DNA from: Bilabrum cf. latius
Lineage: Eukaryota
Direction of reading: 5' to 3'
NCBI GenBank assembly: GCA_965178125.1
Contig: OZ237769.1
Coordinates: 248,001-312,000 of the forward strand
DNA length: 64,000 nt
Below, in pieces: positions 1 through 64,000 of the stretch; position 1 is the first letter of the stretch; the number at the start of each line of letters is the position of its first letter. The notes below the pieces were generated by a model that saw only the letters and a program-made list of their open reading frames with translations, was not told where the DNA came from and made no database searches. A program made the position numbers and the translations under genes.

Positions 1-177
1 CAAACTTGTGATGTAATCTTGTCCTGTATGATTCGCACCTTCAATGGTCGAAAGCCACGTTTGCAGGTGACCTGGCCGCTCTGGTACAGGAACCCTTGGT
101 CCTATCATGCTGCCGCTGGAACGACCAGAAGCAGGAGCGCCATGATCGGGCGAATCGCCAGGACGTCGCGGATTCAT
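1..177 (-). CDS. Tandem family member A, N-terminal part (runs off the window)
   Basis: ATG at 177 gives MNPRRPG...RPGHLQTWLSTIEGANHTGQDYITSL. Nt 31-80 are identical to 4185-4234 in member B. Confidence 0.7.
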   Translation of the reverse strand, partial: MNPRRPGDSPDHGAPASGRSSGSMIGPRVPVPERPGHLQTWLSTIEGANHTGQDYITSL

Positions 178-1715
178 ATTCAAAACAAGCAACTCGTTTG
201 GCTTAGTGACTGTTTATCTGCATGGATGGGCTCGAACGGTAGAAAATGGAGCTGGAACCGGTGGCATAAATTATCATTTCGCCTTTTCAAGCGCTTGTTT
301 GAGGATACTGTAGTACTAATATACCAAACTCACCGCAATACGTAACAATTTTGTTTCTGGTGCTTTATAGCAGGAATGATCCGAAGTCGGAGCGTAGTAG
401 GCCTATTGCATCCGCCAATCTCCAGATCCGCTAAGTGCTCGCAACAATGATCCGATGGTGTCTGTGGTGGCTTGGTGACCAGATGGAAATATGGCCTAAA
501 TCTAGAGTACGGTTGACTCGCTATGTATGATTTTAAGGCCTATTCCATTTGTCAGCCACCCCACGAAGAAACCGACCCTTCCCTGGCCTGCTTGCTTGCT
601 CACATCACGGCTGTTGATTCTCGTGAGGACTCACCTACGCCGGCTACCCAGGTATGCCTGAGACTACTTGAAGGCCGCCAGTCACGGCCATGCAGTGTAG
701 GACAGGGTGCAACGGGGCCGCAGCTTCGAGTCGAAGCGCACTAATTGCTCCTTGCAACAAACAAGGGGGAAAGGGGTAGCCAAGGCTCGTGGTAGCACTA
801 CACTACTCCACTGGTAGCACCAGCCTACACGATGCCCACGTCGCCAATGGCTGGCACTGGCATGCCTCATATGACCATGGGGCAGCATGGTGCGCAAATC
901 ATAGCTATAAGCTGCATGGATTTCCGCAGGCGCAATGCTATCCAGGTTGGAGGGGCCTGCAGCATATGCCCAAGCCGCCAGAGGCCAGACGCAGCTGGAA
1001 ACAACAGCAAGGCTGTACGACTTACCGCATCGGATCCCGGATATTTAGACCTTATCTCGTTTTCCCAACAAATGTGTTCCTTCACCACCTTTCGTATTCC
1101 GCTGAAATATGGCTTCCATCCACATCCATGGATCTGAACATGCCACAGAAATTGTCGTCATTGGACCACCAGACAGCCTTTGCCCCGCTTCGTCTTCCTG
1201 CGCTTTCTTGGCTGACTCGTTGCATATTTGCCGACAATGTTTATGGTCACAACTGCTATGCGCGCTTGATAGATGACACACTATAGTCAATTTCTACTGA
1301 GTAGTCGAGCTATCGCACGACAAAGTTGCCGGCTTTGCCCACACGTGTGTACCCCTACCGGTTCCAGTTCCGGCATTGTGGCTCAGGGCAATTACCCAGG
1401 CGTCCACAAACGGCCCAGCTCAGGCGGAATCGTTGAGAGTCCATCAATTGTATTCCAGTCAGGGAAAGCTGTGTAACTTGCCGCTCGTTAGGCCTAGTAA
1501 AGTGCGACTTTCGCTCCGATACGCTAGCAGTAGGTTAGATCATATCACAATGCATCCATGATAGAGCAAGAAGGGCTTGTGCAGTGTAGACATCAGTTCG
1601 ATCACGAACTGTTCTTGATCCGGATTTTGCACGTACAGCTTCCAGTAACGTATTAAACGCACCATCTGAACAACAGGAAGCCGAGCAACAACAATAGCAA
1701 CAGCAACAGCCAGCA

Positions 1716-2224
1716 TCACTTCCCGCCATCCCTTCTCCGCTGCTTCCTTGGCCTCTCATCCTCCTCACTCCCATCACCATCCCTCTCTTTATCCCGACCC
1801 CCAGCCTAGCGGCTGCGCACTCGGCCCAGACCCGTCTCACTCCCTGCTGTCCCCCCAACACACAGATCCCCCCGAATCATCGCAGCTTCCTATCCTTGCC
1901 CAACTCCCTGTGCCCCACTCCATGCCTGCCCCACTTCGGCTGACTGCCCCCACCCGCGGTCGGCATCATCGCCCTGGCCTACCCCTGCCCCATCGTGCAT
2001 GATTGCATTAGATGAAGCAGCACCTGCTGACTGCCCCCACCCGCGGTCGGCATCATCGCCATGGCCTACACCTGCCGCATCGTGCATGATTGCATCAGAT
2101 GAAGCAGCACCGGCTGACTGCCCCCACCCGCGGTCGGCATCATAGCCCTGGCCTACCCTTGCCCCATCGTGCATGATTGCATTAGATGAAGCAGCACCTG
2201 CACCTGATTCATTCATATCATGTG

Positions 2225-2284
<60 letters not shown>

Positions 2285-4301
2285 ATTGCTGCTGCTGCTG
2301 CTATTGCTGCTGCTGCTGCTATTGCTGCTGCTGTTCCTGTGGCATCGGGGCACTCTCAGGCCCAAACTGTTCCTCGTCCGCTTGACCTGCCACAAGCACG
2401 CCATAAGAGTCAGCAGATCCGACCGAACCAGACTCCCAACAACGTCCCCTCAGCGAGCCAGGCAGCGACACACCATCTACATCCGTGCCAGACAAAGACC
2501 CGAGCTGGCTGCCGGCATCCTCACTCGTCACACTCCTACCACTTCTCATCCTGTGGTCATGCATCCGGAGCCATTGCCCAGTCAGCCCCGAGTCCATGCT
2601 CCCCGCCACTGACCCGCCATCACGCGCCTCCCCTTCCCGTCCAGCGCTTGCCATGGCCTCGAGCTGTCTGTGCACGTCAGTGGCATCGGCGTCGCACGAA
2701 TAGTCTATGCCAGTGCCAGCCAGGTGGCTCGTCAGCGGTGCAAGGCGTGCTGCTGGCTGCTGCCTCGGGCTGCGTCTGCTCCTCCACTGATCCTGATCCT
2801 GCACTTGCAACCGGTGTTGCCGGGACTACGTCGCACGGGGTGGGGCAAATCTGCGGCTAGACTCCACCGATCCTGAAGCGTGTGACGAATACAGACCGGG
2901 TCCATCACGACCGTCCATTGTATTCAGGTTCAGTGCCCCCTCCCCGTCCCTTGTTGCCCCCCCGATTACCACGCTCCCCACGGACCCCTCGCTGCTGGGC
3001 GTCCCTCCATCATCGCTATCATCTCTGACGTCGTGCTCGTCTCTGCCGCCGCGCTCAACGTCTTGTCCACCGCGCTCAACATGGTCGGCTTGTGCCACCA
3101 GAGGGGTCCAAGCGGACGGAGAACGCGAAAAGATGGAGGAGGACGGCTACTAGGAAGTGTTCGGGCGTCGGATGGACAGGGGGGGTGCAGTGCCCCACGC
3201 CCTATGGGCTGTTCCCCGTCTTGTTCCCTGAGCAGGAGCCTGGATCCCACTTGTAGGATATTGTGCAGCTGTTCCCTCACCTACCCTGCCTGATTCACCA
3301 AGCCACTGAAGCCTCTGCTCGAGCGGCGCCTCCTCGCCCTCGCCCTCGCCCTCGCCCTCGACCCCATGCGCAAACACCGCGTCTTCAACGCCCTGCTAGT
3401 GCTGGTGCTGCTGCTGGTGCTGCAGTCGGCTGGACGTATCCACGCCCACGGGACTTCTCCGGGGGTCCAGTGGGCTCCCACTCATGCTGAGCCTTCCCTC
3501 CCACTGCTCCCCCCTCGCGTACTAATGTCGGTTCTGCGGGCTAAACTCGGCCTGCACTGTGGCAGCATCAGCGGCATCGGGAGGTGCATCGGACCATCCA
3601 TTGCCAGCTCCAGCCACGCCGAGCACGCGCCCGTGACCAGCCACTGGGAGTGCGAATACCTAATCATCGTGTCCACCATGGCTATCTTGCAGACTGCGAC
3701 GGCCTGCAAAAGCCAAAGACGACGATGTAGATGAAGATGAGACAGTAATTGCCACACCGCGAGCCCAGGCTGCGGCCTGCTGTGCTGATGCTGATGCTGA
3801 TGCTGGTGCTGGTGCTGATGCGTGGCCTTTCGGATGCGATCCTGCCTGGACTTCTGCAGCTGCTGCCTCCAATGCTCTGGGTGACGGTCTCAAGATCTCG
3901 GGCATCTGGGATGGATCCCCGGTGAGGATGGCCTCGCCCAACCATTTGGTAAATTGGCTCTTGGATGATTTGATCCTCTCCTTGATCTAGGTAGCGAGTG
4001 GGTCAAACCATGGCTTCTTATTGATATGGCTCCTGTTGAGAGCTTTCTGCGTAGCTTCCAGGTCCTTCTTGGCCATTGTTTGAGCCTCGATCAACTCGGT
4101 CGATCCGGGCTAGAATCGTCGAGCCGCTGCGATCATTCTTAGAGCGATCGGCTGCACTTTCTAAACATAATTTGTTCCTTTAGAATTCGCACCTTCAATG
4201 GTCGAAAGCCACGTTTGCAGGTGACCTGGCCGCTAGGACTCGGGGACTCTTAGGCCTGTCGTGCCGCCGCCCTGACGACCCGGTCGCGGATCTGCTTCCA
4301 T
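1716..4301 (-). CDS. Tandem family member B, 861 aa, with polyQ and low-complexity tail (TAG read as sense)
   Basis: One frame from ATG 4301 to TGA 1716, interrupted only by 15 TAG (e.g. 4233, 4161, 3660, 2319, 2301, 2283). Joins ORF-track pieces 3660-3941, 3150-3377, 2826-3098, 2319-2810 and 1890-2216. Has the family motif FTKWLGEAILTGDPSQMPEILRP and a basic end RPRKQRRRDGGK. Confidence 0.8.
1940..2200. repeat. About 3 copies of an 87-bp coding repeat
   Basis: GATGAAGCAGCAC recurs at 87-bp spacing. Encodes GAASSNAIMHDGAGVGQGDDADRGWGQSA on the minus strand. Confidence 0.85.
2226..2333. repeat. (CTG)n/(CAG)n microsatellite encoding polyQ on the minus strand, with three CAA-TAG interruptions
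   Basis: Seen directly. The minus strand reads cag cag caa tag cag cag cag cag caa tag... Confidence 0.95.
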
Positions 4302-5581
4302 GATATATATATATCAAGTGTCACCCGCAATTATATGTCTGGACAGCGACAGTCTGCGCCATTGAGCCAATACGATAAAGGGCGTCGGTGGCAAAAATTG
4401 TTCAGCATCCCAGGCAAACTGAATCCTATCACAACCCGGGCAACTTGGGCCAAAAATGATTACATGATACTATACTTAGCTCACTCTATGGCGGTGCAGC
4501 GTTCTTGTTAAGAGCTTGTAGCCAGAGCGATATGACGCCGGTGCCCGAGTCCACCGAGTATCTCAAAGATGCACTTTTCATTGATCAGAAAATGACACTG
4601 CGTAGCACTAGCGTTGCGACGCCTGTAGGAGCCATTGGCCCCATTCAAATCGTCCAGTCACCCAACAAACTTTTACATTCCACTGGATCAGAGCATATCA
4701 CGAAAATGGCTTGACGCTAGGATCCAGAGAGAGGCACTGGCGGCGTAGACAGGAGTGCGAGAGACCCGGCCACGGCTGTGCACTGAATTAGTACAGCGGA
4801 AGGCGAGTCCAGCACTGCAAATCCACGCTATCCTCCCGCCGGGCTAGTCAGGGCACGAACTTCCCCTACACAACGATACACGGAGACGGTATGCTGTTGG
4901 GGAGGGCCTCCTACCACCCCCCTCACCCCCCTCCCGCATGGTCCCATTTTGCATGTTTCATTGGCACTGGACTGCAAGGTGGGGTATCCAAAAGGGATTA
5001 CATACGACACTAAGGCTGCTCGGGGCGCAAACTACGGCCATCTGTAGTAGTCGCTCCCGCACGTACCATGCCGCACAAGTCTACCAAGTCTGCTCGCGCA
5101 AACTGCGTGAAGTCACCAAAGTGGTCGCGAGATGAAACTTTGCTTGATCAGGTCTTTATTATTCAAAGAATTTGACAGGAAACCGGAAATCGAAGAAAGA
5201 AAGTCGGACTCGGAGCCTCGACAAGACTTTTCCCACCTCAAAAGCTGCGATTCACAACTACAACTTGCCACACAAACAGAAAGCCGTAGTTGCAGAGGCA
5301 GCTTTATCACCTGCTTGACAATCATCAAGACACTCTCAGGACAGAGATATCCACTTGACGAGCCAAGACCGTGTTTCCAAAACGCCAGTTGGCCGTGGAA
5401 TTTGCAAGGTTGGTTGTGTTCTCAGCGGTAGTTGCACCAATCCTTGCCTACCTAGATTACCCTGGGTAAGTGAATGCCCCAGTAGTTCTCGTAGTACCTG
5501 GACCACATATTCAATTATTAATTTCCTGTCTCGAAAAGCATGAAATCCGGACGTTGCAGGAAGGGGTACTGACTTGACAAC

Positions 5582-7375
5582 ATGGCAGAATTCAAAGCAT
5601 CCGATTTCAACGGGAACTGGTCAGGAGCGAAAACCGCAAAGTGCAAGTCCAGTAGTGACTTACACCGCAGGCACGCCCTGGACAAGGAGATACTGGCTCA
5701 GAGGCTGAACTTGATCACGGACAAGGCCTCTCTGCCAGAGAGAGACTTTAAGGCATTGAGGAAGATGGTCAATGACGGGACCATCAACATGCACAGCCAC
5801 CTGTCAGCTGCCCAGAACGTAGGGCTAACTGCATTGCAGAGAGACAAGCTGGGAATTCCTTACACGCGATCGGTCTCGGACAAGAGCAGCGTGGGCAAAA
5901 TCGTATCGTCTGCAAAGACTGGCACCCAGGCAGTGCTGACAAGCCAGGAGGCCTCCCACCAGCTCAAGGGTGTGCACACTCTGGTACTGGCAAAAGGTAA
6001 GTACCCGGAGATATCGGAGCTGCTGGACGATTTGATCGCGGCATCCATCGCTCAGCTCAACAATGCGTACGTCGTCCACTGCAAGCGGCACCCTGACGGG
6101 AGCAAGGTGTCATTGGGCGAGAGGATCGAGAAGGACCTGCTGCGGAAAGACGGAGCTCACGCCCTGTCAAAGACCAAGGCGAAGGTGGCACAGCTCAACA
6201 AGGGCGTCAAGATCGCCAGTACATCATCCGGCCCGGCAAGGGGAAAGAGCAGTAGATCGTCCGGCCCGGCAAGGGGAAAGAGCAGTAGGTCGTCCGGCCC
6301 GGCAAGGGGATAGAGCAGAACTGCTGTCAAAGCCAGGGACGTGGTAGCTAAGGTCAGGGGTGTCGTTTCTAAAGCAAGGAGCAGTGCCGCGACAGCTCGA
6401 AGCATCGGTGCCAAAATGATAGGTGCCCCAAAGGGAAGCTCGGACACGGGCAAGAGGGGGACTGGTCGTGGCATTGGTAGGAGCAGCAACCTGCATACCA
6501 GCAAGCGCACCACTGCACGAGACACCAGCAGGCGCACCGCTGTTTGGGACACCAGTGGGCGCACCACCGCACGAGACACCAGCAGGCGCACCGCTGACTG
6601 CGACACCAGTGGGCGCACCACTGCACGAGACACCAGCAGGCGCACCGCTGTTTGGGACACCAGTGGGCGCACCACCGCACGAGACACCAGCAGGCGCACC
6701 GCTGTTTGGGACACCAGTGGACGCACCACCGCACGAGACACCAGCAGGCGCACCGCTGACTGCGACACCAGTGGGCGCACCACTGCACGAGACACCAGCA
6801 GGCGCACCGCTGACTGCGACACCAGTGGGCGCACCACTGCACGAGACACCAGCAGGCGCACCGCTGTTTGGGACACCAGTGGACGCACCACCGCACGAGA
6901 CACCAGCAGGCGCACCGCTGACTGCGACACCAGTGGGCGCACCACTGCACGAGACACCAGCAGGCGCACCGCTGTTTGGGACACCAGTGGGCGCACCACC
7001 GCACGAGACACCAGCAGGCGCACCGCTGTTTGGGACACCAGTGGACGCACCACCGCACGAGACACCAGCATATTCGGACATTTGTGGGCCGACAGATCTA
7101 TTCTGCCACTCGCGGGGCCCTATGAGGCGCAGAGGCGTCAAACGAGCACTTACGTGTCATAGCGAGCGCCCACAGCAGACTGGTTTAGCCGCGGCATCCA
7201 CACAGTCGTTGCCCCTCCCACCATACCCATGGCGCCGGTTGCCCCAGTGATGACTGGACCATCCTTCACCTCTGGAACTGTGGTAGGGTATTCGGCACGA
7301 GGGCATGCGATGTACACGGGCCCGAGGGGTGGGACGTACCACGTCTCTCCAGGCGGCAACCGGGTATACCACTGA
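5582..7375 (+). CDS. Hypothetical basic protein, 597 aa, with 18-aa tandem repeats and a C-terminal PBCV basic-adaptor-like motif
   Basis: ORFs 5582-6313 and 6341-7162 are in the same frame, separated by TAG 6311. Reading through TAG 7160 reaches TGA 7373 and adds GYSARGHAMYTGPRGGTYHVSPGGNRVYH. Confidence 0.75.
6505..7069. repeat. 54-bp (2 x 27-bp) coding minisatellite, about 10.5 copies
   Basis: Alternating cgcaccac(t/c)gcacgagacaccagcagg and cgcaccgctgtttgggacaccagtgg(g/a) or cgcaccgctgactgcgacaccagtggg. Encodes RTTARDTSR-RTAVWDTSG/RTADCDTSG. Confidence 0.95.
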
Positions 7376-7564
7376 GTCGGCGTGGGGTTGACACACATCC
7401 ACTGAGTCGGATTGGATGCGGTGCGCGACTAGGAAGTTGATGAATGCATAAGATTTTGTCTGCAATCTATGGGTTCGTATTCAACTCGCATTTACCCTTA
7501 ATACTATCCATATGTCTAAAATCCTATTCTGGTGATTTCTGCTGCGGCTGCTGCAGTCACAGCT

Positions 7565-9259
7565 TCACTCGACCCGGGTGCGCTTGGCCATCCTATGCGA
7601 ACGGCCAAAGTGTTCCTCACCCGGCTGTGGCTGGAGCAAGTCGCCCGACTCTCCAGCGCCGAACGAAGGTTGGCACGCAGGGCTGTGACCGCCTGCTCGC
7701 TCCTGGTCCAGGTTAATCTCAGCGCGGTCTCGCTTCCTGCCTATCGGCAGACGCGCGCTTGTTCTACCAGCAGCACTGAAAGTCGTCACGATTAGGCTAG
7801 CTGCTCCCGCACCCGCATCGATACCAGCCACACCTGCACTCGTGCCTGTACCTGTGGTGAACTCCCTCGATTGGGTCTCGCTCTCCATCGAGGCCATAGA
7901 GACAGCGCGGTGGCGGGCCCGGGACACGGCTGCCTCTGCCAGACACTTCAGATTGGATGGCTGCCGCCCGCTCGCACGCAAGGCTCGCCAGGAGCCAACG
8001 ATCGGTTGCATGGCTTGCTGGGGTGCAGGAGGACCCATTGCAGCACCGATTAATCGCTGGCCATACTGACCAGATCCACGCGCCTGTTGAATGACACCGT
8101 CAGTGGTTTGTCTTACAATTGCAATCTCATCTCGACTGAGCTCGGCGGACCATTGTCCGGATGTATCTGGCCTGGATGGGTCAGAAGGGATCCGGACTGG
8201 CTGCATGTGGCACATGCCCCGCCGAAAGGCAGCTTGCACCATGCGCTCAACCGATCGGGCGGGGTGTCCAGCCTCAGAGTACGTGCCCATCAAGTGATGC
8301 ACGTGTCGCGGGTCGTTGGCTGCAGCCAGGCGACGCGCACTCCCAGGAGGGAATGTTGCAGGGAAGTGCTCCTCCCGTGATGACGATGGTTCGGGATCAT
8401 GCGACAGCACTGGATGTGTCCACGATGAGGATGATGACGATGTTTCGGGATCATGCGACTGCACTGGATGTGTCCAAGATGAGGATGATGACGATGGAAC
8501 GGGATCATGCGATAGCACTGGATGTGTCCATGCCGAGGATGACGAGGATGACGAGGATGACCACGCACATGAATCCGGCCGTGCGTTGCCCATGCTAGTG
8601 AAGATCGCATCGGTTTGGAGCACCGGGGCAGCGCCATGGTCCACCACCTTGCTGCTGGACGCGGATGCAACGCTGCCTAGTGGGCCACTACCACGTAGTG
8701 CACCAGCAGATGCAAGGCTGCTTAGCTGGCCAACCCCGATCGTGCCCTCGCGGTTCAAGGTTGCAGTACCACTTGAGGCACCATCAAGACCTCCGCGATG
8801 CGGCTCAGCAACATCTAGATCCAACTATTCTGTTTGATGGACGGCAGGCTGCTTCAAAATGGGTGGCATGAAGTCAGGATTGCCCTGCAGAATCGACTAT
8901 CCCAGCCAACGTGTAAACGTATTCTAGCGGATACCAGCTTTTTCGCTGAGTTTTTTGCGCAGTTCGCCATACCAGCAGACGTTCTTATACTTGCTCCGTA
9001 GCAGGGCTTTCTGGCTGCTGCGCAATCTCTTCTGCAGCTGTTGCTGGAGTGTCTCTCGAGCTTTTAGGTGGTCGAACTTGCCCGACTGGTAGGCCTGCGA
9101 GCTTATGCTCGCAATCTCTTGGATCCTTTCTACGTACTTCGCTCCCGCTGGACATGAAATTTGAGTTTGCGTCAGCCATGTTTGCAGCTTGGTCACTTGT
9201 GCTGGCTTGAGAAGCGTTGGTGTCCAGACTGCTGAATCTCTTTGGGCGCTCGTTTCCAT
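7565..9259 (-). CDS. Tandem family member C, 564 aa
   Basis: ORF 8924-9259 continues through TAG 8924, 8897 and 8825 (GIR*NTFTRWLG*SILQGNPDFMPPILKQP) into ORF 7565-8824, which ends in TGA. Contains a 57-bp repeat (x3) at about 8380-8555. Confidence 0.8.
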
Positions 9260-9913
9260 GTTCCTTTCTACGATAGAGTAAGAACGGTCACTCTTGCATT
9301 ATAAACCATACTATTTCGGTTAATACGAGCAACCATGAGTTTGGTACCGTTCTAGGTAACTCAATGCCACGTTCCAGTGGAAAATCAAGAGTGTAGTTGT
9401 CAGTACAAAGCACTACTGACAGGCAATTATAAGCATTTGTCGATCAATCAGAACCATACTCACAGTGTATCTCCAATTATTTCTGTTGGCTTTCTCAATG
9501 TAAACAAATTTCGCTCAATAGCAACCATCGAATTCCCCGAAGTCTCCTTGGACATTCGACTCCGAATGGCGTGGGCAAACACCTGTGCACAGGCAGGCAG
9601 GTATATGGCTGCGTCATGAGGCGTACCAACGCGACGCTGGACATCTGCCACTACTAGAGCTAGTAGGCAAGGACATTCACGCCCTTTGTTCGCTGTGATC
9701 ACCACTGTAGATAGGCTTACAGCGAGCAGCCAAGATATGAGCGCAACGAGCGCTGCCAGCTTGATTGCGATCCGCTGCACGTAACCTGTCCAACTTGACC
9801 AGCGCAAGACTACCGCCAACCAGAAGTCCGAATATGGGGTGCATCTGAGTCATATATATTCCAATTATCAAGCCAAAATTAGTTGTCTGAAATTTTTCGA
9901 AGCACTGCGACCA

Positions 9914-11207
9914 TCACGTCCGCCTGCTCTTCAAGACCTTCTCTTGATCATCCTGCTCCTCAAAACCAGTACCCGGACATTCGCTACCAGTGGTGGCAAC
10001 ATCACCAGTACCAGTGGTAGCCGCTGCGTTTCGCACACTGGCACCGGCACCGGATGATACTTGACTGTACCCGTCACTCATCTCTGATACTGCTACTCGT
10101 GCCGATTCCTCTGCCATCTCCACTTCGTCCCTGTCACGCTTTGCTCCGATCACCGGTGGTGCCCCTGCGCCTGCACCCCCATGCATCCCAGCACCCACTG
10201 GCTGGCCCTGCCCCGCGCCTGTACCCCCATGCATCCCAGCACCCACTGGCTGGCCCGGCCCCGCGCCTGCACCCCCATGCATCCCAGCACCCACTGGCTG
10301 GCCCTGCCCCTCGCCTGTACCCCCATGCATCCCAGCACCGACTGGCTGGCCCTGCCCCGCGCCTGTACCGCCGTGCATCCCAGCACCCACTGGCTGGCCC
10401 GGCCCCGCGCCTGTACCCCCATGCATCCCAGCACCGACTGGCTGGCCCGGCCCCGCGCCTGTACCCTCATGCATCCCAGCACCCACTGGCTGGCCCGGCC
10501 CCGCGCCTGTACCCCCGTGCATCCCAGCACCCACTGGCTGGCCCTGCCCCTGCGCCTGTACCCTCATGCATCCCAGCACCCACTGGCTGGCCCTGCCCCG
10601 CGCCTGTACCGCCGTGCATCCCAGCACTTACTGGCTGGCCCTGCCCCGCGCCTGTACCGCCGTGCATCCCAGCACCCACTGGCTGGCCCTGCCCCGCGCC
10701 TGCACCGCCGTGCATCCCAGCACCCGCTGGCTGGAGCCCATCGAGAAGTCTCTCTACTGTACGTGGTGCTGGTCTCAAGATCTCGGGCATCTGGGATGGG
10801 TCCCCTGATAGAATGGTCCTGTGCAGCCAAAGATCAAAGGTGTGTTGACGCAACCATGGAGCCCGCAGCGGCATGATTTTGCACAGCCTAGAGTACCAGT
10901 GAACCTTGTTAATCTTACTTCTGTGTAAGCCTTTCTGGATTTCCATGAACTGGCGTCGTAGCGTGGTGATGTCCGCCTACCTCGCTATGTCCGCTGCAGC
11001 TGCATCCATCGTTGCACGCCGTCTTGCCAACGCAATGCTATACGCAGCAAGGTCTTGTATTCTATGCGCGTATTCTCGCCCTCTCTCCGAGTGTCGTTGA
11101 ATGCAGTACAGCCATGCCTGGACCAACCGGTTGCGTTCATCAGGCAGTATTCGATACCGGCGGAGTTGAGGTTGGCACCGCGCAGGCCGTCCACTACCCT
11201 TTTTCAT
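9914..11207 (-). pseudogene. Tandem family member D, with a 1-nt frameshift in the VNTR (pseudogene or assembly error)
   Basis: Near-identical to member E. Starts MKKGSGRPARC and has TAG at 10977. An extra base in a repeat unit near 10551 shifts the frame from ORF 10467-10946 to ORF 9914-10627. Confidence 0.6.
10165..10735. repeat. 48-bp VNTR, about 12 copies
   Basis: Encodes GAGMH(G/E)G(T/A)GAG(P/Q)GQPV on the minus strand. The same unit recurs at 11820-12290 and 13365-13557. Confidence 0.95.
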
Positions 11208-11580
11208 ATCTGCACCAGCACGTTCAGATGCTGCTTCGTAATGTTTTGTCGCGATGTATGATACCTGCGGAAGCAACAATCACGCATAATTTTCTATTTG
11301 CTTTGCTGGCAGTGATATCACAGGAATGTCGTTGCATGCGTATCCACAACGGATCTCTTCAATCGGCGAGCTGTCTGGATACTATTGAACCCTCTCACCT
11401 CAGTGCGACAATAACAATGTGCTCCGGTGACTTGTGCGTTCTCAAGAATCCAGATCTGATCTGTCTGTCGGGTTTGGCCGGGTGCAGCGCACGCAGGCGA
11501 TTAAATCAAACCGGAAAAATCAGCGTGTTAAACTTTGAATGCGATGCTCTATTTACAAAATATGTGCTGCACTGCGACCA

Positions 11581-12762
11581 TCACGTCCGCCTGCGCTTCG
11601 AGCCCTTCTCTTGCTCATCCTGCTCCTCACAACCAGTGTGCTCGCTGCCAGTGGCTGCATCACCAGTACTAGTGGTAGCCGCTAAGTTTCGCGCACTGGC
11701 ACCGGATGATGCTTGACTGCACCTGTCACTCATCTCTGATACTACCACTCGTGCCGATTCCTCTGCCATCTCCACTTCGCCCCTGTCACGCTTTGCTCCG
11801 ATCACCGGTGATGCCCCTGCGCCTGTACCCTCATGCATCCCAGCACCCACTGGCTGGCCCGGCCCCGCGCCTGCACCCTCATGCATCCCAGCACCCACTG
11901 GCTGGCCCTGCCCCGCACCTGTACCCCCGTGCATCCCAGCACCCACTGGCTGGCCCTGCCCCGCGCCTGCACCCTCATGCATCCCAGCACCCACTGGCTG
12001 GCCCGGCCCCGCGCCTGTACCGCCGTGCATCCCAGCACCCACTGGCTGGCCCGGCCCCGCGCCTGCACCCTCATGCATCCCAGCACCCACTGGCTGGCCC
12101 GGCCCCGCGCCTGTACCCTCATGCATCCCAGCACCCACTGGCTGGCCCGGCCCCGCGCCTGCACCCTCATGCATCCGAGCACCCACTGGCTGGCCCGGCC
12201 CCGCGCCTGTACCCCCGTGCATCCCAGCACCCACTGGCTGGCCCGGCCCCGCGCCTGTACCCCCGTGCATCCCAGCGCCCACTGGCTGGAGCCCATCGAG
12301 ATGTCTCTCTACTGCACGTGGTGCTGGTCTCAAGATCTCGGGCATCTGGCTTGGGTCCCCTGATAGAATGGCATCGTGCAGCCACCGACTGAAGGTGTGT
12401 CGACGCAACATTGGAGCCCGCAGCGGCATGATGTTACACAGCTCAGAGTACCAGCATACCGTATTAATCTTACTTCTGTATATGCGTTTCTGGATTCTCA
12501 TGAACTGGCGTCCTAGCGTGGTGATGTCCGCCTACCTCGCTGTGACCGCTGCAGCTGCATCCATCGTTGCACGCCGTCTTGCCAACGCAATGCTATACGC
12601 AGCAAGGTCTTGTATTCTATGCGCGTATTCTCGCCCTCTCTCCGAGTGTCGTTGAATGCAGTACAGCCATGCCTGGACCAACTGGTTGCGTTCAGCAGGC
12701 CGTATTCGATACCGGCGGAGTTGAGGTTGGCACCGCGCAGGCCGTCCACTGCCCTTTTTCAT
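11581..12762 (-). CDS. Tandem family member E, 393 aa
   Basis: ORFs 12532-12762 and 11581-12501 are in frame, joined across TAG 12532. Has WYSELC...FSRWLHDAILSGDPSQMPEILRP, then the 16-aa repeats, and ends KRRRT-TGA. Confidence 0.8.
11820..12290. repeat. 48-bp VNTR, about 10 copies
   Basis: Same unit as 10165-10735. Confidence 0.95.
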
Positions 12763-13128
12763 ATCTGCACCAGCACGTTCAGATGCTGCTTCGTAATGTT
12801 TTGCCGCGATGTATTATACCTGCGGAAGCAACAATCACGCATAATTTTCTATTTGCTTTGCTGGCAGTGATATCACAGTGTCGTTGCATATCCACAACGG
12901 ATCTCTTCAATCGGCGAGCTGTCTGGATACTATTGAACCCTCTCACCTCAGTGCGACAATTAAAATATGCTCCAGTGACTTGTGCGTTCTCAAGAATGCA
13001 GATCTGATCTGTCTGTCGGGTTTGGCCGGGTGCAGCGCATGCAGGCGATTAAATCAAACCGGAAAAATCAGCGTGTTAAACTTTGAATGCGATGCTCTAT
13101 TTACAAAATGTGTGCTGCACTGCGACCA

Positions 13129-15567
13129 TCACGTCCTCCTGCTCTTCAAGCCCTTCTCTTGCTAACCCTCCTCCTCCCCACGCCCCATGTGCTCGCCGGT
13201 AGCTTTACCAGCACTCTTGGTAGTACCTGGACTTTGCGCACGGGCGCCAGATGGTGCTTGACTGTATCTGTTACTCGTCTCTGGTACTTCCACTCGTGCC
13301 GATTCCTCTGCCGTCTACACTTGACCCCTGCCACGCTTTGCTCCGATCACCGGTGATGCCCCTGCGCCTGTACCCTCATGCATCCCAGCACCCACTGGCT
13401 GGCCCTGCCCCGCACCTGTACCCCCGTGCATCCCAGCACCCACTGGCTGGCCCGGCCCCGCGCCTGTACCCCCATGCATCCCAGCACCCACTGGCTGGCC
13501 CGGCCCCGCGCCTGTACCGCCGTGCATCCCAGCACCGACTGGCTGGCCCTGCCCCGCCTCTGGAGCGGAACCCTGCAACGAGTGATTACCTGCCACAGCT
13601 CGGGCAGACAGCCCTGGGAGTCGACTATGGACGCCTATCCGCATTGAGCTAGATGTACCGGTGTTGGTTTTGCTGCTTGCTGCAAACCCGAAAGAAGCTG
13701 CACTGCTGGCAGCTTGTGTTTCGTTGTCTTTGCCTGAGAAGGCCTGCTGGCCTGACTAGAGCTGCAAAACGAGCGCATTTTGGTTTGAATCCGATGCGAT
13801 GCGGGCACCGTTCTACCGCTTGATACCTATGCCATCCATTCGAGCATGCCAGGTGTCAGTGGTAAGCCCGCTGTCCTAGCTAAACGCTGAATAGCGACTA
13901 CTCACCGATTTATTGTCATCGGCCCCTGCATCTAGGCCTACCCCTACCAATGCTTGCGAAGACGAAGTTTCCACTGACCCACCTCGACGAGCCAGGGCCT
14001 GCCCCGCCCCTTCCATACAGTTGTCTCTTTCTGCCAGGGTCGCAGGGTTCCCGATAGCATCATCGAGTCGCGGAGTAACCAATCCAGCCTCATCCATGCT
14101 AATATCTCCTTCTTGACTCATAGGGTTGCCATTGTCATCAAATCGCGGAGTCAGCACGACATCCAGATCTGGATCGGCTATACGAAGGCTGCTTTGGCTG
14201 CCCACTTCTGACAGAGCTTCGCCGCTTCGGTCGCATGGCAACAAACTACCGGTCTACGCCGCCACTGACTGGCTTGAACTGCTCATGCTGCTCATGCTGG
14301 CTCTGGCCCCAGACCCGCTTCTTTCAGTTGGAACGGATGGACCACCGAGGGCCTCCAGCATATCCCCGGGGATCCGACCCGGCTGGCCCTGAGGGTAGGC
14401 GGCAGGGGTGCCCCGCTGTTCACGACGGGCCTGTTGCCCTTCAGGACGGGAGGCTATGGGCGCCATGGCAGCCCGCGAGCCTCGCAGTTCCCTTGCTGCG
14501 ATAGGGTCCGTGATTCGCAGAACCCATTCTCTCTCGCACCTCAAGAGCTGAGCCGCCCATTCCACCGCTTCGAGCCCATAAACATCCTCAACTTCATCTT
14601 GGCTTGCGTCACTGCCTGTGCTGAGGCTGTCCAACTCGCTGCTTGCGTTGGCAGACCCTTTGCTCGCGCTAGAAGCGCTCGACGTGGAAGCCACAGTAGA
14701 GTGTCCCGATCTTGCTGTTGCAGCCATAGGGGCAATGCCGCGAGAGACTTGACGATGCCATGGAGCCATGCCCGCTCTATATCCCTATACCGTCCCGTGC
14801 GCCTTACCATTGGCCTGCTACTCCTATTTCGAGTGCTGCAAAGGTGTAGATATGCATGCAGCGGACGGAGACCGGAAGTGCGGCGGCTGGGGCACCTCAA
14901 CAACTGCCTCAACAGCGGCACCATGCTGTGCACAGCTGGATCCCAGGTCCAACCCGCGCCTGAAAGCGGCAGCCACCATCCGTTGGATTGAAGCGAGCGA
15001 TGGATGCGTGGTACCAGCTGGAGGGACTTGGGCACCCTGACGCAGAGGTCCCGAGTGCAGTGCCGTTGCCTCTACCCCTGCCCTCGGCCCTATTCCCGCC
15101 CCTGTGCCTGCCTCCATGGCTGCCTACATTTCAACAACCCTTGCTACCACTGCCCCTGGTGACGGTCTCAAGATCTCGGGCATCTGGGATGGATCCCCGG
15201 TGAGGATGGCCTCGCCCAACCATTTGGTGAAGCTGTTCTGTTTGTTCAGGCCTGGAACTTGCTGCGGCATTGTTTTCATAAGAATTTGATACCATTTAAT
15301 ACCGTTAGCTTCACTCCTTAGAACGGCTTTCTGAATTGTTTTTAGCTTGCTACTTATACTTGAGCCGACTTCCGATGAAAAAGCTGAACCCCTTCTCGAC
15401 TGAGCAATACTTTCGGCAGCGAGCAATCTCAATTTTTGCACATAGCTCCTTCCTCCTTTGGAATGCTGGTCAATGTGCACCAGCCATGCTTGAACCATCT
15501 GGTTGTGCTCCATTCGGGTACCACTTAGTGCTCGGCAAGATGGTCCTTGCTGCTTTGGTTGGCTCAT
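13129..15567 (-). CDS. Tandem family member F, 812 aa
   Basis: One frame with 10 TAG (15124, 14824, 14818, 14785, 14254, 13876, 13813, 13756, 13315, 13162) and no TAA/TGA until TGA 13129. Has the family domain at the N-terminus and a C-terminus homologous to members D and E. Confidence 0.8.
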
Positions 15568-16072
15568 GCCAAACGCAAAGCTGAGGTATTATTCAAATAA
15601 AGTGGGTGTTTGGGTCTTATTTGCCGAATGATTTTGTCTGCAATGCAAAGAAGACTTGCACGATACTAGCATATTGTTAATAATATACACATATTTGGCC
15701 ATCACCCCCATCCGTGCGTTCCAAACCAAATTAAAGCAACAGCCTCCTACACAAGTACTGCATAAACGTCAAACCGCCTCTATCGAAACTCCTCACACTC
15801 TGCGATACACTATTTCTAAAGTGTGGATGGAGTTTGTTGCCCAAACACCCTTGCCGGCATAACCGGAACTGTTTGCAACTTTGGCCAGCGAACTGTAGCC
15901 AGCCCACACAGGCCGCTGCTTTTCTCGCTGGGCTAGGCTGCACCTTCGTTTGATCCAGCACGGATCTCAGTTTTGCACACACAGCCACATATGCTCCGCT
16001 CGAAAGCCCCTTACCCCTGGAGTCGAGACCATCAACAGGCGCCCCGCAGGCTCTCCCCTTACCCCTTCACGT

Positions 16073-18592
16073 TCACCCTATAGGCGTGGCATCCAGTTCG
16101 TGGAAATCACCGCCGGAGTACTGGCCCAACATCTGCTATTGCTGCTGCGTGCCGCCATTGCTCCAGTCGATGCTGCCGGCAGTTATGCTCGCGAACGGAG
16201 AGCCGACGCACCCGCCGCGCGCACCACCCACGTACTGCAGCCGCGATCGGTTTCCTCCGAGCAGCTGCTCCTGCCTGGCAAGCCGCCCCCCACTCCCACC
16301 GCACTTGTCATACAGGCTCTGACCCCCCGCTGCCGGCGCCCCAGCAGCGCCACCGTGCGATGCACCCGCCACCATGGCGTGGGCGGGCCCCTCCGCCGCG
16401 AGCTGCTCCATGCACTGGTACGTGTCCAGTGCCGGCCGCTAACACTCGTCATCCAGTCCGCTGGCAGCCCACGACCCCTTCGACGGCGAGCCATGGGGCA
16501 TCAGCGCGGATGCACCACCTTGCAATGCACCCAGAACCCCGCACACTGACGAGTGCAGCTCGCTGGCCCTGGCCCTCGCTGCGACAGCCTCGACGCTTCC
16601 ATCCCCGTCGCCGGCGCCGCGCAATTCCAGCGGAACTCCAGGCAGCCCAGCCAGGGCTCGCGCCACCTGCACGGTGCCATCGCCGCTGGCATCGCGCTCC
16701 CTGACCTCGGCCCCCCCTTGTTCCCTGAGACCGTGGATGGCCCGCTCGATGGGGAGCGAGGGCACCGCGCTACACTCCGCGGTTGGTGTGACGAGTGACG
16801 CGTGTGTGATGAGTGGATACACGCCAAGGAAAGTAGATCCTGATCCTACGCCTCCGTGGCCAGCCACGCCACCGGCCGCCCCAGCACCTGAAGCGGAGCT
16901 CCCCCGTGCGGCGCGGGACCTGCCAGCGCCGGAGCCGTTCGGCTGTGAGGCGCCGGCTCCCTGGTTCAATTCCGAGAGGAGGTTCCGGCGCCAGACCGGC
17001 CTGCGCAACCAGCCGAGCGCACTCGTCACATCGCGCGCGACCAAACTGCCGGGCGCGAGCAGGTCGAGCGTGCGACCAAGAGCGTCCAGCACCGGCTGTG
17101 CGACCCTGCTCGCGGCCGGCCCCTGCCCCTGCTGCTGCTGCTGCTGCTGGGAGGGGTCCGAACCCCTGCCCTCCCCCACCAGCCCGTACCCCTCGGGCCC
17201 CAGCCCGATCCCCAGCCTGGTGAGGCATGCTCCGATCGACAGCGAGGATGCCCCCACCCAGGGGGCGAGGGGCCCGGGGACGGGGTGCAGCCGCAGGCGG
17301 ACGGGGGGGGCATCGAGCGCTTCGGAGGACGAGGGGCCGATGGAGGGGTCATCGCACTCGTCACACCCATCTGGCAGCACGCGAGGCGTCTTGCTGATGG
17401 GTCTTGGCTTGGAGCCTGCAGTGGTCATGCTGCCAGTAGTGGCACTGCCTTCGCCTGCCCCTGCCCCAGCGGCTGTGCCAATGCACCTGCCCAGGCTGGT
17501 GGACCGGTCCCGCAGCTGGCTTGCGACCAAGCCCCGAGCAGTTGCTCCGATGCGGGCGAGCAGGGCGGGGTGCATGTCCCCGCGGAGGAGCACAGCCTGG
17601 AGCAGCCGCTTGCGGAACTGGGGCGGCGCCGCGCACACGGCCCTGCCGATGGCACGCGCTGCCGCCCGAGCGGCCGCTGCTACGAGCGAAGCCTCGCCGA
17701 CGACGAACCCCGACGAACGTTCCCCATTTGGCAGGGAGGGCGAGCACGACCCGCTCTCCAGCGTCACCACCTAAGATACCATCCTGGCTCCGGCTGACAG
17801 GACCGGCCTAGGTTCCGCAGACTCGCGCGGCGCCGACAGCCGCCTGGAGGACCGTTTTTTCCTTGCCCTGGCCAGTCGAATCGACAGAGAATTGTGCTCA
17901 TCTGCAGCCTTCGACAGCTGCTCCACGGACCCTGCGTGGTGCCGCCGGGCATTTCTCGTGGCTGTGCCCCGGCGAAGCAAGCTCTTAGCTCGGAGCAACC
18001 CGCTTGCTCGACTTGTGCTCGCTTGCTGACTCTCGCCGCTGCTGGAACCGCCCCCGGGTGGTATAGCAATACCCGACAAGCATGGTTTGCAAGCAACTGC
18101 ATGAGAACCGAGCTTGTGCTCGATGCCCGGGGCGCAGATTGGCACCTCAACTTGAGGCTCGCACCTGCCGCACGCTACGACCGTCGCTTGTGCTTGCTGC
18201 TCAATGCTGCCACCTTGCATGGTACCCAGAGAAATGCTAACATCTATGCAGTTTTTCTGTCCAGCAGCAATCGCTGAGCACATGGCTGGGTGCAGCACAG
18301 ATACGGCAGAAGCAAAGGCAACCTTTGCAAATCCCATCGCAACTGCTTTCGAGACAGCCCAAGGATGCCTAAGGGACGGCACAACACAAAACGAGCGAGA
18401 TGCCGCTTTTGAGAGCCGCAGCCTACTAACAACTTCGAGAACCCAAGCATCAGCAGTCCGTTGGATATCCAGTTTTGAACGGCCCGAAAAATCAGGCAAG
18501 CATACAACCATTCTTGGACTTGTTTCTGAGCCAAATCCAATCGTTGCTCGGGTATTTTCGATCGTTATAACAATGGGAGGCGCTAATGACAT
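16073..18592 (-). CDS. Divergent actin-related protein (Arp10/Arp11-like), about 839 aa
   Basis: Actin-fold-like motifs IVITIENTRATIGFGSETSPR, AAGQKNCIDVSI, AVCAAPPQFRKRLLQAVLLRG and PWVGASSLS. In-frame TAG at 17771, 16439 and 16136. First TGA at 16073; the 3' end is uncertain. Confidence 0.6.
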
Positions 18593-18940
18593 AGTTTAGG
18601 TTGCAGGTTCGACTCAATACGCAAATTGAACTTGCTAGTTTGGCACTCGTCATCTGCACCAATAGTAACGTGCAATCATACATTTTCAAGATGCTCCCAC
18701 TCGGTCGCCCTTTCGGCACTTTACGAGGCATCCTGCCCTCGATTGAAGTACAGCTCCTTTATCAATCGGTTTATAATGGATGCCAAAGCGCAAGCACTGC
18801 AGGTTTCGCAGGTGGCAAGGGGGTGAGGCAGATTCTGAGGCTGTTGAGAGTACGCAGCAGTGGTGGCCAGGTACATTGCTAGCCTCTTCGTATGCAGCGA
18901 TTCACTTGGTGCAATTATTCACAAGTATTAATTCAGTTCC

Positions 18941-21081
18941 ATGGGATGGGACACAGCTAGTGTGGTCTTTGTAACATCACGTTGCGGTTGTCGGCCACAG
19001 GAGCGGTCTGGTCGATCCGTTCCGGTGCAGCGATTCCATCTTGGAATCCGCAAATTCTTGTATGATGCTCTGCCCATTTTCTGGTTGCAGGTTCCAAACC
19101 CAGTACTACGCTGCTTTCAACGGACGGTCACAAGAGATGAACCGGTTCTACGACAGAAGCGCTGTTGTCACTAGAATCTCATACCGAGCTCGTGATGTGA
19201 GGGATCGCAAACTTCGAGTACTGTATCTTACATTGAGTTTATCGTGTGCCCCATCGCAGGCGATGGAGTTGATGCATTGATAACGAGTTGACTTGGCGAC
19301 TTTGGATTGTACACTTGTGCTCGCTTTGCCTTGCTGTTGCCGACAATGTCCCGTTTGTCTCTGATCGAGTGCTAGGGAGCTGATTATCTATGTGCAATTA
19401 CGTTTCTGTGTTTCGCAGACCGTGCAACAGGGATTTGATAAAGAATCGATCAGCGCAGTTCTGCAGAAGAACCAGGCTGCAATCACTCTTCACGCCCAAA
19501 GTATATTGCCTTCCGTTGGACCCAATGGTGAGATTTTGTTTTCCCAACTTTAATTTTTCCACTGTTCGGCAAGCAACGCACACGTGCATTTGAGGCAGAT
19601 GCCAACCCGCGCATCGCCCCCGATCGGATTCTACTGGTGCCACATACTTGCCACGACCTGACACTGCATTTTAGCGACTCCCTCCATGACTTGCAAGACT
19701 TCCCAACATCACAGATTCGGTCAACATCATCGTTATTGGAACTGCCAGGCCCAGAACCGACGGCCCCGCAGCCGCCGCCGGCCCAGCCGCCGAGCAGCAC
19801 TTCCTCCAGACCTTTTGCCTGGGCAAGTTCGCAATGGGAGACAAAATCGGATTCACCATCCAGAGCGACTACCTGCTGATCGGCGACCAGGCCTTCGCAG
19901 CTCCCGCCAGCACGGAGGGAGCCATCGCAGTCGGCAGGGCAGCCGTGGGCATCGAAGTCGATTTCAGCGGAGCTGCTGCTGCTGCTGTTTCGGCCGAACC
20001 CGTAGCAGCGGCGTCTATCCCTACTCCAGCACCGACTTCCGCACCCGCACCCGCACCGGCACCGGCACCCGCACCGGCACCCGCACCCGCACCCGCTCCC
20101 GCACCAGCACCCACCCCAGCCCCAGCCCCTGCCCCAGCCCCAGCCCCTGCCCCTGCCCCGGCCCCTGCGGCCAGCAAGCCCGAACCCAAGACGCAGCCCA
20201 AGGGAGACGGCCGCCGCGGCGGCAAAGGTTCCGCAGGCGCCGCGCAATCGAACGGTGCCGCTTCCTCCTCCCCAGGAGGCGGCCGGTCCCGCGGCAGGGG
20301 GCGCCGCGCCGGCGGAGGTTCCGCAAGCACCGGCGGGGCAGCAGCGAGCAAGGAAGCCCCTTAGGCTAAGGCAGGCAAGCCCGCCCCCAGAACCTGGAGA
20401 TAGGCTGCCGGCGGTGCCGCCGGCGTCACGGTGGTCGAGCCTGCTCCGATTAGCAAGCCAGCAGGCGCCGGTGCTGGTGCCCGGGGCCGCGGCGGGGACA
20501 GCTCTGCAGCCAAGCCTGCTGCTGCACCCGGCGCTGCCCCTTCCGCTGGGGGCAGGGCACAGGGTAGCAGCGGCGGGCGCAGCGGCGGAGGCGGGCGCAG
20601 TGGCGGTCGCGGGCGAGCGGGCGCGGGCAGCAGCCCCAGGCACACGGGTGGTGGGGGGGTCGGTAGCTCCGCCAGCAAGGCAGGGGCAGAGGGACGGACC
20701 GTGTTCCTCAAGCACCTTAACGAGAATGTGACGAGTGCAGCCGTGATCAGCGCCATGTCCCGCTTCGGGGAGGTGGAGAGCATCAACGAGAGCAAGCTGC
20801 AGGGGGGATTCACCTTCGTCAACTTCAAGGCGGCGGGCAGTGCCCAGAAGGCCGTGCAGGCAGGGTCTGTCCGGGTGGAGGGCAGCGGCGAGGGCCGGGT
20901 GGAGAGGTATGTTCCCTTCGAGGAGAGGGGGCCGAAGGGGGGCAGCGGGGCGGGGGGTGAGGGCCGCAGGTCGGGGGGACGCGGGGGCAGGGGCTCGAGG
21001 GGGGGGCGCGGGGGACGTAGGTCTGGCGGAGGCGGAGGCAGCGGTAGCGGCGGTGGTGGTGGAGGCGGCGGAGGGCAGTGA
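18941..21081 (+). CDS. G3BP/Rasputin-like protein (NTF2 + PA-rich linker + RRM + RGG), multi-exon; start uncertain
   Basis: NTF2 motifs FQTQYYAAF..EMNRFY (about 19092) and HFLQTFCL..FTIQSDYL (about 19800). RRM TVFLKHL...GGFTFVNF, then an RGG tail. TAG at 20362 and 20401 are read through; ends in TGA. Confidence 0.75.
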
Positions 21082-21554
21082 GCGGTGTGCTGCCATTCCT
21101 GTGGCGTGTCGGCGGCACGCGGGGGGCATTCAGTGCCGCGGCGTGACGCGCATACAAGTCGGAGACTCGTGTCAGCAGAGGGCTCCCATGGTATTGCACT
21201 GCATTGGATTTGCGTGATTGCAGACCAAAAGGCCCTTTGGTGGTTCGAGAGTCGGGCCCATGCCCGGTGGATTCCAGGCTGCATGCACTATCTACTCTCG
21301 CAATATGATGTGTCAAGTTTGTCTACGAGTCGCTTGGCTTGCTTGCGCGCATCAAGCAGCCCGCTTGCTATCGCACTCGTCACACAAGTTACCGAGCGGT
21401 TGAGCCAACGAAAAAGCGCGCTCACCTCGTGCATTCATCCCGAACACACACGATTCTCACGACTGGTTTATGATCGTCGCAGTGTGCAGAATCTATTTGA
21501 TTTACCTGTCGTATTAATTGCAAGCATCAGCCCTAGTGCAGCCCAGGGCCAGGT

Positions 21555-24500
21555 ATGCAAGCTACTCTGCTGAAGAAGCTCAAGCAACGAGTAAAAACAG
21601 CCAGGCAAGATGACAGCACTGCATCAGCCATGCGGCACAAATAGTCAGATACTTATGTTGCTGAGCATAGAGCCGGGTATGCTATCGCTGCGCCGATTGT
21701 CGATGCAGATGGCTCCCGCGCTGACATGTGGCCGCGGAGCCAAGCACCGGAAGGACCTTCCGGTCAGATGGGCGAGCCAACATCGAACCAATCTAGGGAT
21801 TTTCTGGGAGCAGCGTCAGGCAGAATAAGCGATGTCTCGGATGACACGAGATTTGGGAGGAGTCCTATCCAAGAGAGGGAGATCCTCGAGAGGCAGCGAG
21901 CCAGGGCCATGGAGGCAATGCGAAGGACTCTGCACGGCACGACAAGAGACGGCCTGCCAGCGGTAAGTAGCCCTGCAAACACGGCCATGAGCAGGAATAA
22001 TTAGGCTTATGCCCATATGCCAGCGTCCCTGCCTGCCAGGAGCCACCAGTCGCAAGCAACTTTCGAGGACCTGCTCAGCGTGGCCAGCGCCGTCAGCAGA
22101 CAGGGAGCAGCGGCGGGTCACCATCAGGGGATGCGCGCCGGTTCGTCCCAGCCAATCCGACTACCGAAAGCGACACCTCCAGGAAGGCGCGGGATGCTGC
22201 TCACGGGGCGCCGCAGGATGCTCCCCGGGGCAAGTGCTCCGGGTCGTGCTCCTCTGCCACCGCGCAGCCCGCCCCTTCGCATCGACCGCGACCAGCGCGT
22301 TGCGTTGGAAATGCAGAGGCGAGCTGTCCACGCGGGCGCAATGTCACCGGAAGCGCATACAATGAAACCTGACCAAGCGTCCATGCAGGGTAGAGATCAT
22401 GACCAGGGCCACGACGATGCGGAAGCTGGGCAGCAGGACGGGGGGACAGGACATGGGTCGATGGGTGGGTTTGCAGGCAGCGACGATGGATTTCACACCA
22501 CGATGGCTGACAGTGCTGGTGAGCAGCACCAGCAGCAGCAGCAGGGTCAGCAGTAGCAGCAGCAGCAGGGTCAGCAGCACCAGCAGGGTCAGCACCAGCA
22601 GGGTCAGCAGCACCAGCAGGGTCAGCAGCAGGGTCAGCAGCATAGCAACTCCTTGGCATCCGTTGCACGGCCAAATTCCATCGGTGGGCAGGGGTTGGGG
22701 CAAGGGCAGGGCTAGGATGTGCAGGAATTGGCAGCCAGCACTAGTGACTCAGATGGTACTGATGATGCGGGACAGTCACACCGGACAATCGAGGCTGGGG
22801 CGGAAGCTTCAGAACCGGTCTAGTCGCTTGTCTCGTCTGAGCAGCGGTCGACCAAGAACAGCGAAGAAGACGCTGGAGTGTTGCGGCAGGAAATAGCAAC
22901 TGGCAAGACGGTGGGATCGGGCGGAGTTCCACCGCCACCGCCACCGCCACCACCAGCACCAGCACCAGCACCAGCACCAGCACCTGCACCAGCGCCAGCG
23001 CCAGCACCAGCACCAGCACCAGCACCAGCACCAGCACCAACGCCAGCACCAGTACCTGAGCCATCCAAGCCAGCTGTACGGCTGCCAGCTGCATCATCCG
23101 GTCAGCAGCCCCGAAGACAGACGGTACAAGGCCTGCAGCACAACGTGCAGGCCGCACTCATCACACGGTCGGGTAAGCTAAATCCCGAAGAAACCAGAAC
23201 CACCGTGGCTCCAATAGCCGGATTGACACACGCGGCCGGCTCTGTCTCGGGCATGCAGACCGGGCCCGCAGAGAGAATGGAAGAGAGGCGCAGGTCAAGG
23301 ACGACGGATGATACGGACTCGCAAAGGATTCCGAGACAGCGTCAGAATAGCGCAGGCCAAGGGGGCGGCGATGGCATCACTGCTAGCGGGGATGGCAAAC
23401 CAGCAAGCGGCGTAGGCAATGCAATCATCTCGCCCCGCGCGTCTCGCCGCAAGCTGCTGGCGTCAGGTGGTGACTCGGCAGCGGCTCGGTCCTGGTGGGC
23501 GCGGGTCACCAAGCCCGCAATCGAGCAGGGAACAAGACTGCCGGAGGGATCACGGCTTTCCGTAGTCGGGGAGCTGCAGCAAGCAGGCAAGCCACCACCT
23601 GTGAGCCTTGCCGATGCCGGGACGCAAGAAGACGGCGCTGCCCGCAGGTCCTCCTTTGACCACGTGGGTTTGGCCACCCCCGAGCAACCAGGGGTCCGGG
23701 CAGGTCGCCGCAGCTCCGCGTCCCCAGACCTCTCGGAGAGTTGGGTCCCCGCAAGACGGTGGGGTGGCCCCGGCTCTGGCTCGTTGGCATCGCCCGGCAT
23801 GGGCCTGGGCCTGGGTGCTGTGCCGCATCGGCTGCACGAGACCCTTGGGGCACTCGATGATGACGATTCCGACGGTTCTACTTCAGGTGAAGAAAAAAGG
23901 GAGGATTCAGCCAGCCAGGTCAATGCAAGCCGCCCCGACTCAAGCGAGGCTAGGCGTTCTACTGGTGGCTCTGGCCCTGGAGGAAGGGCAAACATCGAGA
24001 CGTCCAGGCGCAACCCGCTCCACACAGCAAACCCTTCCCTAGTGTAGCGCAAAGGTGGGAATGGTGGCGGTGGTGGTGGTGTACTAGAGGCGAAAGATGG
24101 AGGTTCGGCCGGTAGCAGTTCGCACGGCCGGCTGCACGCAGATGCTAAAGCCAGCAGACCCCTCCGCCGTAAGCTTCCTTCGATGCTATCCAAGCGGCTG
24201 GTGCAGGTGCTGGAGGAGCAGCCGAGCGACTCTAGTTCTGGAGAGGAGGACACGGGGATTGTGCAGGGTTTTGGGGAGTGGCCTTAGCTGAACCATGAAG
24301 GCCGCGCGCAGGACAGACAGACACAAGCCCATGGGCATGGGCAGGTGCAGGGACATGGGCAGGTGCAGGGGCACGGGCAGCCTAAAGTTGCCTCGCGACG
24401 CGGCAGCATCCGCGATGTCGCCCCCTCGAGCAGACCGTCCATTTCAGGGAACAATGACAAGGGCATGGGTCCTCGTCGGCCAACCTTCCTGTGGCCAAAG

Positions 24501-27278
24501 AGGCAGCAGCGCATCCGCAGGGAAGACTCCGTGCAGATGCTGTGGCCTGTGCTGCGGCCTGCAGGCAGCTCCCAGTCGGGTGGGGGCCAGCGCCAGGGCA
24601 GGGGAAGATCATCACCCAGCACGCTCGGGAGCCGCGCGGAGAGTCGCGCTGCCTCCAGACGATCTTCCATCACGGGGGCCGCTTCCGCCGTGGGCGATCG
24701 GATCAATGATCGGATCAATGACGCAACGAGTACCGCCAGCAGGAGCAGGAAGCGAGGCGACAGGCGTCGGTCGGCGGGCCGCCGCAAGATGCGCGAGGCA
24801 TTCGGGCTGGTGAATGTGGCCATCATGAGGCTGCGAGCACACCGCGCCAAGCAGCAACTGAGAAAGATGAACGCGCAGAGATGGCAGGAAAAGAAGGTGA
24901 ACTTGCCTGCCTCGGTCAAAGTGGCAGAACCTTAGTCGCTGCTGGACGGGGTTGCAAACGCGGTAGTGGCGGTGATGCTGTACGCATTCGCGCGTCTCCT
25001 GTTCGCCAGCTTGTCCGTTGACTTTGGGCCGGACTACGGCATAGTGCTGGCATGCCTCGCTGCTGTCGCCGCCGTGAGCACCCTGTACAACATGATGGGT
25101 GGTGCGAGTGGCATGGGCGATGCAGGCTCTCTGCCTCTGCCGCTTGCACTCCTGGTGTACTGCACGCTGCTACTCTTCTTCCTCGTCACAGTGGTCCTTG
25201 CCTCGCTGAACGCTGACGGTTCCGAGCTGCAGGCTCCCGGCTTCGATCCCCACGAGGTGTTGCCCACGGGCCGCGGACGCATGCGGGACCAGCGGCTGCT
25301 TGGGGGGCTGCGGGTGCTGTGGGTCACGTTCATCGAGTCGCGAGTGTCGGGAGTGCTGGCCTGCGCCGAGTTTGGGTTGCTGATTGCAATCGCAGTCGCG
25401 TACATCATCGTCGGGGAATATCTAAGAGCGGATTCGCCTTTGGCCACCCGGGCGCGGGAAAAGTACCACCGCCGGATCTTTGGAGCCAACCGGCTTGCCC
25501 TGCAGGGCAAGCTGGTGTCTCCGGATGACGACGATCTCGAGTCAGTGGTGACGTCACTGGCGGAGTCATTCAGCCGGAGGTCACTTCTCTCCGAGAGGTC
25601 GGAGCTCCCTGGCAGGTACAGCTACGGCCCGGGGCTGGGGGGAAGGGCGCACGATGGGATTGATGACGGGGCCTCGGTGGCTGGCAGCGTGCGGCTGGGT
25701 AGCCCAGACGCACACGGAAACGGCCCGAGCAACAGCCCCGGCTTGCAGGCGCACGGCATTGCAGCGCTCCAGGGGCGCGACACCCGCCGCATGAGCCGCC
25801 GCCACCTCACCTCGCTCAAGCAGCAGGCCAGGGCCGCCAAGCAGAACCGCTTCCAGCGCCGCGCGAGCCGCCGCATGTCCACGCGCAGCCAGGCAAGCCG
25901 CGTCTCCGTGGCCCAGCGGGTGTACTAGCAGACTGGAATGGACGTGAGCGACATGATGAGTGCGATCTAGGCGTACAGGGACGGCTCAAGGGAGACCATG
26001 CGGGCTCGCAGGACCAAACTCGCAGAGTCCAACAAGGAGGAGGAGGACGATGGCGGTTCCGCAACTGATTCGCGCGCGGTGCCGGCGCTCCGTGCCGTGG
26101 GCAGCCGCAGGCGTCTGTCCCAGGCCAGCACGTTCAGCTCTGGGGGGAGCGGTGCAGGTGCAGGGGCAGGGGTGGGTGGTGCCGGGTCGGTCCGTGGATT
26201 GCCAGGCGCCGGCCAAGGAGGAGAGGCTGGCAGCGTCAGGCCAAATGGGAATGGGGACGGTGATTCCGGGGATGAGGATGCAGATGATGACGACGAGGAA
26301 GAGTACTTTGTCGGTGCAGCCGAGCTGGAGGAGGCCGGTGCTATCCTGGAGGGACTCAGGCAGGTGCTAGAGAATGAGAACGAGAGGAGGGCAGAGGCAG
26401 TCAGGATCCATGCGGCCATGGCGATGCAGGCCGCGGCTGGTGGGATGACCGGTGATGCCGCTGACGGTGCTGGCGATGACGGCACCAGCGCTGGAGGCAA
26501 CGGACGCGAGAACAAGCCAGGGACGGGAAGCAAACACTCGTCATCATCGAAGTTCGGAGCGGTGAATCCGCTCGTGCTCGCTGCGAGGGCCAGGGCCAGC
26601 GGCGGAGGTAGCGGCGGCAATAAAAATAGGAAGAAGAAGATGGCCGGGAGGTCTGCCTCGATGCGGGCGGGCTTGGGAGCTGGCGCAGGGCGGGGACCAG
26701 GGCTGCTCCCGCCCGCGGATGCACTGCATGGTGGTGGGATGAGTGAGGATCCGGAGCTGAATGACGCGGAGGAGACTGTGCTGCTGATGGCAAGGCGGCT
26801 GATAGAGGAGAGGATGGAGAGGGTTGGGGCCGGCTGGAAGCGCAAAGGTGGGGGCATCGGTGGTGCGGTGGGGCGGCTCGGGGCAGCTGCGGACGATGCT
26901 GCCGTTGGTGCGGGTGCGGGGGCGGGGGCTGGCAGAGCCGCAGCCTGGAGGGGCCGCGAGGCGCAATCGTCCAGGGCTTTGGGCTCCGGGTCATCGAAAT
27001 TCCAGCTTGGCGGGCCAGCCAGCCCCGCACACGGCAGGGGCATGCGAGCCCTGGGGGCGCTCGGCGTCTTGGTCCGGGGGGGCATCGTGGGGGGTGGGGT
27101 GCTGTCAGCATACCGGGCAAAGGCGGGGGCCAGGGCGCTCGGACTCGGAATCGGAATCGGTGCCGGAGCGAGGAAGGCAGGCAAAGCCTCTGCACCAGGG
27201 AACAACTCGGGGAACAAGGGTAACATACCTGCTGTTCCCCAAGGAAGACGATCCTCCGTTTCTAGCCAGTCAAGCGGT

Positions 27279-27328
<50 letters not shown>

Positions 27329-29204
27329 TTACACTTCTGGTGATCGTGCCATGCAGCATGACCACCGTCACCGTGGGGGTGCGTTTTCCTCTGGTCCTCC
27401 CGCCACCCGGGCACAGGCACAGGCCTCCTTGCTTGACGGACCTGGGGGGCGCAATCACAGGCCCAGGCTGTCCACGGGGTCGGGGTCACTTCGGGACATT
27501 GTTGGGCTGCGACGGCTCTCTTCATCCACCGGTGGATTTTCACCGCCGATGGGGTCGGTCGGCCGGCGGGGCAGCGTCGGCAGCAGCGGTCCATGGGGGG
27601 CATCCGATGCTGCCGACTCAGCCCCTGCTTCTTCCCGCAGGTCCAGTTTCATGGGGGGGAGCGGTGGTGAGGGTGCATCGCACGGTGGTGCAGGGGAATT
27701 CAAAGCGGACGGGCCGCAGTCCCGCAGGGCACCGATCATTCGGAGCTCCAGCATACACACGTCGCTCGGCGTGGCCGAGCGGCGCCGCAGCAGCAGCGGG
27801 GTGCTTCACCTCACTTCCCCCCTTCACCTGCTGGAGGAGGACCTGGGGGCCATTCAGGAGGAGTCCCCGGCGCACAGCAGGAGGGCCAGGATCGGGGAGT
27901 CGAGGGTGGGCAAAGGCGCAGGCAGGGGCATGGGCAGGCGCGGGAGCACCCACAGCAGGAGCCAGAGATCGATCGGGAGAGGAGGAGGAGGAGGAGGAGG
28001 AGGAACACCGGGCCGCGCCAGCTGGACGGGCTCAGAAACAGGGGCTGGAGGTGGCACAGGCTCGGGGACTGGCACAGGCTCCGACACGGGTACCACGGAG
28101 AGGGGCGGAACTATGGACGAGTCGCGCGATACGATGGGTGACGTGGAGGGTGACACGGGCAGCAGGTCCACCTCATAGGCAGGGGATGCGACCAGCGGGA
28201 TCAGCAGCGTTGGCAAACGGCACGGCGAGCGAGGGGCCGAAGATGGGCCCGCTGGTAAGAGCGTTGGCGGTGGTGGTGGCAATGGTGGTGACGGTGGTGG
28301 TGGTGGAAGCGTGCAGTCGGACGGAAGGTCTTCGGCCACCATGACCCGCCGCAGCTCACTGGGGCGTGGCGCTCTCCTCGGTCAATCGTCACACCGGGAG
28401 GACCGACAGGTTGCAACCGGCGTGATTGGGGCTCTTGCAAGGAGCGGGAATGGCAACGGGGTCGGCGGGCTGCTGGCACCCATGGATAGCAGAAGGTCCC
28501 TTGCATCCATGGCAAGCCTGAGCATGCGCTCAGTGGGTGATCGATTGCAGCATCTGCACGAGGAGGAGGAGCAGGAGGAGTCGGGCGCTAAGGCTGGGGC
28601 TGGGGCTGGGGCTGGGGCTGGGGGTGGCCCTAGCAGCGAGAAGCTGGGAGTGTAGGTGGACGAACCCGGCCAGGACAGAGAGAAGGTTCGCTCCAGGCAG
28701 CCCTTCAGCGGTGATTCTGGCCATCGAGAGGGGCGTGCGGCAATGTCGAAATCAGCGCATGCCCCTCCATCTGGTGATGCTGGCGGCGGTAAAAACCGTC
28801 AAGCATCCAATGATGGAGCGGCAAGGGTAGGAGGAGAGACAGGCGGGATTCAGGCCGACGAGGACGAGGGGGTGTCCAAGGCAGGAAGCATCAGCGAGAG
28901 AGCGAAGGAGCTGCTGCGGAAGCGGAAGGGGAGGAGGAGGGTACGCGGGGCGATGGCTACAGTCCGAGGCGCAGTCAGGATGATGAAGCGGGATAGTGCC
29001 AGTGGTGCCGGTGCCGGCTCCATTGAGAGTAGCGCAGCCTCACAGCCTGGTAGTGATGCATCGCCAGGTGCATCTGCCGCCGGTACAGCAGCTGCCAATC
29101 TGCTTGCACGCCCTGTAAGAGGCAGGAACCGCCGCGTCAGCCTCAGAACCATGATGCTGACGGGAGCGAAATACACGGAGCCTGGCGCAGTAGAGCACAA
29201 CTGA
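21555..29204 (+). CDS. Very large low-complexity protein, 2549 aa, with a central block of about 4 TM segments; function unknown
   Basis: Eight ORF-track pieces lie in one frame with only TAG between them (21642, 22002, 22554, 22713, 22821, 24045, 24285, 24933, 25926, 25968, 28176, 28653). TGA at 29202. Hydrophobic segments at about 24960-25420. Confidence 0.75.
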
Positions 29205-29597
29205 CATCTTGGCAGACTTACAGCACGCCATGCAGGTTGTGGCATTCGAATTGGGAGGGTCGGTGCGCTAGCTTGATTGAAAGATGGGAGCGGGACGTTC
29301 ATCACGATCCTTGGATCAGCACCAGCGCGTCGTTCATTCCCTGCTGCCGACACATTATCGGTTGCCGGCTTGCACGTGAGGAGCGAATTCTAGCAATACC
29401 CCCATACTCCATTTCCACGCTTCTCTGTCAAGGTCCCGCGATTGGATGTAGCAACAAAGACAAGGATCGCTGCTGCTGCTCGTCATCGCCAATGCGCCAC
29501 GCCCAGTTGTGCAATCCTCGCTTGTTTTGCTGTTCAGTCGCGGTCATGCATACTAAACATATTCATTTTTCAGTTGCGCAGTTCAACGTGATTCAGC

Positions 29598-31391
29598 ATG
29601 CTCTTGAGAACCGTTTCAGCGGCTGCAGCAGCAGTTGCAGTTGCGTCCGGTGCTTTGTCAGCTTCGGCGAGTCTTGACGATCAGTTTGTGTTCGGAATGG
29701 ACCTCTTCAGTGACTCACCAGGATCATGGGCAGCAGCTTCGGGCCAGCTGGCTGTGCAGCAGGTGCAGTCGAGGCTGAACGCACGCGATATAGCCATCGT
29801 CCCGTCCTGGTTCCAGTACACGATAAACTCGACAGAGATCCGTCCTGATCCGCACAAAACCATCACTGATGATGATATTCGCACAGACGCAAGCCAGGCG
29901 AAGTCAAGCGGGATGCGGGTCATCCTCAAGCCTCACGTGGACTGCGAGAGCGGCACGTGGCGTGCCGATATAGGAAAGCATTTCCAGCACCAGTGGCAGT
30001 GGGACCAGTGGTTCGGAAACTACACCTCATTCATGACACAGTACGCATCCCTGGCGGCAGAAATCGGTGCAGACTGGCTCGTGGTCGGCACCGAGATGAA
30101 GACATCCACCGCGAAACAGCCCGACATGTGGCGCTCCACCATCCAAGCGATCCGCAAGACGCTGGCCGCCGCCCCGGGCGGCTCCTCCGTCAAGCTCGTG
30201 TATGGGGCCAACTTCAACGAGCCCGTCACGTTCTGGGACGCCCTGGACGCCATCGGCATCGACGCCTACTTCGGGCTGGATGGCGCCCCCGATCCACCGG
30301 TGGGGGCGCTGGTCAAGGCATGGCAGCCCATCGTGGAAAACCTCTCCGCACTGTCCAAGCAGTGGGGGAACAAGAAGATCATCTTCTGCGAGGTCGGATA
30401 CAGGTCCTACTCTCTGACGGCGAGATACCCGGGGGTGTACCAGGGCCACTCGCCCCCCGACATGCAGGCGCAGGTGAACGCGTACGATGCTCTGTTCCAG
30501 GCGGTGCTCGGTCTGGAGGGGGCTTCGGGTGCATCGCATGGCGGTGCAGCCACGGGGCCGCCCTCATGGATGGGTGGGGTCCTCATCTGGGCGTGGGGGA
30601 GCAGTTTGCTGGAGGGAGGCAGGTGTGACGACGGGTACTCGGTGAGGGATAAGCCGGCGCAGGAGACTCTGAACCATTATTTCAGCGCGCTGGGGCAGGC
30701 GCAGGGGCAGGGACAGGGACGACCCGGAGCGGCACCCAAGGCTACGGTATCGTTGTCGGTGCCTGTTTCCTCCGCCTCCGGCTCGTCTTCATCTGATGTG
30801 CTGTACTCGGACGGATTGGCCAAGGGCTGGTAGTCCTGGTCCTACAACGGAATTTTCGAGCCAGACAACAAGACAAGCCCGCTGCCCCCCGGCCGCACGG
30901 AGGTTTTCTCCGCTCTGGAGGTGAAGCCGTACGGCGGCATCTCGCTGAGGGGCTCGCCCTTCGTCCCCGCGAGCAGCATACAAGCCGTGCGGGTCACCAT
31001 GCGAGCAGACGTGGATTCGCTGGGATAGGCCACTGCGAACGACATGTCCCTGGCGCTGTGCGCGTGTGACGATTGCTCCAGGGCCGGCTGCGGGTTCGCG
31101 AGCGTGCCACTGGGCCGGTTTCTGGAGCCGTTCAACTGCACCGTGCCGACCGAATGGAGCTCGCAGTACAAGCCTGGGAACAATGGGGCGGTCGTCAGTG
31201 CCGGCGATTCGATGCCACCGGGCGCCATCGAAGTGCCGATGAGCGACCTGGCCCCACTCGTCATCCAGGGAGGAAAAGCCGTCGCCAACACGAGCTGGTC
31301 CCTGCACCGCGTCCACGTGGGAAATGAGAATAACTCGCATAACGCAACTTTCTACGTGGGGGATATGTGGCTGGTGACGAGTGGTGACTAA
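29598..31391 (+). CDS. Secreted glycoside hydrolase family 113-like enzyme with a C-terminal carbohydrate-binding-like domain, 597 aa
   Basis: Signal peptide. Motifs VILKPHVD, WRADI, VVGTEM, YGANF, FWDALDAIGIDAYF and IIFCEVGYRS. C-terminal domain runs LYSDGLAKGW*SWSY...FYVGDMWLV through TAG 30831 and 31026. Ends in TAA. Confidence 0.8.
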
Positions 31392-31677
31392 AGGGCTGGC
31401 ACCAACCGCGGCAGCAATGCCCGTGTCGCGCTCACACGTCGATTTGAAGTAGTGTGCCTGATGTCTAGCTTGCTTGTTTGCTGCGAAGTGCACATCGTGA
31501 GTATGGATTCTTGGAATGCTCACATTTCACAATCCGGAACCGTGGAGCACTTGCTTTCGCTCAAACCTTGCACAAACATCTAGTCTACGTAATTCCCGTC
31601 TTGTAAGCATAATCATACTAATTAACCGAACCATGTCTGATCCTGGCCTTAGGCCTCCAGTTAGTTGCACTGGCATC

Positions 31678-31791
31678 CGTCAAGTGGCCCCACTCTCTCC
31701 GGCGCCACAGTCACAGCGTGCCTCCGCACCGGCTCGTCAAGTGGCCCCACTCTCTCCTGCGCCACAGTCACAGCGTGCCTCCGCACTGGCT
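31678..31791. repeat. 57-bp direct repeat x2 overlapping the 3' end of the PAE-like gene
   Basis: cgtcaagtggccccactctctcc..gccacagtcacagcgtgcctccgcac.ggct occurs twice in tandem. Confidence 0.9.
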
Positions 31792-33495
31792 CGGGTTGCA
31801 CAAAAATCCACCGCACGAGTCATTGAAAGTTCCAAAGATCGCAGGCCCGGGCCCGCCCCTCGCGGTGGCATCCAGAAATGAGGGCAGAGCGACGGACATG
31901 GCCTCCTGATGCATGAACCCCTCTAGCTCGTCATACACCAGCTGAGTGTAGAACTCCCGGGATACCGCCCCCCAGGCGGGGCCGCTGCAGGACGAAGTGA
32001 AGGTGTAGTTGGATGCCATCCGAGCAGTCCTTCTCACACTGGCCGCGAAATTCGCGATGAACTGCCTCTAATCCTAGATCTACCCCCCTACTGAGTCGCC
32101 TCTGTCCTTCGAGTCCACCCCACTGGCAGCCTGCTGGCCAACACTCACAGGATCGACCATCGCGGGGTTCGGAAGGGTGGCATTGGGTTGCAGCGGCGGC
32201 CATGGACCGGGGATCAGCCGCCCCAGCTGCCTCTAGTCGAATAATGCTGACCTCACTAGCGTGTGCACTGCGGCCGCAGTGCCGTTGCCGAAGCCATCAC
32301 CACCATTGCCCTCCTTGGCAGCATCGTGCAGTGCACCCGCCACTCGGTCTGCCAGCACGTCCTCGCCCTTACCAGAGGCAGGCCATCGTTGTTCCCTGGC
32401 AGCGAGCCGTGCCATCTGACCCCAAGGACAGTCGAAAGGGGTGCGGCAGGATGTCGATGTCGAGGTGGAGGTGGATGTGGAAGAAGAAGAAGAGGAAGAA
32501 GAAGACAAAGAGGGCGCGATTGGCCCAGAGCTGCGCCTAGTACCATCTCCCCGTCCTCCTGCCTCGTCTCCAACCGCAGCTGAGGCCCGGTGGCTTGTGC
32601 CTGCAGGAAGGGGGGGGTCGCCCACTCGAGGTGCTGCCAGGGGCTGGGCGTCCTAGATGAGGCACTCGTCACACAGACCCCGGACCAGGGGCGGGCCACC
32701 CGGTCGGGTGCGGTGCTTGGGGGCCTCGGATCGGATCAGGTCCGCGACGGCTCGGAGTCCACTCATCACACCGGCAGGTCCCGCAATCACCACGTCGTCC
32801 GCATCGGACAGCGTCTTGCCCCGGGGCCAGTGCGGCGGATTCGGAATCAGAAGCTGGCGGAGCACCGCAACGGTAATGTCCCAGCCTCGGTGCGGGGTGG
32901 GAGTAGCAGTGGAGAGCGTTCGGCCCCTCGGAGCAAGTGCTCGATTTGTCCTGCTGGCATGCTCGCCCGCTGCTTGCCTATCAGCTCCACGAATCGATGC
33001 TCCTGCTTTGCTATCGTGCTGCTTGTCTTGACCTATTTCTCCTTTGGAGCCCGCGCTGCCGCTGAACAGGTCGCCAGAGCACGCTGGGACGAGCACGGAG
33101 TGCGCCTTGTATAGGTTGGGATTTGCTTCAGCGTACGGCAACAGGGACCCGTCCGGGAATACGGTAGCAGGTAAATGTGACGAGCCGGTTGCGTTTGGCG
33201 GCATAGCCTAGCACGATTCGTCGCTGTAACAAGCTGGCGAACTGCTGTCGAAGGTGATGATCCATCGCACCTACGTCACGTTGCAGAAGTCTGGAAAGCC
33301 AGGCTTTCTGTCCCAGTTGGCAGAACAATTCCGGTAATAAAACTTGGCTGCGTCACCATTCAAGCATGGGAGAGCGGGCTCGACTTGGTACAGGTTGAGC
33401 AGCTGCGCAGCCGGAATGCCTCCGAGTGAGTGGGCCTTGCCTGCAACGGCAATCCAACAAGCTGCTACGAGCATACATAGACACTATGATGACAT
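31768..33495 (-). CDS. Pectinacetylesterase/Notum-family secreted protein (start at 33495 or 33474)
   Basis: Signal peptide. Motifs CLNGDAAKFYYR, RWIITF, CYSDESC, NPNLYKAHSVLVPACSGDLFSG and terminal DSCGGFLCNPSQC. In-frame TAG at 33271, 33208, 32653, 32233, 32080, 32074 and 32068. Ends in TGA. Confidence 0.75.
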
Positions 33496-33660
33496 GGTAA
33501 GCACACAGCTGGGTAGTAGCCCCCGAGAGACTGCTAATAATCTGCACGTCAGCGCCATCGAAATGGGGACGCTCTGTTGGCGCCGCGCACTAGTAGTGTG
33601 TTCCGCAATCCCCCCAACGGCAACACGAGGTTTTTGAGTACGAATAAGTGCCCGTGTACA

Positions 33661-36039
33661 ATGAGTAGCGCATTCGCACTGGACTCTGTTGTGGATGCAG
33701 TACTAGAAGAGTGCTCGAAGCGAGGACATCCCGCTGATAGGGTTTTAGCAGCGTATCTTGTTCGGTCTGTGAGAATGATGCACATTCCAAGCCTTCGTGT
33801 ACGTCTAGCATGATTTATGTATTTATTTGGTGCACTCTGATACGTCCCCACATGTACATGGCCATCGTTGGTATATCTGCAGGTGTTGCTGGAAGACCCA
33901 AGGGCGTTTCCGTTGGACGCACCACTGGGCGACGATGCGGCAAGCACTCTCGTTACCCGCGCGGCACGATTAGCAGAGCGACGGACGGACAATGTAATTG
34001 GCGATACGCTGCGCATGCAGGCAACATTCGAGTCTAGGTTCCATTCCGAACGCGAAAAGTTTCACGGCAAGCTCCGAGCGAGGCAGCGCAGATTGCGAGA
34101 GATGAGGGAGGAAGTGTGCGCCACGCCCGCCAGGCTCGCCTCGGATTACGACGCGATGTCAACGCTTTACAAGACGATATTTCAGTACGTAGCACTGCAC
34201 GCCGATACAGGCAGCGCGGAGGGTCCGTCGGCCTCCTCCAAGCCGAGCGCAGACGCGGCCCGGGAGATCGCCAGCGCCCTAGAAAGCGTCTTTCCCAGAG
34301 CCGGGCTCCGGTTGTTCCTCAGCCACGGGAAGGAAGACAGAGAGGACATGCTCAAACACGTCACGCTGGTCGTGGCAGGCATCCGGCTGTACAACTGGGA
34401 CGCGGGCAAGTCGGCCACGGAGCTTCTGAATGTGCCCGGGGCCGCCGCGGCCTCCGCCTAGCAGCTGGCCACCGATGCCGGGGATGCGGCTGCGCAGGCG
34501 CAAGGACTTTGCGACCAGTACGTGCGCGTGCTCGCCGCCCCCCGAGCACTTGCTCAGGTGGCCGAGGCGGAGCGCAAGGACCCGGAATCGTTAAGAAAGG
34601 CGTGGACCCGGGAGCTCGCAAATCGGAAGCAGCTGGCGGTGTACGCGGGGCAGCTGCACGACCAAGCCGACGAGTCGCTACGGCAGGCCCAGGACTACAC
34701 CGAGGAATTGCGCGGCGCCCTTGCGGAACTTCGCGGGGAGGTGGGCGACCGCACCGCCGTCAGGAAGGAAGAAGTGTTCCCCAAGTTCCTCGCGCTGGGG
34801 CGGCTGTGGAGCGACGCGGCAGGTCTGTGGCACTCATGCTGCCTGCGGGCGCGGTGCTGGGAGTCGCTGGCGCCTTTTGCCACCTCCGGTGTGACGACGC
34901 TCCGGCTGGACACGGTGAGAAAGGTGAGGATGGCCTCGGAGGGGACGGGGGAGGCGGGCCGGGTGCCGGTGGGGGGTGCATCGCACGGTGGTGCAGCTGG
35001 TGAGCACGAGGAGGGAAAGGGGGAAGGCGGCAGCAGCGGCGACGATGAAGACAGAGGGAAGGGTGCCGGGGCGGGCGGGCACGGGGCCGGGTCGTCTGGC
35101 GGAACCGGCGCCGCGCACGCCCGCGTGATTTCTCTTGAAACCGATGCAGAGGCTCAGAGCATCGTCACAGAGCTGGAGGGGTTCTGCCCCGTCAGTCTCG
35201 TGGAGCACGAGGGTCTGCTCGTGGCTGGTGTGACGAGTCTAGGGGTGGCGGAATACCAGGGCAAGCACTTCGCATGCTCCACCGACGCCGCGCTGGAGAC
35301 CTTCGTCGCGGATCCGGAGTCGTATATCCACCGGGCCAGGACGATCGCTTCGGGCATGCCGGAGCTTTTGCTGCTGCTGGGCGTAGAGGCCCAGGGGAAA
35401 CCGGTGGGTGCAGCGCACGATGGCGAGCGGCCGGCCAGCGGGGTGGTGAGCGAGCAATCCACGCAGCTGTCCGAGGCGTCTCTCCCCAGGATCATCGAGT
35501 GGGAGGGGCGGCTGCGGAACCCGAGCGCGGCGCCGGTGCTGGCGGGTGGCGCATCGGGCGCCTCCGGAGCTGCCGCCGCCAGCGGATCCGGAGCCGGAAC
35601 CGGCGCGAGCGCAGCAGCAGGATACGAGCTGGACAAGCCAGGCATGCGGAGCATAGGCACAGACACGCCCGTGCACTTCGTGAAATCGAACAAGGCTCCA
35701 GGGTATACGTTCAGCCAGTGGGATCTGCGCCGACGGGCGCTGCAGATAGCGAACCTTCGCGGGTCAAAGACCACATCCGCCCAGACTGACCTGTCCCACT
35801 CCAGGAGAGAGGCGACGACCCAGGCCTACGAGGCCCAGGAGGCCTCGGTGCAGACGGGGGTGGAGCGGGGAACAAATCCGGTGGCCAGGACGAGGTTTTT
35901 GACGGGGCTGCGGGGAGGGCCCGTCCCCGTGCCGCCGAGGCCAGAGGACCCCCCCGCGGTAAGGGAGGCGAAGCTGGCTGACATGGAGAAGAAGATGAAG
36001 ACGAGGGTCGCGACCGTGGATCTCAAGCTGAGGGGCTGA
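33661..36039 (+). CDS. CFAP206: Cilia- and flagella-associated protein 206
   Basis: Exon 1 33661-33768 (ECSKRG..LAAYLVRS), GT-AG intron 33769-33882, then exon 2. Motifs ALESVFP, VAGIRLYNW, KEEVFPKF, GFCPVSL, GTDTPVHF, WDLRRRALQ and TTSAQTDLSHSRRE. One TAG at 34459. Confidence 0.9.
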
Positions 36040-36190
36040 CGTGTCGCCAGGCCAGCGAAATGGTTAGATTCTATATTCTTTGGTGCGCGATTCCGGTCTT
36101 CGGCTTCAGGCCAATTAATCCAATGTAAAACGTCAACAGCCCATGCCGACCGGGTGTCTTACAATGTTGGGGTTAAACAATTAAAGGAGT

Positions 36191-37027
36191 ATGCCCGAGT
36201 GCCGCATTTGTGGAGATAGTCAGTGCGAAGCTGGCAATCCGTTGCTGTCTGCTTGTAGGTGCAGAAGTGTGGTTCATACCAGATGCCTCGAGAATTGGAT
36301 TCGGATTCGAACCCGCGACCCACTTCCGATATTTGCATCGAACGAACTTGCCGCATAGCAATCCAGGTACGCCTGCGAGGTTTGCCACACACCGTATAGG
36401 GTTGCTTGGATCTAGCCGCCAGGCATTCGATGGGACAGGGCATGCACTGGCAGGGCAAGGACACTTATTGTCTCCATGGCTATGCTACTTTTGTTGGGAT
36501 TTGTGGCAATTGGAACCGCTTTGTCTGTCGCGTTTTCAGTGGGCAAAGACTCCTCGGAAGGCCTGAAGCGGGACTATGAGCGTGCGCCAGTAGCAGCCAT
36601 GGACACGAACAGCACAGATGCAATTACGCCTGTCAGTGGTGGCTTGAGAGGCAAGTCATTCAATGACAGCTAGCCGTCTTCGCTCGACACGCTGATGTTC
36701 GGGGTGGCGGCAGCTGCTGCAATGGTAGGCCTCTTGGCAGCCGTCCGAAAACAGTACACGACGTGGGCGATTGCAGCGGGTCACGACCCTCATTTAGTTC
36801 CACTGACGCCCGAATCGAGCAGCCCAGCGGAGATCAGCGACGGCAGGAGAGCTGCCAGGGGTGAACGGCCGCACATACCTGCAGCCGGAATGAGTCTTCG
36901 GGACGTTGCCGCCCACGCTCCCAGCGAGATGTCAGGTGACGACTGGGAGCGGCTGAGGCTACAAATGCAAGCGGAGCAGGACATGGTTGAGGAGAGACGG
37001 CATGCGAATGACCTAGCACAGCCATGA
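36191..37027 (+). CDS. RING-CH (MARCH-type) membrane E3 ubiquitin ligase, 278 aa
   Basis: MPECRICG...LLSACRCRSVVHTRCLENW...A*QSRYACEVCHTPY is a C4HC3 pattern, followed by two hydrophobic segments. TAG at 36356, 36413 and 36671; TGA at 37025. Confidence 0.85.
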
Positions 37028-37239
37028 CATTGGGCAAGCGATCATCCTTGCTGCAGCAGCAGCTATGGCATCTTGGCTGATCTGCCATGGGGGGGGAAGG
37101 GGTGCATCGTCACCCGCGTTTCAGTATTTTGGCTGCCAGTGGGTGCGATTGAGACCATACAAAGCTAGCTCGTATTGGCACAATGTCCTACGAGTCTGCC
37201 AGAAATCGTACCATGGGCGCCGCGAGTTCTCCTCACGGG

Positions 37240-37662
37240 TCACGAGTCCATCGCCAAGCTCACCCACTTATTGGTTTCGGGATAGTATCCGTCGATGGAC
37301 CCGTCTTCTCCCGCCTTGAGCGTTGAAGATTCGTCCATTTCTGTTGTTTCCTATTTGTTCTCGGTGCCACCATTCCCAGAAGAGTGTGATTTTTTGTGCA
37401 CGGACTACAACGTGAAGGTAATGATGGTTCCCTTGATGTCCTTCTTGGCCTCGATTTTGGAGTCGCTCGACCACGTCCCTGTCGTATTGTACACATTCGT
37501 GTCAGTGCCTCCAAACATCCCGTCAGCTTCTTGGCGATTGTACATTGCCTCTGACGTCCACGTTCCGTCCGCGTGCATGGATAGCTTCAAGCTGTCACTT
37601 TGGTCCCACGTGCGACCTTCAGACGTGTCCGACCACACGAAAGTTGCAATTACTGCACTCAT
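37240..37662 (-). CDS. Hypothetical protein, 140 aa, possibly beta-rich
   Basis: ATG 37662 (MSAVIATFVWSD...). Reads through TAG 37405 and 37351 to TGA 37240. No homolog recognised. Confidence 0.55.
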
Positions 37663-38330
37663 ACAGATTTGGGACAAACCAGAGTATGGGTAAGATGCAA
37701 ACTACTGATTCTATCGGGCGAAAGATCCGGCATTGAACGTCAGAGAGTGCACGAAGTACACAGAGCGCAAACTTCCTAATTCAACGTACCTGCTTTAGCC
37801 ATGACTTTGTCTTTTTCTGCGGGTGCCGCTGCGGCCATCACGAACCGAATTGATCCGATTGTGATCCGTTCTCGTCAACGGCATTTCGGAATTCGGCCCG
37901 CCGGTGGTTCCAGTTCCGGTCTGGTGTCGCCGTGCCTCGTTCTCACACCTTATAGTACGAGTTGCCTCGCAGCGGAATAAGGAAGGATGCCTGAGCCCAA
38001 CACTGGTGGCACTGGTGGAATTCGTCGGTTGTTGGCCCGGTGCCAACGGGCTCCGTTTCCCCCCCACCTCAAGTGGCCCGAATGCGGGGTCTCCATGAAG
38101 TGCGCAAAATAGATGTATGCATCGATGAATCCCTTGATCTTTTGCACTCTCACAATTAGCTCCTATTCGTATTCTTGGAATACTAGAGTACTTCTCTGGT
38201 TTCGTCTGCAGACAGGACACCGTTGGTCACTTGGTGGCAACAGCGACCCCCACCCCAGCCACTTCAAGGCAAAGGAGAATCCCAACCCTGCAACCAACAT
38301 GGTGGATCTACAATCCACTTTACACACTCA

Positions 38331-40437
38331 TCACAGCGAGAATCCCTGCACGGCCATCGCATCCGCGAACGGCTCGATCAGCAGCGCCGTGCAAAAATAA
38401 AAGATCACGCCCAGAAAGATGCTAACCGGCAGTGCAGGCAGAGCACGCTCGCACACTGCCAGCAGCACCAGAGTCGCCACCAGCCCCATGATGATGGCCA
38501 CGAAGCACGCCGCCGCGGTTCCGAAACCCGACAGCGCCGCCCTCGACACCAGAACCGAGTAGAACACAAAGTCGCCCAGCCCGAGCTTGATCGCATCCTG
38601 CTCGTCGCTCTGAAGGCCCTCCATCCGGTCCTGGATCGTCTGGCGGATCTGCGCGTCGGCGGCGTCTCTGCTCTGCTGCTCGGCCACGCCCGCCGCGGAG
38701 TACTCAACGGACACATTCGGAGAAGCGGCCGGCTCCGCGGCGTGGGCTGTGCTAGCCCCAGCCGTCGACGCTGCCGCCGTGCGATCCTTCGCACTCGTCA
38801 CAGCATCTGCACCACCCTCACCGTCCCCCTCACCGTCACTGTGCTCCGAGGGCGGGCCCCTCTGCATCTGCAGCTGTGGCGCCACCGCCCCGGGGCCACC
38901 GGAGCTGCTGCCCCCCCGCTGTACCCTGCCGCCTACCACCACTGGACCACCTTCCGATTCCGGATCCGCGGCCGCGGGCAGCACCATGCTTCCATCTTGT
39001 TCCCCAGGCGCAAGGTAGTCACCTTCGTATCCCTGCACCTTGCCGTCACCCCCTTCCGTGAACGCGCCGCCGGACCCACCCTCGGCACCGTCGGGGCCCG
39101 GGCCCCCGACCCCTCGCCGTGTGACGAGTGTGTCCCGCATCGCCCCGTTGGCTCTCCTGCGTTGTTCCCTCTCCGTGCCCGTGCCCTCCCCTACGTTTGC
39201 CTCGTACAGCAGTCCCGGGATCGGATCCCGGTGCTGCTGCGCGGCTTGGATCAGGCAGTTGAGCGGTCCGCACGGGGTTAGAACCGCGCACAGGTCGTAC
39301 AGGGCGAGCATGACGAGGAGCGCCCATGCCGTCCACACGGGCAGCTTGGTTAGGATCCAAGCCATGATGACCGCGACCATGATCAGGTAGCCCTGAGTGA
39401 CCGTCCTTGGGATGCCGTTCTGGTAAAAGATGGAGAAGGTGCCCACCAGGCCGAAGTTGAGCATGAGGAAGGCGAAGGTCGGCCAGTCGATGATCACGTC
39501 GTACCGCTGCGTGTGTGTGACGAGTGGGGAGGGAGCGTGCTTGGCGTGCTTCACAGGTCGAGGAGGAATGGAGGCCCACGGCACGGCAAGCAGATCAGGG
39601 AAGATCGATGGGCGCTCCGGTGGATCGATCCACGATACGAGGACAAACACGCATCCAGGAAAGCACATGGCACCAATACATACCAGGCGCGCGATTCAAT
39701 ACCCCCAACACTTGCTCACTACGATGGCGTTGTACACGACGAAACCACCCGAGTAGGTGAGCAGCATCGTCATCGCAAACATCAGATAGCCTATCATGCA
39801 CGTGATGCAGCGGTACTTGTAACAAAGCACTAGTGCGAACGTAGCCAGGCATATAACTCCCACGATTACCAGCGCGTTCACCAGTGCTCGACCGATGATG
39901 GCAGGTTCCGCGTCGCTGCCTCCGCCACCGCTGCCGCCGCCACCGCCACCACCACCACTCGGCTCATCGTACACTAGATACACACTGCGCAGGATAGGAG
40001 GCTCACAATTGATTTCATGCATGAGAATTCAGACTTGAACTCGCATGAAATATCGTGCAGGGACAATGTTGCGGCTCATCTCACTTCAACCCTTGCGATA
40101 TCGCTTCGCTCTAATCTTTATCATTGACTATTAACACGATTGCACTAGCTAGCAGCATTGTGATTGCAACGGGGCGGATCACGGCAGCCAGATGATCTGG
40201 AGAGTATCGCCGCTCTTCCAAATCTTCATGGCCACCGTCAGACCCTGCCGAGCGCAGCGGTTCTCGAATTGCTGTTTCCTCTTCCATGGATTGATTGCAG
40301 ATTTCGTCTCTTGGTTCAGACCGGCTCTTAGTGAGCCGGTCTGGTCTCTTGGTGGCACTGACTGCAGCAGCGTCCGTTTCGTCCTTGGGTTCGTCTGAAG
40401 AGGCCCACGCGTTTCCTGGTGGTACCCTCTCACTCAT
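38331..40437 (-). CDS. PSEN: Presenilin (gamma-secretase aspartyl protease)
   Basis: Exons 40437-40085, 39984-39720 and 39506-38331 with GT-AG introns in matching phase. Motifs IRPVAITM, LYDLCAVLTPCGPL, KLGLGDFVFYS and LPALPVSI. TAG at 40111 in exon 1. Confidence 0.92.
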
Positions 40438-40932
40438 ACAGTGTAAATGAATTCAATGGGAGATACCGAAGCTGGTACCTGTGACTGAATGCGACTTGTG
40501 TTGGATTGTGTTGAGCGGCTCGAGTGGTGGTTGCAACCTAGAAAGCGCAGAGTGGTGACCTGAATCGCGTGTATGCTGGCCCACAAAACAAGACCATCAA
40601 GCTCGAGCGCATGCCATATCGACCCTACGCCCAACCTACGACCCGGTACCACAGCCCATCCCCTCGTATTCGACTGGGACAGCACTGAGAGGGGCCACCG
40701 CTCTACGCACCCTGTGCTCGTTCCACCCACCATCGAGCATCGTGCGACCAAAACGAGACCGCTCCCAGCACCGCTACCCCAGAGAGAGCAGGCTGCAGCA
40801 CTGCCACCACACACCTCAGCCGGCCGTGAGCCCCGCTCCGCCACTTGACGGCAGCAGACGCGCACCAACCGGCACCACCCCAGTCTGCATCCACCCCACC
40901 AAGAGCAACCCGCTGGCTGGACTCAATCCAGC

Positions 40933-41799
40933 TCATGCGCGCGGCTTCTCCTTCTTGCCCTTCCACAGCGCCAGCAGCGACACACCGGCCACCTTCACAA
41001 CCTTGAAACGCACACCGGGGATGTCACCAACGGCGTGGCCGGACCGGCCGAACCCAGCCACGAGCACCTCGTCGTTCTCATCGATGAAGTTGAGGGAACC
41101 GTCCTTGGGCACGAAGGCGGCGATCTTCTTTCCGTTCTTGATGAGCTGCACGCGCACGCTCTTTCGGATAGCGGAGTTGGGCTGCTTGGCCTCGATGCCA
41201 ATCTTCTCCACCACGATGCCCTTGGCCATGGACGCTCCTCCCAGGGGGTTGGCCTTCATGGCAGTCACGGAGTGAGCCTTCACGTAAGGCTTGCTGGCCC
41301 ACCGCTGGATTCGGCGGTGGTTGCGCAGCTTGCGCGCGGCCTGCATTCCCGACGGCTTTCTGCAATCAACGGAACGGTAAGAAGGCGAAGAAACAGCATG
41401 ACGACGACAAAACAACCAGCAGGCCACTTGACCAGATAAAATTCCTGATTGATACACTGTGATTCAGTATGCCCGCTCAACTTTGCACAGGAATCCCATG
41501 CAGGAAGCTATCACGGCTCTGAAGCAACCCAGGACTGTGCAACTATCAGCTTGTTTCCGGAACTATTAGCTGGAAATCAGCAGGTAAATTACCTAGTCAC
41601 CACTGGTAAATACAATAACTTTACAGCAGGCGCAAACTAGAAGGCTCTTCAGAGGTCATTCCTCAGTACCACATCGCAGCGGAGTGCCTCTTCACCAGTA
41701 CTGCTTGATCTGGAGGATTTCTACATGCTCTCGACACAGACAACAAGAAAAAGCAACATGATCTGCCATCCATAATCTCTGTACTCACCCACGAGTCAT
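40933..41799 (-). CDS. RPS23: 40S ribosomal protein S23 (uS12)
   Basis: Typical [21 protein letters not shown] and [13 protein letters not shown]. Probable 11-nt exon 1 (41799-41789, ATGACTCGTGG|GTGAGT) and intron 41788-41360, giving MTRGKPSG. No TAG codon; ends in TGA. Confidence 0.95.
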
Positions 41800-42542
41800 G
41801 GTTAGCACACAAGGTAAGTATTTGTTTGCGGACGGTCTCCATGGTGATCGGATCAAAATACACTGTATAAACAATAATATATCCAAAGGATTATTCGGAC
41901 GAAGGGCTCGGTGATCATCCAAAGTCTGGAATGAAATAGCATTTAGCATGAAGATTATAAAACTCATAAATAATTACACCGATCTGCTTGATGCAAGCTG
42001 TTAGTACGTGGCATTTTGATGTAAACAAGGCGCTTTCCTCTAGTTCGTTGAGCTTTACGACAACTGGAAACAAGTTCGTGCGTCAATAACTTGCATTTCG
42101 GTGATTTCATTTGTTTGAATGATAACTATTGGGGCGGATAACACCATGGAATTGTGAAGAGAAAACAGAGTGATGTTGACATTCCTAGCGCCTGCCTGCT
42201 GTGCCGCTTCCGATCGAAACCAATCGTTCCAATGCCATGGAACTAGTAGGCACCATAATGTGTTCACATTGCCTGTCAATTTTGTTCAGATGCCCAGCAA
42301 TCTTGTCTTATGCCACCAAATATCACCAGCACCTTTCGTTTGCCCTGTCACGTGACTGAGGTCATTCCTTATCCTGAGATCGCATAGATATCATAATCTA
42401 ACATCATGCTCACGCATGGAATCTCAAAAATTTTGCAGTTGGGTACACCCCAGCTGGCTCACATGAGCATCTCAAATGTAGGTTCCGCACTGCATTTTCG
42501 CGGCGCCACAGTTTGGATGCGACAGCAAGCACTCGTGCTACC

Positions 42543-44803
42543 ATGAGTGATGTCGCCGACATCCTAGGTGCTGCTCGCGGCAAAAAGGCTGGAACAGATG
42601 CATCCTCGGTGATCAAGGCTGCAAAGGCTGGCGCAAAGGGAAAAGCAGGGGGCAAGCGCAAGGGCCGCAAGCCGAAGGGGATGTCGCGAGAGCTATTTAA
42701 TCTAGTCGGTGACGGCAGTCTACCCACTCTAGTAAGTTTCTTTTTGTTTAGTTCTGTTTGTCATTTGATGCTCCATAATATAGCTCGTTCCTGTCAGTAA
42801 AGCTCCCAATATCCTCCATTGCAGATGCCAGCTCGGTCTACGCAAGTAAAATCAGCCAAGTACCGCCGTGGCGCACCCAAGGTCACAAAATGGGCACACC
42901 GACCATTCACAATAAGCACCAGGCGTGATCTATTAGAATTGCGCCACTGGGTGCGAGCATCGGCCGAGCTGCCAGACTATCCATTCACCCGGTTTGCAAA
43001 GCGTGTCGAGGTTGTCAAGTATACGGACGAGGAGTACGATTTGCTGCTGACGCCGCCTCCAGGGGCTACGAGCACCGATCAGGACAAGCGCTGGCCACGA
43101 CGGCACACCGACCACCTGTTCGATCTGTGCCGGCGGTACGATTTGCGTTGGCCGGTCATCCACGACAGGTTCGAGCTGCGGCCGCCCCACACGCTCGAAG
43201 ACATGAAGCTGAGGTTCTACACCACGATGGCGAGGGTCATTCGGTACAGGTCCGAGCGGCAGCAGATGACTCTCAAATCACAGTACACAGACTTTAGCTA
43301 CAACGCCCAGAGCGACATCAAGCGGCGCAAACAGGCCGACCGGTCCTTCAAGCGAACCCCCGAGCAGGTCGAGGAGGAACGTTCGCTGCTGCAGGAGGTC
43401 CGTGCCATCGACGCGCTCATGGCAGAGATCGCCGCCCGCGGTTTCGAGGGGGCAGATGCCGTCGTGCTCGCACTCGCACGGCGGGGCAACCCCACGGCGC
43501 CGGCGCCCATGGACGTGCTCCAGTCCCAGCGGGAGGAATCTTCATCTTCATCTTCGTCCTCCTCGGCGGCAGGGTCTTCGGCATCGTCCGGGACTGCGTC
43601 TGCCAACGGATCCTCCGCGTCTTCTACACCATCTTCATCTTTAAATGTTGCAGAGGGACCCATCGGCCCCGGGGGCCTGCCCGCCTCTGCCTTCGCGGCC
43701 GGCGCGCCGCCTAGCGGAGGCGCGGGGGCAGGGGCGGCGGCAAGCGGATCCGGAGCCGTAACTCCGGGCGCAGCGACCCCCGGCGGAACCGGCGCCGCGC
43801 CGCCGGCTACCCCGAGCGCCGCGGCGTCCACCGGTGGATCCCAGGCGGTCACCACGGCCCCCAACGGCCCGACGATCCGCAAGACCATCCCCCCCGCCAC
43901 GCAAGGCGGGCCAAGGGGGGGTGCAAAGGCTTGGACGGGGAAGTCAAGCGCTCTCCCCGTAGATCCCTTCTTCGGCGTGTCTCTTAGATCGGAGCAGATG
44001 CTCGCTGTGGTGAGGCATCCATTCGCGGACGTCCCGCATTCATGCCCTGGCGCTCACTGCCAGTCCCCCAAAGCTCCATGTCTTCGCCTCAACGCCCATC
44101 CCCCCTTCACCCCGCCACACCCCATTTACTTCGCACTCGTCAAACTCGTCACACCACGCAGCCGGATGGCAACAGCGCCGAGTCAAAGACCCACCAGCGG
44201 GTCACCTCCCTCCTCGGTGCGCTGGGGGTGCCACCAGCCCAACGGATCTTTCCGTGCGCCGCAACCCTGGAGGCTCTCACACGCCTGAGGCGAGCATGCA
44301 TCGCGCTGCTGCAGCTGCAGAAGACGGTGCAGAATCGAGAGTCGTAGGTGGTGAACCTTCAGTACAAGCGCAAGCAGATGTCCGCCATCCACCTCCTCAC
44401 CAAGGCCCCCCTGCCCACGCCCAGGCAGGTTGCCCTCCAGCAACAGAAGAAGCAGGCGCAGGAGGCAGCGAGGCAGTCTGCCGCGCGGGCCAGTCGGGTC
44501 GCCTCAGGCTCCGGGGCCTCAGTGGCCTCCGGCTCCGGGTCCTCCAGGGTGATGGCGCCGCAGCCCGTGGGGCGGACGCACACGACGAGAGCGGGTTCGG
44601 TGGTTGGCCGGGGGCAGGGGCCTTCTCAGGCCATGCTGGCTGGGCAGGGGATGGCTGTGATGGGGGCGTACCAGGCGAGCGGGGGGGCGGGGGCAGGTGC
44701 TCCGGTAGCTGGTCGCAAGCGGCGAGCGGCCGCCGAGGAGGGGGTGGCGGCTGCGACTGCGGCGGCGGGAGGAAAGGGGGGCAAGAGAAGGAGGACCGAG
44801 TGA
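42543..44803 (+). CDS. DMAP1: DMAP1/Swc4 (SANT-domain subunit of NuA4/SWR1)
   Basis: Exons 42543-42731, 42825-44009 and 44162-44803. Motifs MSDVADILG, GMSRELFNL, LELRHWV, YTDEEY, TDHLFDLCRRYDLRWPVIHDRF and GVSLRS. TAG at 44345. Confidence 0.88.
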
Positions 44804-44970
44804 TTACGATAGTGGGTATGTACGTCTTGAATCTGCGATTCCCCAGTATATTTCTGGGTGGGTGGAGCTCGGCAGCGGAACAACTGGTGAAGGTGAATCG
44901 CGCGGTGCCATCATGACCTCCACTCAGCAGCGGAGCTCCCACAATCGCATTCGCCACCTTGAAATTGAGC

Positions 44971-47525
44971 ATGATGGCAACGACTGTTCGCCTGTCTAGA
45001 GACTACTTGTTTCGCTACGCAGACAAGATAAGTGGTGGTGGCGAAGCAATCGTGTATGACGGAATTCCTTGCAAGGAAGCAGCCGACCAACCTGTTGTGA
45101 TAAAGATAGCATCGATCAGGCCATCCACAATCGAGTAGAAGGTACTCTCCCACGCCAAAAAACATAATATACAAGGTATTATTCGAATGATCGAAGCAGG
45201 TGCTGCTCCTGCGGGGCCGTACGTAGTCCTGGTGAGTTTAAGCAGTACCACCACTCCGCGCGACTGCATTCTCCACGCTCCATCCTCAAGATTTAGCTGC
45301 TCTTTTCCAAATTTATGCAGCCAAAGTTCAGTGGCGACGTACACCAGATTGTTTGTGGACCCAAGAACCGCGAACTTTGCAAATGCAGCCGGTGGCAAGG
45401 AGTGCAAGAGCCACATGCTGCAATAATCTTCATTCGAGTGGTTCGCGCCCTTTTGGGCCTACATTCGGCAGGAGTTGCCCATGGTGATATCAAGTTAGAG
45501 AATGTATTGTATCGCACTTCTAAGGAGGTCGTGGGCTCCGAGAGCTCCGAGGCAAAGGCTCCAACGGGTGGCAGTGATGAGAATAGCCGTGCCACAGAGC
45601 AATTCCTCTCTCAGCTGAAAGGCAAGTCGTGCGCAAGCCTCAGCCCTTCTGACATAGAGGCTCTTCGCACTTGTCCGGACATCAAGGTTGCCGATTTTGG
45701 CTTTGCTCACAGCATTTCAAACCGCGAGGCTGATTTGGCTTGGGACGCACTGGAATCGGGAAGAGAGCAAGAGCAGCGCTGGAGGAAGGAGGCGCATTCC
45801 CAAAGAACGTGTGCTGGATCTGGCTCGAATGATTCCCAGCGGGAAGTGAGCCATCTAGGCTCGGAGGGCCACAGGCAGCCAATCGTTCTACTCTCAGTAA
45901 ATCCCTAGCCGGGCAGGTTTGCTGGCAAGGCGCCAACTGGAGCACGCGTCGAGTTTACCAGCTTGGATAGTAGCGAGACGACTGTTGTGGGCCTTTCAAG
46001 GGGCGGAGTGGCAGGAATCCCAACGGCAGCGAGCATCTACGCGGCCGGAGCAGCTGCTCGCCGCTCGCCCGCGAGCACCGTCGACCTGCCTGCGAGCAGA
46101 GCCACTCGCACTCCGGGACCCGCGCGGAAAGGCAGCCACCCAGCCGAATTCTCATCCATTTCATCCCGAAGCGGCCCGATGACACCACACCTGGGGGCCT
46201 GCTCGGTTGGCGGTGCCGGTGCGTCGCTGGCCTCTGCCCACGCGGGCGTTGGGAACCTGGCGGCAGCGTTTCATTCCGCGAGGAGCACCCCGAGGGGTGC
46301 CTCTGCTGGGGAGGCAGGTAACGATCGTGACGAGTGCCGGTCGCGGTCTAGTTCGCAGTCTTCGTCTTCATCTTCGTCCTCGTCCTCGGAAGCAGCGCGC
46401 AAGCGGGCGGGTGCTGGGCCGGCAGCTCGCAGGACCGTCGAATTCGCCAGGGCCAGGTGCAGCGGTTCCGCCAGCAGCGCAAGCATGCAGGGTACACCCC
46501 CCATGCTGGGCGAGAAGCGTCGCCAGCGGAGCGAGACCTCTGTATCTGGTGTGACGAGTGAGATGCCGTGCTCCGGCGCCGGTGGAATGGAGTCTTCGGC
46601 CGGCGGCGGTGCCTGGCCCGACCCCCCGGTGCAGTGCGATGCACCCTCCCCACAGAGGCCCCCCATCCTGGAGCTCTGCCAGGAGCAGCTCCCCACCGGC
46701 AGCTTCATCGCCCCCGAGGTGCAGCTGCTGCGGTAGAAGAGAGGCAAAGAGGTGCTACGGAGGGACCCGGCGGCTGCGAGGGCTGCTGGGATCCTGTCCA
46801 GCAGGGGGGACGCCTGGGGCGCGGGGGTATGTCTAGCCGCTTTGACCACCCTTAGGTGCCCCGCGGGGTGTGCCAGGCGCAAGACAGTCGTGTTCCCCGC
46901 GCCCTTTGCTCCCGGTTCCGAATCCTCGGAAGCGGCCAGGGGTCCGCTGTCGGCTGCCCTCGGTCGGCTGATCCGTCGGCTGTGCGACCCTGACCCCGAC
47001 AGGCGCATGCGGCTGCACGAGGCGTGGGTGTGTGACGAGTGGGTGCTGTGGGCCAGGAAGCTTGAGATGGCGGCCAGCGGACGACTATGGGAGGGTTACA
47101 CAGGTGTGACGAGCGAAGATGCCATCGAGGACGGCAGCGGCTTTGGGGTGGTGAGGGTGTGCAGCGCACCCGGCGGCATCGGTGGCGGCGGTGTGACGAG
47201 TGAGATCGGTGGCTGGTCTATGCAGCGCTCTCTGTCTTCCTTCAGGTCGGTGCCTCCCTTGGCGGGCGGTACCCTCCGGCTGCGAGCGAGCACGATGGCC
47301 GGAGCAAGTGCTCGGGCGGTGGGACGGAGCTCCTCGAGCCAGTCCTCGGTAGTAGAGAGGAATGGGTCTATCAGCCCATAGAGGTGCAAGGGTGGCGCGT
47401 GCTCGTCTTCTCCCACTGGCGGCGCTTTCGGAGCAAGTGCTCCGCGTTCGCCTGGTTTCATCGCGAGGAGCAAGAGTGGGGGCGATGGGCTGGAGGGGAC
47501 GGCCAAGGTTGCCCGGCTGCTCTGA
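44971..47525 (+). CDS. Ser/Thr protein kinase with a large activation-segment insertion
   Basis: Exon 1 44971-45231 (ISGGGEAIVY, VVIK, IE*KVL), intron 45232-45320. Then HGDIKLEN, DFG (45693), APE (46710), DAWGAG and DPDPDRR. TAG at 45136, 45906, 46734 and 47379; TGA at 47523. Confidence 0.85.
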
Positions 47526-48887
47526 GATTGATCCAAGCATGCGTATATATAATGTGAATGTGCATTACTAAATATGAGTTTGTTGGTTGGTACCTTGTAA
47601 ACAATCCCCGTTTCACAGCAAAGTGTGACATGTCTCCCCAGTGATGAGTCACGGTGCAGTGGTGACTAACTCGTGATGAACAGTCTGATGTTATGAGAGC
47701 ACCCGTAGAACAGGGATTGGGGTCGCAAACAGGGCGCCTCAAGGTTGGTGGAAGGGGTGTATTCAGCACTCCGGGTGCCGCGCCTTTCAGAGCGCCAGCG
47801 CACTGCAACTGTCACCGGTCCATCTCATCGCAGCACGAGCTGAAGCATGTTTGCCCGATGTACTACAACGATAGTCAGTTTTGGTGATCGAGTCATAGAA
47901 TTAGCAGAGAAATATCCGCGAGGCAGCCCCAATGATGGCCGTCAAAAGGCAGGGCGTCGAAGGTATCTAAATCTGCGGCCCACTGGAGCTTCGGCGGCGC
48001 GATTCGCCGAAGTAATTACAGAAATTATAGAAAGAGGCAGCAAGCGTTTGCGTTGCTTAGATCTTCGGAACGACGTAGCAAAAGTAGAGTCCGTTCTCGC
48101 AGCCCTGCCAAATACGAACGTCCGCGCTTTATCCTGCACATGTGAAGAAACTGATGCTGCTGTCCCAGGACTTATTGCATGTTTGATTCCCATGTTGGGT
48201 GATTCAGGCGTACTGGCCCGGGTACAGCACTTGGCACTGCATGAATGCGGGCTCACAGCAGACTCTGCTCTCGAACTTGTCGAAGCAATCGGTTCCGGGC
48301 GGCTCAAAAGCCTCACTTCGATTGATCTTACTTGCAACGAAAGTATTGGTGGCTCAGCAAAGCCTGAAGCAGGTGCATAGCTCGGTCGCTCGGCATTCGC
48401 CGCTGGGCTTGCAAGCGTTCTCGGAAGCGGGGGGCCAAGCTGCCAGCTGCAAGAGCTTCGCCTAGCGCAATGCAAGCTGCCAGTAATCGATTGTACCACA
48501 ATTTTGCGCTCTTTACGCGGCAACGATACCCTAGAAGTCCTCGACTTGAGTGAGAACCACATGTCCGACGCATTGAACACGCCAGACTACGAACCAATCT
48601 TGGACGCACTCGAGCACGGGCTACAGGATAACTGCTCGCTGCAGGTGCTCGGGATCGGTGGCGAAGCAACGGAGGTACACACAGTAGAGAAGGTCCTTGG
48701 AATCGTGTGCCGTGGTCTACGATGGAACCAGGCGAGGAGTACGACAGCTTCACTTCGGTGCTGGCTGTGACACAGGCAGCAGCCCACCCATTCATGTGGG
48801 TAGGTGGTGCTTGCTCATTTGAAGAAGGAGGGACGCTTGGGTGCACGGTGTGCGATCCAATCAGTGGGGCGTGGTGCGACGGCCAGT
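46871..48887. repeat. Copy A of a 2-kb direct segmental duplication
   Basis: Near-identical to 55709-57835. Spans the kinase 3' end, the intergenic region and the LRR gene 5' half. Confidence 0.95.
47847..48887 (+). pseudogene. Truncated copy of the RI-like LRR gene at 56767
   Basis: Same N-terminal LRR region. An indel near 48711 changes the frame (TGA 48768), and homology stops at 48887. Confidence 0.65.
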
Positions 48888-49353
48888 ACATCTCAATGAA
48901 TAAGCTCTGGTCAACCTGCCGGTTGGTAATTGCTGAGAAAGCCGGCGATGGGGACGGGGTGAGCTGGCCCGTACCAGCCTCACCCGAGGTCTGCCCCCCC
49001 ACCATCACGTCCCGGTCGTCGTCAGGGAACGTGAGCTCCCTGCCGGCAGGTTTTATATCAATCACACATAAAACACATCAAGCAGGGACCAGTTGGCCGG
49101 ATCAGCAGGTAGCATCCTGCACCGCAGCCAGTCTGTCCTGTTCGGAATCAGTCGGGCCTGATCCCAAGTCTTACCGGCCCGTCCTGTGACTTGAGCTGGC
49201 TTCCTGGCCCAGCGTCTGACTTCCTTGGATGTACACGCTACCCAGTCAACATCTACATCTTCCTTTCCGCCTGCACACATTCAACCGTAGCACTTGCATT
49301 TAGCGACCATGTCATAGGCATACCTACGCACGAACTAAGGCGCTCATCAGTGA

Positions 49354-52300
49354 TCACACCTGCTCTGCCGGCGCCTTGTCTGGGATAGAGCTCCTTTTCA
49401 TGGCACTTTCCCCCGAACTCCTGGCTTTTCCACTGCCACCATCTGCTCTCGTGTTTGCATCATCATGGGAATCGCTGTCTGTGCGCCTCAGCCTTGCCAT
49501 TGCTAGGCACGCTACCGCTCCCAGCACCGCTGCAGAACCCACGATGACTATGGCAAGGGCTCCTGCATCCAGCCCATCGTCATTGCTATTCCTATCTTCC
49601 TCGAAATCAGTAGTTTCTGCAACATGGGAGTTGCTTGGACTAACTCTGGCAGCAGCATTAGTAGCGGGGCTAACGGTGGCTGTAGTTGAGGTGCTGGGGC
49701 TGGCTGTGGTGCTGGGGCTGGCTGTGGTGCTGGGGCTGGCCGTGGTGCTGGGGCTGGCCGTGGCGCTGGGGCTGGGGCTGGCCGTGGTGCTGGGGCTGGG
49801 GCTGGCCGTGGTGCTGGGGCTGGGGCTGGCCGTGGTGCTGGGACTTGACGATGCACTTGGCGATGGTGATGGTGATGGCGGGGGTTGCAGATTTATAATC
49901 CAAGCTGCCCCTGCACTATCGGCTCCGTCAGAATCTTGCGATGCCCCCACAACTATCTCTGGCGAACCCTGACCGTCGAGGTCGCCAAGTGACGCCACGG
50001 AGGATCCAAACCAATCGAGCCTACCAAGACTCCCAGTAAAGCCGCCCTGGGTACTAGAGATCTTCTGGTGGGACTTCACAGTGCCGTTCTGATGCATGGA
50101 GAGAATCCAAACGGCTCCTGTATTAAAATTACCATCATCATCTGTAATTGCCCCCACAGCCATCTCTGGGGTACCGTCTCCATCCAGGTCTCCCACTAAC
50201 GCCACAGATGACCCAAAGCCGTCATCATCTTCGAGAGTCCCAGCAAAGCCACCCTGGGTACTAGAGATCTTCTGGTGCGACTTCACAGTGCCGTTCCGAT
50301 GCATAAATAGGATCCAAACGGCGCCTCTGCCTGACCCATCGTCGCCATCCAAAATTGATCCGACGGCCAAGTCCTGGATGCTGTCACCATCAAGGTCGCC
50401 CAACGACGCCACGGAGGATCCGAACCAAGCAGACCTAGAAAGCACCCCGGTGAAGCCGCCCTCGTTGGAAGATATCTTCTGTTGCGACTTCACAGTGCCG
50501 TTCCGATGCATGGAGAGAATCCAAACGGCCCCGAAGTCGAAGAAACCATAGCGCCGTGCCCCCACAGCTATCTCTAGGGTACCGTCTCTATCCAGGTCTC
50601 CCACTGACGCCAGAGATGACCCAAAGTTGTCATCCTCACCAAGAGTCTCGGCAAAGCCACCCTGGGTACTAGAGATCTTCTGGTGCGACTTCACAGTGCC
50701 GTTCCGATGCAAAAATAGGATCCAAATGGCGCCTGCATTAGAATTACCATCATTATCCCAAAATGATCCGACGGCCAAGTCCTGGATGCTGTCACCATCA
50801 AGGTCGCCCAACGACGCCACGGAGGATCCAAACTGGTCAAGGCGGGCCAGAGTCCCGGAAAAGCCGCCCTAGGTACTAGAGATCTTCTGTTGCGACTTCA
50901 CAGTGCCGTTCCGATGCATGAATAGAATCCAAATGGCACCTGCAAATTCGCTGCCGTCGCTATCCCCCTGTGCACCCACAGCCATGTCCGGTATGCCATC
51001 CCCATCCAGGTCGCCCAACAATGCTACAGAGGACCCGAACTTGTTGCTAACGCTTAGAGTCGCCTTGAAGTTACCATCGGTGGCAGATATCTTCTAAAGC
51101 TACCCGACAACGTCATAATAATCCTACAGCCGCCTGACAACTTTCGATGCCTTCTGTACCGCACTTGGTCTCACAGGCTCAGCTAAGCCGTCCGTGACAT
51201 GCTACACATGGCTCACAGGGTGACGATACAATACACCCCCTTCTTTGCAGCGCAGCTAATTCGACCCACATGCATGCTACCACTTGTCAAAGCCCTCAAG
51301 CGCGACCACCCTTGCGTCAGTGTCGTGCACGCAGAAGGCCTCCCCCGATCTGACGGCATCCCAGACGCCCACGCAGTCGTGCTTGGCACTGTCATCAGCT
51401 GTATGGTATGAAGCTTTGATTCCAACCAAATAAGCCTCATCCAATCGTTCTTTTTCCCCCAAATGAGCAGTTATCACAGCTACCGGATCCTGTCCAACGT
51501 TTCTGCTGGGCAGAAGACCCATGGGTCCAGTGCTAGCGTCGCTAAACCGGATGTACCCAGGCAGGTCCTACGCCGTGTCAAACACAAAAGCACCTTCATC
51601 TCCCACGCAGGTCCTTTCAACAGACCTGTCCAGCGGGAGGGAGGCGTGGCTCTGGATTGTAGCCCTGGTGATTGCATTGGCGCAGACGGCTCTGGCTCCC
51701 TCCGAAGTGCCCATCTGGTCGCATACCCAGCCGCCCCCGCAGTGCTGCATGGATGAAATGCCAGCCATGTAGAAGAGTCCCGTCGGTGTACCAGCGACGG
51801 AACTACCTGCTAGAACAAGCTTGGTGACTGCGGGCGGAGTCTATGCAGAGGATGCGTCCAGGCAGACAGGCTCCATCCCTCCCTTGGACCCACCCATCTT
51901 GCCGTAAAAGCATCCCGTGTTGCGATCCACCCGCACCAACCCATGCCCATCAGTAGCGGCATGTTCTGCAACAGAGACGCGAAGGTTGATATCACGACGG
52001 GCATCGTGGCAAGCCACCATGGAACCCAAGTCGGCGTCGTCGGCGAGGGAGCGAAATAACCCCACAAGGCACACCACGTCCTCGCTCAGCCACTCAAGGG
52101 ATGACTGCACATACTGTAGCCGCGCCATCCCGGCAGATGTGCCCATGGCACCGGTGGGGATCAAGGCCGCATGCTGATCCGAAGAGGTGTTGTACACAAA
52201 CCAGGCGTCCGCGAGGCCGCTGCCTGATGCAAGCACGTACGACACCATATCTCTATATGAAGATGGTACCGGAAAGCCATAATGCCACTGGAAATCGCCG

Positions 52301-52632
52301 TCCAGATGCCCAAAGGAGCCCGCATCGAGCTGTTGTGCGGCCATATGGCTGATGGCTGCACGACACGAGGCCTAATCGCAGTCCAGAGGGAGCCTCATCG
52401 GCCGAATCTCGGAATTCGACGACATATTCGCAAGCATAAATGTACTTTGTCCAACCTGAGCGGCATAGTGGACCTGCAACTTATTGGTGGGGCTGTTGGC
52501 GACTGGAGATTCGCACGTGATAGACATGGCGCGTGCGCAGATGGAATCTAGATCCATCATGTTTGTGGGGTGCGCGCGAGCCCCTGAGCTCGCAGTGAGA
52601 GCACATATTGCAAACAATACGACTAGTACCAT
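49354..52632 (-). CDS. Type I membrane protein with FG-GAP (integrin-alpha-like) repeats, 1092 aa
   Basis: Signal peptide MVLVVLFAICALTASSGARA. About six repeats of QKISSTQGGF...FGSSVASLGDLDGD...AVG...GAVWIL, then an SPS/T stalk, a TM segment and a short tail. One frame with 10 TAG (52372, 51841, 51568, 51277, 51256, 51202, 51124, 51100, 51094, 50869); ends in TGA. Confidence 0.85.
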
Positions 52633-55105
52633 TCGACTGCGAGATAAGGATGGATGGAAGCGGTGAAAGGGCCACTCATTCACTTTCTTCCCCTTGGCGC
52701 AGCAGATGCTGTCAGTTTGCGCCTAATTCAATGCGCATATGGCCAGTGCGTCGCACCAGGCAACATCATCAATATTATATATAAGTGTGATACTATGTGC
52801 ACACGATGCTTACATTGCTCTTAGTCTCGAGCTTCACACGCCAATTAATTGGACCCCCGGTGGGGCACACCAGGAAATATGAATTAATGCAAACAAAACA
52901 AACGCAACAAACAAAGAAGGCCGGGCGCCACGGTGCCACGTGCAAGGACAAGCGTGTCAGCGGAGGCCTTCCAGGCCGCAGGCACTTCCGGGTGCTCAAC
53001 GTGCTCGAGCAGGTGGTCCGCGAGGCCACGGGCAGACGCCCTATCCGGGAGCCAGAGGCACTTGGGTAATAATTTCTGAAATATGTCTATGCCAGGCGTA
53101 CAGAAGTGTTTTTTGGATTGTTTAGGATACCCAAGCTATCATATTATACTATTTACACATGTATGTAACACCTAAAGGTGATAAAGAGTTCATTATGCGC
53201 CGATCAGTGACTTTGTATGCTAGCAGCTGCTGCGCCACCAGGCACCCTTTCCATGATTTCGAAGCTATATTGCGTCTGAATGACCTCATATTTGATCAAT
53301 ATTGTCATATATATATACACTAGTATTGTAGCAAGTATGAACCAATTTGAGTGCAGTGAAAGTATGGACGTGTGTTCAATGTGCTGTTGGCGAACACATG
53401 CTGCATATATGAAGCTTGGGCCAAATCTGTTCGCAATAATAATAGTTCAGCACCTGGTACATACTAATAGATTAATATATTAGAATAAATGGGCAGCAGA
53501 TAGTGCTTTCATGAAAATATAAGGAAGTTTTGACTCTAGGAACAGAGTCCCCAAGTTGGTGTCTGACGCTTTCCAGACTATGTGGTTCAGTCTACAATTC
53601 CATGCTGAATCTGCAATCACTTCTAGTTATACCTCATTCTAGCGCACTAAAGTGCACGTAACTATACCGGGGAGCTCGACTCACCGGCACTCACAAATAA
53701 TAGCAAATAAGCATACAATAGTACCAAGTGAGAGCTTCCTAGCGAGACAATTGGACCAGATCAGCTGATCTAATCCGATTATCTTCTTGCCTGCCACGCT
53801 GACAGACCCCGAAGGGCAGTCAGCATGGCCGTTGCGGGCCTGCAAAGGGGGGCCATCAAACAAGACTACCCCCTGGGATGATGGGTGGAGGTGGGAAACC
53901 ACCACCACCTTGTGTAGTAAACAAGTGCAACCTAGAATGCGTGACCCCACAGATCTTGTCGTGTAGTAAGTGTGACGAGCACGCCCACACATCTTGGCGT
54001 GTTTGGCACAAACTCCTATTTTACGCGAGATTTAATGAGTATTATTTGGGAAGTCTTTGCTTGAAGTATTTATATATATCGTAATCGTAGTATGGTGAGG
54101 AGTAAACCTCGAAGTAGGCTTCATGCACTGTACTAGGGCTGTGTACCGTACGTGTTGGATCATCTTTACTTTTGATACTTAGATGCGGGCCGATTTGTAT
54201 GAAACGTAAACTACGACTCTCCCAACTAAGCCACATATAGCATGTACATGTGTGATTGGCTCTATTTTATGCTTTGCGTCACTTTTGTGCACTGAGTTGA
54301 AGCCGGAGGTTGGATCGATTGGGCATCATAACTACGTGCACTTTGCATGATGCATGCAGACCAAACTGATTCGATTTTTGCGTTGTTTTGGTTTTTACTA
54401 TTATAGGCCTCATCATATTTGGAGTTTTACCGCTCCATAATCATACATTACTGAGGTCGTTGCCAGTGGCCAGATTCACTGGCTGGTACACATGAGACAG
54501 AGTCGCCCGACTTGGGCATCCATGAGAAAGCTAGAGACTGAAAACGCACTCTTGGTAAAATTAGAACTTCATTGAACCATTGGTATGAGTGAATCTACTG
54601 TTGATGCATTATTGAAGGAGCATAAACGGTAGTTGTTCGTGTCGCTGGCTGACCTAGCACCTCGTGTCACTGAACCAGGTCCCAGGCCATTATTCAGGGT
54701 GGTAGATAACTCCGACCTAGCCGGTTGGATAGAATACCAATCTATGGCATGATTTCAGGTACAGGAAATTGCAGAACAGCAAACGACTTCGGCACAGGAT
54801 ACATGCTTCGCGCACCTCTACCGACAAAAGAATTCAAGACGATCTGTCAGTCCTGAGCTCTTCCACCCCGAATGGAGGCGATTGACTGGAGAAATGCCAA
54901 CCTCCACTCTTCGTGGCCTGCCTCTTCCGTTAATCAGATTACGATGTCTAACGCTACAATTCCTCTTCCCACCTACGGACAAGGTGTTGCGGCGTTCTCC
55001 TTCTTCGCAGAGCCATCCTCATCGCACAGACGCTTATCATCTCATTTGACGTCAACAACGAATCAGACTCTGTCTCCTTAATACCAGGATTCTGACGGTG
55101 CTGCC

Positions 55106-55222
55106 AGCGCTGTTTAGACCGGACCAGAAGCGCTGTTTAGACCGGACCAGAAGCGCTGTTTAGACCGGACCAGAAGCGCTGTTTAGACCGGACCAGAAGC
55201 GCTGTTTAGACCGGACCAGAAG
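55106..55222. repeat. 23-bp perfect tandem repeat x5
   Basis: agcgctgtttagaccggaccaga repeated head-to-tail with no spacers. Confidence 0.95.
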
Positions 55223-55708
55223 TCCCCAACCCGACGGGGTCGTTGGACGCCAGCACTTCGGCCAAGCTCAGCCTCCTTAGCCTGTGGGTGAGGCAGCGGC
55301 CGGAGGTGCAGCAAACGTGGTTGCTGAGGCGGCGCCGGGGGCAGATAATGCTGCAGTCGCCGCAGCCGAAAATGATGCAGATCAGGGCGAAGCTAACGTT
55401 CCACATGCAGCCCCACAAGCTGCCGGCGGGGCCGGAGCGGGGGGTCCTGCGGAGCATAAGGCGGCTGAGTTGGAGGCAGTGTCACTGCCCGACGACGTTC
55501 GCAAGCTGATCCTTGAGTGTGCGTTCTGGCCCGAACGTGAGACAGCGCTTCGTAGTATGAATCTAGATTAGAAAAGGCGAGCCGCATTTTCTCTCTTCCT
55601 AATGGAGACTATGAATGTATCCTCCGCCTGGACCAACGATTCTGGTCAAGGGAAAGTGTTTGCTTTGTTGTATCGCCAGCCGTCGGATTCTCGTGTTCCG
55701 CGCGAAGC

Positions 55709-57835
55709 TGCCAGGCGCAAGACAGTCGTGTTGCTCATCACTTCCAATTATACGGCATTCTAGCGCCTGCAGGTGCACGCAACATGGATCCGAGCCGGGC
55801 ACGCCGGACCACTCGTACCACCCTTACCTGTCCCCGCGCCCTTTGCTCCCAGTTCCGAATCCTCGGAAGTGGCCAGGGGTCCGCTGTCGGCTGCCCTCGG
55901 TCGGCTGATCTGTCGGCTGTGTGATCCTGACCCCGAAAGGCGCATGCGGCTGCACGAGGCGTGGGTGTGTGACGAGTGGGTGCTGTGGGCCAGGAAGCTT
56001 GAGATGGCGGCCAGCGGACGACTATGGGAGGGCTACACAGGTGTGACGAGCGAAGATGCCTTGGAGGACGGTAGCGGCTTTGGGGTGGTGAGGGTGTGCA
56101 GCGCACCCGGCGGCATCGGTGGCGGCGGTGTGACGAGTGAGATCGGTGGCTGGTCTATGCAGCGCTCTCTGTCCTCCTTCAGGTCGGTGCCTCCCTTGGC
56201 GGGCGGTACCCTCCGGCTGCGAGCGAGCACGATGGCCGGAGCAAGTGCTCGGGCGGTGGGACGGAGCTCCTCGAGCCAGTCCTCGGTAGTAGAGAGGAAT
56301 GGGTCGATCAGCCCATAGAGGTGCAAGGGTGGCGCGTGCTCATCTTCTCCCACCGGCGGCGCTTTCGGAGCAAGTGCTCCGCGTTCGCCTGGTTTCATCG
56401 CGAGGAGCAAGAGCGGGGGCGATGGGCTGGAGGGGACGGCCAAGGTTGCCCGGCTGCTCTGAGATTGATCCAAGCATGCGTATATAATGTGAATGTGCAT
56501 TACTAAATATGAGTTTGTTGGTTGGTACCTTGTAAACAATTCCCGTTTCACAGCAAAGTGTGACATGTCTCCCCAGTTGATGAGTGCAGTGGTGACTAAC
56601 TCGTGAACAGTCTGATGTAGTGAGAGCACCCGTAGAACAGGAATTGGGGTCGCAAACAGGGCGCCTCAAAGGGTGTGTGTATTCAGCACTCCGGGTGCCG
56701 CGCCTTTCAGAGCGCCAGCGCACTGCAACTGTCACCGGTCCATCTCATCGCAGCACGAGCTGAAGCATGTTTGCCCGAAGTACTACAACGATAGTCAGTT
56801 TTGGTGATCGAGTCATAGAATTAGCAGAGAAATATCCGCGAGGCAGCCCCAATGATGGCCGTCAAAAGGCAGGGCGTCGAAGGTATCTAAATCTGCGGTC
56901 CACTGGAGCTTCCGCGGCGCGATTCGCCGAAGTTGCAGAAATTATAGAAAGAGGCAGCAATCGTTTGCGTTGCTTAGATCTTCGGAACGACGTAGCAAAA
57001 GTAGAGTCCGTTCTCGCAGCCCTGCCAAATACGAACGTCCGCGCTTTATCCTGCACATGTGAAGAAACTGATGCTGCTGTCCCAGGACTTATATCATGTT
57101 TGATTCCCATGTTGGGTGAATCAGGCGTACTGGCCCGGGTATAGCACTTGGCACTGCATGAATGCGGGCTCACAGCAGACTCTGCTCTCGAACTTGTCGA
57201 AGCAATCGGTTCCGGGCGGCTCAAAAGCCTCACTTCGATTGATCTTACTTGCAACGAAAGCATTGGTGGCTCAGCAAAGCCTGAAGCAGGTGCATAGCTC
57301 GGTCGCTCGGCATTCGCTGCCGGGCTTGCAAGCGTTCTCGGAAGCGGGGGGCCAAGCTGCCGGCTGCAAGAGATTCGCCTAGCGCAATGCAAGCTGCCAG
57401 TAATCGATTGTACCACAATTTTGCGCGCTTTGCACGGCACTGATACCCTAAAAGTCCTCGACTTGAGTGAGAACCACATGTCCGACGCATTGAACACGCT
57501 TGACTACGAACCAATCTTGGACGCACTCGAGCACGGGCTACAGGGCAACTGCTCGCTGCAAGTGCTCGGGATCGGTGGCGAAGCAACGGAGGTACATAAA
57601 GTGGAGCAGGTCCTCGGTGTTGTGTGCCGGCTCTGCGTTTCGCTGCGCTGCGTCTGCTTGTGGTCTTAGATGGAACCAGGCGAGGAGTACGACAGCTTTA
57701 CTTCGGTGCTGGCTGTGACACAGGCAGCAGCCCACCCATTCATGTGGATGGGTGGTGCTTGCTCATTTGAAGAAGGAGGGACGCTTGGGTGCACGGTGTG
57801 CGATCCAATCAGTGGCGCGTGGTGCGACGGCCAGT
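55709..57835. repeat. Copy B of the 2-kb direct segmental duplication
   Basis: Matches 46871-48887, with a 99-nt insertion at 55733-55831. Confidence 0.95.
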
Positions 57836-58893
57836 TCATCCCGCAAAATGGGCACCGTGCCTCTGGCAGTGACAGTGGGGTCACAGAGCGGCGGGAGCTC
57901 AACGTGCATCTGCACAGGAGTCATATCGGATACGATATGGAGAAAATGTGGCGGCACCATGGGGTCTCTTCTGCGCCCGTCGGCAGTGTAGGAGTAGATG
58001 GAGAGCTCGACGCTCGGATCCTTCGGGCGAGAACGGCCCTCGGCAAGTGCGTGTGGCAGCTGCGGCTGGCTGCCCGCAAGCTGTTTGAAGAAGTAAATGC
58101 AGACAGGAGGAAGGCGGTGCAAGGGGCTCTCGATGCATGTGCGGGGTTTGTGGAGGAGGTTTTAATCTTTGTTGTGGAGGAGGTCGCAGTGCCATCATTA
58201 TCGGGAGGGGGTGCATCGCATTATGGTGCAGGCGTGGGTACAGCCGGTGCATCTGCTGCGGGAGTTGATGGGGGTGACAGGCTGCGGGAGGAGGTGCTCC
58301 GTTTGCTGTGCGTGCTGACAGACGTGCTGTGCGAGTGCAACGAGCCAGACGCTATCACGTTCCGTGTCGGTGTACCATACGATGACAACCATACGTATTG
58401 GACGCAAGAATGGTCCTGGAGCCAGTACGATGCAGCCTGCGTGTACGATCCACGCGTGGGAGACAGCTTCCCGTACGTGGGAGCGCGGCTGGTCGATTTG
58501 CTACAGGAGGCATGCATGGCTGCGGAGAGGGGTGGGGTAGAGGGGCACAAGAAACTACGGCGGAGGTGGGTGAGGCTGGTAACCATGCGGAGACAGGACA
58601 AAATAGATGCTATGGTTCGGTGGAGGAGGGCGGTGGAGGCCTGGAGGGACGCTAGGTGCGTGTTCCAGGCCGCGAGCGAGGGCAGGCCCATGGAGCTGGA
58701 GAAGCGGCTGGTGCTGGGCGCAAGAACAGGGGTGCTGGAGGCAAAGCAAGACGTTGAGGTGACAGAAAATGGTGTCCTAGTGACTAAAACAGTGACGGCA
58801 ATTGAGGCGGCCAGACTGGGAGGGCATGACGAGTGCGTGAGGGTGCTGCAATAGGTGCAGGATGCCGTGAAGCTGCACTCTATTACGTTATGA
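56767..58893 (+). CDS. RI-like leucine-rich-repeat protein with a C-terminal ankyrin-like motif, about 700 aa
   Basis: LRRs LRCLDLRN, HLALHECGL, LTSIDLTCN and LKVLDLSENHM; C-terminal TAIEAARLGGHDECVRVL. One frame via TAG 57142, 57295, 57667 (may instead be a splice acceptor) and 58852. TGA at 58891. Confidence 0.7.
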
Positions 58894-59132
58894 TAAGGTT
58901 ATAATTCAATAATCCCGCACTAAATAGTCAATTCTCATGTCACATACCTATTCTAAAGTGAGTGATACTAGGGCTAGGGCAAGCATGGTCGATAGGGTCA
59001 CGATGGGGAGGAGGACGAGGAACGCGGCAGGCGGGGAGAGACCTTCGCCATTGGAATGTTTCCTTTGCTCAACTGCAATTTGTGCTTGAGAAATTATTAT
59101 ACTTGTTGCATTGCCTCGCGGTACGCAACACA

Positions 59133-60635
59133 TCATCGTCCCGCGGACGTAGCGCCCGCTCCCGTGGAACCGAGCATGGAAGCACTTGCTCCGAGGCCGC
59201 CTTTCCGTGTCCCCTTCGCTTTCACTTTCGCCCCCGTCGCCGCGGCTGATCCCGGCGCCGCGCCATCCCCAAGTTCCGCAGCCTTCTCGGCCTGAATCTG
59301 CCTGAACTCTGCGACAATCCTCTTCGGCTTGATGTCCCGGAAGTCGCCCGGAGCGAGTGCTTCGATGTCCGAAGACAGTGCGAGCACCTCTTTGGTCGCA
59401 AGCCGGCCCGCCTTGGCGAGCTGCTTGGCGGCCGCGTCCGCGTCTTGAGGCGACCTGTCTGGATACTTGTCCAGCAGAGCTCTGGATAGGGACCGCAATG
59501 CCTTGGCCCGCTCGGCCCGCAGCTGCCGCCTGAGGGAGGTCAGTCGCGCTAGGATGGCTCCGGATTCCACGTCGGTGTGTTCCTCAGGGAACACAGAGGG
59601 CGCGTGCCGGAGCAAAAACGTCACGTCTTCTAGCGTGCGCAGCGATTTGGTCGCCTCGGCTGCGATGTTCCTAGCCTCTTCCGGCTCGACCCTGTCAAAA
59701 TAAAGCGCCCTGACCTTGAGCTCCACCTGAGCCGACAGCTGCTTCCTCGTGTTCTCCCTGGAAAGAGCCTCGTAGGCTCGCCTGGTGCCCGGAGCACTTG
59801 CCCGAAAAAGGTCTTCGTGCAGCAGTCGCTCGGCGTTACGGACTACCGTGCGCAAGGGGCCGAAATCGACGCCTCCTGTGGTGCCAGCTCCACCGCCAGC
59901 AGCAACGGCAGCGGAGGCAGCCGAGGCGCCGCCCGTGGAGGACTTCCCGGCTGTAGATGAGTGAGAGCCGGCGGTGGACCCCATCATCAGGCTCGCCATG
60001 GTTCCGCTAGCACCGGTTCCCTTGCGCGGCGCCGCGCGGCGCCCGGCGGCCGTGGTGCTGGGCGGCGCGAACTCCTCCACGATCGCGGCAACTAGGGACT
60101 CGAGCGCGCGCTTCCCGGCTGAGGTGTCTGCCTGCTCCGGGAACACGTCCCTGGAAAGCCGCAGATAAAGCTTTGCGCGCAGGTCTGCGCGCACGTCTTC
60201 CTCGGCGAGGCGGCTCACCAGCTCGGCTGCTCCCTTATCGGCGGCCGCTTGCAACGCTGGATCCAGGGTCGTGCCTTCCAAGCAGAGGTCGGTCAGATTT
60301 GGAAGTCGGCTGATCTCGCTGGGTAGAACTGCCAGCTCCGTTCGGGACAGGTCCACCGTTCGCAACCTGCTGCACCGGCTGATTTCCTTGCTCACTACGC
60401 GGAGAGGATTGTCCTGAAGCCAGAGGTCTTGTAGGTTCACAAGCTTCCCAATCCCATCCGGCACGGCTTCAATCATGTTATCATTTAGCTCAAGCCTTCG
60501 AATCACCGCCCCTAGTTCGAACACAGGGGGTGGGATGGCTCGGAGGCCCAAACCAGACAGGGACAGCCATCCCGTCACTTTCGCTTCCTATACGCGAGAG
60601 CGCAGCGCCATACTGAGGGGGACGCATTGCGCCAT
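59133..60635 (-). CDS. Leucine-rich-repeat protein, 500 aa
   Basis: ATG 60635 MAQCVPLSMALRSRV*EAKVTGWLSLSGLGL (TAG 60588). Typical LRRs LELNDNMI, LWLQDNPL and VDLSRTEL. Ends in TGA. Confidence 0.85.
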
Positions 60636-60815
60636 CGTGCTGGTATAAATAATAAGGAACCGGTTGATACTACTATTAACCGCAGGAGCTCGGCATGGTC
60701 GTACGCAGCTGTGGCAACACTCTTTGGTCCGTTGGTTGAAGTTTGCTACATTCATCTTCAGTAATGTCGACACCATAATCGAAAGTAAGAAACGAGTACC
60801 CATGCGCAACCACCA

Positions 60816-63083
60816 TTAGATAAGAAAATACTCCTCCCCTTCGAGGCTGCTCCTCACAGATGCCTTGCTCGTCCCTTCCCCACCACTGCCGACGCCGGCA
60901 GCCTCCGCCCCCGCGCCGGCCGCCAGAGCACCCCCCGGATCGGCACCCGCACCCGCGCTCGGCTTCTTTCCTTTCATCGGCGTGCTAGACTCATCCAGGG
61001 CCTTGTTCCCTGCTTTCAGCAGCGCGTCCAGCTCTCCCTCCCAGCCTAGCTCTCGAGCAAGTGCTCGGCACGACTCGTCGCAACTGCCCAGAACCACGGC
61101 GTCTCTCTCCTCGCTGAAATCGCCCACTTTGTCCAGGTTAAACAGGGCCCGGGAGGTCCCTGGGAGCACCATCTCCGGCAGGGAACACACGGGGGCCACC
61201 TTCAGAGACGTGCCCATCACAATGAACAGATCGCTGCCGCCCGACTCACGCCGCAGCTCCCGCAAGTCGAAGGGGCCGCCCGCAAGAGCGGCGCGCACGG
61301 CCGCTGGGTCGCTGCCGCCACTGCGCGGCGCCGGTGCCGCACCCTCCCCGTCCCTGCCGGTGAGGAGTCGCACCAGGTCGCACTGTTCCCCGCACAACTC
61401 GGAATCGTTTCTCACGTCGGCTAGGCATGCCCGCCAGGAGTACTCGTCGGCTGGGACGGTGCGAGCCCTGGCCGCAAGCTCTCTGATCCGCGGGTCACTC
61501 GTCACACCGGTCCGCACGGCCTCGGTCACGACGGGGAGGATCGCCTCCAGGAGCTTCCCCTGGGCTTCCTTGGACTTGTTCACGAACGTTCGTCGGGCCC
61601 GGACGAAGTCTCGCTGGATGCAGTCGTGGAATGAGTCTGGCAGTCCCTCGCCGAAGAAGACGATGTCCGGCTTGGGCGTCGATCCGCACTCCTTGCACCG
61701 AGGCAGCTTGTCCGTATCAAGGAACCTTCGCTCGAGTTCGTCCAAGTCGACCTCCCGGTTGCAACCGGTGCAGTGGGCCCCGCTCATGCCCCCGTGGCAC
61801 TGCATCAGCACGTCCCCTCTGCGAGGAATGCCGGCCTTGTGCTCCAAGCTGTCAATGTTCTGCGTGTAGATCCGCTTGATCAGGCCCTTGTCAAGCAAGA
61901 GCCTTTGGAAATAGTGGCACACAGTTGGCCGCGGACTTGCGCTGGAAAAGAGCATCGTTTTGGCACGCTCGTAGAACGGGCGGGGGCTTTTATGAGTGAA
62001 GAACCGGATGGAGAAAAGATCTTCCGGGGCCGTCATCCCCCCGGGCAGCCCCTCTTTCCTGAGCTGCTCGTACAGTCCACCTTTAGACCGGAAATCGGGA
62101 ATACCCGCCGACACGCTCACCCCCGCGCCCGTCAGCAGAGTCACGCTCTTTACGTCGCCTGCGCGCACCGCCTTTGCGATTCCGGGTAGATCCATCCCAT
62201 GGGTCTCCAGGCATCCCCCCGGCGACAGGTGCATCGCACTGCTGAGCTGCAGCATGGCGCCGTTGCAGTGTGCCACGGCAATGTCCCTGACCCTTGCAGC
62301 CAGCACATCAGCGGGGAGCGAAGCGGGGGCGGGGGCAGCAACGGAAGGAGACGGCGATCCTGACGCGGCGCCGGTTCCGCTTGCAGCCAGACCCTCGTCA
62401 GAGCCCACGGCACCATCGCACGATCCACTCGGATCTGCACCTGCACCTGCCAATGCACCAGGACCATCGCCTGCACCTGCACCAGTCTCTGCGGCAGCTG
62501 CACTGACAATCGCTTCTCCGCCGGCTGGTGCCAGCCCTTCTGAATCGGAGCTGGCGGGGATGATCCCGGCCTGCCGCGCGGCTTGGACGAGCACGTTGCG
62601 CGGGTGCATCTGGCTGTCCGCGTCGGTCGCGTCACCTGCCCCGCCCTCGCCCTCGCCACCAAATTTGGCCTCGCAAAGAGCGTTCACCGAGGGCTGCGTG
62701 TAGTCCGATTCGATATAACTGTCGCATTCGAAGCACCACACGGACAGATCAAGAGCGGACACGGCGATCTGCCCCGCGTGCCTGCCCTCGCCCACTGCCT
62801 CACTGCCGCCCGCCGCTGCTCCCGGATCGGCACCGTACTTTTCTTCGTTAGCCGCCCTCAGCTCATGTGCTCGACGCAGCATGTGGCTCTTAGCGTACCG
62901 CGAGCACAGTACCTAGTGCGTTGACAGGTTGAACCAAACCTCTCCTTCGTGCCCGCATTCTTCGCATGGTTTTGCAACCAGCTCCCGTGCTTTGTCTGGT
63001 GAAATATCCCGAATGCCAGCTTCTGCAACATGCGGACAGTCACGTTTGACTTCAACCGCAAAACCTACCCCGAGGTCGACCAT
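60816..63083 (-). CDS. Class I sirtuin (NAD-dependent deacetylase) with an N-terminal ZnF-UBP domain, 755 aa
   Basis: ZnF-UBP: CPHV..PCEECG..VWFNLSTH*VLCSRYAKSHM..LSVWCFECDSYI. Sirtuin: GAGVSVSAGIPDFRS, YTQNIDSLE, CHG, CxxC/CxxC, KPDIVFFGE and GTSLKVAP. TAG at 62913; ends in TAA. Confidence 0.92.
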
Positions 63084-63260
63084 TGCAAAGCGCAGTTGCT
63101 GTTCTTGCCATTCTTTTCCTGGTTCGGTTGCTCTGGTTCCGCATTGAGCTGCGCGCGGCGCCATGTGAGCGGCACTGCACGCAACTTTCGAGTCGAGCGC
63201 GCAAAACCAGAGTTCACTTGGCTTGCTACCCCTCCACACTTTTGCACCCAAAGATCCAGA

Positions 63261-64000
63261 ATGATCGGATCTATTGCCCAGCTTATGGTTGTATCCGCTC
63301 TTGCAAGCGCCGCCATGGCCGCCAAGTGCAGCTGCAGGTGCGAGGGCTCCGCCGATACCGTGCTGGACGTCACCTCGTGCGGCATGTGCACGGAGGCTGT
63401 TTGCGGGCAGGCCGCGAGCTGCTCTGCTCCCACTGCCGTCTGTAAGTAACCGCACCATAGATGAAATATTTGCTGAAATTGATAGTTTCTGGCTTGTTGC
63501 ACGATTGTCTGCCGCAAACTCTGATCCAAGCACTGCTTGGCAAGGTGTTGTGAACACTCAAGATTATCTCGCTCTTGCTCGCTTGACGGCCCATTGAGCT
63601 AGCAAGGAAATGAATGCATTTTGATTCACAGCACAACTCACCCGGTCGCTTGCGAATTCTTGGAATTCGGTTTGGCCGTTCGACGTCCCGTCTGTTTCCT
63701 GCAACTATACGAACAACATGATCACTGGCCTCTGGCGCCGCCTATCCCACCATCTCCTCGCAGGCGATGCACTCAGCACTTCCATTGGATCCAGTTTCGG
63801 CCTTGGCAACAACTCGGGCAACGGCTCTGGCAACTCGACGAACGATGACATGATGGATGACGACGCGGCTGCTGCCGACGACGATGCCGCTCCCGGCAGC
63901 ACCATCGCAGTGTCTCTGTTCCGGTATAAGGGAAGGTACCTCCAGACCCAGTCTCAGACGACCCCGCCTATCACCTCAAAGCTCGATGGGTGAGCAGGTA
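63261..64000 (+). CDS. Probable secreted Cys-rich protein, multi-exon, incomplete
   Basis: Signal-like MIGSIAQLMVVSALASAAMA followed by a Cys-rich segment. Donor GTAAGT at 63442 and a phase-compatible acceptor at 63631 lead into the 63718 ORF frame. Confidence 0.45.

Follow-up and report, generated by a model that had tools for sequence, protein, structure and literature searches.

Probable reassignment of UAG to glutamine, with UGA and UAA kept as stops, in the nuclear genome of a GC-rich protist

The window studied here is a stretch of 64,000 nucleotides (positions 248,001 to 312,000 of contig OZ237769.1, forward strand), for which 22 gene models comprising 15,382 codons were built. They range from lineage-specific tandem genes to conserved ones such as presenilin, ribosomal protein S23 (RPS23) and CFAP206, and a segmental duplication lies in the second half of the window (Table 1). 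The RPS23 3' end is marked by a poly(T) loose end at 40553, indicating its poly(A) site. Neither a tRNA nor any other Rfam family was detected in the window, and the eRF1 gene is not located in it.

Table 1. Coordinates of the genes and other features in the window.
Feature	Position	Strand	Details
Tandem-family gene, lineage-specific	1716..4313	-	861 aa, 15 TAG, ends TGA
Paralogue of the 1716..4313 family	13129..15588	-	812 aa, 10 TAG, last at 13164, ends TGA
Uninterrupted frame, TGA-bounded on both sides	21501..29204	+	2567 aa, 13 TAG (12 past first ATG), 0 TAA
GH113 glycoside hydrolase mRNA, unspliced	29578..31431	+	TAG 30831, 31026; ends TAA 31389-31391
Pectinacetylesterase (PAE)-like gene	31768..33744	-	9 TAG, ends TGA
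CFAP206 gene	33661..36039	+	754 aa; intron 33769-33882; TAG 34459 in RNA-covered exon; ends TGA
RING-variant (RINGv) protein	36185..37027	+	TAG 36356, 36413, 36671; ends TGA
Presenilin gene	38331..40452	-	introns 39507-39719, 39985-40084; TAG 40111-40113 in 5' exon; ends TGA
RPS23 exon	40933..41358	-	no TAG; ends TGA; very high RNA depth
DMAP1/SWC4-like gene	42540..44803	+	introns 42732-42824, 44009-44160; TAG 44345; ends TGA
Protein kinase gene	44947..47525	+	intron 45231-45319; TAG 45136, 45906, 46734, 47379; ends TGA
Segmental duplication, copy 1	46894..48712	+	copy 2 at 55831-57629, 95.9% identical
Secreted FG-GAP repeat protein	49354..52809	-	1092 aa, 10 TAG, ends TGA
Leucine-rich-repeat gene	56764..58893	+	4 TAG including 57142, ends TGA
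ZnF-UBP + SIR2 deacetylase gene	60816..63557	-	TAG 62913-62915 inside ZnF-UBP; frame ends TAA 60816-60818

The 22 models, which read every TAG through by construction, hold 89 in-frame TAGs, no TGA and no TAA, the last count being partly built in, as the models are ORF-based. These figures agree with the preliminary description of this DNA, which had reported about 85 TAGs in about 22 genes and no internal TAA or TGA. TAG is found in 21 of the 22 models and amounts to 12% of the CAG, CAA and TAG codons together; its density reaches 15 per 861 codons in fast-evolving lineage-specific genes, falling to 0-1 per gene in conserved ones. The seven positions singled out earlier as TAGs within conserved domains (34459, 40111-40113, 44345, 45136, 46734, 62913-62915 and 36356) are all in-frame TAGs; the placement holds for those of ZnF-UBP and RINGv, which fall within Pfam matches, but the TAGs of CFAP206, presenilin and the kinase lie in variable stretches of the proteins.

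Taking TAG as a sense codon extends the longest stop-to-stop frame of 735 aa to 2567 aa, and the next frames in length then measure 1151, 913, 865, 840 and 819 aa; with TAA freed in its place, the longest frame reaches just 774 aa. However, of the stop triplets TGA is the most frequent in this GC-rich DNA, and 79 frames of at least 300 aa are obtained with TGA freed versus 45 with TAG freed; frame lengthening alone is thus weak evidence, since freeing TGA lengthens many frames too, and the case therefore rests on RNA and on paralogues. A codon-usage score was too weak to classify the flanks, only 13 of 941 TAG triplets passing it.

Contigs from several runs were compared with the window. Runs X5 and X7, belonging to two studies, are RNA-like, with depths from about 3 to 4640 (X5 bears the automatic label 'RNA? 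(probably DNA)'), and runs X1 and X6 are DNA-like; seven GT..AG introns are skipped in the contigs of X5 and X7 and retained in those of X1 and X6. Nine TAGs in five genes appear unchanged in the exons of the spliced RNA-like contigs, and it is only when TAG counts as a sense codon that the spliced transcripts yield full-length ORFs (CFAP206, 754 aa; presenilin; DMAP1, 672 aa; kinase, 829 aa; GH113, 597 aa). No differing letters between run contigs and window are listed across 29500-46900, and the TAGs are identical among contigs of four runs, which stem from four studies. It could be argued that the TAGs go untranslated, being the product of pseudogene mutation, sequencing or assembly error, a missed intron, RNA editing or low-level readthrough, and one X7 contig does diverge at 34458, adjoining the TAG at 34459; nevertheless, its diverging letters are absent throughout the window. 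Introns, RNA editing and assembly error are ruled out because the spliced contigs carry the nine TAGs unchanged in their exons; moreover, 21 of the 22 genes are affected, TAA and TGA do not appear beside TAG, and the duplicated genes are under purifying selection, all of which leaves this explanation a practically negligible probability. The mature mRNA of many genes carries in-frame UAG, and translation must proceed through it. The claim that UAG is a sense codon is sustained along several independent lines, by the RNA-like contigs of two studies, by the read-through ORFs and by the TAGs kept in duplicate copies, namely the pairs 47379/56316 and 48378/57295.

In Condylostoma, karyorelicts and Blastocrithidia the meaning of stop codons depends on context. 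A similar ambiguity here, with UAG being sense inside genes and a context-dependent end elsewhere, would fit models that read all TAGs through by construction, as well as those TAGs located 11-13 codons ahead of TGA (13164, 58852). Yet none of these 22 models requires TAG as a terminator, and continued translation past TAG is supported by conservation: paralogues share the C-terminal tail that follows TAG 13164, and when the duplicate copies are compared all three substitutions 3' of the kinase TAG 47379 prove to be synonymous. The terminator in use is mainly TGA, found at the end of 20 of the 22 models, including RPS23 and presenilin, whose RNA contigs extend beyond the TGA; this result bears out the earlier statement that UGA is kept as a stop and, together with the preceding points, makes an ambiguous UAG very unlikely.

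UAA had likewise been described as a retained stop, and this holds less firmly: in this small sample TAA ends the remaining 2 of the 22 models, one of them with an RNA contig end. In that gene, GH113, the contig finishes 40 nt downstream of the TAA, RNA depth falls to 3 from a level of 50, and another 249 nt pass before an in-frame TGA occurs. An alternative reading is that UAG and UAA both encode glutamine with UGA as sole stop (NCBI table 6 type), UAA being rare through GC-richness. It draws on the preponderance of TGA among the gene ends, on the RNA support being available for one TAA terminator only, on the fact that UAA and UAG usually change together, and on ulvophytes with TAR = Gln, which are described as using TAG more than TAA and TGA as the only stop seen (PMC2984419). 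However, the ratio CAA/CAG of 151/484 (31%) predicts about 28 in-frame TAAs if TAA were used like CAA, against the 0 observed alongside 89 TAGs. A non-circular check is given by six frames having TGA at both bounds, which cover part of the data and contain 40 TAGs and no TAA; under a TGA-only code, TAAs are found solely 5' of the first ATG or past the end of the CDS. Furthermore, the composition immediately 3' of both TAA terminators is non-coding, GC dropping to 0.47-0.49 and GC3 to 0.55, a GC content resembling that of the 3' flanks of six of seven TGA-ended genes compared (0.45-0.56; the RPS23 flank has 0.67). We therefore regard the table 6 reading as unlikely and UAA as probably retained as a stop.

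Regarding the amino acid, comparison of the sequences indicates that UAG most likely stands for glutamine. Five TAGs are located inside poly-Q runs with Q on both sides, and in the tandem-family gene at 1716..4313 the TAGs at 2321, 2303 and 2285 break a run of about 42 glutamines. In the FG-GAP repeat motif KISSTxGGF, TAG 50871 takes the place of Q, Q, Q, Q and E in five other repeats, and in the segmental duplicate (95.9% identical) CAG 48225 lies opposite TAG 57142. The Physarum GH113 homologue has Q opposite a TAG, and HDAC6 has Q or K opposite that of ZnF-UBP at 62913-62915. Summing BLOSUM62 values over 14 sites gave Q 32.7, E 24.9, K 15.3, S 0.3 and L -30. The columns of distant homologues opposite TAG are variable, show no preference for Q and are not discriminating: presenilin has T 21, S 10, Q 9 and I 9 of 68, the nine PAE columns have mainly A or L, and CFAP206 has S and A. 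In the closest relative, protein P0001, three TAG sites are occupied by T, K and Q, and an all-against-all BLASTP within the window returned G 16, E 15, A 12 and Q 9 opposite TAG, a tally dominated by low-complexity matches.

Should UAG be sense and encode another residue, glutamate would be the likeliest, then lysine, with serine and leucine as further known options. Glutamate comes second in the 14-site score, several paralogue columns have E or D opposite TAG, and K and T are seen in the closest relative; on the other hand, this reading sits poorly with the TAGs embedded in pure Q runs and with the direct CAG/TAG pair of the duplicate, while E does not figure in the eight residues most often found next to TAG, so that a residue other than glutamine seems to us quite unlikely. 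The meanings known from Scotinosphaera (Ser) and from the rhizarian exLh (Leu) were considered and rejected, as close paralogues show neither S nor L opposite TAG and both score far below Q.

As to the organism, all 20 organism-named presenilin matches among the best 120 belong to stramenopiles, in keeping with the earlier remark that the genome does not look like that of a ciliate, and in a quick tree of this one gene built with no outgroup the query falls outside oomycetes plus ochrophytes (SH-aLRT 83); Atlas look-ups gave no lineage signal. On all the evidence, we consider it likely that the window is nuclear DNA of a protist, probably a non-photosynthetic stramenopile, whose genome is rich in GC and poor in introns, and that this protist has turned UAG from a stop into a codon for an amino acid, most probably glutamine, ending its genes mainly with UGA and to a minor extent with UAA.

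A code with UAG as sense and both UGA and UAA kept as stops is of a rare type. In the excerpts available from the published accounts, nuclear codes giving UAG and UAA different meanings are very few: Iotanema, one rhizarian, Scotinosphaera, Protocruzia, some phyllopharyngean ciliates and one oligohymenophorean, a list to which the preliminary description lacked Scotinosphaera (UAG=Ser) and Protocruzia. As described for the fornicate Iotanema spirale, UAG alone is reassigned, to glutamine, with UAA and UGA as stops; UAG is a minority Gln codon there (about 8%; PMC5304391) as it is here (12%), and for both organisms a tRNA-Gln(CUA) is predicted. However, Iotanema is an unrelated anaerobic metamonad having UAA as its primary terminator (PMC5304391), whereas the genes of the window point to a stramenopile with a GC-rich genome and UGA at the end of 20 of 22 genes. 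Phyllopharyngean ciliates and Protocruzia tuzeti are reported to use the code proposed here (NCBI table 15 type), with UAG read as Gln and uncoupled from UAA, although in these ciliates 87-98% of genes end with UAA (PMC11687900) whereas TGA dominates here; spliceosomal introns of 90-210 nt and long single-exon genes further set the window apart. In ulvophyte green algae, hexamitids, Amoeboaphelidium and many ciliates, all with UAR=Gln (table 6), the stop-to-Gln change, the excess of TAG over TAA and TGA as usual terminator are shared with the window, but TAA is also Gln and TGA the sole stop (PMC2984419, PMC5304391), while here two genes apparently end with TAA. Scotinosphaera (UAG=Ser), the rhizarian exLh (UAG=Leu) and the ciliate PL0344 (UAA=Lys, UAG=Glu), as far as the available excerpts describe them, likewise have nuclear codes where UAG and UAA are uncoupled, but with an amino acid other than the Gln favoured here.

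By analogy with what is established for further UAG-only codes, UAG alone would be decoded by a tRNA-Gln of anticodon CUA that descends from the tRNA for CAG and is unable to read UAA, while eRF1 would have lost or weakened its recognition of UAG and kept that of UGA and UAA. New UAG codons would presumably appear by C-to-T change of CAG, mostly at weakly constrained positions. In the limited collection of literature searched, no nuclear code change in stramenopiles was found. An independent, undescribed origin of the UAG reassignment, as the preliminary description had suggested, is plausible, the lineage being placed from one gene. Whether this is moreover the first nuclear code change in stramenopiles, namely an independent change of UAG to Gln with UAA retained in a UGA-dominant GC-rich flagellate, is a proposition on which we are evenly divided; such a change may still be in a rather early phase, as UAG abounds in fast-evolving, lineage-specific genes but is sparse in those that are conserved.

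Codes that split UAG from UAA bear directly on the question of whether a mechanistic coupling exists between the two codons. If true, this non-ciliate case would be a further independent replicate, in a group with no reputation for code changes, and its GC-rich genome with mostly UGA ends would test whether UAG-only reassignment needs UAA as the main stop; a new pair of eRF1 and tRNA-Gln(CUA) would also become available for study should the code be real. Annotation of the genome with the standard code would truncate most genes. The database appears to contain truncated proteins of this kind from a relative already: a protein 79% identical to the product of the pectinacetylesterase-like gene terminates exactly at TAG 32235.

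UAG is present in the mRNA of Bilabrum cf. latius, is read through and behaves as a glutamine codon. The preliminary description, in which UAG was a sense codon and both UGA and UAA remained stops, was essentially right. The 22 gene models built contain 89 in-frame TAG with no TAA and no TGA. The window is gene-dense eukaryotic nuclear DNA with a G+C content of 51-66%, and a tRNA scan and an Rfam scan of its 64 kb returned no tRNA and no Rfam family. Window proteins were searched against Pfam with TAG translated as X, and the genes thus recognized are collected in the table together with the other features of the window.

Features of the window, with the open reading frames obtained when TAG is read through
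Feature	Position	Strand	Basis	Read-through ORF
GH113 hydrolase	29592-31391		Pfam	597 aa
Pectinacetylesterase-like (PAE) protein	31768-33744	-	Pfam	
CFAP206			Pfam	754 aa
RINGv protein			Pfam	
Protein kinase			Pfam	829 aa
FG-GAP repeats			Pfam	
Leucine-rich repeats (LRR)			Pfam	
RRM protein			Pfam	
ZnF-UBP plus SIR2 deacetylase			Pfam	
Presenilin				own ATG to C-terminal TGA
Ribosomal protein S23 (RPS23)		-		
DMAP1-like				672 aa
Tandem-array paralogue	1716-4313	-		
Tandem-array paralogue	7565-9298	-		
Tandem-array paralogue	~9917-11279	-		
Tandem-array paralogue	11581-12813	-		
Tandem-array paralogue	13129-15588	-		
Putative coding frame	5573-7375	+		
Duplication, first copy	46894-48712			
Duplication, second copy	55831-57629			
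Joint	33769-33882		X5/X7	
Joint	37653-37789		X5/X7	
Joint	39507-39719		X5/X7	
Joint	39985-40084		X5/X7	
Joint	42732-42824		X5/X7	
Joint	44009-44160		X5/X7	
Joint	45231-45319		X5/X7	

Standard-code stop-to-stop frames reach 735 aa at most, and reading TAG as sense yields frames of 2567, 1151, 913, 865, 840 and 819 aa; the longest frame reaches 774 aa when TAA is freed and 999 aa when TGA is freed. Longer frames do not by themselves make a clean test, since this GC-rich DNA contains TGA more often than any other stop triplet and freeing it gives 79 frames of at least 300 aa, against 45 for TAG. The 22 models, six of them spliced according to the RNA joints, comprise 15,382 codons and terminate in TGA (20) or TAA (2); their lack of internal TAA and TGA is partly built in because the models are ORF-based. 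A non-circular check was provided by six frames bounded by TGA at both ends, which hold 40 TAG and no TAA. All seven TAGs named from the sequence alone (34459, 36356, 40111, 44345, 45136, 46734 and 62913) fall in frame in the models. A codon-usage log-odds score for the flanks, with one training ORF out of frame, was too weak to be useful.

Four public sequencing runs (X1, X5, X6 and X7) were aligned to positions 29500-49499. No run is recorded as RNA, and the RNA-like nature of X5 and X7 was recognized from their alignment to the window, X1 and X6 behaving like DNA. Although their automatic label is only "RNA?", X5 and X7, which stem from two further studies, were treated as cDNA-derived because they contain seven joints ending in GT..AG or CT..AC, all absent from X1 and X6, because their depth ranges from about 3 to 4640, with the peak on RPS23, and because a poly(T) loose end at 40553 marks the 3' end of this minus-strand gene. 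Contigs of these two runs span nine TAGs (30831, 31026, 34459, 40113, 44345, 45136, 45906, 46734 and 47379), six of them being covered by X7. All nine stand unchanged within exons of the RNA-like contigs; across 29500-46900 no differing letters are listed in the aligned contigs. The spliced transcripts of five genes give complete ORFs only when TAG is read through. The unchanged TAGs and these ORFs therefore exclude, for these genes, introns at the TAGs, RNA editing, assembly error and pseudogenes. A single X7 contig of low depth follows the window as far as 34458, one base short of TAG 34459, and then runs on for 255 letters found nowhere in the window; it is probably a chimera at a GC-rich low-complexity stretch.

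Conservation of the sequence downstream of TAG likewise shows that translation runs on past it. The two copies of the segmental duplication, which takes in the kinase 3' end together with the 5' part of an LRR gene, are 95.9% identical over 1819 nt, have two TAGs in common and both end in TGA; the three substitutions between them 3' of kinase TAG 47379 are all synonymous. The second copy of the kinase tail lies within a frame at 55050-56462 whose upstream part is different. Similarly, the tail QEKGLKSRRT found 3' of TAG 13164 is conserved among paralogues of the tandem family.

With regard to UAA, when a code with TGA as the only stop was applied, the TAAs of real coding frames were confined to positions past the end of the CDS or just a few codons ahead of the first ATG. 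CAA occurs at 31% of the frequency of CAG (151 vs 484), and about 28 in-frame TAA would be expected beside the 89 TAG if TAA were used like CAA, against none in the models. The GH113 CDS ends at TAA 31389-31391 and its RNA contig at 31431, with X5 depth falling from 50 to 3.3 in the next bin, and the next in-frame TGA lies at 31638; the SIR2 gene ends at TAA 60816-60818. Past both TAAs GC drops to 0.47-0.49 and GC3 to 0.55, and in the 200-nt 3' flanks of the seven TGA-ended genes compared GC is 0.45-0.56 in six, the RPS23 flank being the other (0.67). The missing in-frame TAAs, the end of the GH113 RNA and this flank composition, like that of six of the seven TGA-ended genes, thus support UAA as a terminator, on two genes; judged from one window, UAA may instead be rare or unassigned. 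Only about 200 nt separate the SIR2 TAA from the ATG of the LRR gene that follows on the minus strand in the same frame (60620-60818), and a TGA-only code would fuse both into a single frame of 1474 codons.

The amino acid was approached through residues aligned opposite TAG. Five TAGs are flanked on each side by Q, and three of these lie in one run of about 42 Q; CAG 48225 lies opposite TAG 57142 in the duplication; the FG-GAP motif KISSTxGGF has Q, Q, Q, Q and E at the TAG position in its five other repeats; TAG 30831 is aligned with Q in a Physarum transcript, the best eukaryotic GH113 homologue (36% identity); and in HDAC6 ZnF-UBP domains the residue aligned with TAG 62915 is either Q, as in the human-type chains, or K. 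Summing BLOSUM62 scores over 14 sites, drawn from close paralogues, internal repeats, the closest relative and the GH113 and ZnF-UBP domain alignments, gave Q 32.7, E 24.9, K 15.3, S 0.3 and L -30. Glutamine is accordingly the best reading of UAG on these alignments, and glutamate, second in the sum, is the main alternative. Columns of distant homologues were uninformative; they were left out of the sum and do not favor Q: nine PAE columns compared with 60 homologues have mostly A or L, the presenilin column (68 residues) has T 21, S 10, Q 9 and I 9, and CFAP206 homologues have S and A. Also left out was an all-against-all BLASTP within the window (G 16, E 15, A 12, Q 9), which is swamped by low-complexity matches. 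As judged from such comparisons, TAG sits mostly at variable positions. Over 376 residues the closest relative found, database protein P0001, is 79% identical to the PAE-like protein; it shows T, K and Q opposite three TAGs and ends exactly at TAG 32235; this suggests that its organism has a standard-code stop there too and, given the end at a common TAG position, that this relative may share the UAG code. Neither the presenilin exon nor P0001 retrieved a relative when used to scan metagenome contigs.

Such a code would involve a tRNA-Gln(CUA) unable to read UAA and an eRF1 devoid of UAG recognition, and the UAG codons would have originated by CAG-to-TAG transitions at weakly constrained sites. 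The uneven TAG density fits this origin: RPS23, presenilin, CFAP206, DMAP1 and the SIR2 gene have 0-1 TAG each, and lineage-specific or fast-evolving genes (1716-4313, 13129-15588, FG-GAP and PAE-like) have 9-15.

As for the lineage, the best 120 matches of the presenilin exon include 20 organism-named rows, all of them stramenopiles (Cafeteria, Nannochloropsis, oomycetes, Ectocarpus and diatoms); a ciliate, already doubted from the sequence, or a green alga was thus rejected as the source. A quick maximum-likelihood tree without outgroup was built from 33 rows, namely the query and 32 of the 120 matches (ten organism-named rows, rows labelled by a dataset code or just generically, and the highest-ranking unnamed rows). 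It placed the query outside the oomycete-plus-ochrophyte group, beside Cafeteria, an MMETSP0115 protein and a TSA GECG01 protein, with an SH-aLRT of only 83. The MMETSP0115 and GECG01 datasets are bicosoecids, which would fit a heterotrophic bigyran flagellate, a placement to be taken as a lead only. Atlas look-ups named clusters for DMAP1 and CFAP206 and gave no lineage signal.

The code matches the table-15 type, and the finding is real, a further case of a known, very rare kind of code. In published reports, UAG-only codes are described for Iotanema spirale (Gln; PMC5304391), a rhizarian (Leu), Scotinosphaera (Ser), Protocruzia together with two phyllopharyngean lineages (Gln; PMC11687900), one phyllopharyngean lineage (Leu) and a ciliate in which UAA is Lys and UAG is Glu. 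Codes with both UAR codons as Gln are described there for ulvophytes, hexamitids, an oxymonad, an aphelid and many ciliates (PMC2984419, PMC5304391). According to these reports, UAA is the primary terminator in Iotanema and ends 87-98% of genes in phyllopharyngean ciliates (PMC11687900), whereas UGA dominates in the window. The reassignment probably had an independent origin. No nuclear code change in stramenopiles was found in the literature searched by full text; because most subscription journals and supplements are outside its scope, calling this code undescribed is provisional.

An N-terminal domain of some 150 aa (invariant W, L, Y and "...SFTKWLGEAILTGDPSQMPEILRP...") is conserved across the five tandem-array paralogues, most of which carry GAGMHGGTGAGPGQPV repeats and a basic C-terminal tail; Pfam gave this family no significant match, only a weak sub-threshold TFIIA match on a poly-Q region. 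In the member at 9917-11279 the reading frame shifts inside the GAGMH repeat block, which may reflect a pseudogene, an unrecognized intron or a repeat-collapse assembly error. The putative coding frame at 5573-7375 (600 aa, 2 TAG) is for the most part a tandem repeat of 18-residue, TSRRTAVWDTSGRTTARD-like units and is overlapped by several long frames on both strands. For the FG-GAP protein (10 TAG), a homologue search with the 510 N-terminal residues found no match among near-length proteins, and the last DMAP1 exon gave a chance match only against the PDB. Finally, GH113 is patchily distributed, the Physarum transcript being the best near-length match and the four other organism-named rows being bacterial (three) or archaeal (one), with the remaining rows lacking an organism name; this hints at horizontal transfer or repeated loss.

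What the first reader, a model, noticed from the sequence alone, without database searches (positions are those of the whole stretch)
2283..62915. Internal evidence that UAG encodes glutamine (Glu is the weaker alternative)
Seen: TAG sits inside polyQ runs (2283/2301/2319 cag cag caa TAG cag; 22554; 16136; 3396). FG-GAP repeats read KISST-CAG-GGF, but one reads KISST-TAG-GGF (50869), and TAG occupies the Q of [HQ]QKIS at 51094. The LRR paralogs have CAG at 48225 and TAG at 57142. Family B YV*KV aligns with F YVQKL. From recall, STH*VLCSRY aligns with CYQVYCGRY of the HDAC6 ZnF-UBP. Caveat: at 4233, 8897, 13162 and 13315 a paralog has GAG (Glu), so Gln is favoured but not proven.
Basis: partly seen in the sequence, partly recalled or inferred. 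Interest (0 to 1): 0.8.

Follow-up and report, generated by a model that had tools for sequence, protein, structure and literature searches.

The report
UAG read as glutamine, eukaryote
In this stretch of a GC-rich eukaryotic genome the usual stop codon UAG sits inside real, expressed genes and is most likely read as glutamine, while UAA and UGA still end genes, a rare but already described kind of variant genetic code.

Summary
In 20 ORFs (14,420 codons) there are 84 in-frame TAG. TAA and TGA are absent by ORF definition. With TGA as the only stop, TAA appears only at ORF edges. ORFs end in TGA (19) or TAA (2).

Spliced transcript contigs keep TAG unchanged at 5 codons, so full editing is ruled out there.

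Glutamine is the best-supported reading:
- Two ortholog fragments from a close relative (76% and 83% identical) carry Q at 4 of the 6 window TAG sites they span, with K and T once each and E never.
- One TAG sits in an FG-GAP repeat column that is CAG in the 5 sister repeats, and Q in 978 of 1465 homologous units (E in 26).
- A recent duplicate has CAG opposite TAG.

The Glu caveat is also real. In one fast-evolving paralog family TAG lies opposite GAG more often than CAG. That family changes mostly non-synonymously.

No tRNA gene lies in the window and no genome is held, so tRNA-CUA and eRF1 are untested.

Verdict: UAG=Gln with UAA and UGA as stops (NCBI table 15 type). It is a new member of a known kind if the lineage is unreported.

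The parts
21501..29201 (+). 2567-codon ORF (low-complexity protein with a membrane-spanning middle). It has 13 in-frame TAG, among them 22554 (polyQ), 22713 (after a GQ repeat), 24933, 25926 and 25968. It ends in TGA.
   Evidence: Relative's fragment P0131 (767 aa, 83% identical) has Q at 24933, 25926 and 25968, with identical flanks.
31771..33744 (-). Pectin-acetylesterase-like gene with 9 in-frame TAG in the ORF: 33703, 33484, 33271, 33208, 32653, 32233, 32080, 32074, 32068.
   Evidence: Pfam PAE. Five distant homologs align from before the first four assessed TAGs to the C-terminus, so the TAGs are read through. Relative P0121 has T, K and Q at 33271, 33208 and 32653, and stops just before 32233.
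49357..52809 (-). FG-GAP repeat protein: signal-peptide-like start, six 69-residue repeats, Ser/Pro/Thr-rich stalk and a membrane anchor. It has 11 in-frame TAG, including 51094 and 50869 inside the repeats.
   Evidence: Pfam FG-GAP 9.5e-37. Repeat table. Homolog columns.
56764..58890 (+). Leucine-rich-repeat-like gene, with TAG at 57142, 57295, 57667 and 58852. It is the duplicate of 47844-48767.
   Evidence: 93.6% protein identity over 283 aa. Codon table: TAG 57142 opposite CAG 48225, and TAG 57295 opposite TAG 48378.
47844..48767 (+). Partial duplicate of the LRR-like gene, with CAG at 48225 and TAG at 48378.
60819..63557 (-). Sirtuin (SIR2) with an N-terminal zf-UBP finger. It has one TAG (62913) in the finger and ends in TAA.
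   Evidence: Pfam SIR2 7.9e-45 and zf-UBP 3e-10. PDB alignments. After the TAA the sequence drops to 46% GC and looks non-coding.
29592..31388 (+). GH113 glycoside hydrolase with a C-terminal beta-sandwich-like tail. TAG at 30831 and 31026. Ends in TAA.
   Evidence: Pfam GH113 2.9e-48. After the TAA, GC falls from 0.62 to 0.51 and further TAA and TGA follow.
1719..4313 (-). Family A paralog 1, with 15 in-frame TAG, including 4233, 4161, 3396 and the polyQ trio 2319/2301/2283.
7568..9298 (-). Family A paralog 2, with TAG at 8924, 8897 and 8825.
10470..12813 (-). Family A paralogs 3 and 4 (10470-11279 and 11584-12813), about 80% identical to each other. Each has one shared TAG.
13132..15588 (-). 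Family A paralog 5, with 10 in-frame TAG, including 15124, 13315 and 13162.
33883..36036 (+). FAP206 (cilia/flagella-associated protein 206), main exon after the intron 33769-33882. TAG at 34459.
   Evidence: Pfam FAP206 7.4e-34. Spliced contigs in X5 and X8 cover 34459 with no differences. The TAG lies in a variable stretch against PDB CFAP206.
36185..37024 (+). RING-variant (MARCH-like) finger gene, with TAG at 36356, 36413 and 36671.
   Evidence: Pfam RINGv. X5 contig 36136-37093 has no differences.
42825..44800 (+). DMAP1/SWC4-like gene: exon 42825-44008, intron, then an exon from 44161. TAG at 44345.
   Evidence: Pfam SANT_DAMP1_like 3.2e-24. GT..AG joint 44008/44161 in X5 and X8, and X8 contig 44161-44666 has no differences.
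45320..47522 (+). Protein kinase gene (main exon after intron 45231-45319), with TAG at 45906, 46734 and 47379. TAG 45294 lies in the intron and is not coding.
   Evidence: Pfam Pkinase. Spliced X5 and X8 contigs 45320-47589 and 45320-47563 have no differences. Its duplicate at 55050-56459 keeps TAG at 56316.
38334..40085 (-). Presenilin gene (three or more exons). No in-frame TAG in the two ORF pieces scanned. Ends in TGA.
   Evidence: Pfam Presenilin 4.4e-83. CT..AC joints.
40936..41463 (-). Ribosomal protein S23 gene, very highly expressed. No TAG. Ends in TGA.
   Evidence: Pfam Ribosom_S12_S23 1.5e-47. Depth 1882-4486 in X5 and a poly-T loose end at 40553.

Best explanation
The window is nuclear DNA of a GC-rich eukaryote with short GT..AG introns. 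In it UAG is an ordinary, fairly rare sense codon for glutamine, about 12% of Gln codons here. UAA and UGA remain the terminators, and UGA is much the commoner.

Shown:
- TAG lies inside expressed, homology-supported coding sequence.
- It survives into spliced mRNA.
- Where sequence is conserved, it lies opposite canonical Gln codons in orthologs, repeats and duplicates.

Inferred, not seen:
- The organism has a tRNA-Gln with anticodon CUA, one base away from the CUG isoacceptor, which pairs with UAG but not UAA.
- It has an eRF1 that no longer recognises UAG efficiently.

TAG codons arise mainly by the silent C-to-T change from CAG. In fast-evolving proteins they also arise by single-base changes from GAG and AAG, which are conservative E-to-Q and K-to-Q replacements. 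This explains why Q, E and K are the residues most often seen opposite TAG.

A relative about 80% identical in protein seems to share the code.
For: 1. TAG is a sense codon.
- 84 in-frame TAG occur in 14,420 codons of 20 ORFs.
- With TGA as the only stop, TAA appears only at ORF edges.
- The longest ORF is 2567 aa, against 735 aa under the standard code.
- Pfam domains or homologs lie on both sides of TAGs.

2. No editing.
- X5 and X8 contigs that carry GT..AG splice joints cover TAG 34459, 44345, 45906, 46734 and 47379 with 0 other letters.
- An unspliced X5 contig covers 36356, 36413 and 36671 likewise.

3. Gln from a close relative.
- P0131 (83% identical) has Q at 3 of 3 TAG sites.
- P0121 (76% identical) has Q, K and T at three sites and ends exactly before a fourth.
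- Together that is Q at 4 of 6 sites and E at 0 of 6.

4. Gln from repeats and homologs.
- TAG 51094 lies opposite CAG in 5 of 5 sister repeats.
- The same column is Q in 978 of 1465 repeat units and E in 26. These units come from the 120 listed homologs, out of 3111 hits.

5. The duplicate that is 94% identical in protein has CAG opposite TAG 57142.

6. Summed BLOSUM62 over 22 assessable columns gives Q 38.5, E 19.1 and K 17.8. Over the 9 close columns it gives Q 33.4 and E 14.6.

7. Pfam scores with TAG set to each of 20 residues: Q is best for FG-GAP_2 (31.9, E 30.8) and for PAE (27.8, E 27.0).

8. TAG lies between two Gln residues in 5 of 84 cases, CAG in 38 of 471, GAG in 3 of 477 and AAG in 0 of 292.

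9. UAA is a stop. There is no in-body TAA. Two genes with natural-looking C-termini end in TAA and are followed by lower-GC sequence.
Against: 1. In family A the residues opposite TAG are E in 8 of 27 pairs and Q in 3. They fit an empirical Glu model (-95.5 bits) better than a Gln model (-112.4). TAG 13315 lies opposite GAG and GAG, and 13162 opposite GAG and GAT, in paralogs 78-84% identical in DNA.

2. In the close relative, two TAG sites with conserved flanks are K and T, not Q.

3. Distant PAE homologs have Ala at two TAG columns (A x5; A, G, A, A, A). Neither Q nor E appears at any of the four columns.

4. The zf-UBP, RINGv and FG-GAP_3 profile scores do not favour Q. The FAP206 and FG-GAP N-terminal columns are uninformative.

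5. A short repeat has AAG twice where the third copy has TAG (6311).

6. Only 22 to 24 of 84 TAG codons could be assessed at all. The three polyQ TAGs at 2283-2319 are one event.

7. No tRNA-CUA, eRF1 or peptide evidence exists. UAA-as-stop rests on two gene ends.

8. Contigs drop rare variants, so partial editing is not excluded.
Confidence: 0.87

Rival explanations
1. UAG encodes glutamate, read by a tRNA-Glu with anticodon CUA. TAG/GAG differences between paralogs would then be synonymous.
For: In family A, E lies opposite TAG in 8 of 27 pairs, and a Glu model fits 17 bits better than Gln. TAG 4233 lies opposite Glu codons in 4 of 5 paralogs. 13315 and 13162 lie opposite GAG. The FG-GAP column for 50869 is E in 18% and Q in 19% of units.
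Against: E occurs at 0 of 6 sites in the close relative, against Q at 4 of 6. The TAG 51094 column is E in only 26 of 1465 units, and CAG in 5 of 5 own repeats. The near-identical duplicate has CAG, not GAG. TAG is never found between two Glu residues (0 of 84) and has fewer Glu neighbours than GAG (0.06 against 0.157 per site). The family A tail shows 32 non-synonymous against 9 synonymous differences, and canonical Q/E swaps lie two residues from both TAGs.
Confidence: 0.05
2. UAG is decoded ambiguously. Either more than one residue is inserted (Gln with Glu or Lys), or it is sense in most places and a terminator in some contexts.
For: The residues opposite TAG are mixed: Q, E, K, T and A. 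Several ORFs have a TAG 10-30 codons before their TGA: 58852, 13162 and 1806. Nothing tested here could detect termination at TAG.
Against: The mix matches the single-base neighbours CAG, GAG and AAG plus ordinary divergence, and conserved contexts give Q only. Every gene with a homology-supported C-terminus ends in TGA or TAA.
Confidence: 0.04
3. UAG encodes lysine or another residue (Ser, Leu, Tyr, Trp or Ala), as in other known UAG reassignments.
For: K lies opposite TAG at 33208 in the relative, at 6311 in a short repeat, and in one HDAC6 chain. Ala dominates two distant PAE columns.
Against: The BLOSUM sums are K 17.8, S -0.1 and A -7.2, against Q 38.5. The TAG 51094 column is K in 29, S in 36, A in 50 and L in 21 of 1465 units.
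Confidence: 0.02
4. The TAGs are real stops or artefacts: pseudogenes, assembly errors, or codons edited to CAG in the mRNA.
For: None was found. The runs were available only as contigs, which cannot show low-level editing.
Against: The same sequence stands in runs of four differently labelled organisms or studies. Spliced transcripts keep TAG. Homology continues across TAGs. TAA and TGA are absent from frames that carry up to 15 TAG.
Confidence: 0.01

Closest known systems
UAG-only reassignment to glutamine (NCBI translation table 15 type). It is reported for the fornicate Iotanema spirale and for the ciliates Protocruzia tuzeti, Hartmannula sinica and Trochilia petrani (passages read in PMC5304391 and PMC11687900).
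   Same: UAG is sense and lies opposite conserved Gln. UAA is kept as a terminator. The expected mechanism is a tRNA-Gln(CUA) that reads UAG but not UAA.
   Different: The genome here is GC-rich (51-66%) and UGA, not UAA, is the dominant stop (19 of 21). In the phyllopharyngeans, 93.5-100% of C-terminal alignments corresponded to UAA. The lineage is unknown. Nothing here points to a ciliate or a fornicate. The nearest Atlas clusters of two proteins are labelled mostly Streptophyta, which is only a weak lead.
UAR (UAA+UAG) to glutamine (table 6 type), found in many ciliates, hexamitid diplomonads, oxymonads, Amoeboaphelidium protococcarum and the ulvophycean green algae Dasycladales, Cladophorales, Trentepohliales and Blastophysa (passages read in PMC2984419, PMC8271138 and PMC6299283).
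   Same: A stop codon is reassigned to Gln. UGA is the main terminator. There are in-frame TAGs at Gln positions.
   Different: No in-frame TAA occurs in 14,420 coding codons, and two genes end in TAA. In a GC-rich genome rare sense TAA could escape notice in 64 kb, so this difference is provisional.
Other UAG-only reassignments: to Ser in the green alga Scotinosphaera (PMC8271138, passages), to Leu in rhizarian exLh (PMC5304391, passages), and to Glu together with UAA=Lys in an oligohymenophorean ciliate (PMC10553269, search listing and abstract start only).
   Same: UAG is uncoupled from UAA.
   Different: The residue differs. Ser, Leu and Glu all score far below Gln at the columns examined.

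Membership tests
UAG=Gln, UAA/UGA=stop (table 15 type) | In-frame UAG inside genuine, expressed protein-coding genes | tested here: met
   84 TAG in 14,420 codons. There are Pfam domains and homologs on both sides of TAGs. TAG is kept in spliced transcript contigs.
UAG=Gln, UAA/UGA=stop (table 15 type) | UAG falls at positions where relatives have conserved glutamine | tested here: met
   Q at 4 of 6 sites in the close relative. The column is Q in 978 of 1465 units and CAG in 5 of 5 own repeats for TAG 51094. The duplicate has CAG. Against this, the family A columns lean to E, and only about 24 of 84 TAGs were assessable.
UAG=Gln, UAA/UGA=stop (table 15 type) | UAA is not used as a sense codon and terminates genes | tested here: met
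   TAA occurs only at ORF edges when TGA is the sole stop. GH113 and the sirtuin end in TAA, followed by lower-GC non-coding-like sequence. The sample is small: two gene ends in 64 kb.
UAG=Gln, UAA/UGA=stop (table 15 type) | A tRNA with anticodon CUA derived from tRNA-Gln | not testable with these tools
   No tRNA in the window by ARAGORN or Rfam. No genome is held. Collection scans found no more DNA of this organism.
UAG=Gln, UAA/UGA=stop (table 15 type) | eRF1 altered so that UAG is no longer recognised, and UAG not used as a terminator | not testable with these tools
   No eRF1 gene in the window. No gene with a homology-supported C-terminus ends at TAG, but termination at TAG could not be assayed.
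UAR=Gln (table 6 type) | In-frame UAA as well as UAG at Gln positions, with UGA the only stop | tested here: not met
   No in-body TAA against 84 TAG. About 20 TAA would be expected if TAA:TAG followed CAA:CAG (152:471). Two ORFs end in TAA.
UAG=Glu | UAG at conserved glutamate positions | tested here: not met
   E at 0 of 6 sites in the close relative and in 26 of 1465 units at the informative FG-GAP column. Only the fast-evolving family A shows E opposite TAG.
UAG=Ser (Scotinosphaera type) or UAG=Leu | UAG at conserved Ser or Leu positions | tested here: not met
   No assessed column is dominated by S or L. The BLOSUM sum for S is -0.1 against 38.5 for Q.
mRNA editing of UAG to CAG | Transcripts read C where DNA reads T | tested here: not met
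   Spliced X5 and X8 contigs show 0 other letters over 5 TAG codons. Contigs cannot exclude minor edited fractions.

The most novel reading that the evidence does not exclude
This is an independent origin of the rare UAG-only-to-Gln code in a GC-rich, flagellated eukaryote with spliceosomal introns. It lies outside the ciliates and fornicates where that code is known, possibly in the green lineage. At least two species about 80% identical in protein share the code. It is young enough that TAG codons still show their mutational sources (CAG, GAG, AAG).
Probability: 0.35. Interest if true: 0.75.

Novelty: new member of a known kind. Interest (0 to 1): 0.6.

Why it matters
Nuclear code changes that separate UAG from UAA are rare. 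[quoted passage not shown]

A further lineage, GC-rich and UGA-terminating, would be another independent case. It would help test how tRNA-Gln(CUA) capture and eRF1 change proceed, and whether GC pressure helps.

There is also a practical point. Any annotation of this genome under the standard code truncates a large share of its genes. The public protein fragments of its relative are already cut at TAG. Gene calling should therefore use table 15.

If the organism's code is already published, this is simply a correct re-derivation.

Tried and rejected
- Whole-genome look-up: none is held.
- tRNA and Rfam scans of the window found 0 genes.
- More DNA of the organism was sought four ways, all empty. 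The tries were a family A profile in metagenome contigs (27 pattern hits, none confirmed), a 31-base piece of the high-copy repeat in metagenome contigs, and the same piece in genome contigs.
- Sequencing runs: 'no RNA holder listed' on record. Two runs nevertheless behave as RNA when laid.
- Neighbour-composition naive Bayes over 84 TAGs gave unstable rankings. Q was first at +/-2 and +/-3 residues, L/Y/W at +/-1, and W/Y at +/-5. E was always lower than Q. I dropped it as too noisy.
- PDB searches were uninformative about the TAG columns. This covered the DMAP1 exon (no real hit), the LRR gene (the TAG lies outside aligned repeats), FAP206 (variable stretch) and the sirtuin domain (no TAG in it).
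- An all-library HMMER search with the FG-GAP N-terminal half found 4 weak hits. One TAG column was covered, by S, a gap, and S or L.
- The Pfam 20-residue scoring gave only about 1-2 bits of discrimination.
- From memory I expected human DMAP1 and LRRC57 to have E opposite TAG 44345 and 60588. No tool could test this, so it is not used.
The lineage remains unknown.
- Five literature searches found no report that I could tie to this organism. That is no proof that none exists.

Full report
**What the window is**

The 64 kb are 51-66% GC. They hold no tRNA gene and no Rfam family. No whole genome is held for the window.

Pfam finds ordinary eukaryotic genes on both strands:
- a GH113 hydrolase
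- a pectin-acetylesterase-like protein
- FAP206
- a RING-variant finger
- presenilin
- ribosomal protein S23
- a DMAP1/SWC4-like protein
- a protein kinase
- an FG-GAP repeat protein
- LRR proteins
- a sirtuin fused to a zf-UBP finger

Contigs of four coded runs were laid on 31700-51699. Two of them (X5, X8) carry GT..AG joints at 33768/33883, 42731/42825, 44008/44161 and 45230/45320. They carry CT..AC joints at 39506/39720 and 39984/40085. They also show a poly-T loose end at 40553 and depth up to 4486 on the S23 gene, against single figures elsewhere. These two runs therefore behave as RNA, although none is on record as RNA. The genes have short spliceosomal introns and are expressed.

Thirteen are TAG in the frame of a long ORF, and 48225 is CAG opposite TAG 57142.

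- Under the standard code the longest ORF is 735 aa. With TAG as sense it is 2567 aa.
- In 20 ORFs taken as coding (14,420 codons) there are 84 TAG, 471 CAG, 152 CAA, 477 GAG and 208 GAA. TAA and TGA are absent by construction.
- The construction is not what creates the pattern. With TGA as the only stop, TAA appears only at the edges of the 18 ORFs of 600 aa or more, never in their bodies.
- The other frames carry about 94 TAA and 282 TGA per 21,333 codons. That predicts about 45 TAA+TGA in the 2567-codon ORF, which has none and has 13 TAG.
- Five distant pectin-acetylesterase homologs align from before the first assessed TAG to the C-terminus of the window's gene. Translation must therefore pass those TAGs.

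**Editing and artefact**

Contigs that contain a splice joint, and so come from mRNA, cover TAG 34459, 44345, 45906, 46734 and 47379 with no differing letter. An unspliced contig of the same run covers 36356, 36413 and 36671 likewise.

The only T/C difference near a named site (48225) is the paralogous copy at 57142 mapping across. Contigs cannot show a minor edited fraction. Wholesale U-to-C editing is excluded for these codons.

TAG 45294 lies in an intron and is not part of the evidence.

**Which amino acid: evidence for Gln**

The strongest evidence came from the protein collection. It holds two ORF fragments of a close relative, both from an assembly of a public run and both reported with an 11,538-base longest contig.

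- P0131 (767 aa, 83% identical to the big ORF) spans three window TAGs. It has Q at each (24933, 25926, 25968), within stretches that are otherwise identical.
- P0121 (384 aa, 76% identical to the esterase-like gene) has T at 33271, K at 33208 and Q at 32653.
- P0121 ends exactly at the residue before window TAG 32233. These fragments were called under a code where TAG stops. Their Q are therefore canonical CAR codons, and the break at 32233 suggests the relative has TAG there too.
- The tally is Q at 4 of 6 sites, K at 1, T at 1 and E at 0.

A second line is the FG-GAP protein.
- TAG 51094 sits directly before the K-I-S motif of the first repeat. The other five repeats all have CAG there.
- I built a profile from the six repeats and ran it over the 120 listed homologs, out of 3111 hits with E of 1e-10 or better. 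This yielded 1529 repeat units.
- That column is Q in 978 of 1465 units, R in 112, V in 69 and E in 26.
- The second repeat TAG (50869) is uninformative. Its own repeats have CAG x3, GAG and GAT. The homolog column is Q 277, E 267, A 225 and T 202 of 1460.

Further lines:
- In the recent duplication of the LRR-like gene (255 identical codons, 11 synonymous and 16 non-synonymous differences), one TAG lies opposite CAG and one opposite TAG. The kinase duplicate keeps TAG opposite TAG.
- TAG lies between two Gln residues in 5 of 84 cases. Three of these are copies of one 18-nt unit. CAG does so in 38 of 471 cases, GAG in 3 of 477 and AAG in 0 of 292.
- Summed BLOSUM62 scores over the 22 columns I could assess give Q 38.5, E 19.1 and K 17.8. 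The nine close comparisons alone give Q 33.4, E 14.6 and K 10.6.
- I scored four segments against Pfam with TAG set to each of the 20 residues. Q came first for FG-GAP_2 (31.9; E 30.8; K 29.9) and for PAE (27.8; K 27.6; E 27.0). It had no advantage for zf-UBP, RINGv or FG-GAP_3. This is a weak test.

**Which amino acid: evidence against Gln**

Six paralogs of an unannotated family (family A, 1-15.6 kb) share a 135-residue N-terminal domain.

- Across them, TAG lies opposite E/E/E/E/A (4233), E/H/H/Q/T (4161), K/Q/R/Q (8924), E/R/D/E (8897) and Q/R/G/G (15124).
- In the C-terminal tails, TAG 13315 lies opposite GAG and GAG, and TAG 13162 opposite GAG and GAT.
- I built an empirical substitution table from the family's own alignments, leaving out one of two near-identical copies. 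The residues opposite TAG then fit Glu (-95.5 bits) better than Gln (-112.4). The counts are 8 E and 3 Q in 27 pairs.

I do not think this overturns Gln, for three reasons.
- The family is only 27-43% identical. Its best-aligned tail has 32 non-synonymous against 9 synonymous differences. A TAG/GAG difference there is more likely a replacement than a silent change.
- Canonical Q/E swaps (CAA/GAA and CAG/GAG) lie two residues from both tail TAGs.
- GAG to TAG and GAG to CAG are both single transversions. New Gln derived from Glu should therefore be TAG about as often as CAG, which is what the family shows (8 X-E pairs and 7 Q-E pairs).

Under UAG=Glu, by contrast, four E-to-Q replacements in strongly conserved ortholog contexts, a Q-dominated repeat column and a CAG in a near-identical duplicate would all have to be coincidences.

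Other contrary or neutral points:
- The relative has K and T at two sites.
- Distant esterase homologs have Ala at two TAG columns, and neither Q nor E at any of the four.
- AAG appears twice opposite TAG 6311 in a short repeat.
- HDAC6 fingers have Q (five chains) or K (one chain) at 62913.
- FAP206 and the FG-GAP N-terminal half give uninformative columns.
- Only about 24 of 84 TAG codons could be assessed.

**UAA and UGA**

Of 21 ORFs, 19 end in TGA and 2 in TAA.

After the TAA of GH113 and of the sirtuin, GC falls from 0.62-0.63 to 0.51 and 0.46. The read-through sequence looks non-coding, with further stops soon after in the GH113 case.

If TAA were a Gln codon used in proportion to CAA:CAG, about 20 in-body TAA would be expected. 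None is seen. So the code looks like UAG=Gln with UAA and UGA as stops (NCBI table 15), not the commoner UAR=Gln. The sample is 64 kb, so rare sense TAA cannot be excluded.

Whether UAG ever terminates could not be tested.

**Mechanism**

Shown: UAG is translated, it is kept in mRNA, and it corresponds to Gln where sequence is conserved.

Inferred from what is established for other lineages (passages read in PMC5304391 and PMC2984419):
- a tRNA-Gln with anticodon CUA, which pairs with UAG and not UAA
- an eRF1 with weakened UAG recognition
- tolerance by mRNA surveillance

None of these genes is in the window. Three collection scans found no further DNA of this organism.

TAG makes up about 12% of Gln codons here. 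It is absent from the very highly expressed S23 gene and from the presenilin ORF pieces scanned. That fits a minor codon.

**Comparison with what is known**

- UAG-only reassignment to Gln is reported for Iotanema spirale, Protocruzia tuzeti, Hartmannula sinica and Trochilia petrani (passages in PMC5304391 and PMC11687900).
- UAR=Gln is known in many ciliates, hexamitids, oxymonads, Amoeboaphelidium and several ulvophycean green algae (passages in PMC2984419, PMC8271138 and PMC6299283).
- UAG=Ser is reported for the green alga Scotinosphaera (PMC8271138).
- UAG=Leu is reported for a rhizarian (PMC5304391).

The organism here is unnamed. The nearest Atlas clusters of its presenilin and DMAP1 exons are labelled mostly Streptophyta. 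That is a weak hint of green-lineage affinity and no more.

Five literature searches turned up nothing I could tie to this organism. Supplements were not consulted.

**Verdict**

I put Gln at about 0.87, Glu at about 0.05, and the rest on ambiguity or another residue.

The kind of code is known. The lineage may be new for it.

Noticed in passing
window 48901-49140: A stretch of about 240 bp has far higher DNA depth than its surroundings in run X1 (up to 890 against a baseline of about 14). Many contigs break there with loose ends. It is probably a short high-copy dispersed repeat. It sits between the partial LRR duplicate and the FG-GAP gene.
   Followed up: partly
window 1-15600, minus strand: A tandem cluster of six paralogs (family A) has a conserved 135-residue N-terminal domain (invariant W..L, F..WL, IL.G.P..MP.IL) and no Pfam match. 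The tails are long and low-complexity, and non-synonymous change is high (32 against 9 synonymous in one tail). No relatives were found in metagenome contigs.
   Followed up: partly
window 45168-48800 and 55050-57700: A segmental duplication of about 3 kb carries the kinase C-terminal half and the start of the LRR-like gene. The copies are 94-98% identical in protein. The copy at 47844-48767 is truncated.
   Followed up: partly
window 49357-52809 (-) and 29592-31388 (+): The FG-GAP repeats are 56-60% identical to proteins of Planctomycetes, Bacteroidetes, Myxococcota and other bacterial MAGs, and GH113 is a mainly bacterial family. Both are candidate gene transfers into this eukaryote, now carrying in-frame TAG.
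   Followed up: no
protein P0121 against window 32233: The relative's predicted protein stops exactly where the window has an in-frame TAG. Public protein sets for this group are therefore probably fragmented by standard-code gene calling.
   Followed up: partly
window 6420-7250 (+), inside ORF 5573-7372: A long tandem array of a 15-residue-type unit (…TSGRTTARDTSRRTA[VW/DC]D…) fills the middle of an ORF with no family match. All frames on both strands are open there.
   Followed up: no
window 60816-60818: The sirtuin ORF and the downstream LRR gene are in the same frame, separated by a single TAA and about 59 low-GC codons. A TAA-sense reading would fuse them into 1474 aa. Composition argues they are separate genes.
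   Followed up: partly
window 40553-41463 (-): The ribosomal protein S23 transcript has depth hundreds of times that of its neighbours in both RNA-like runs. One G>A variant at 41020 is present in about 15% of depth in both runs.
   Followed up: no
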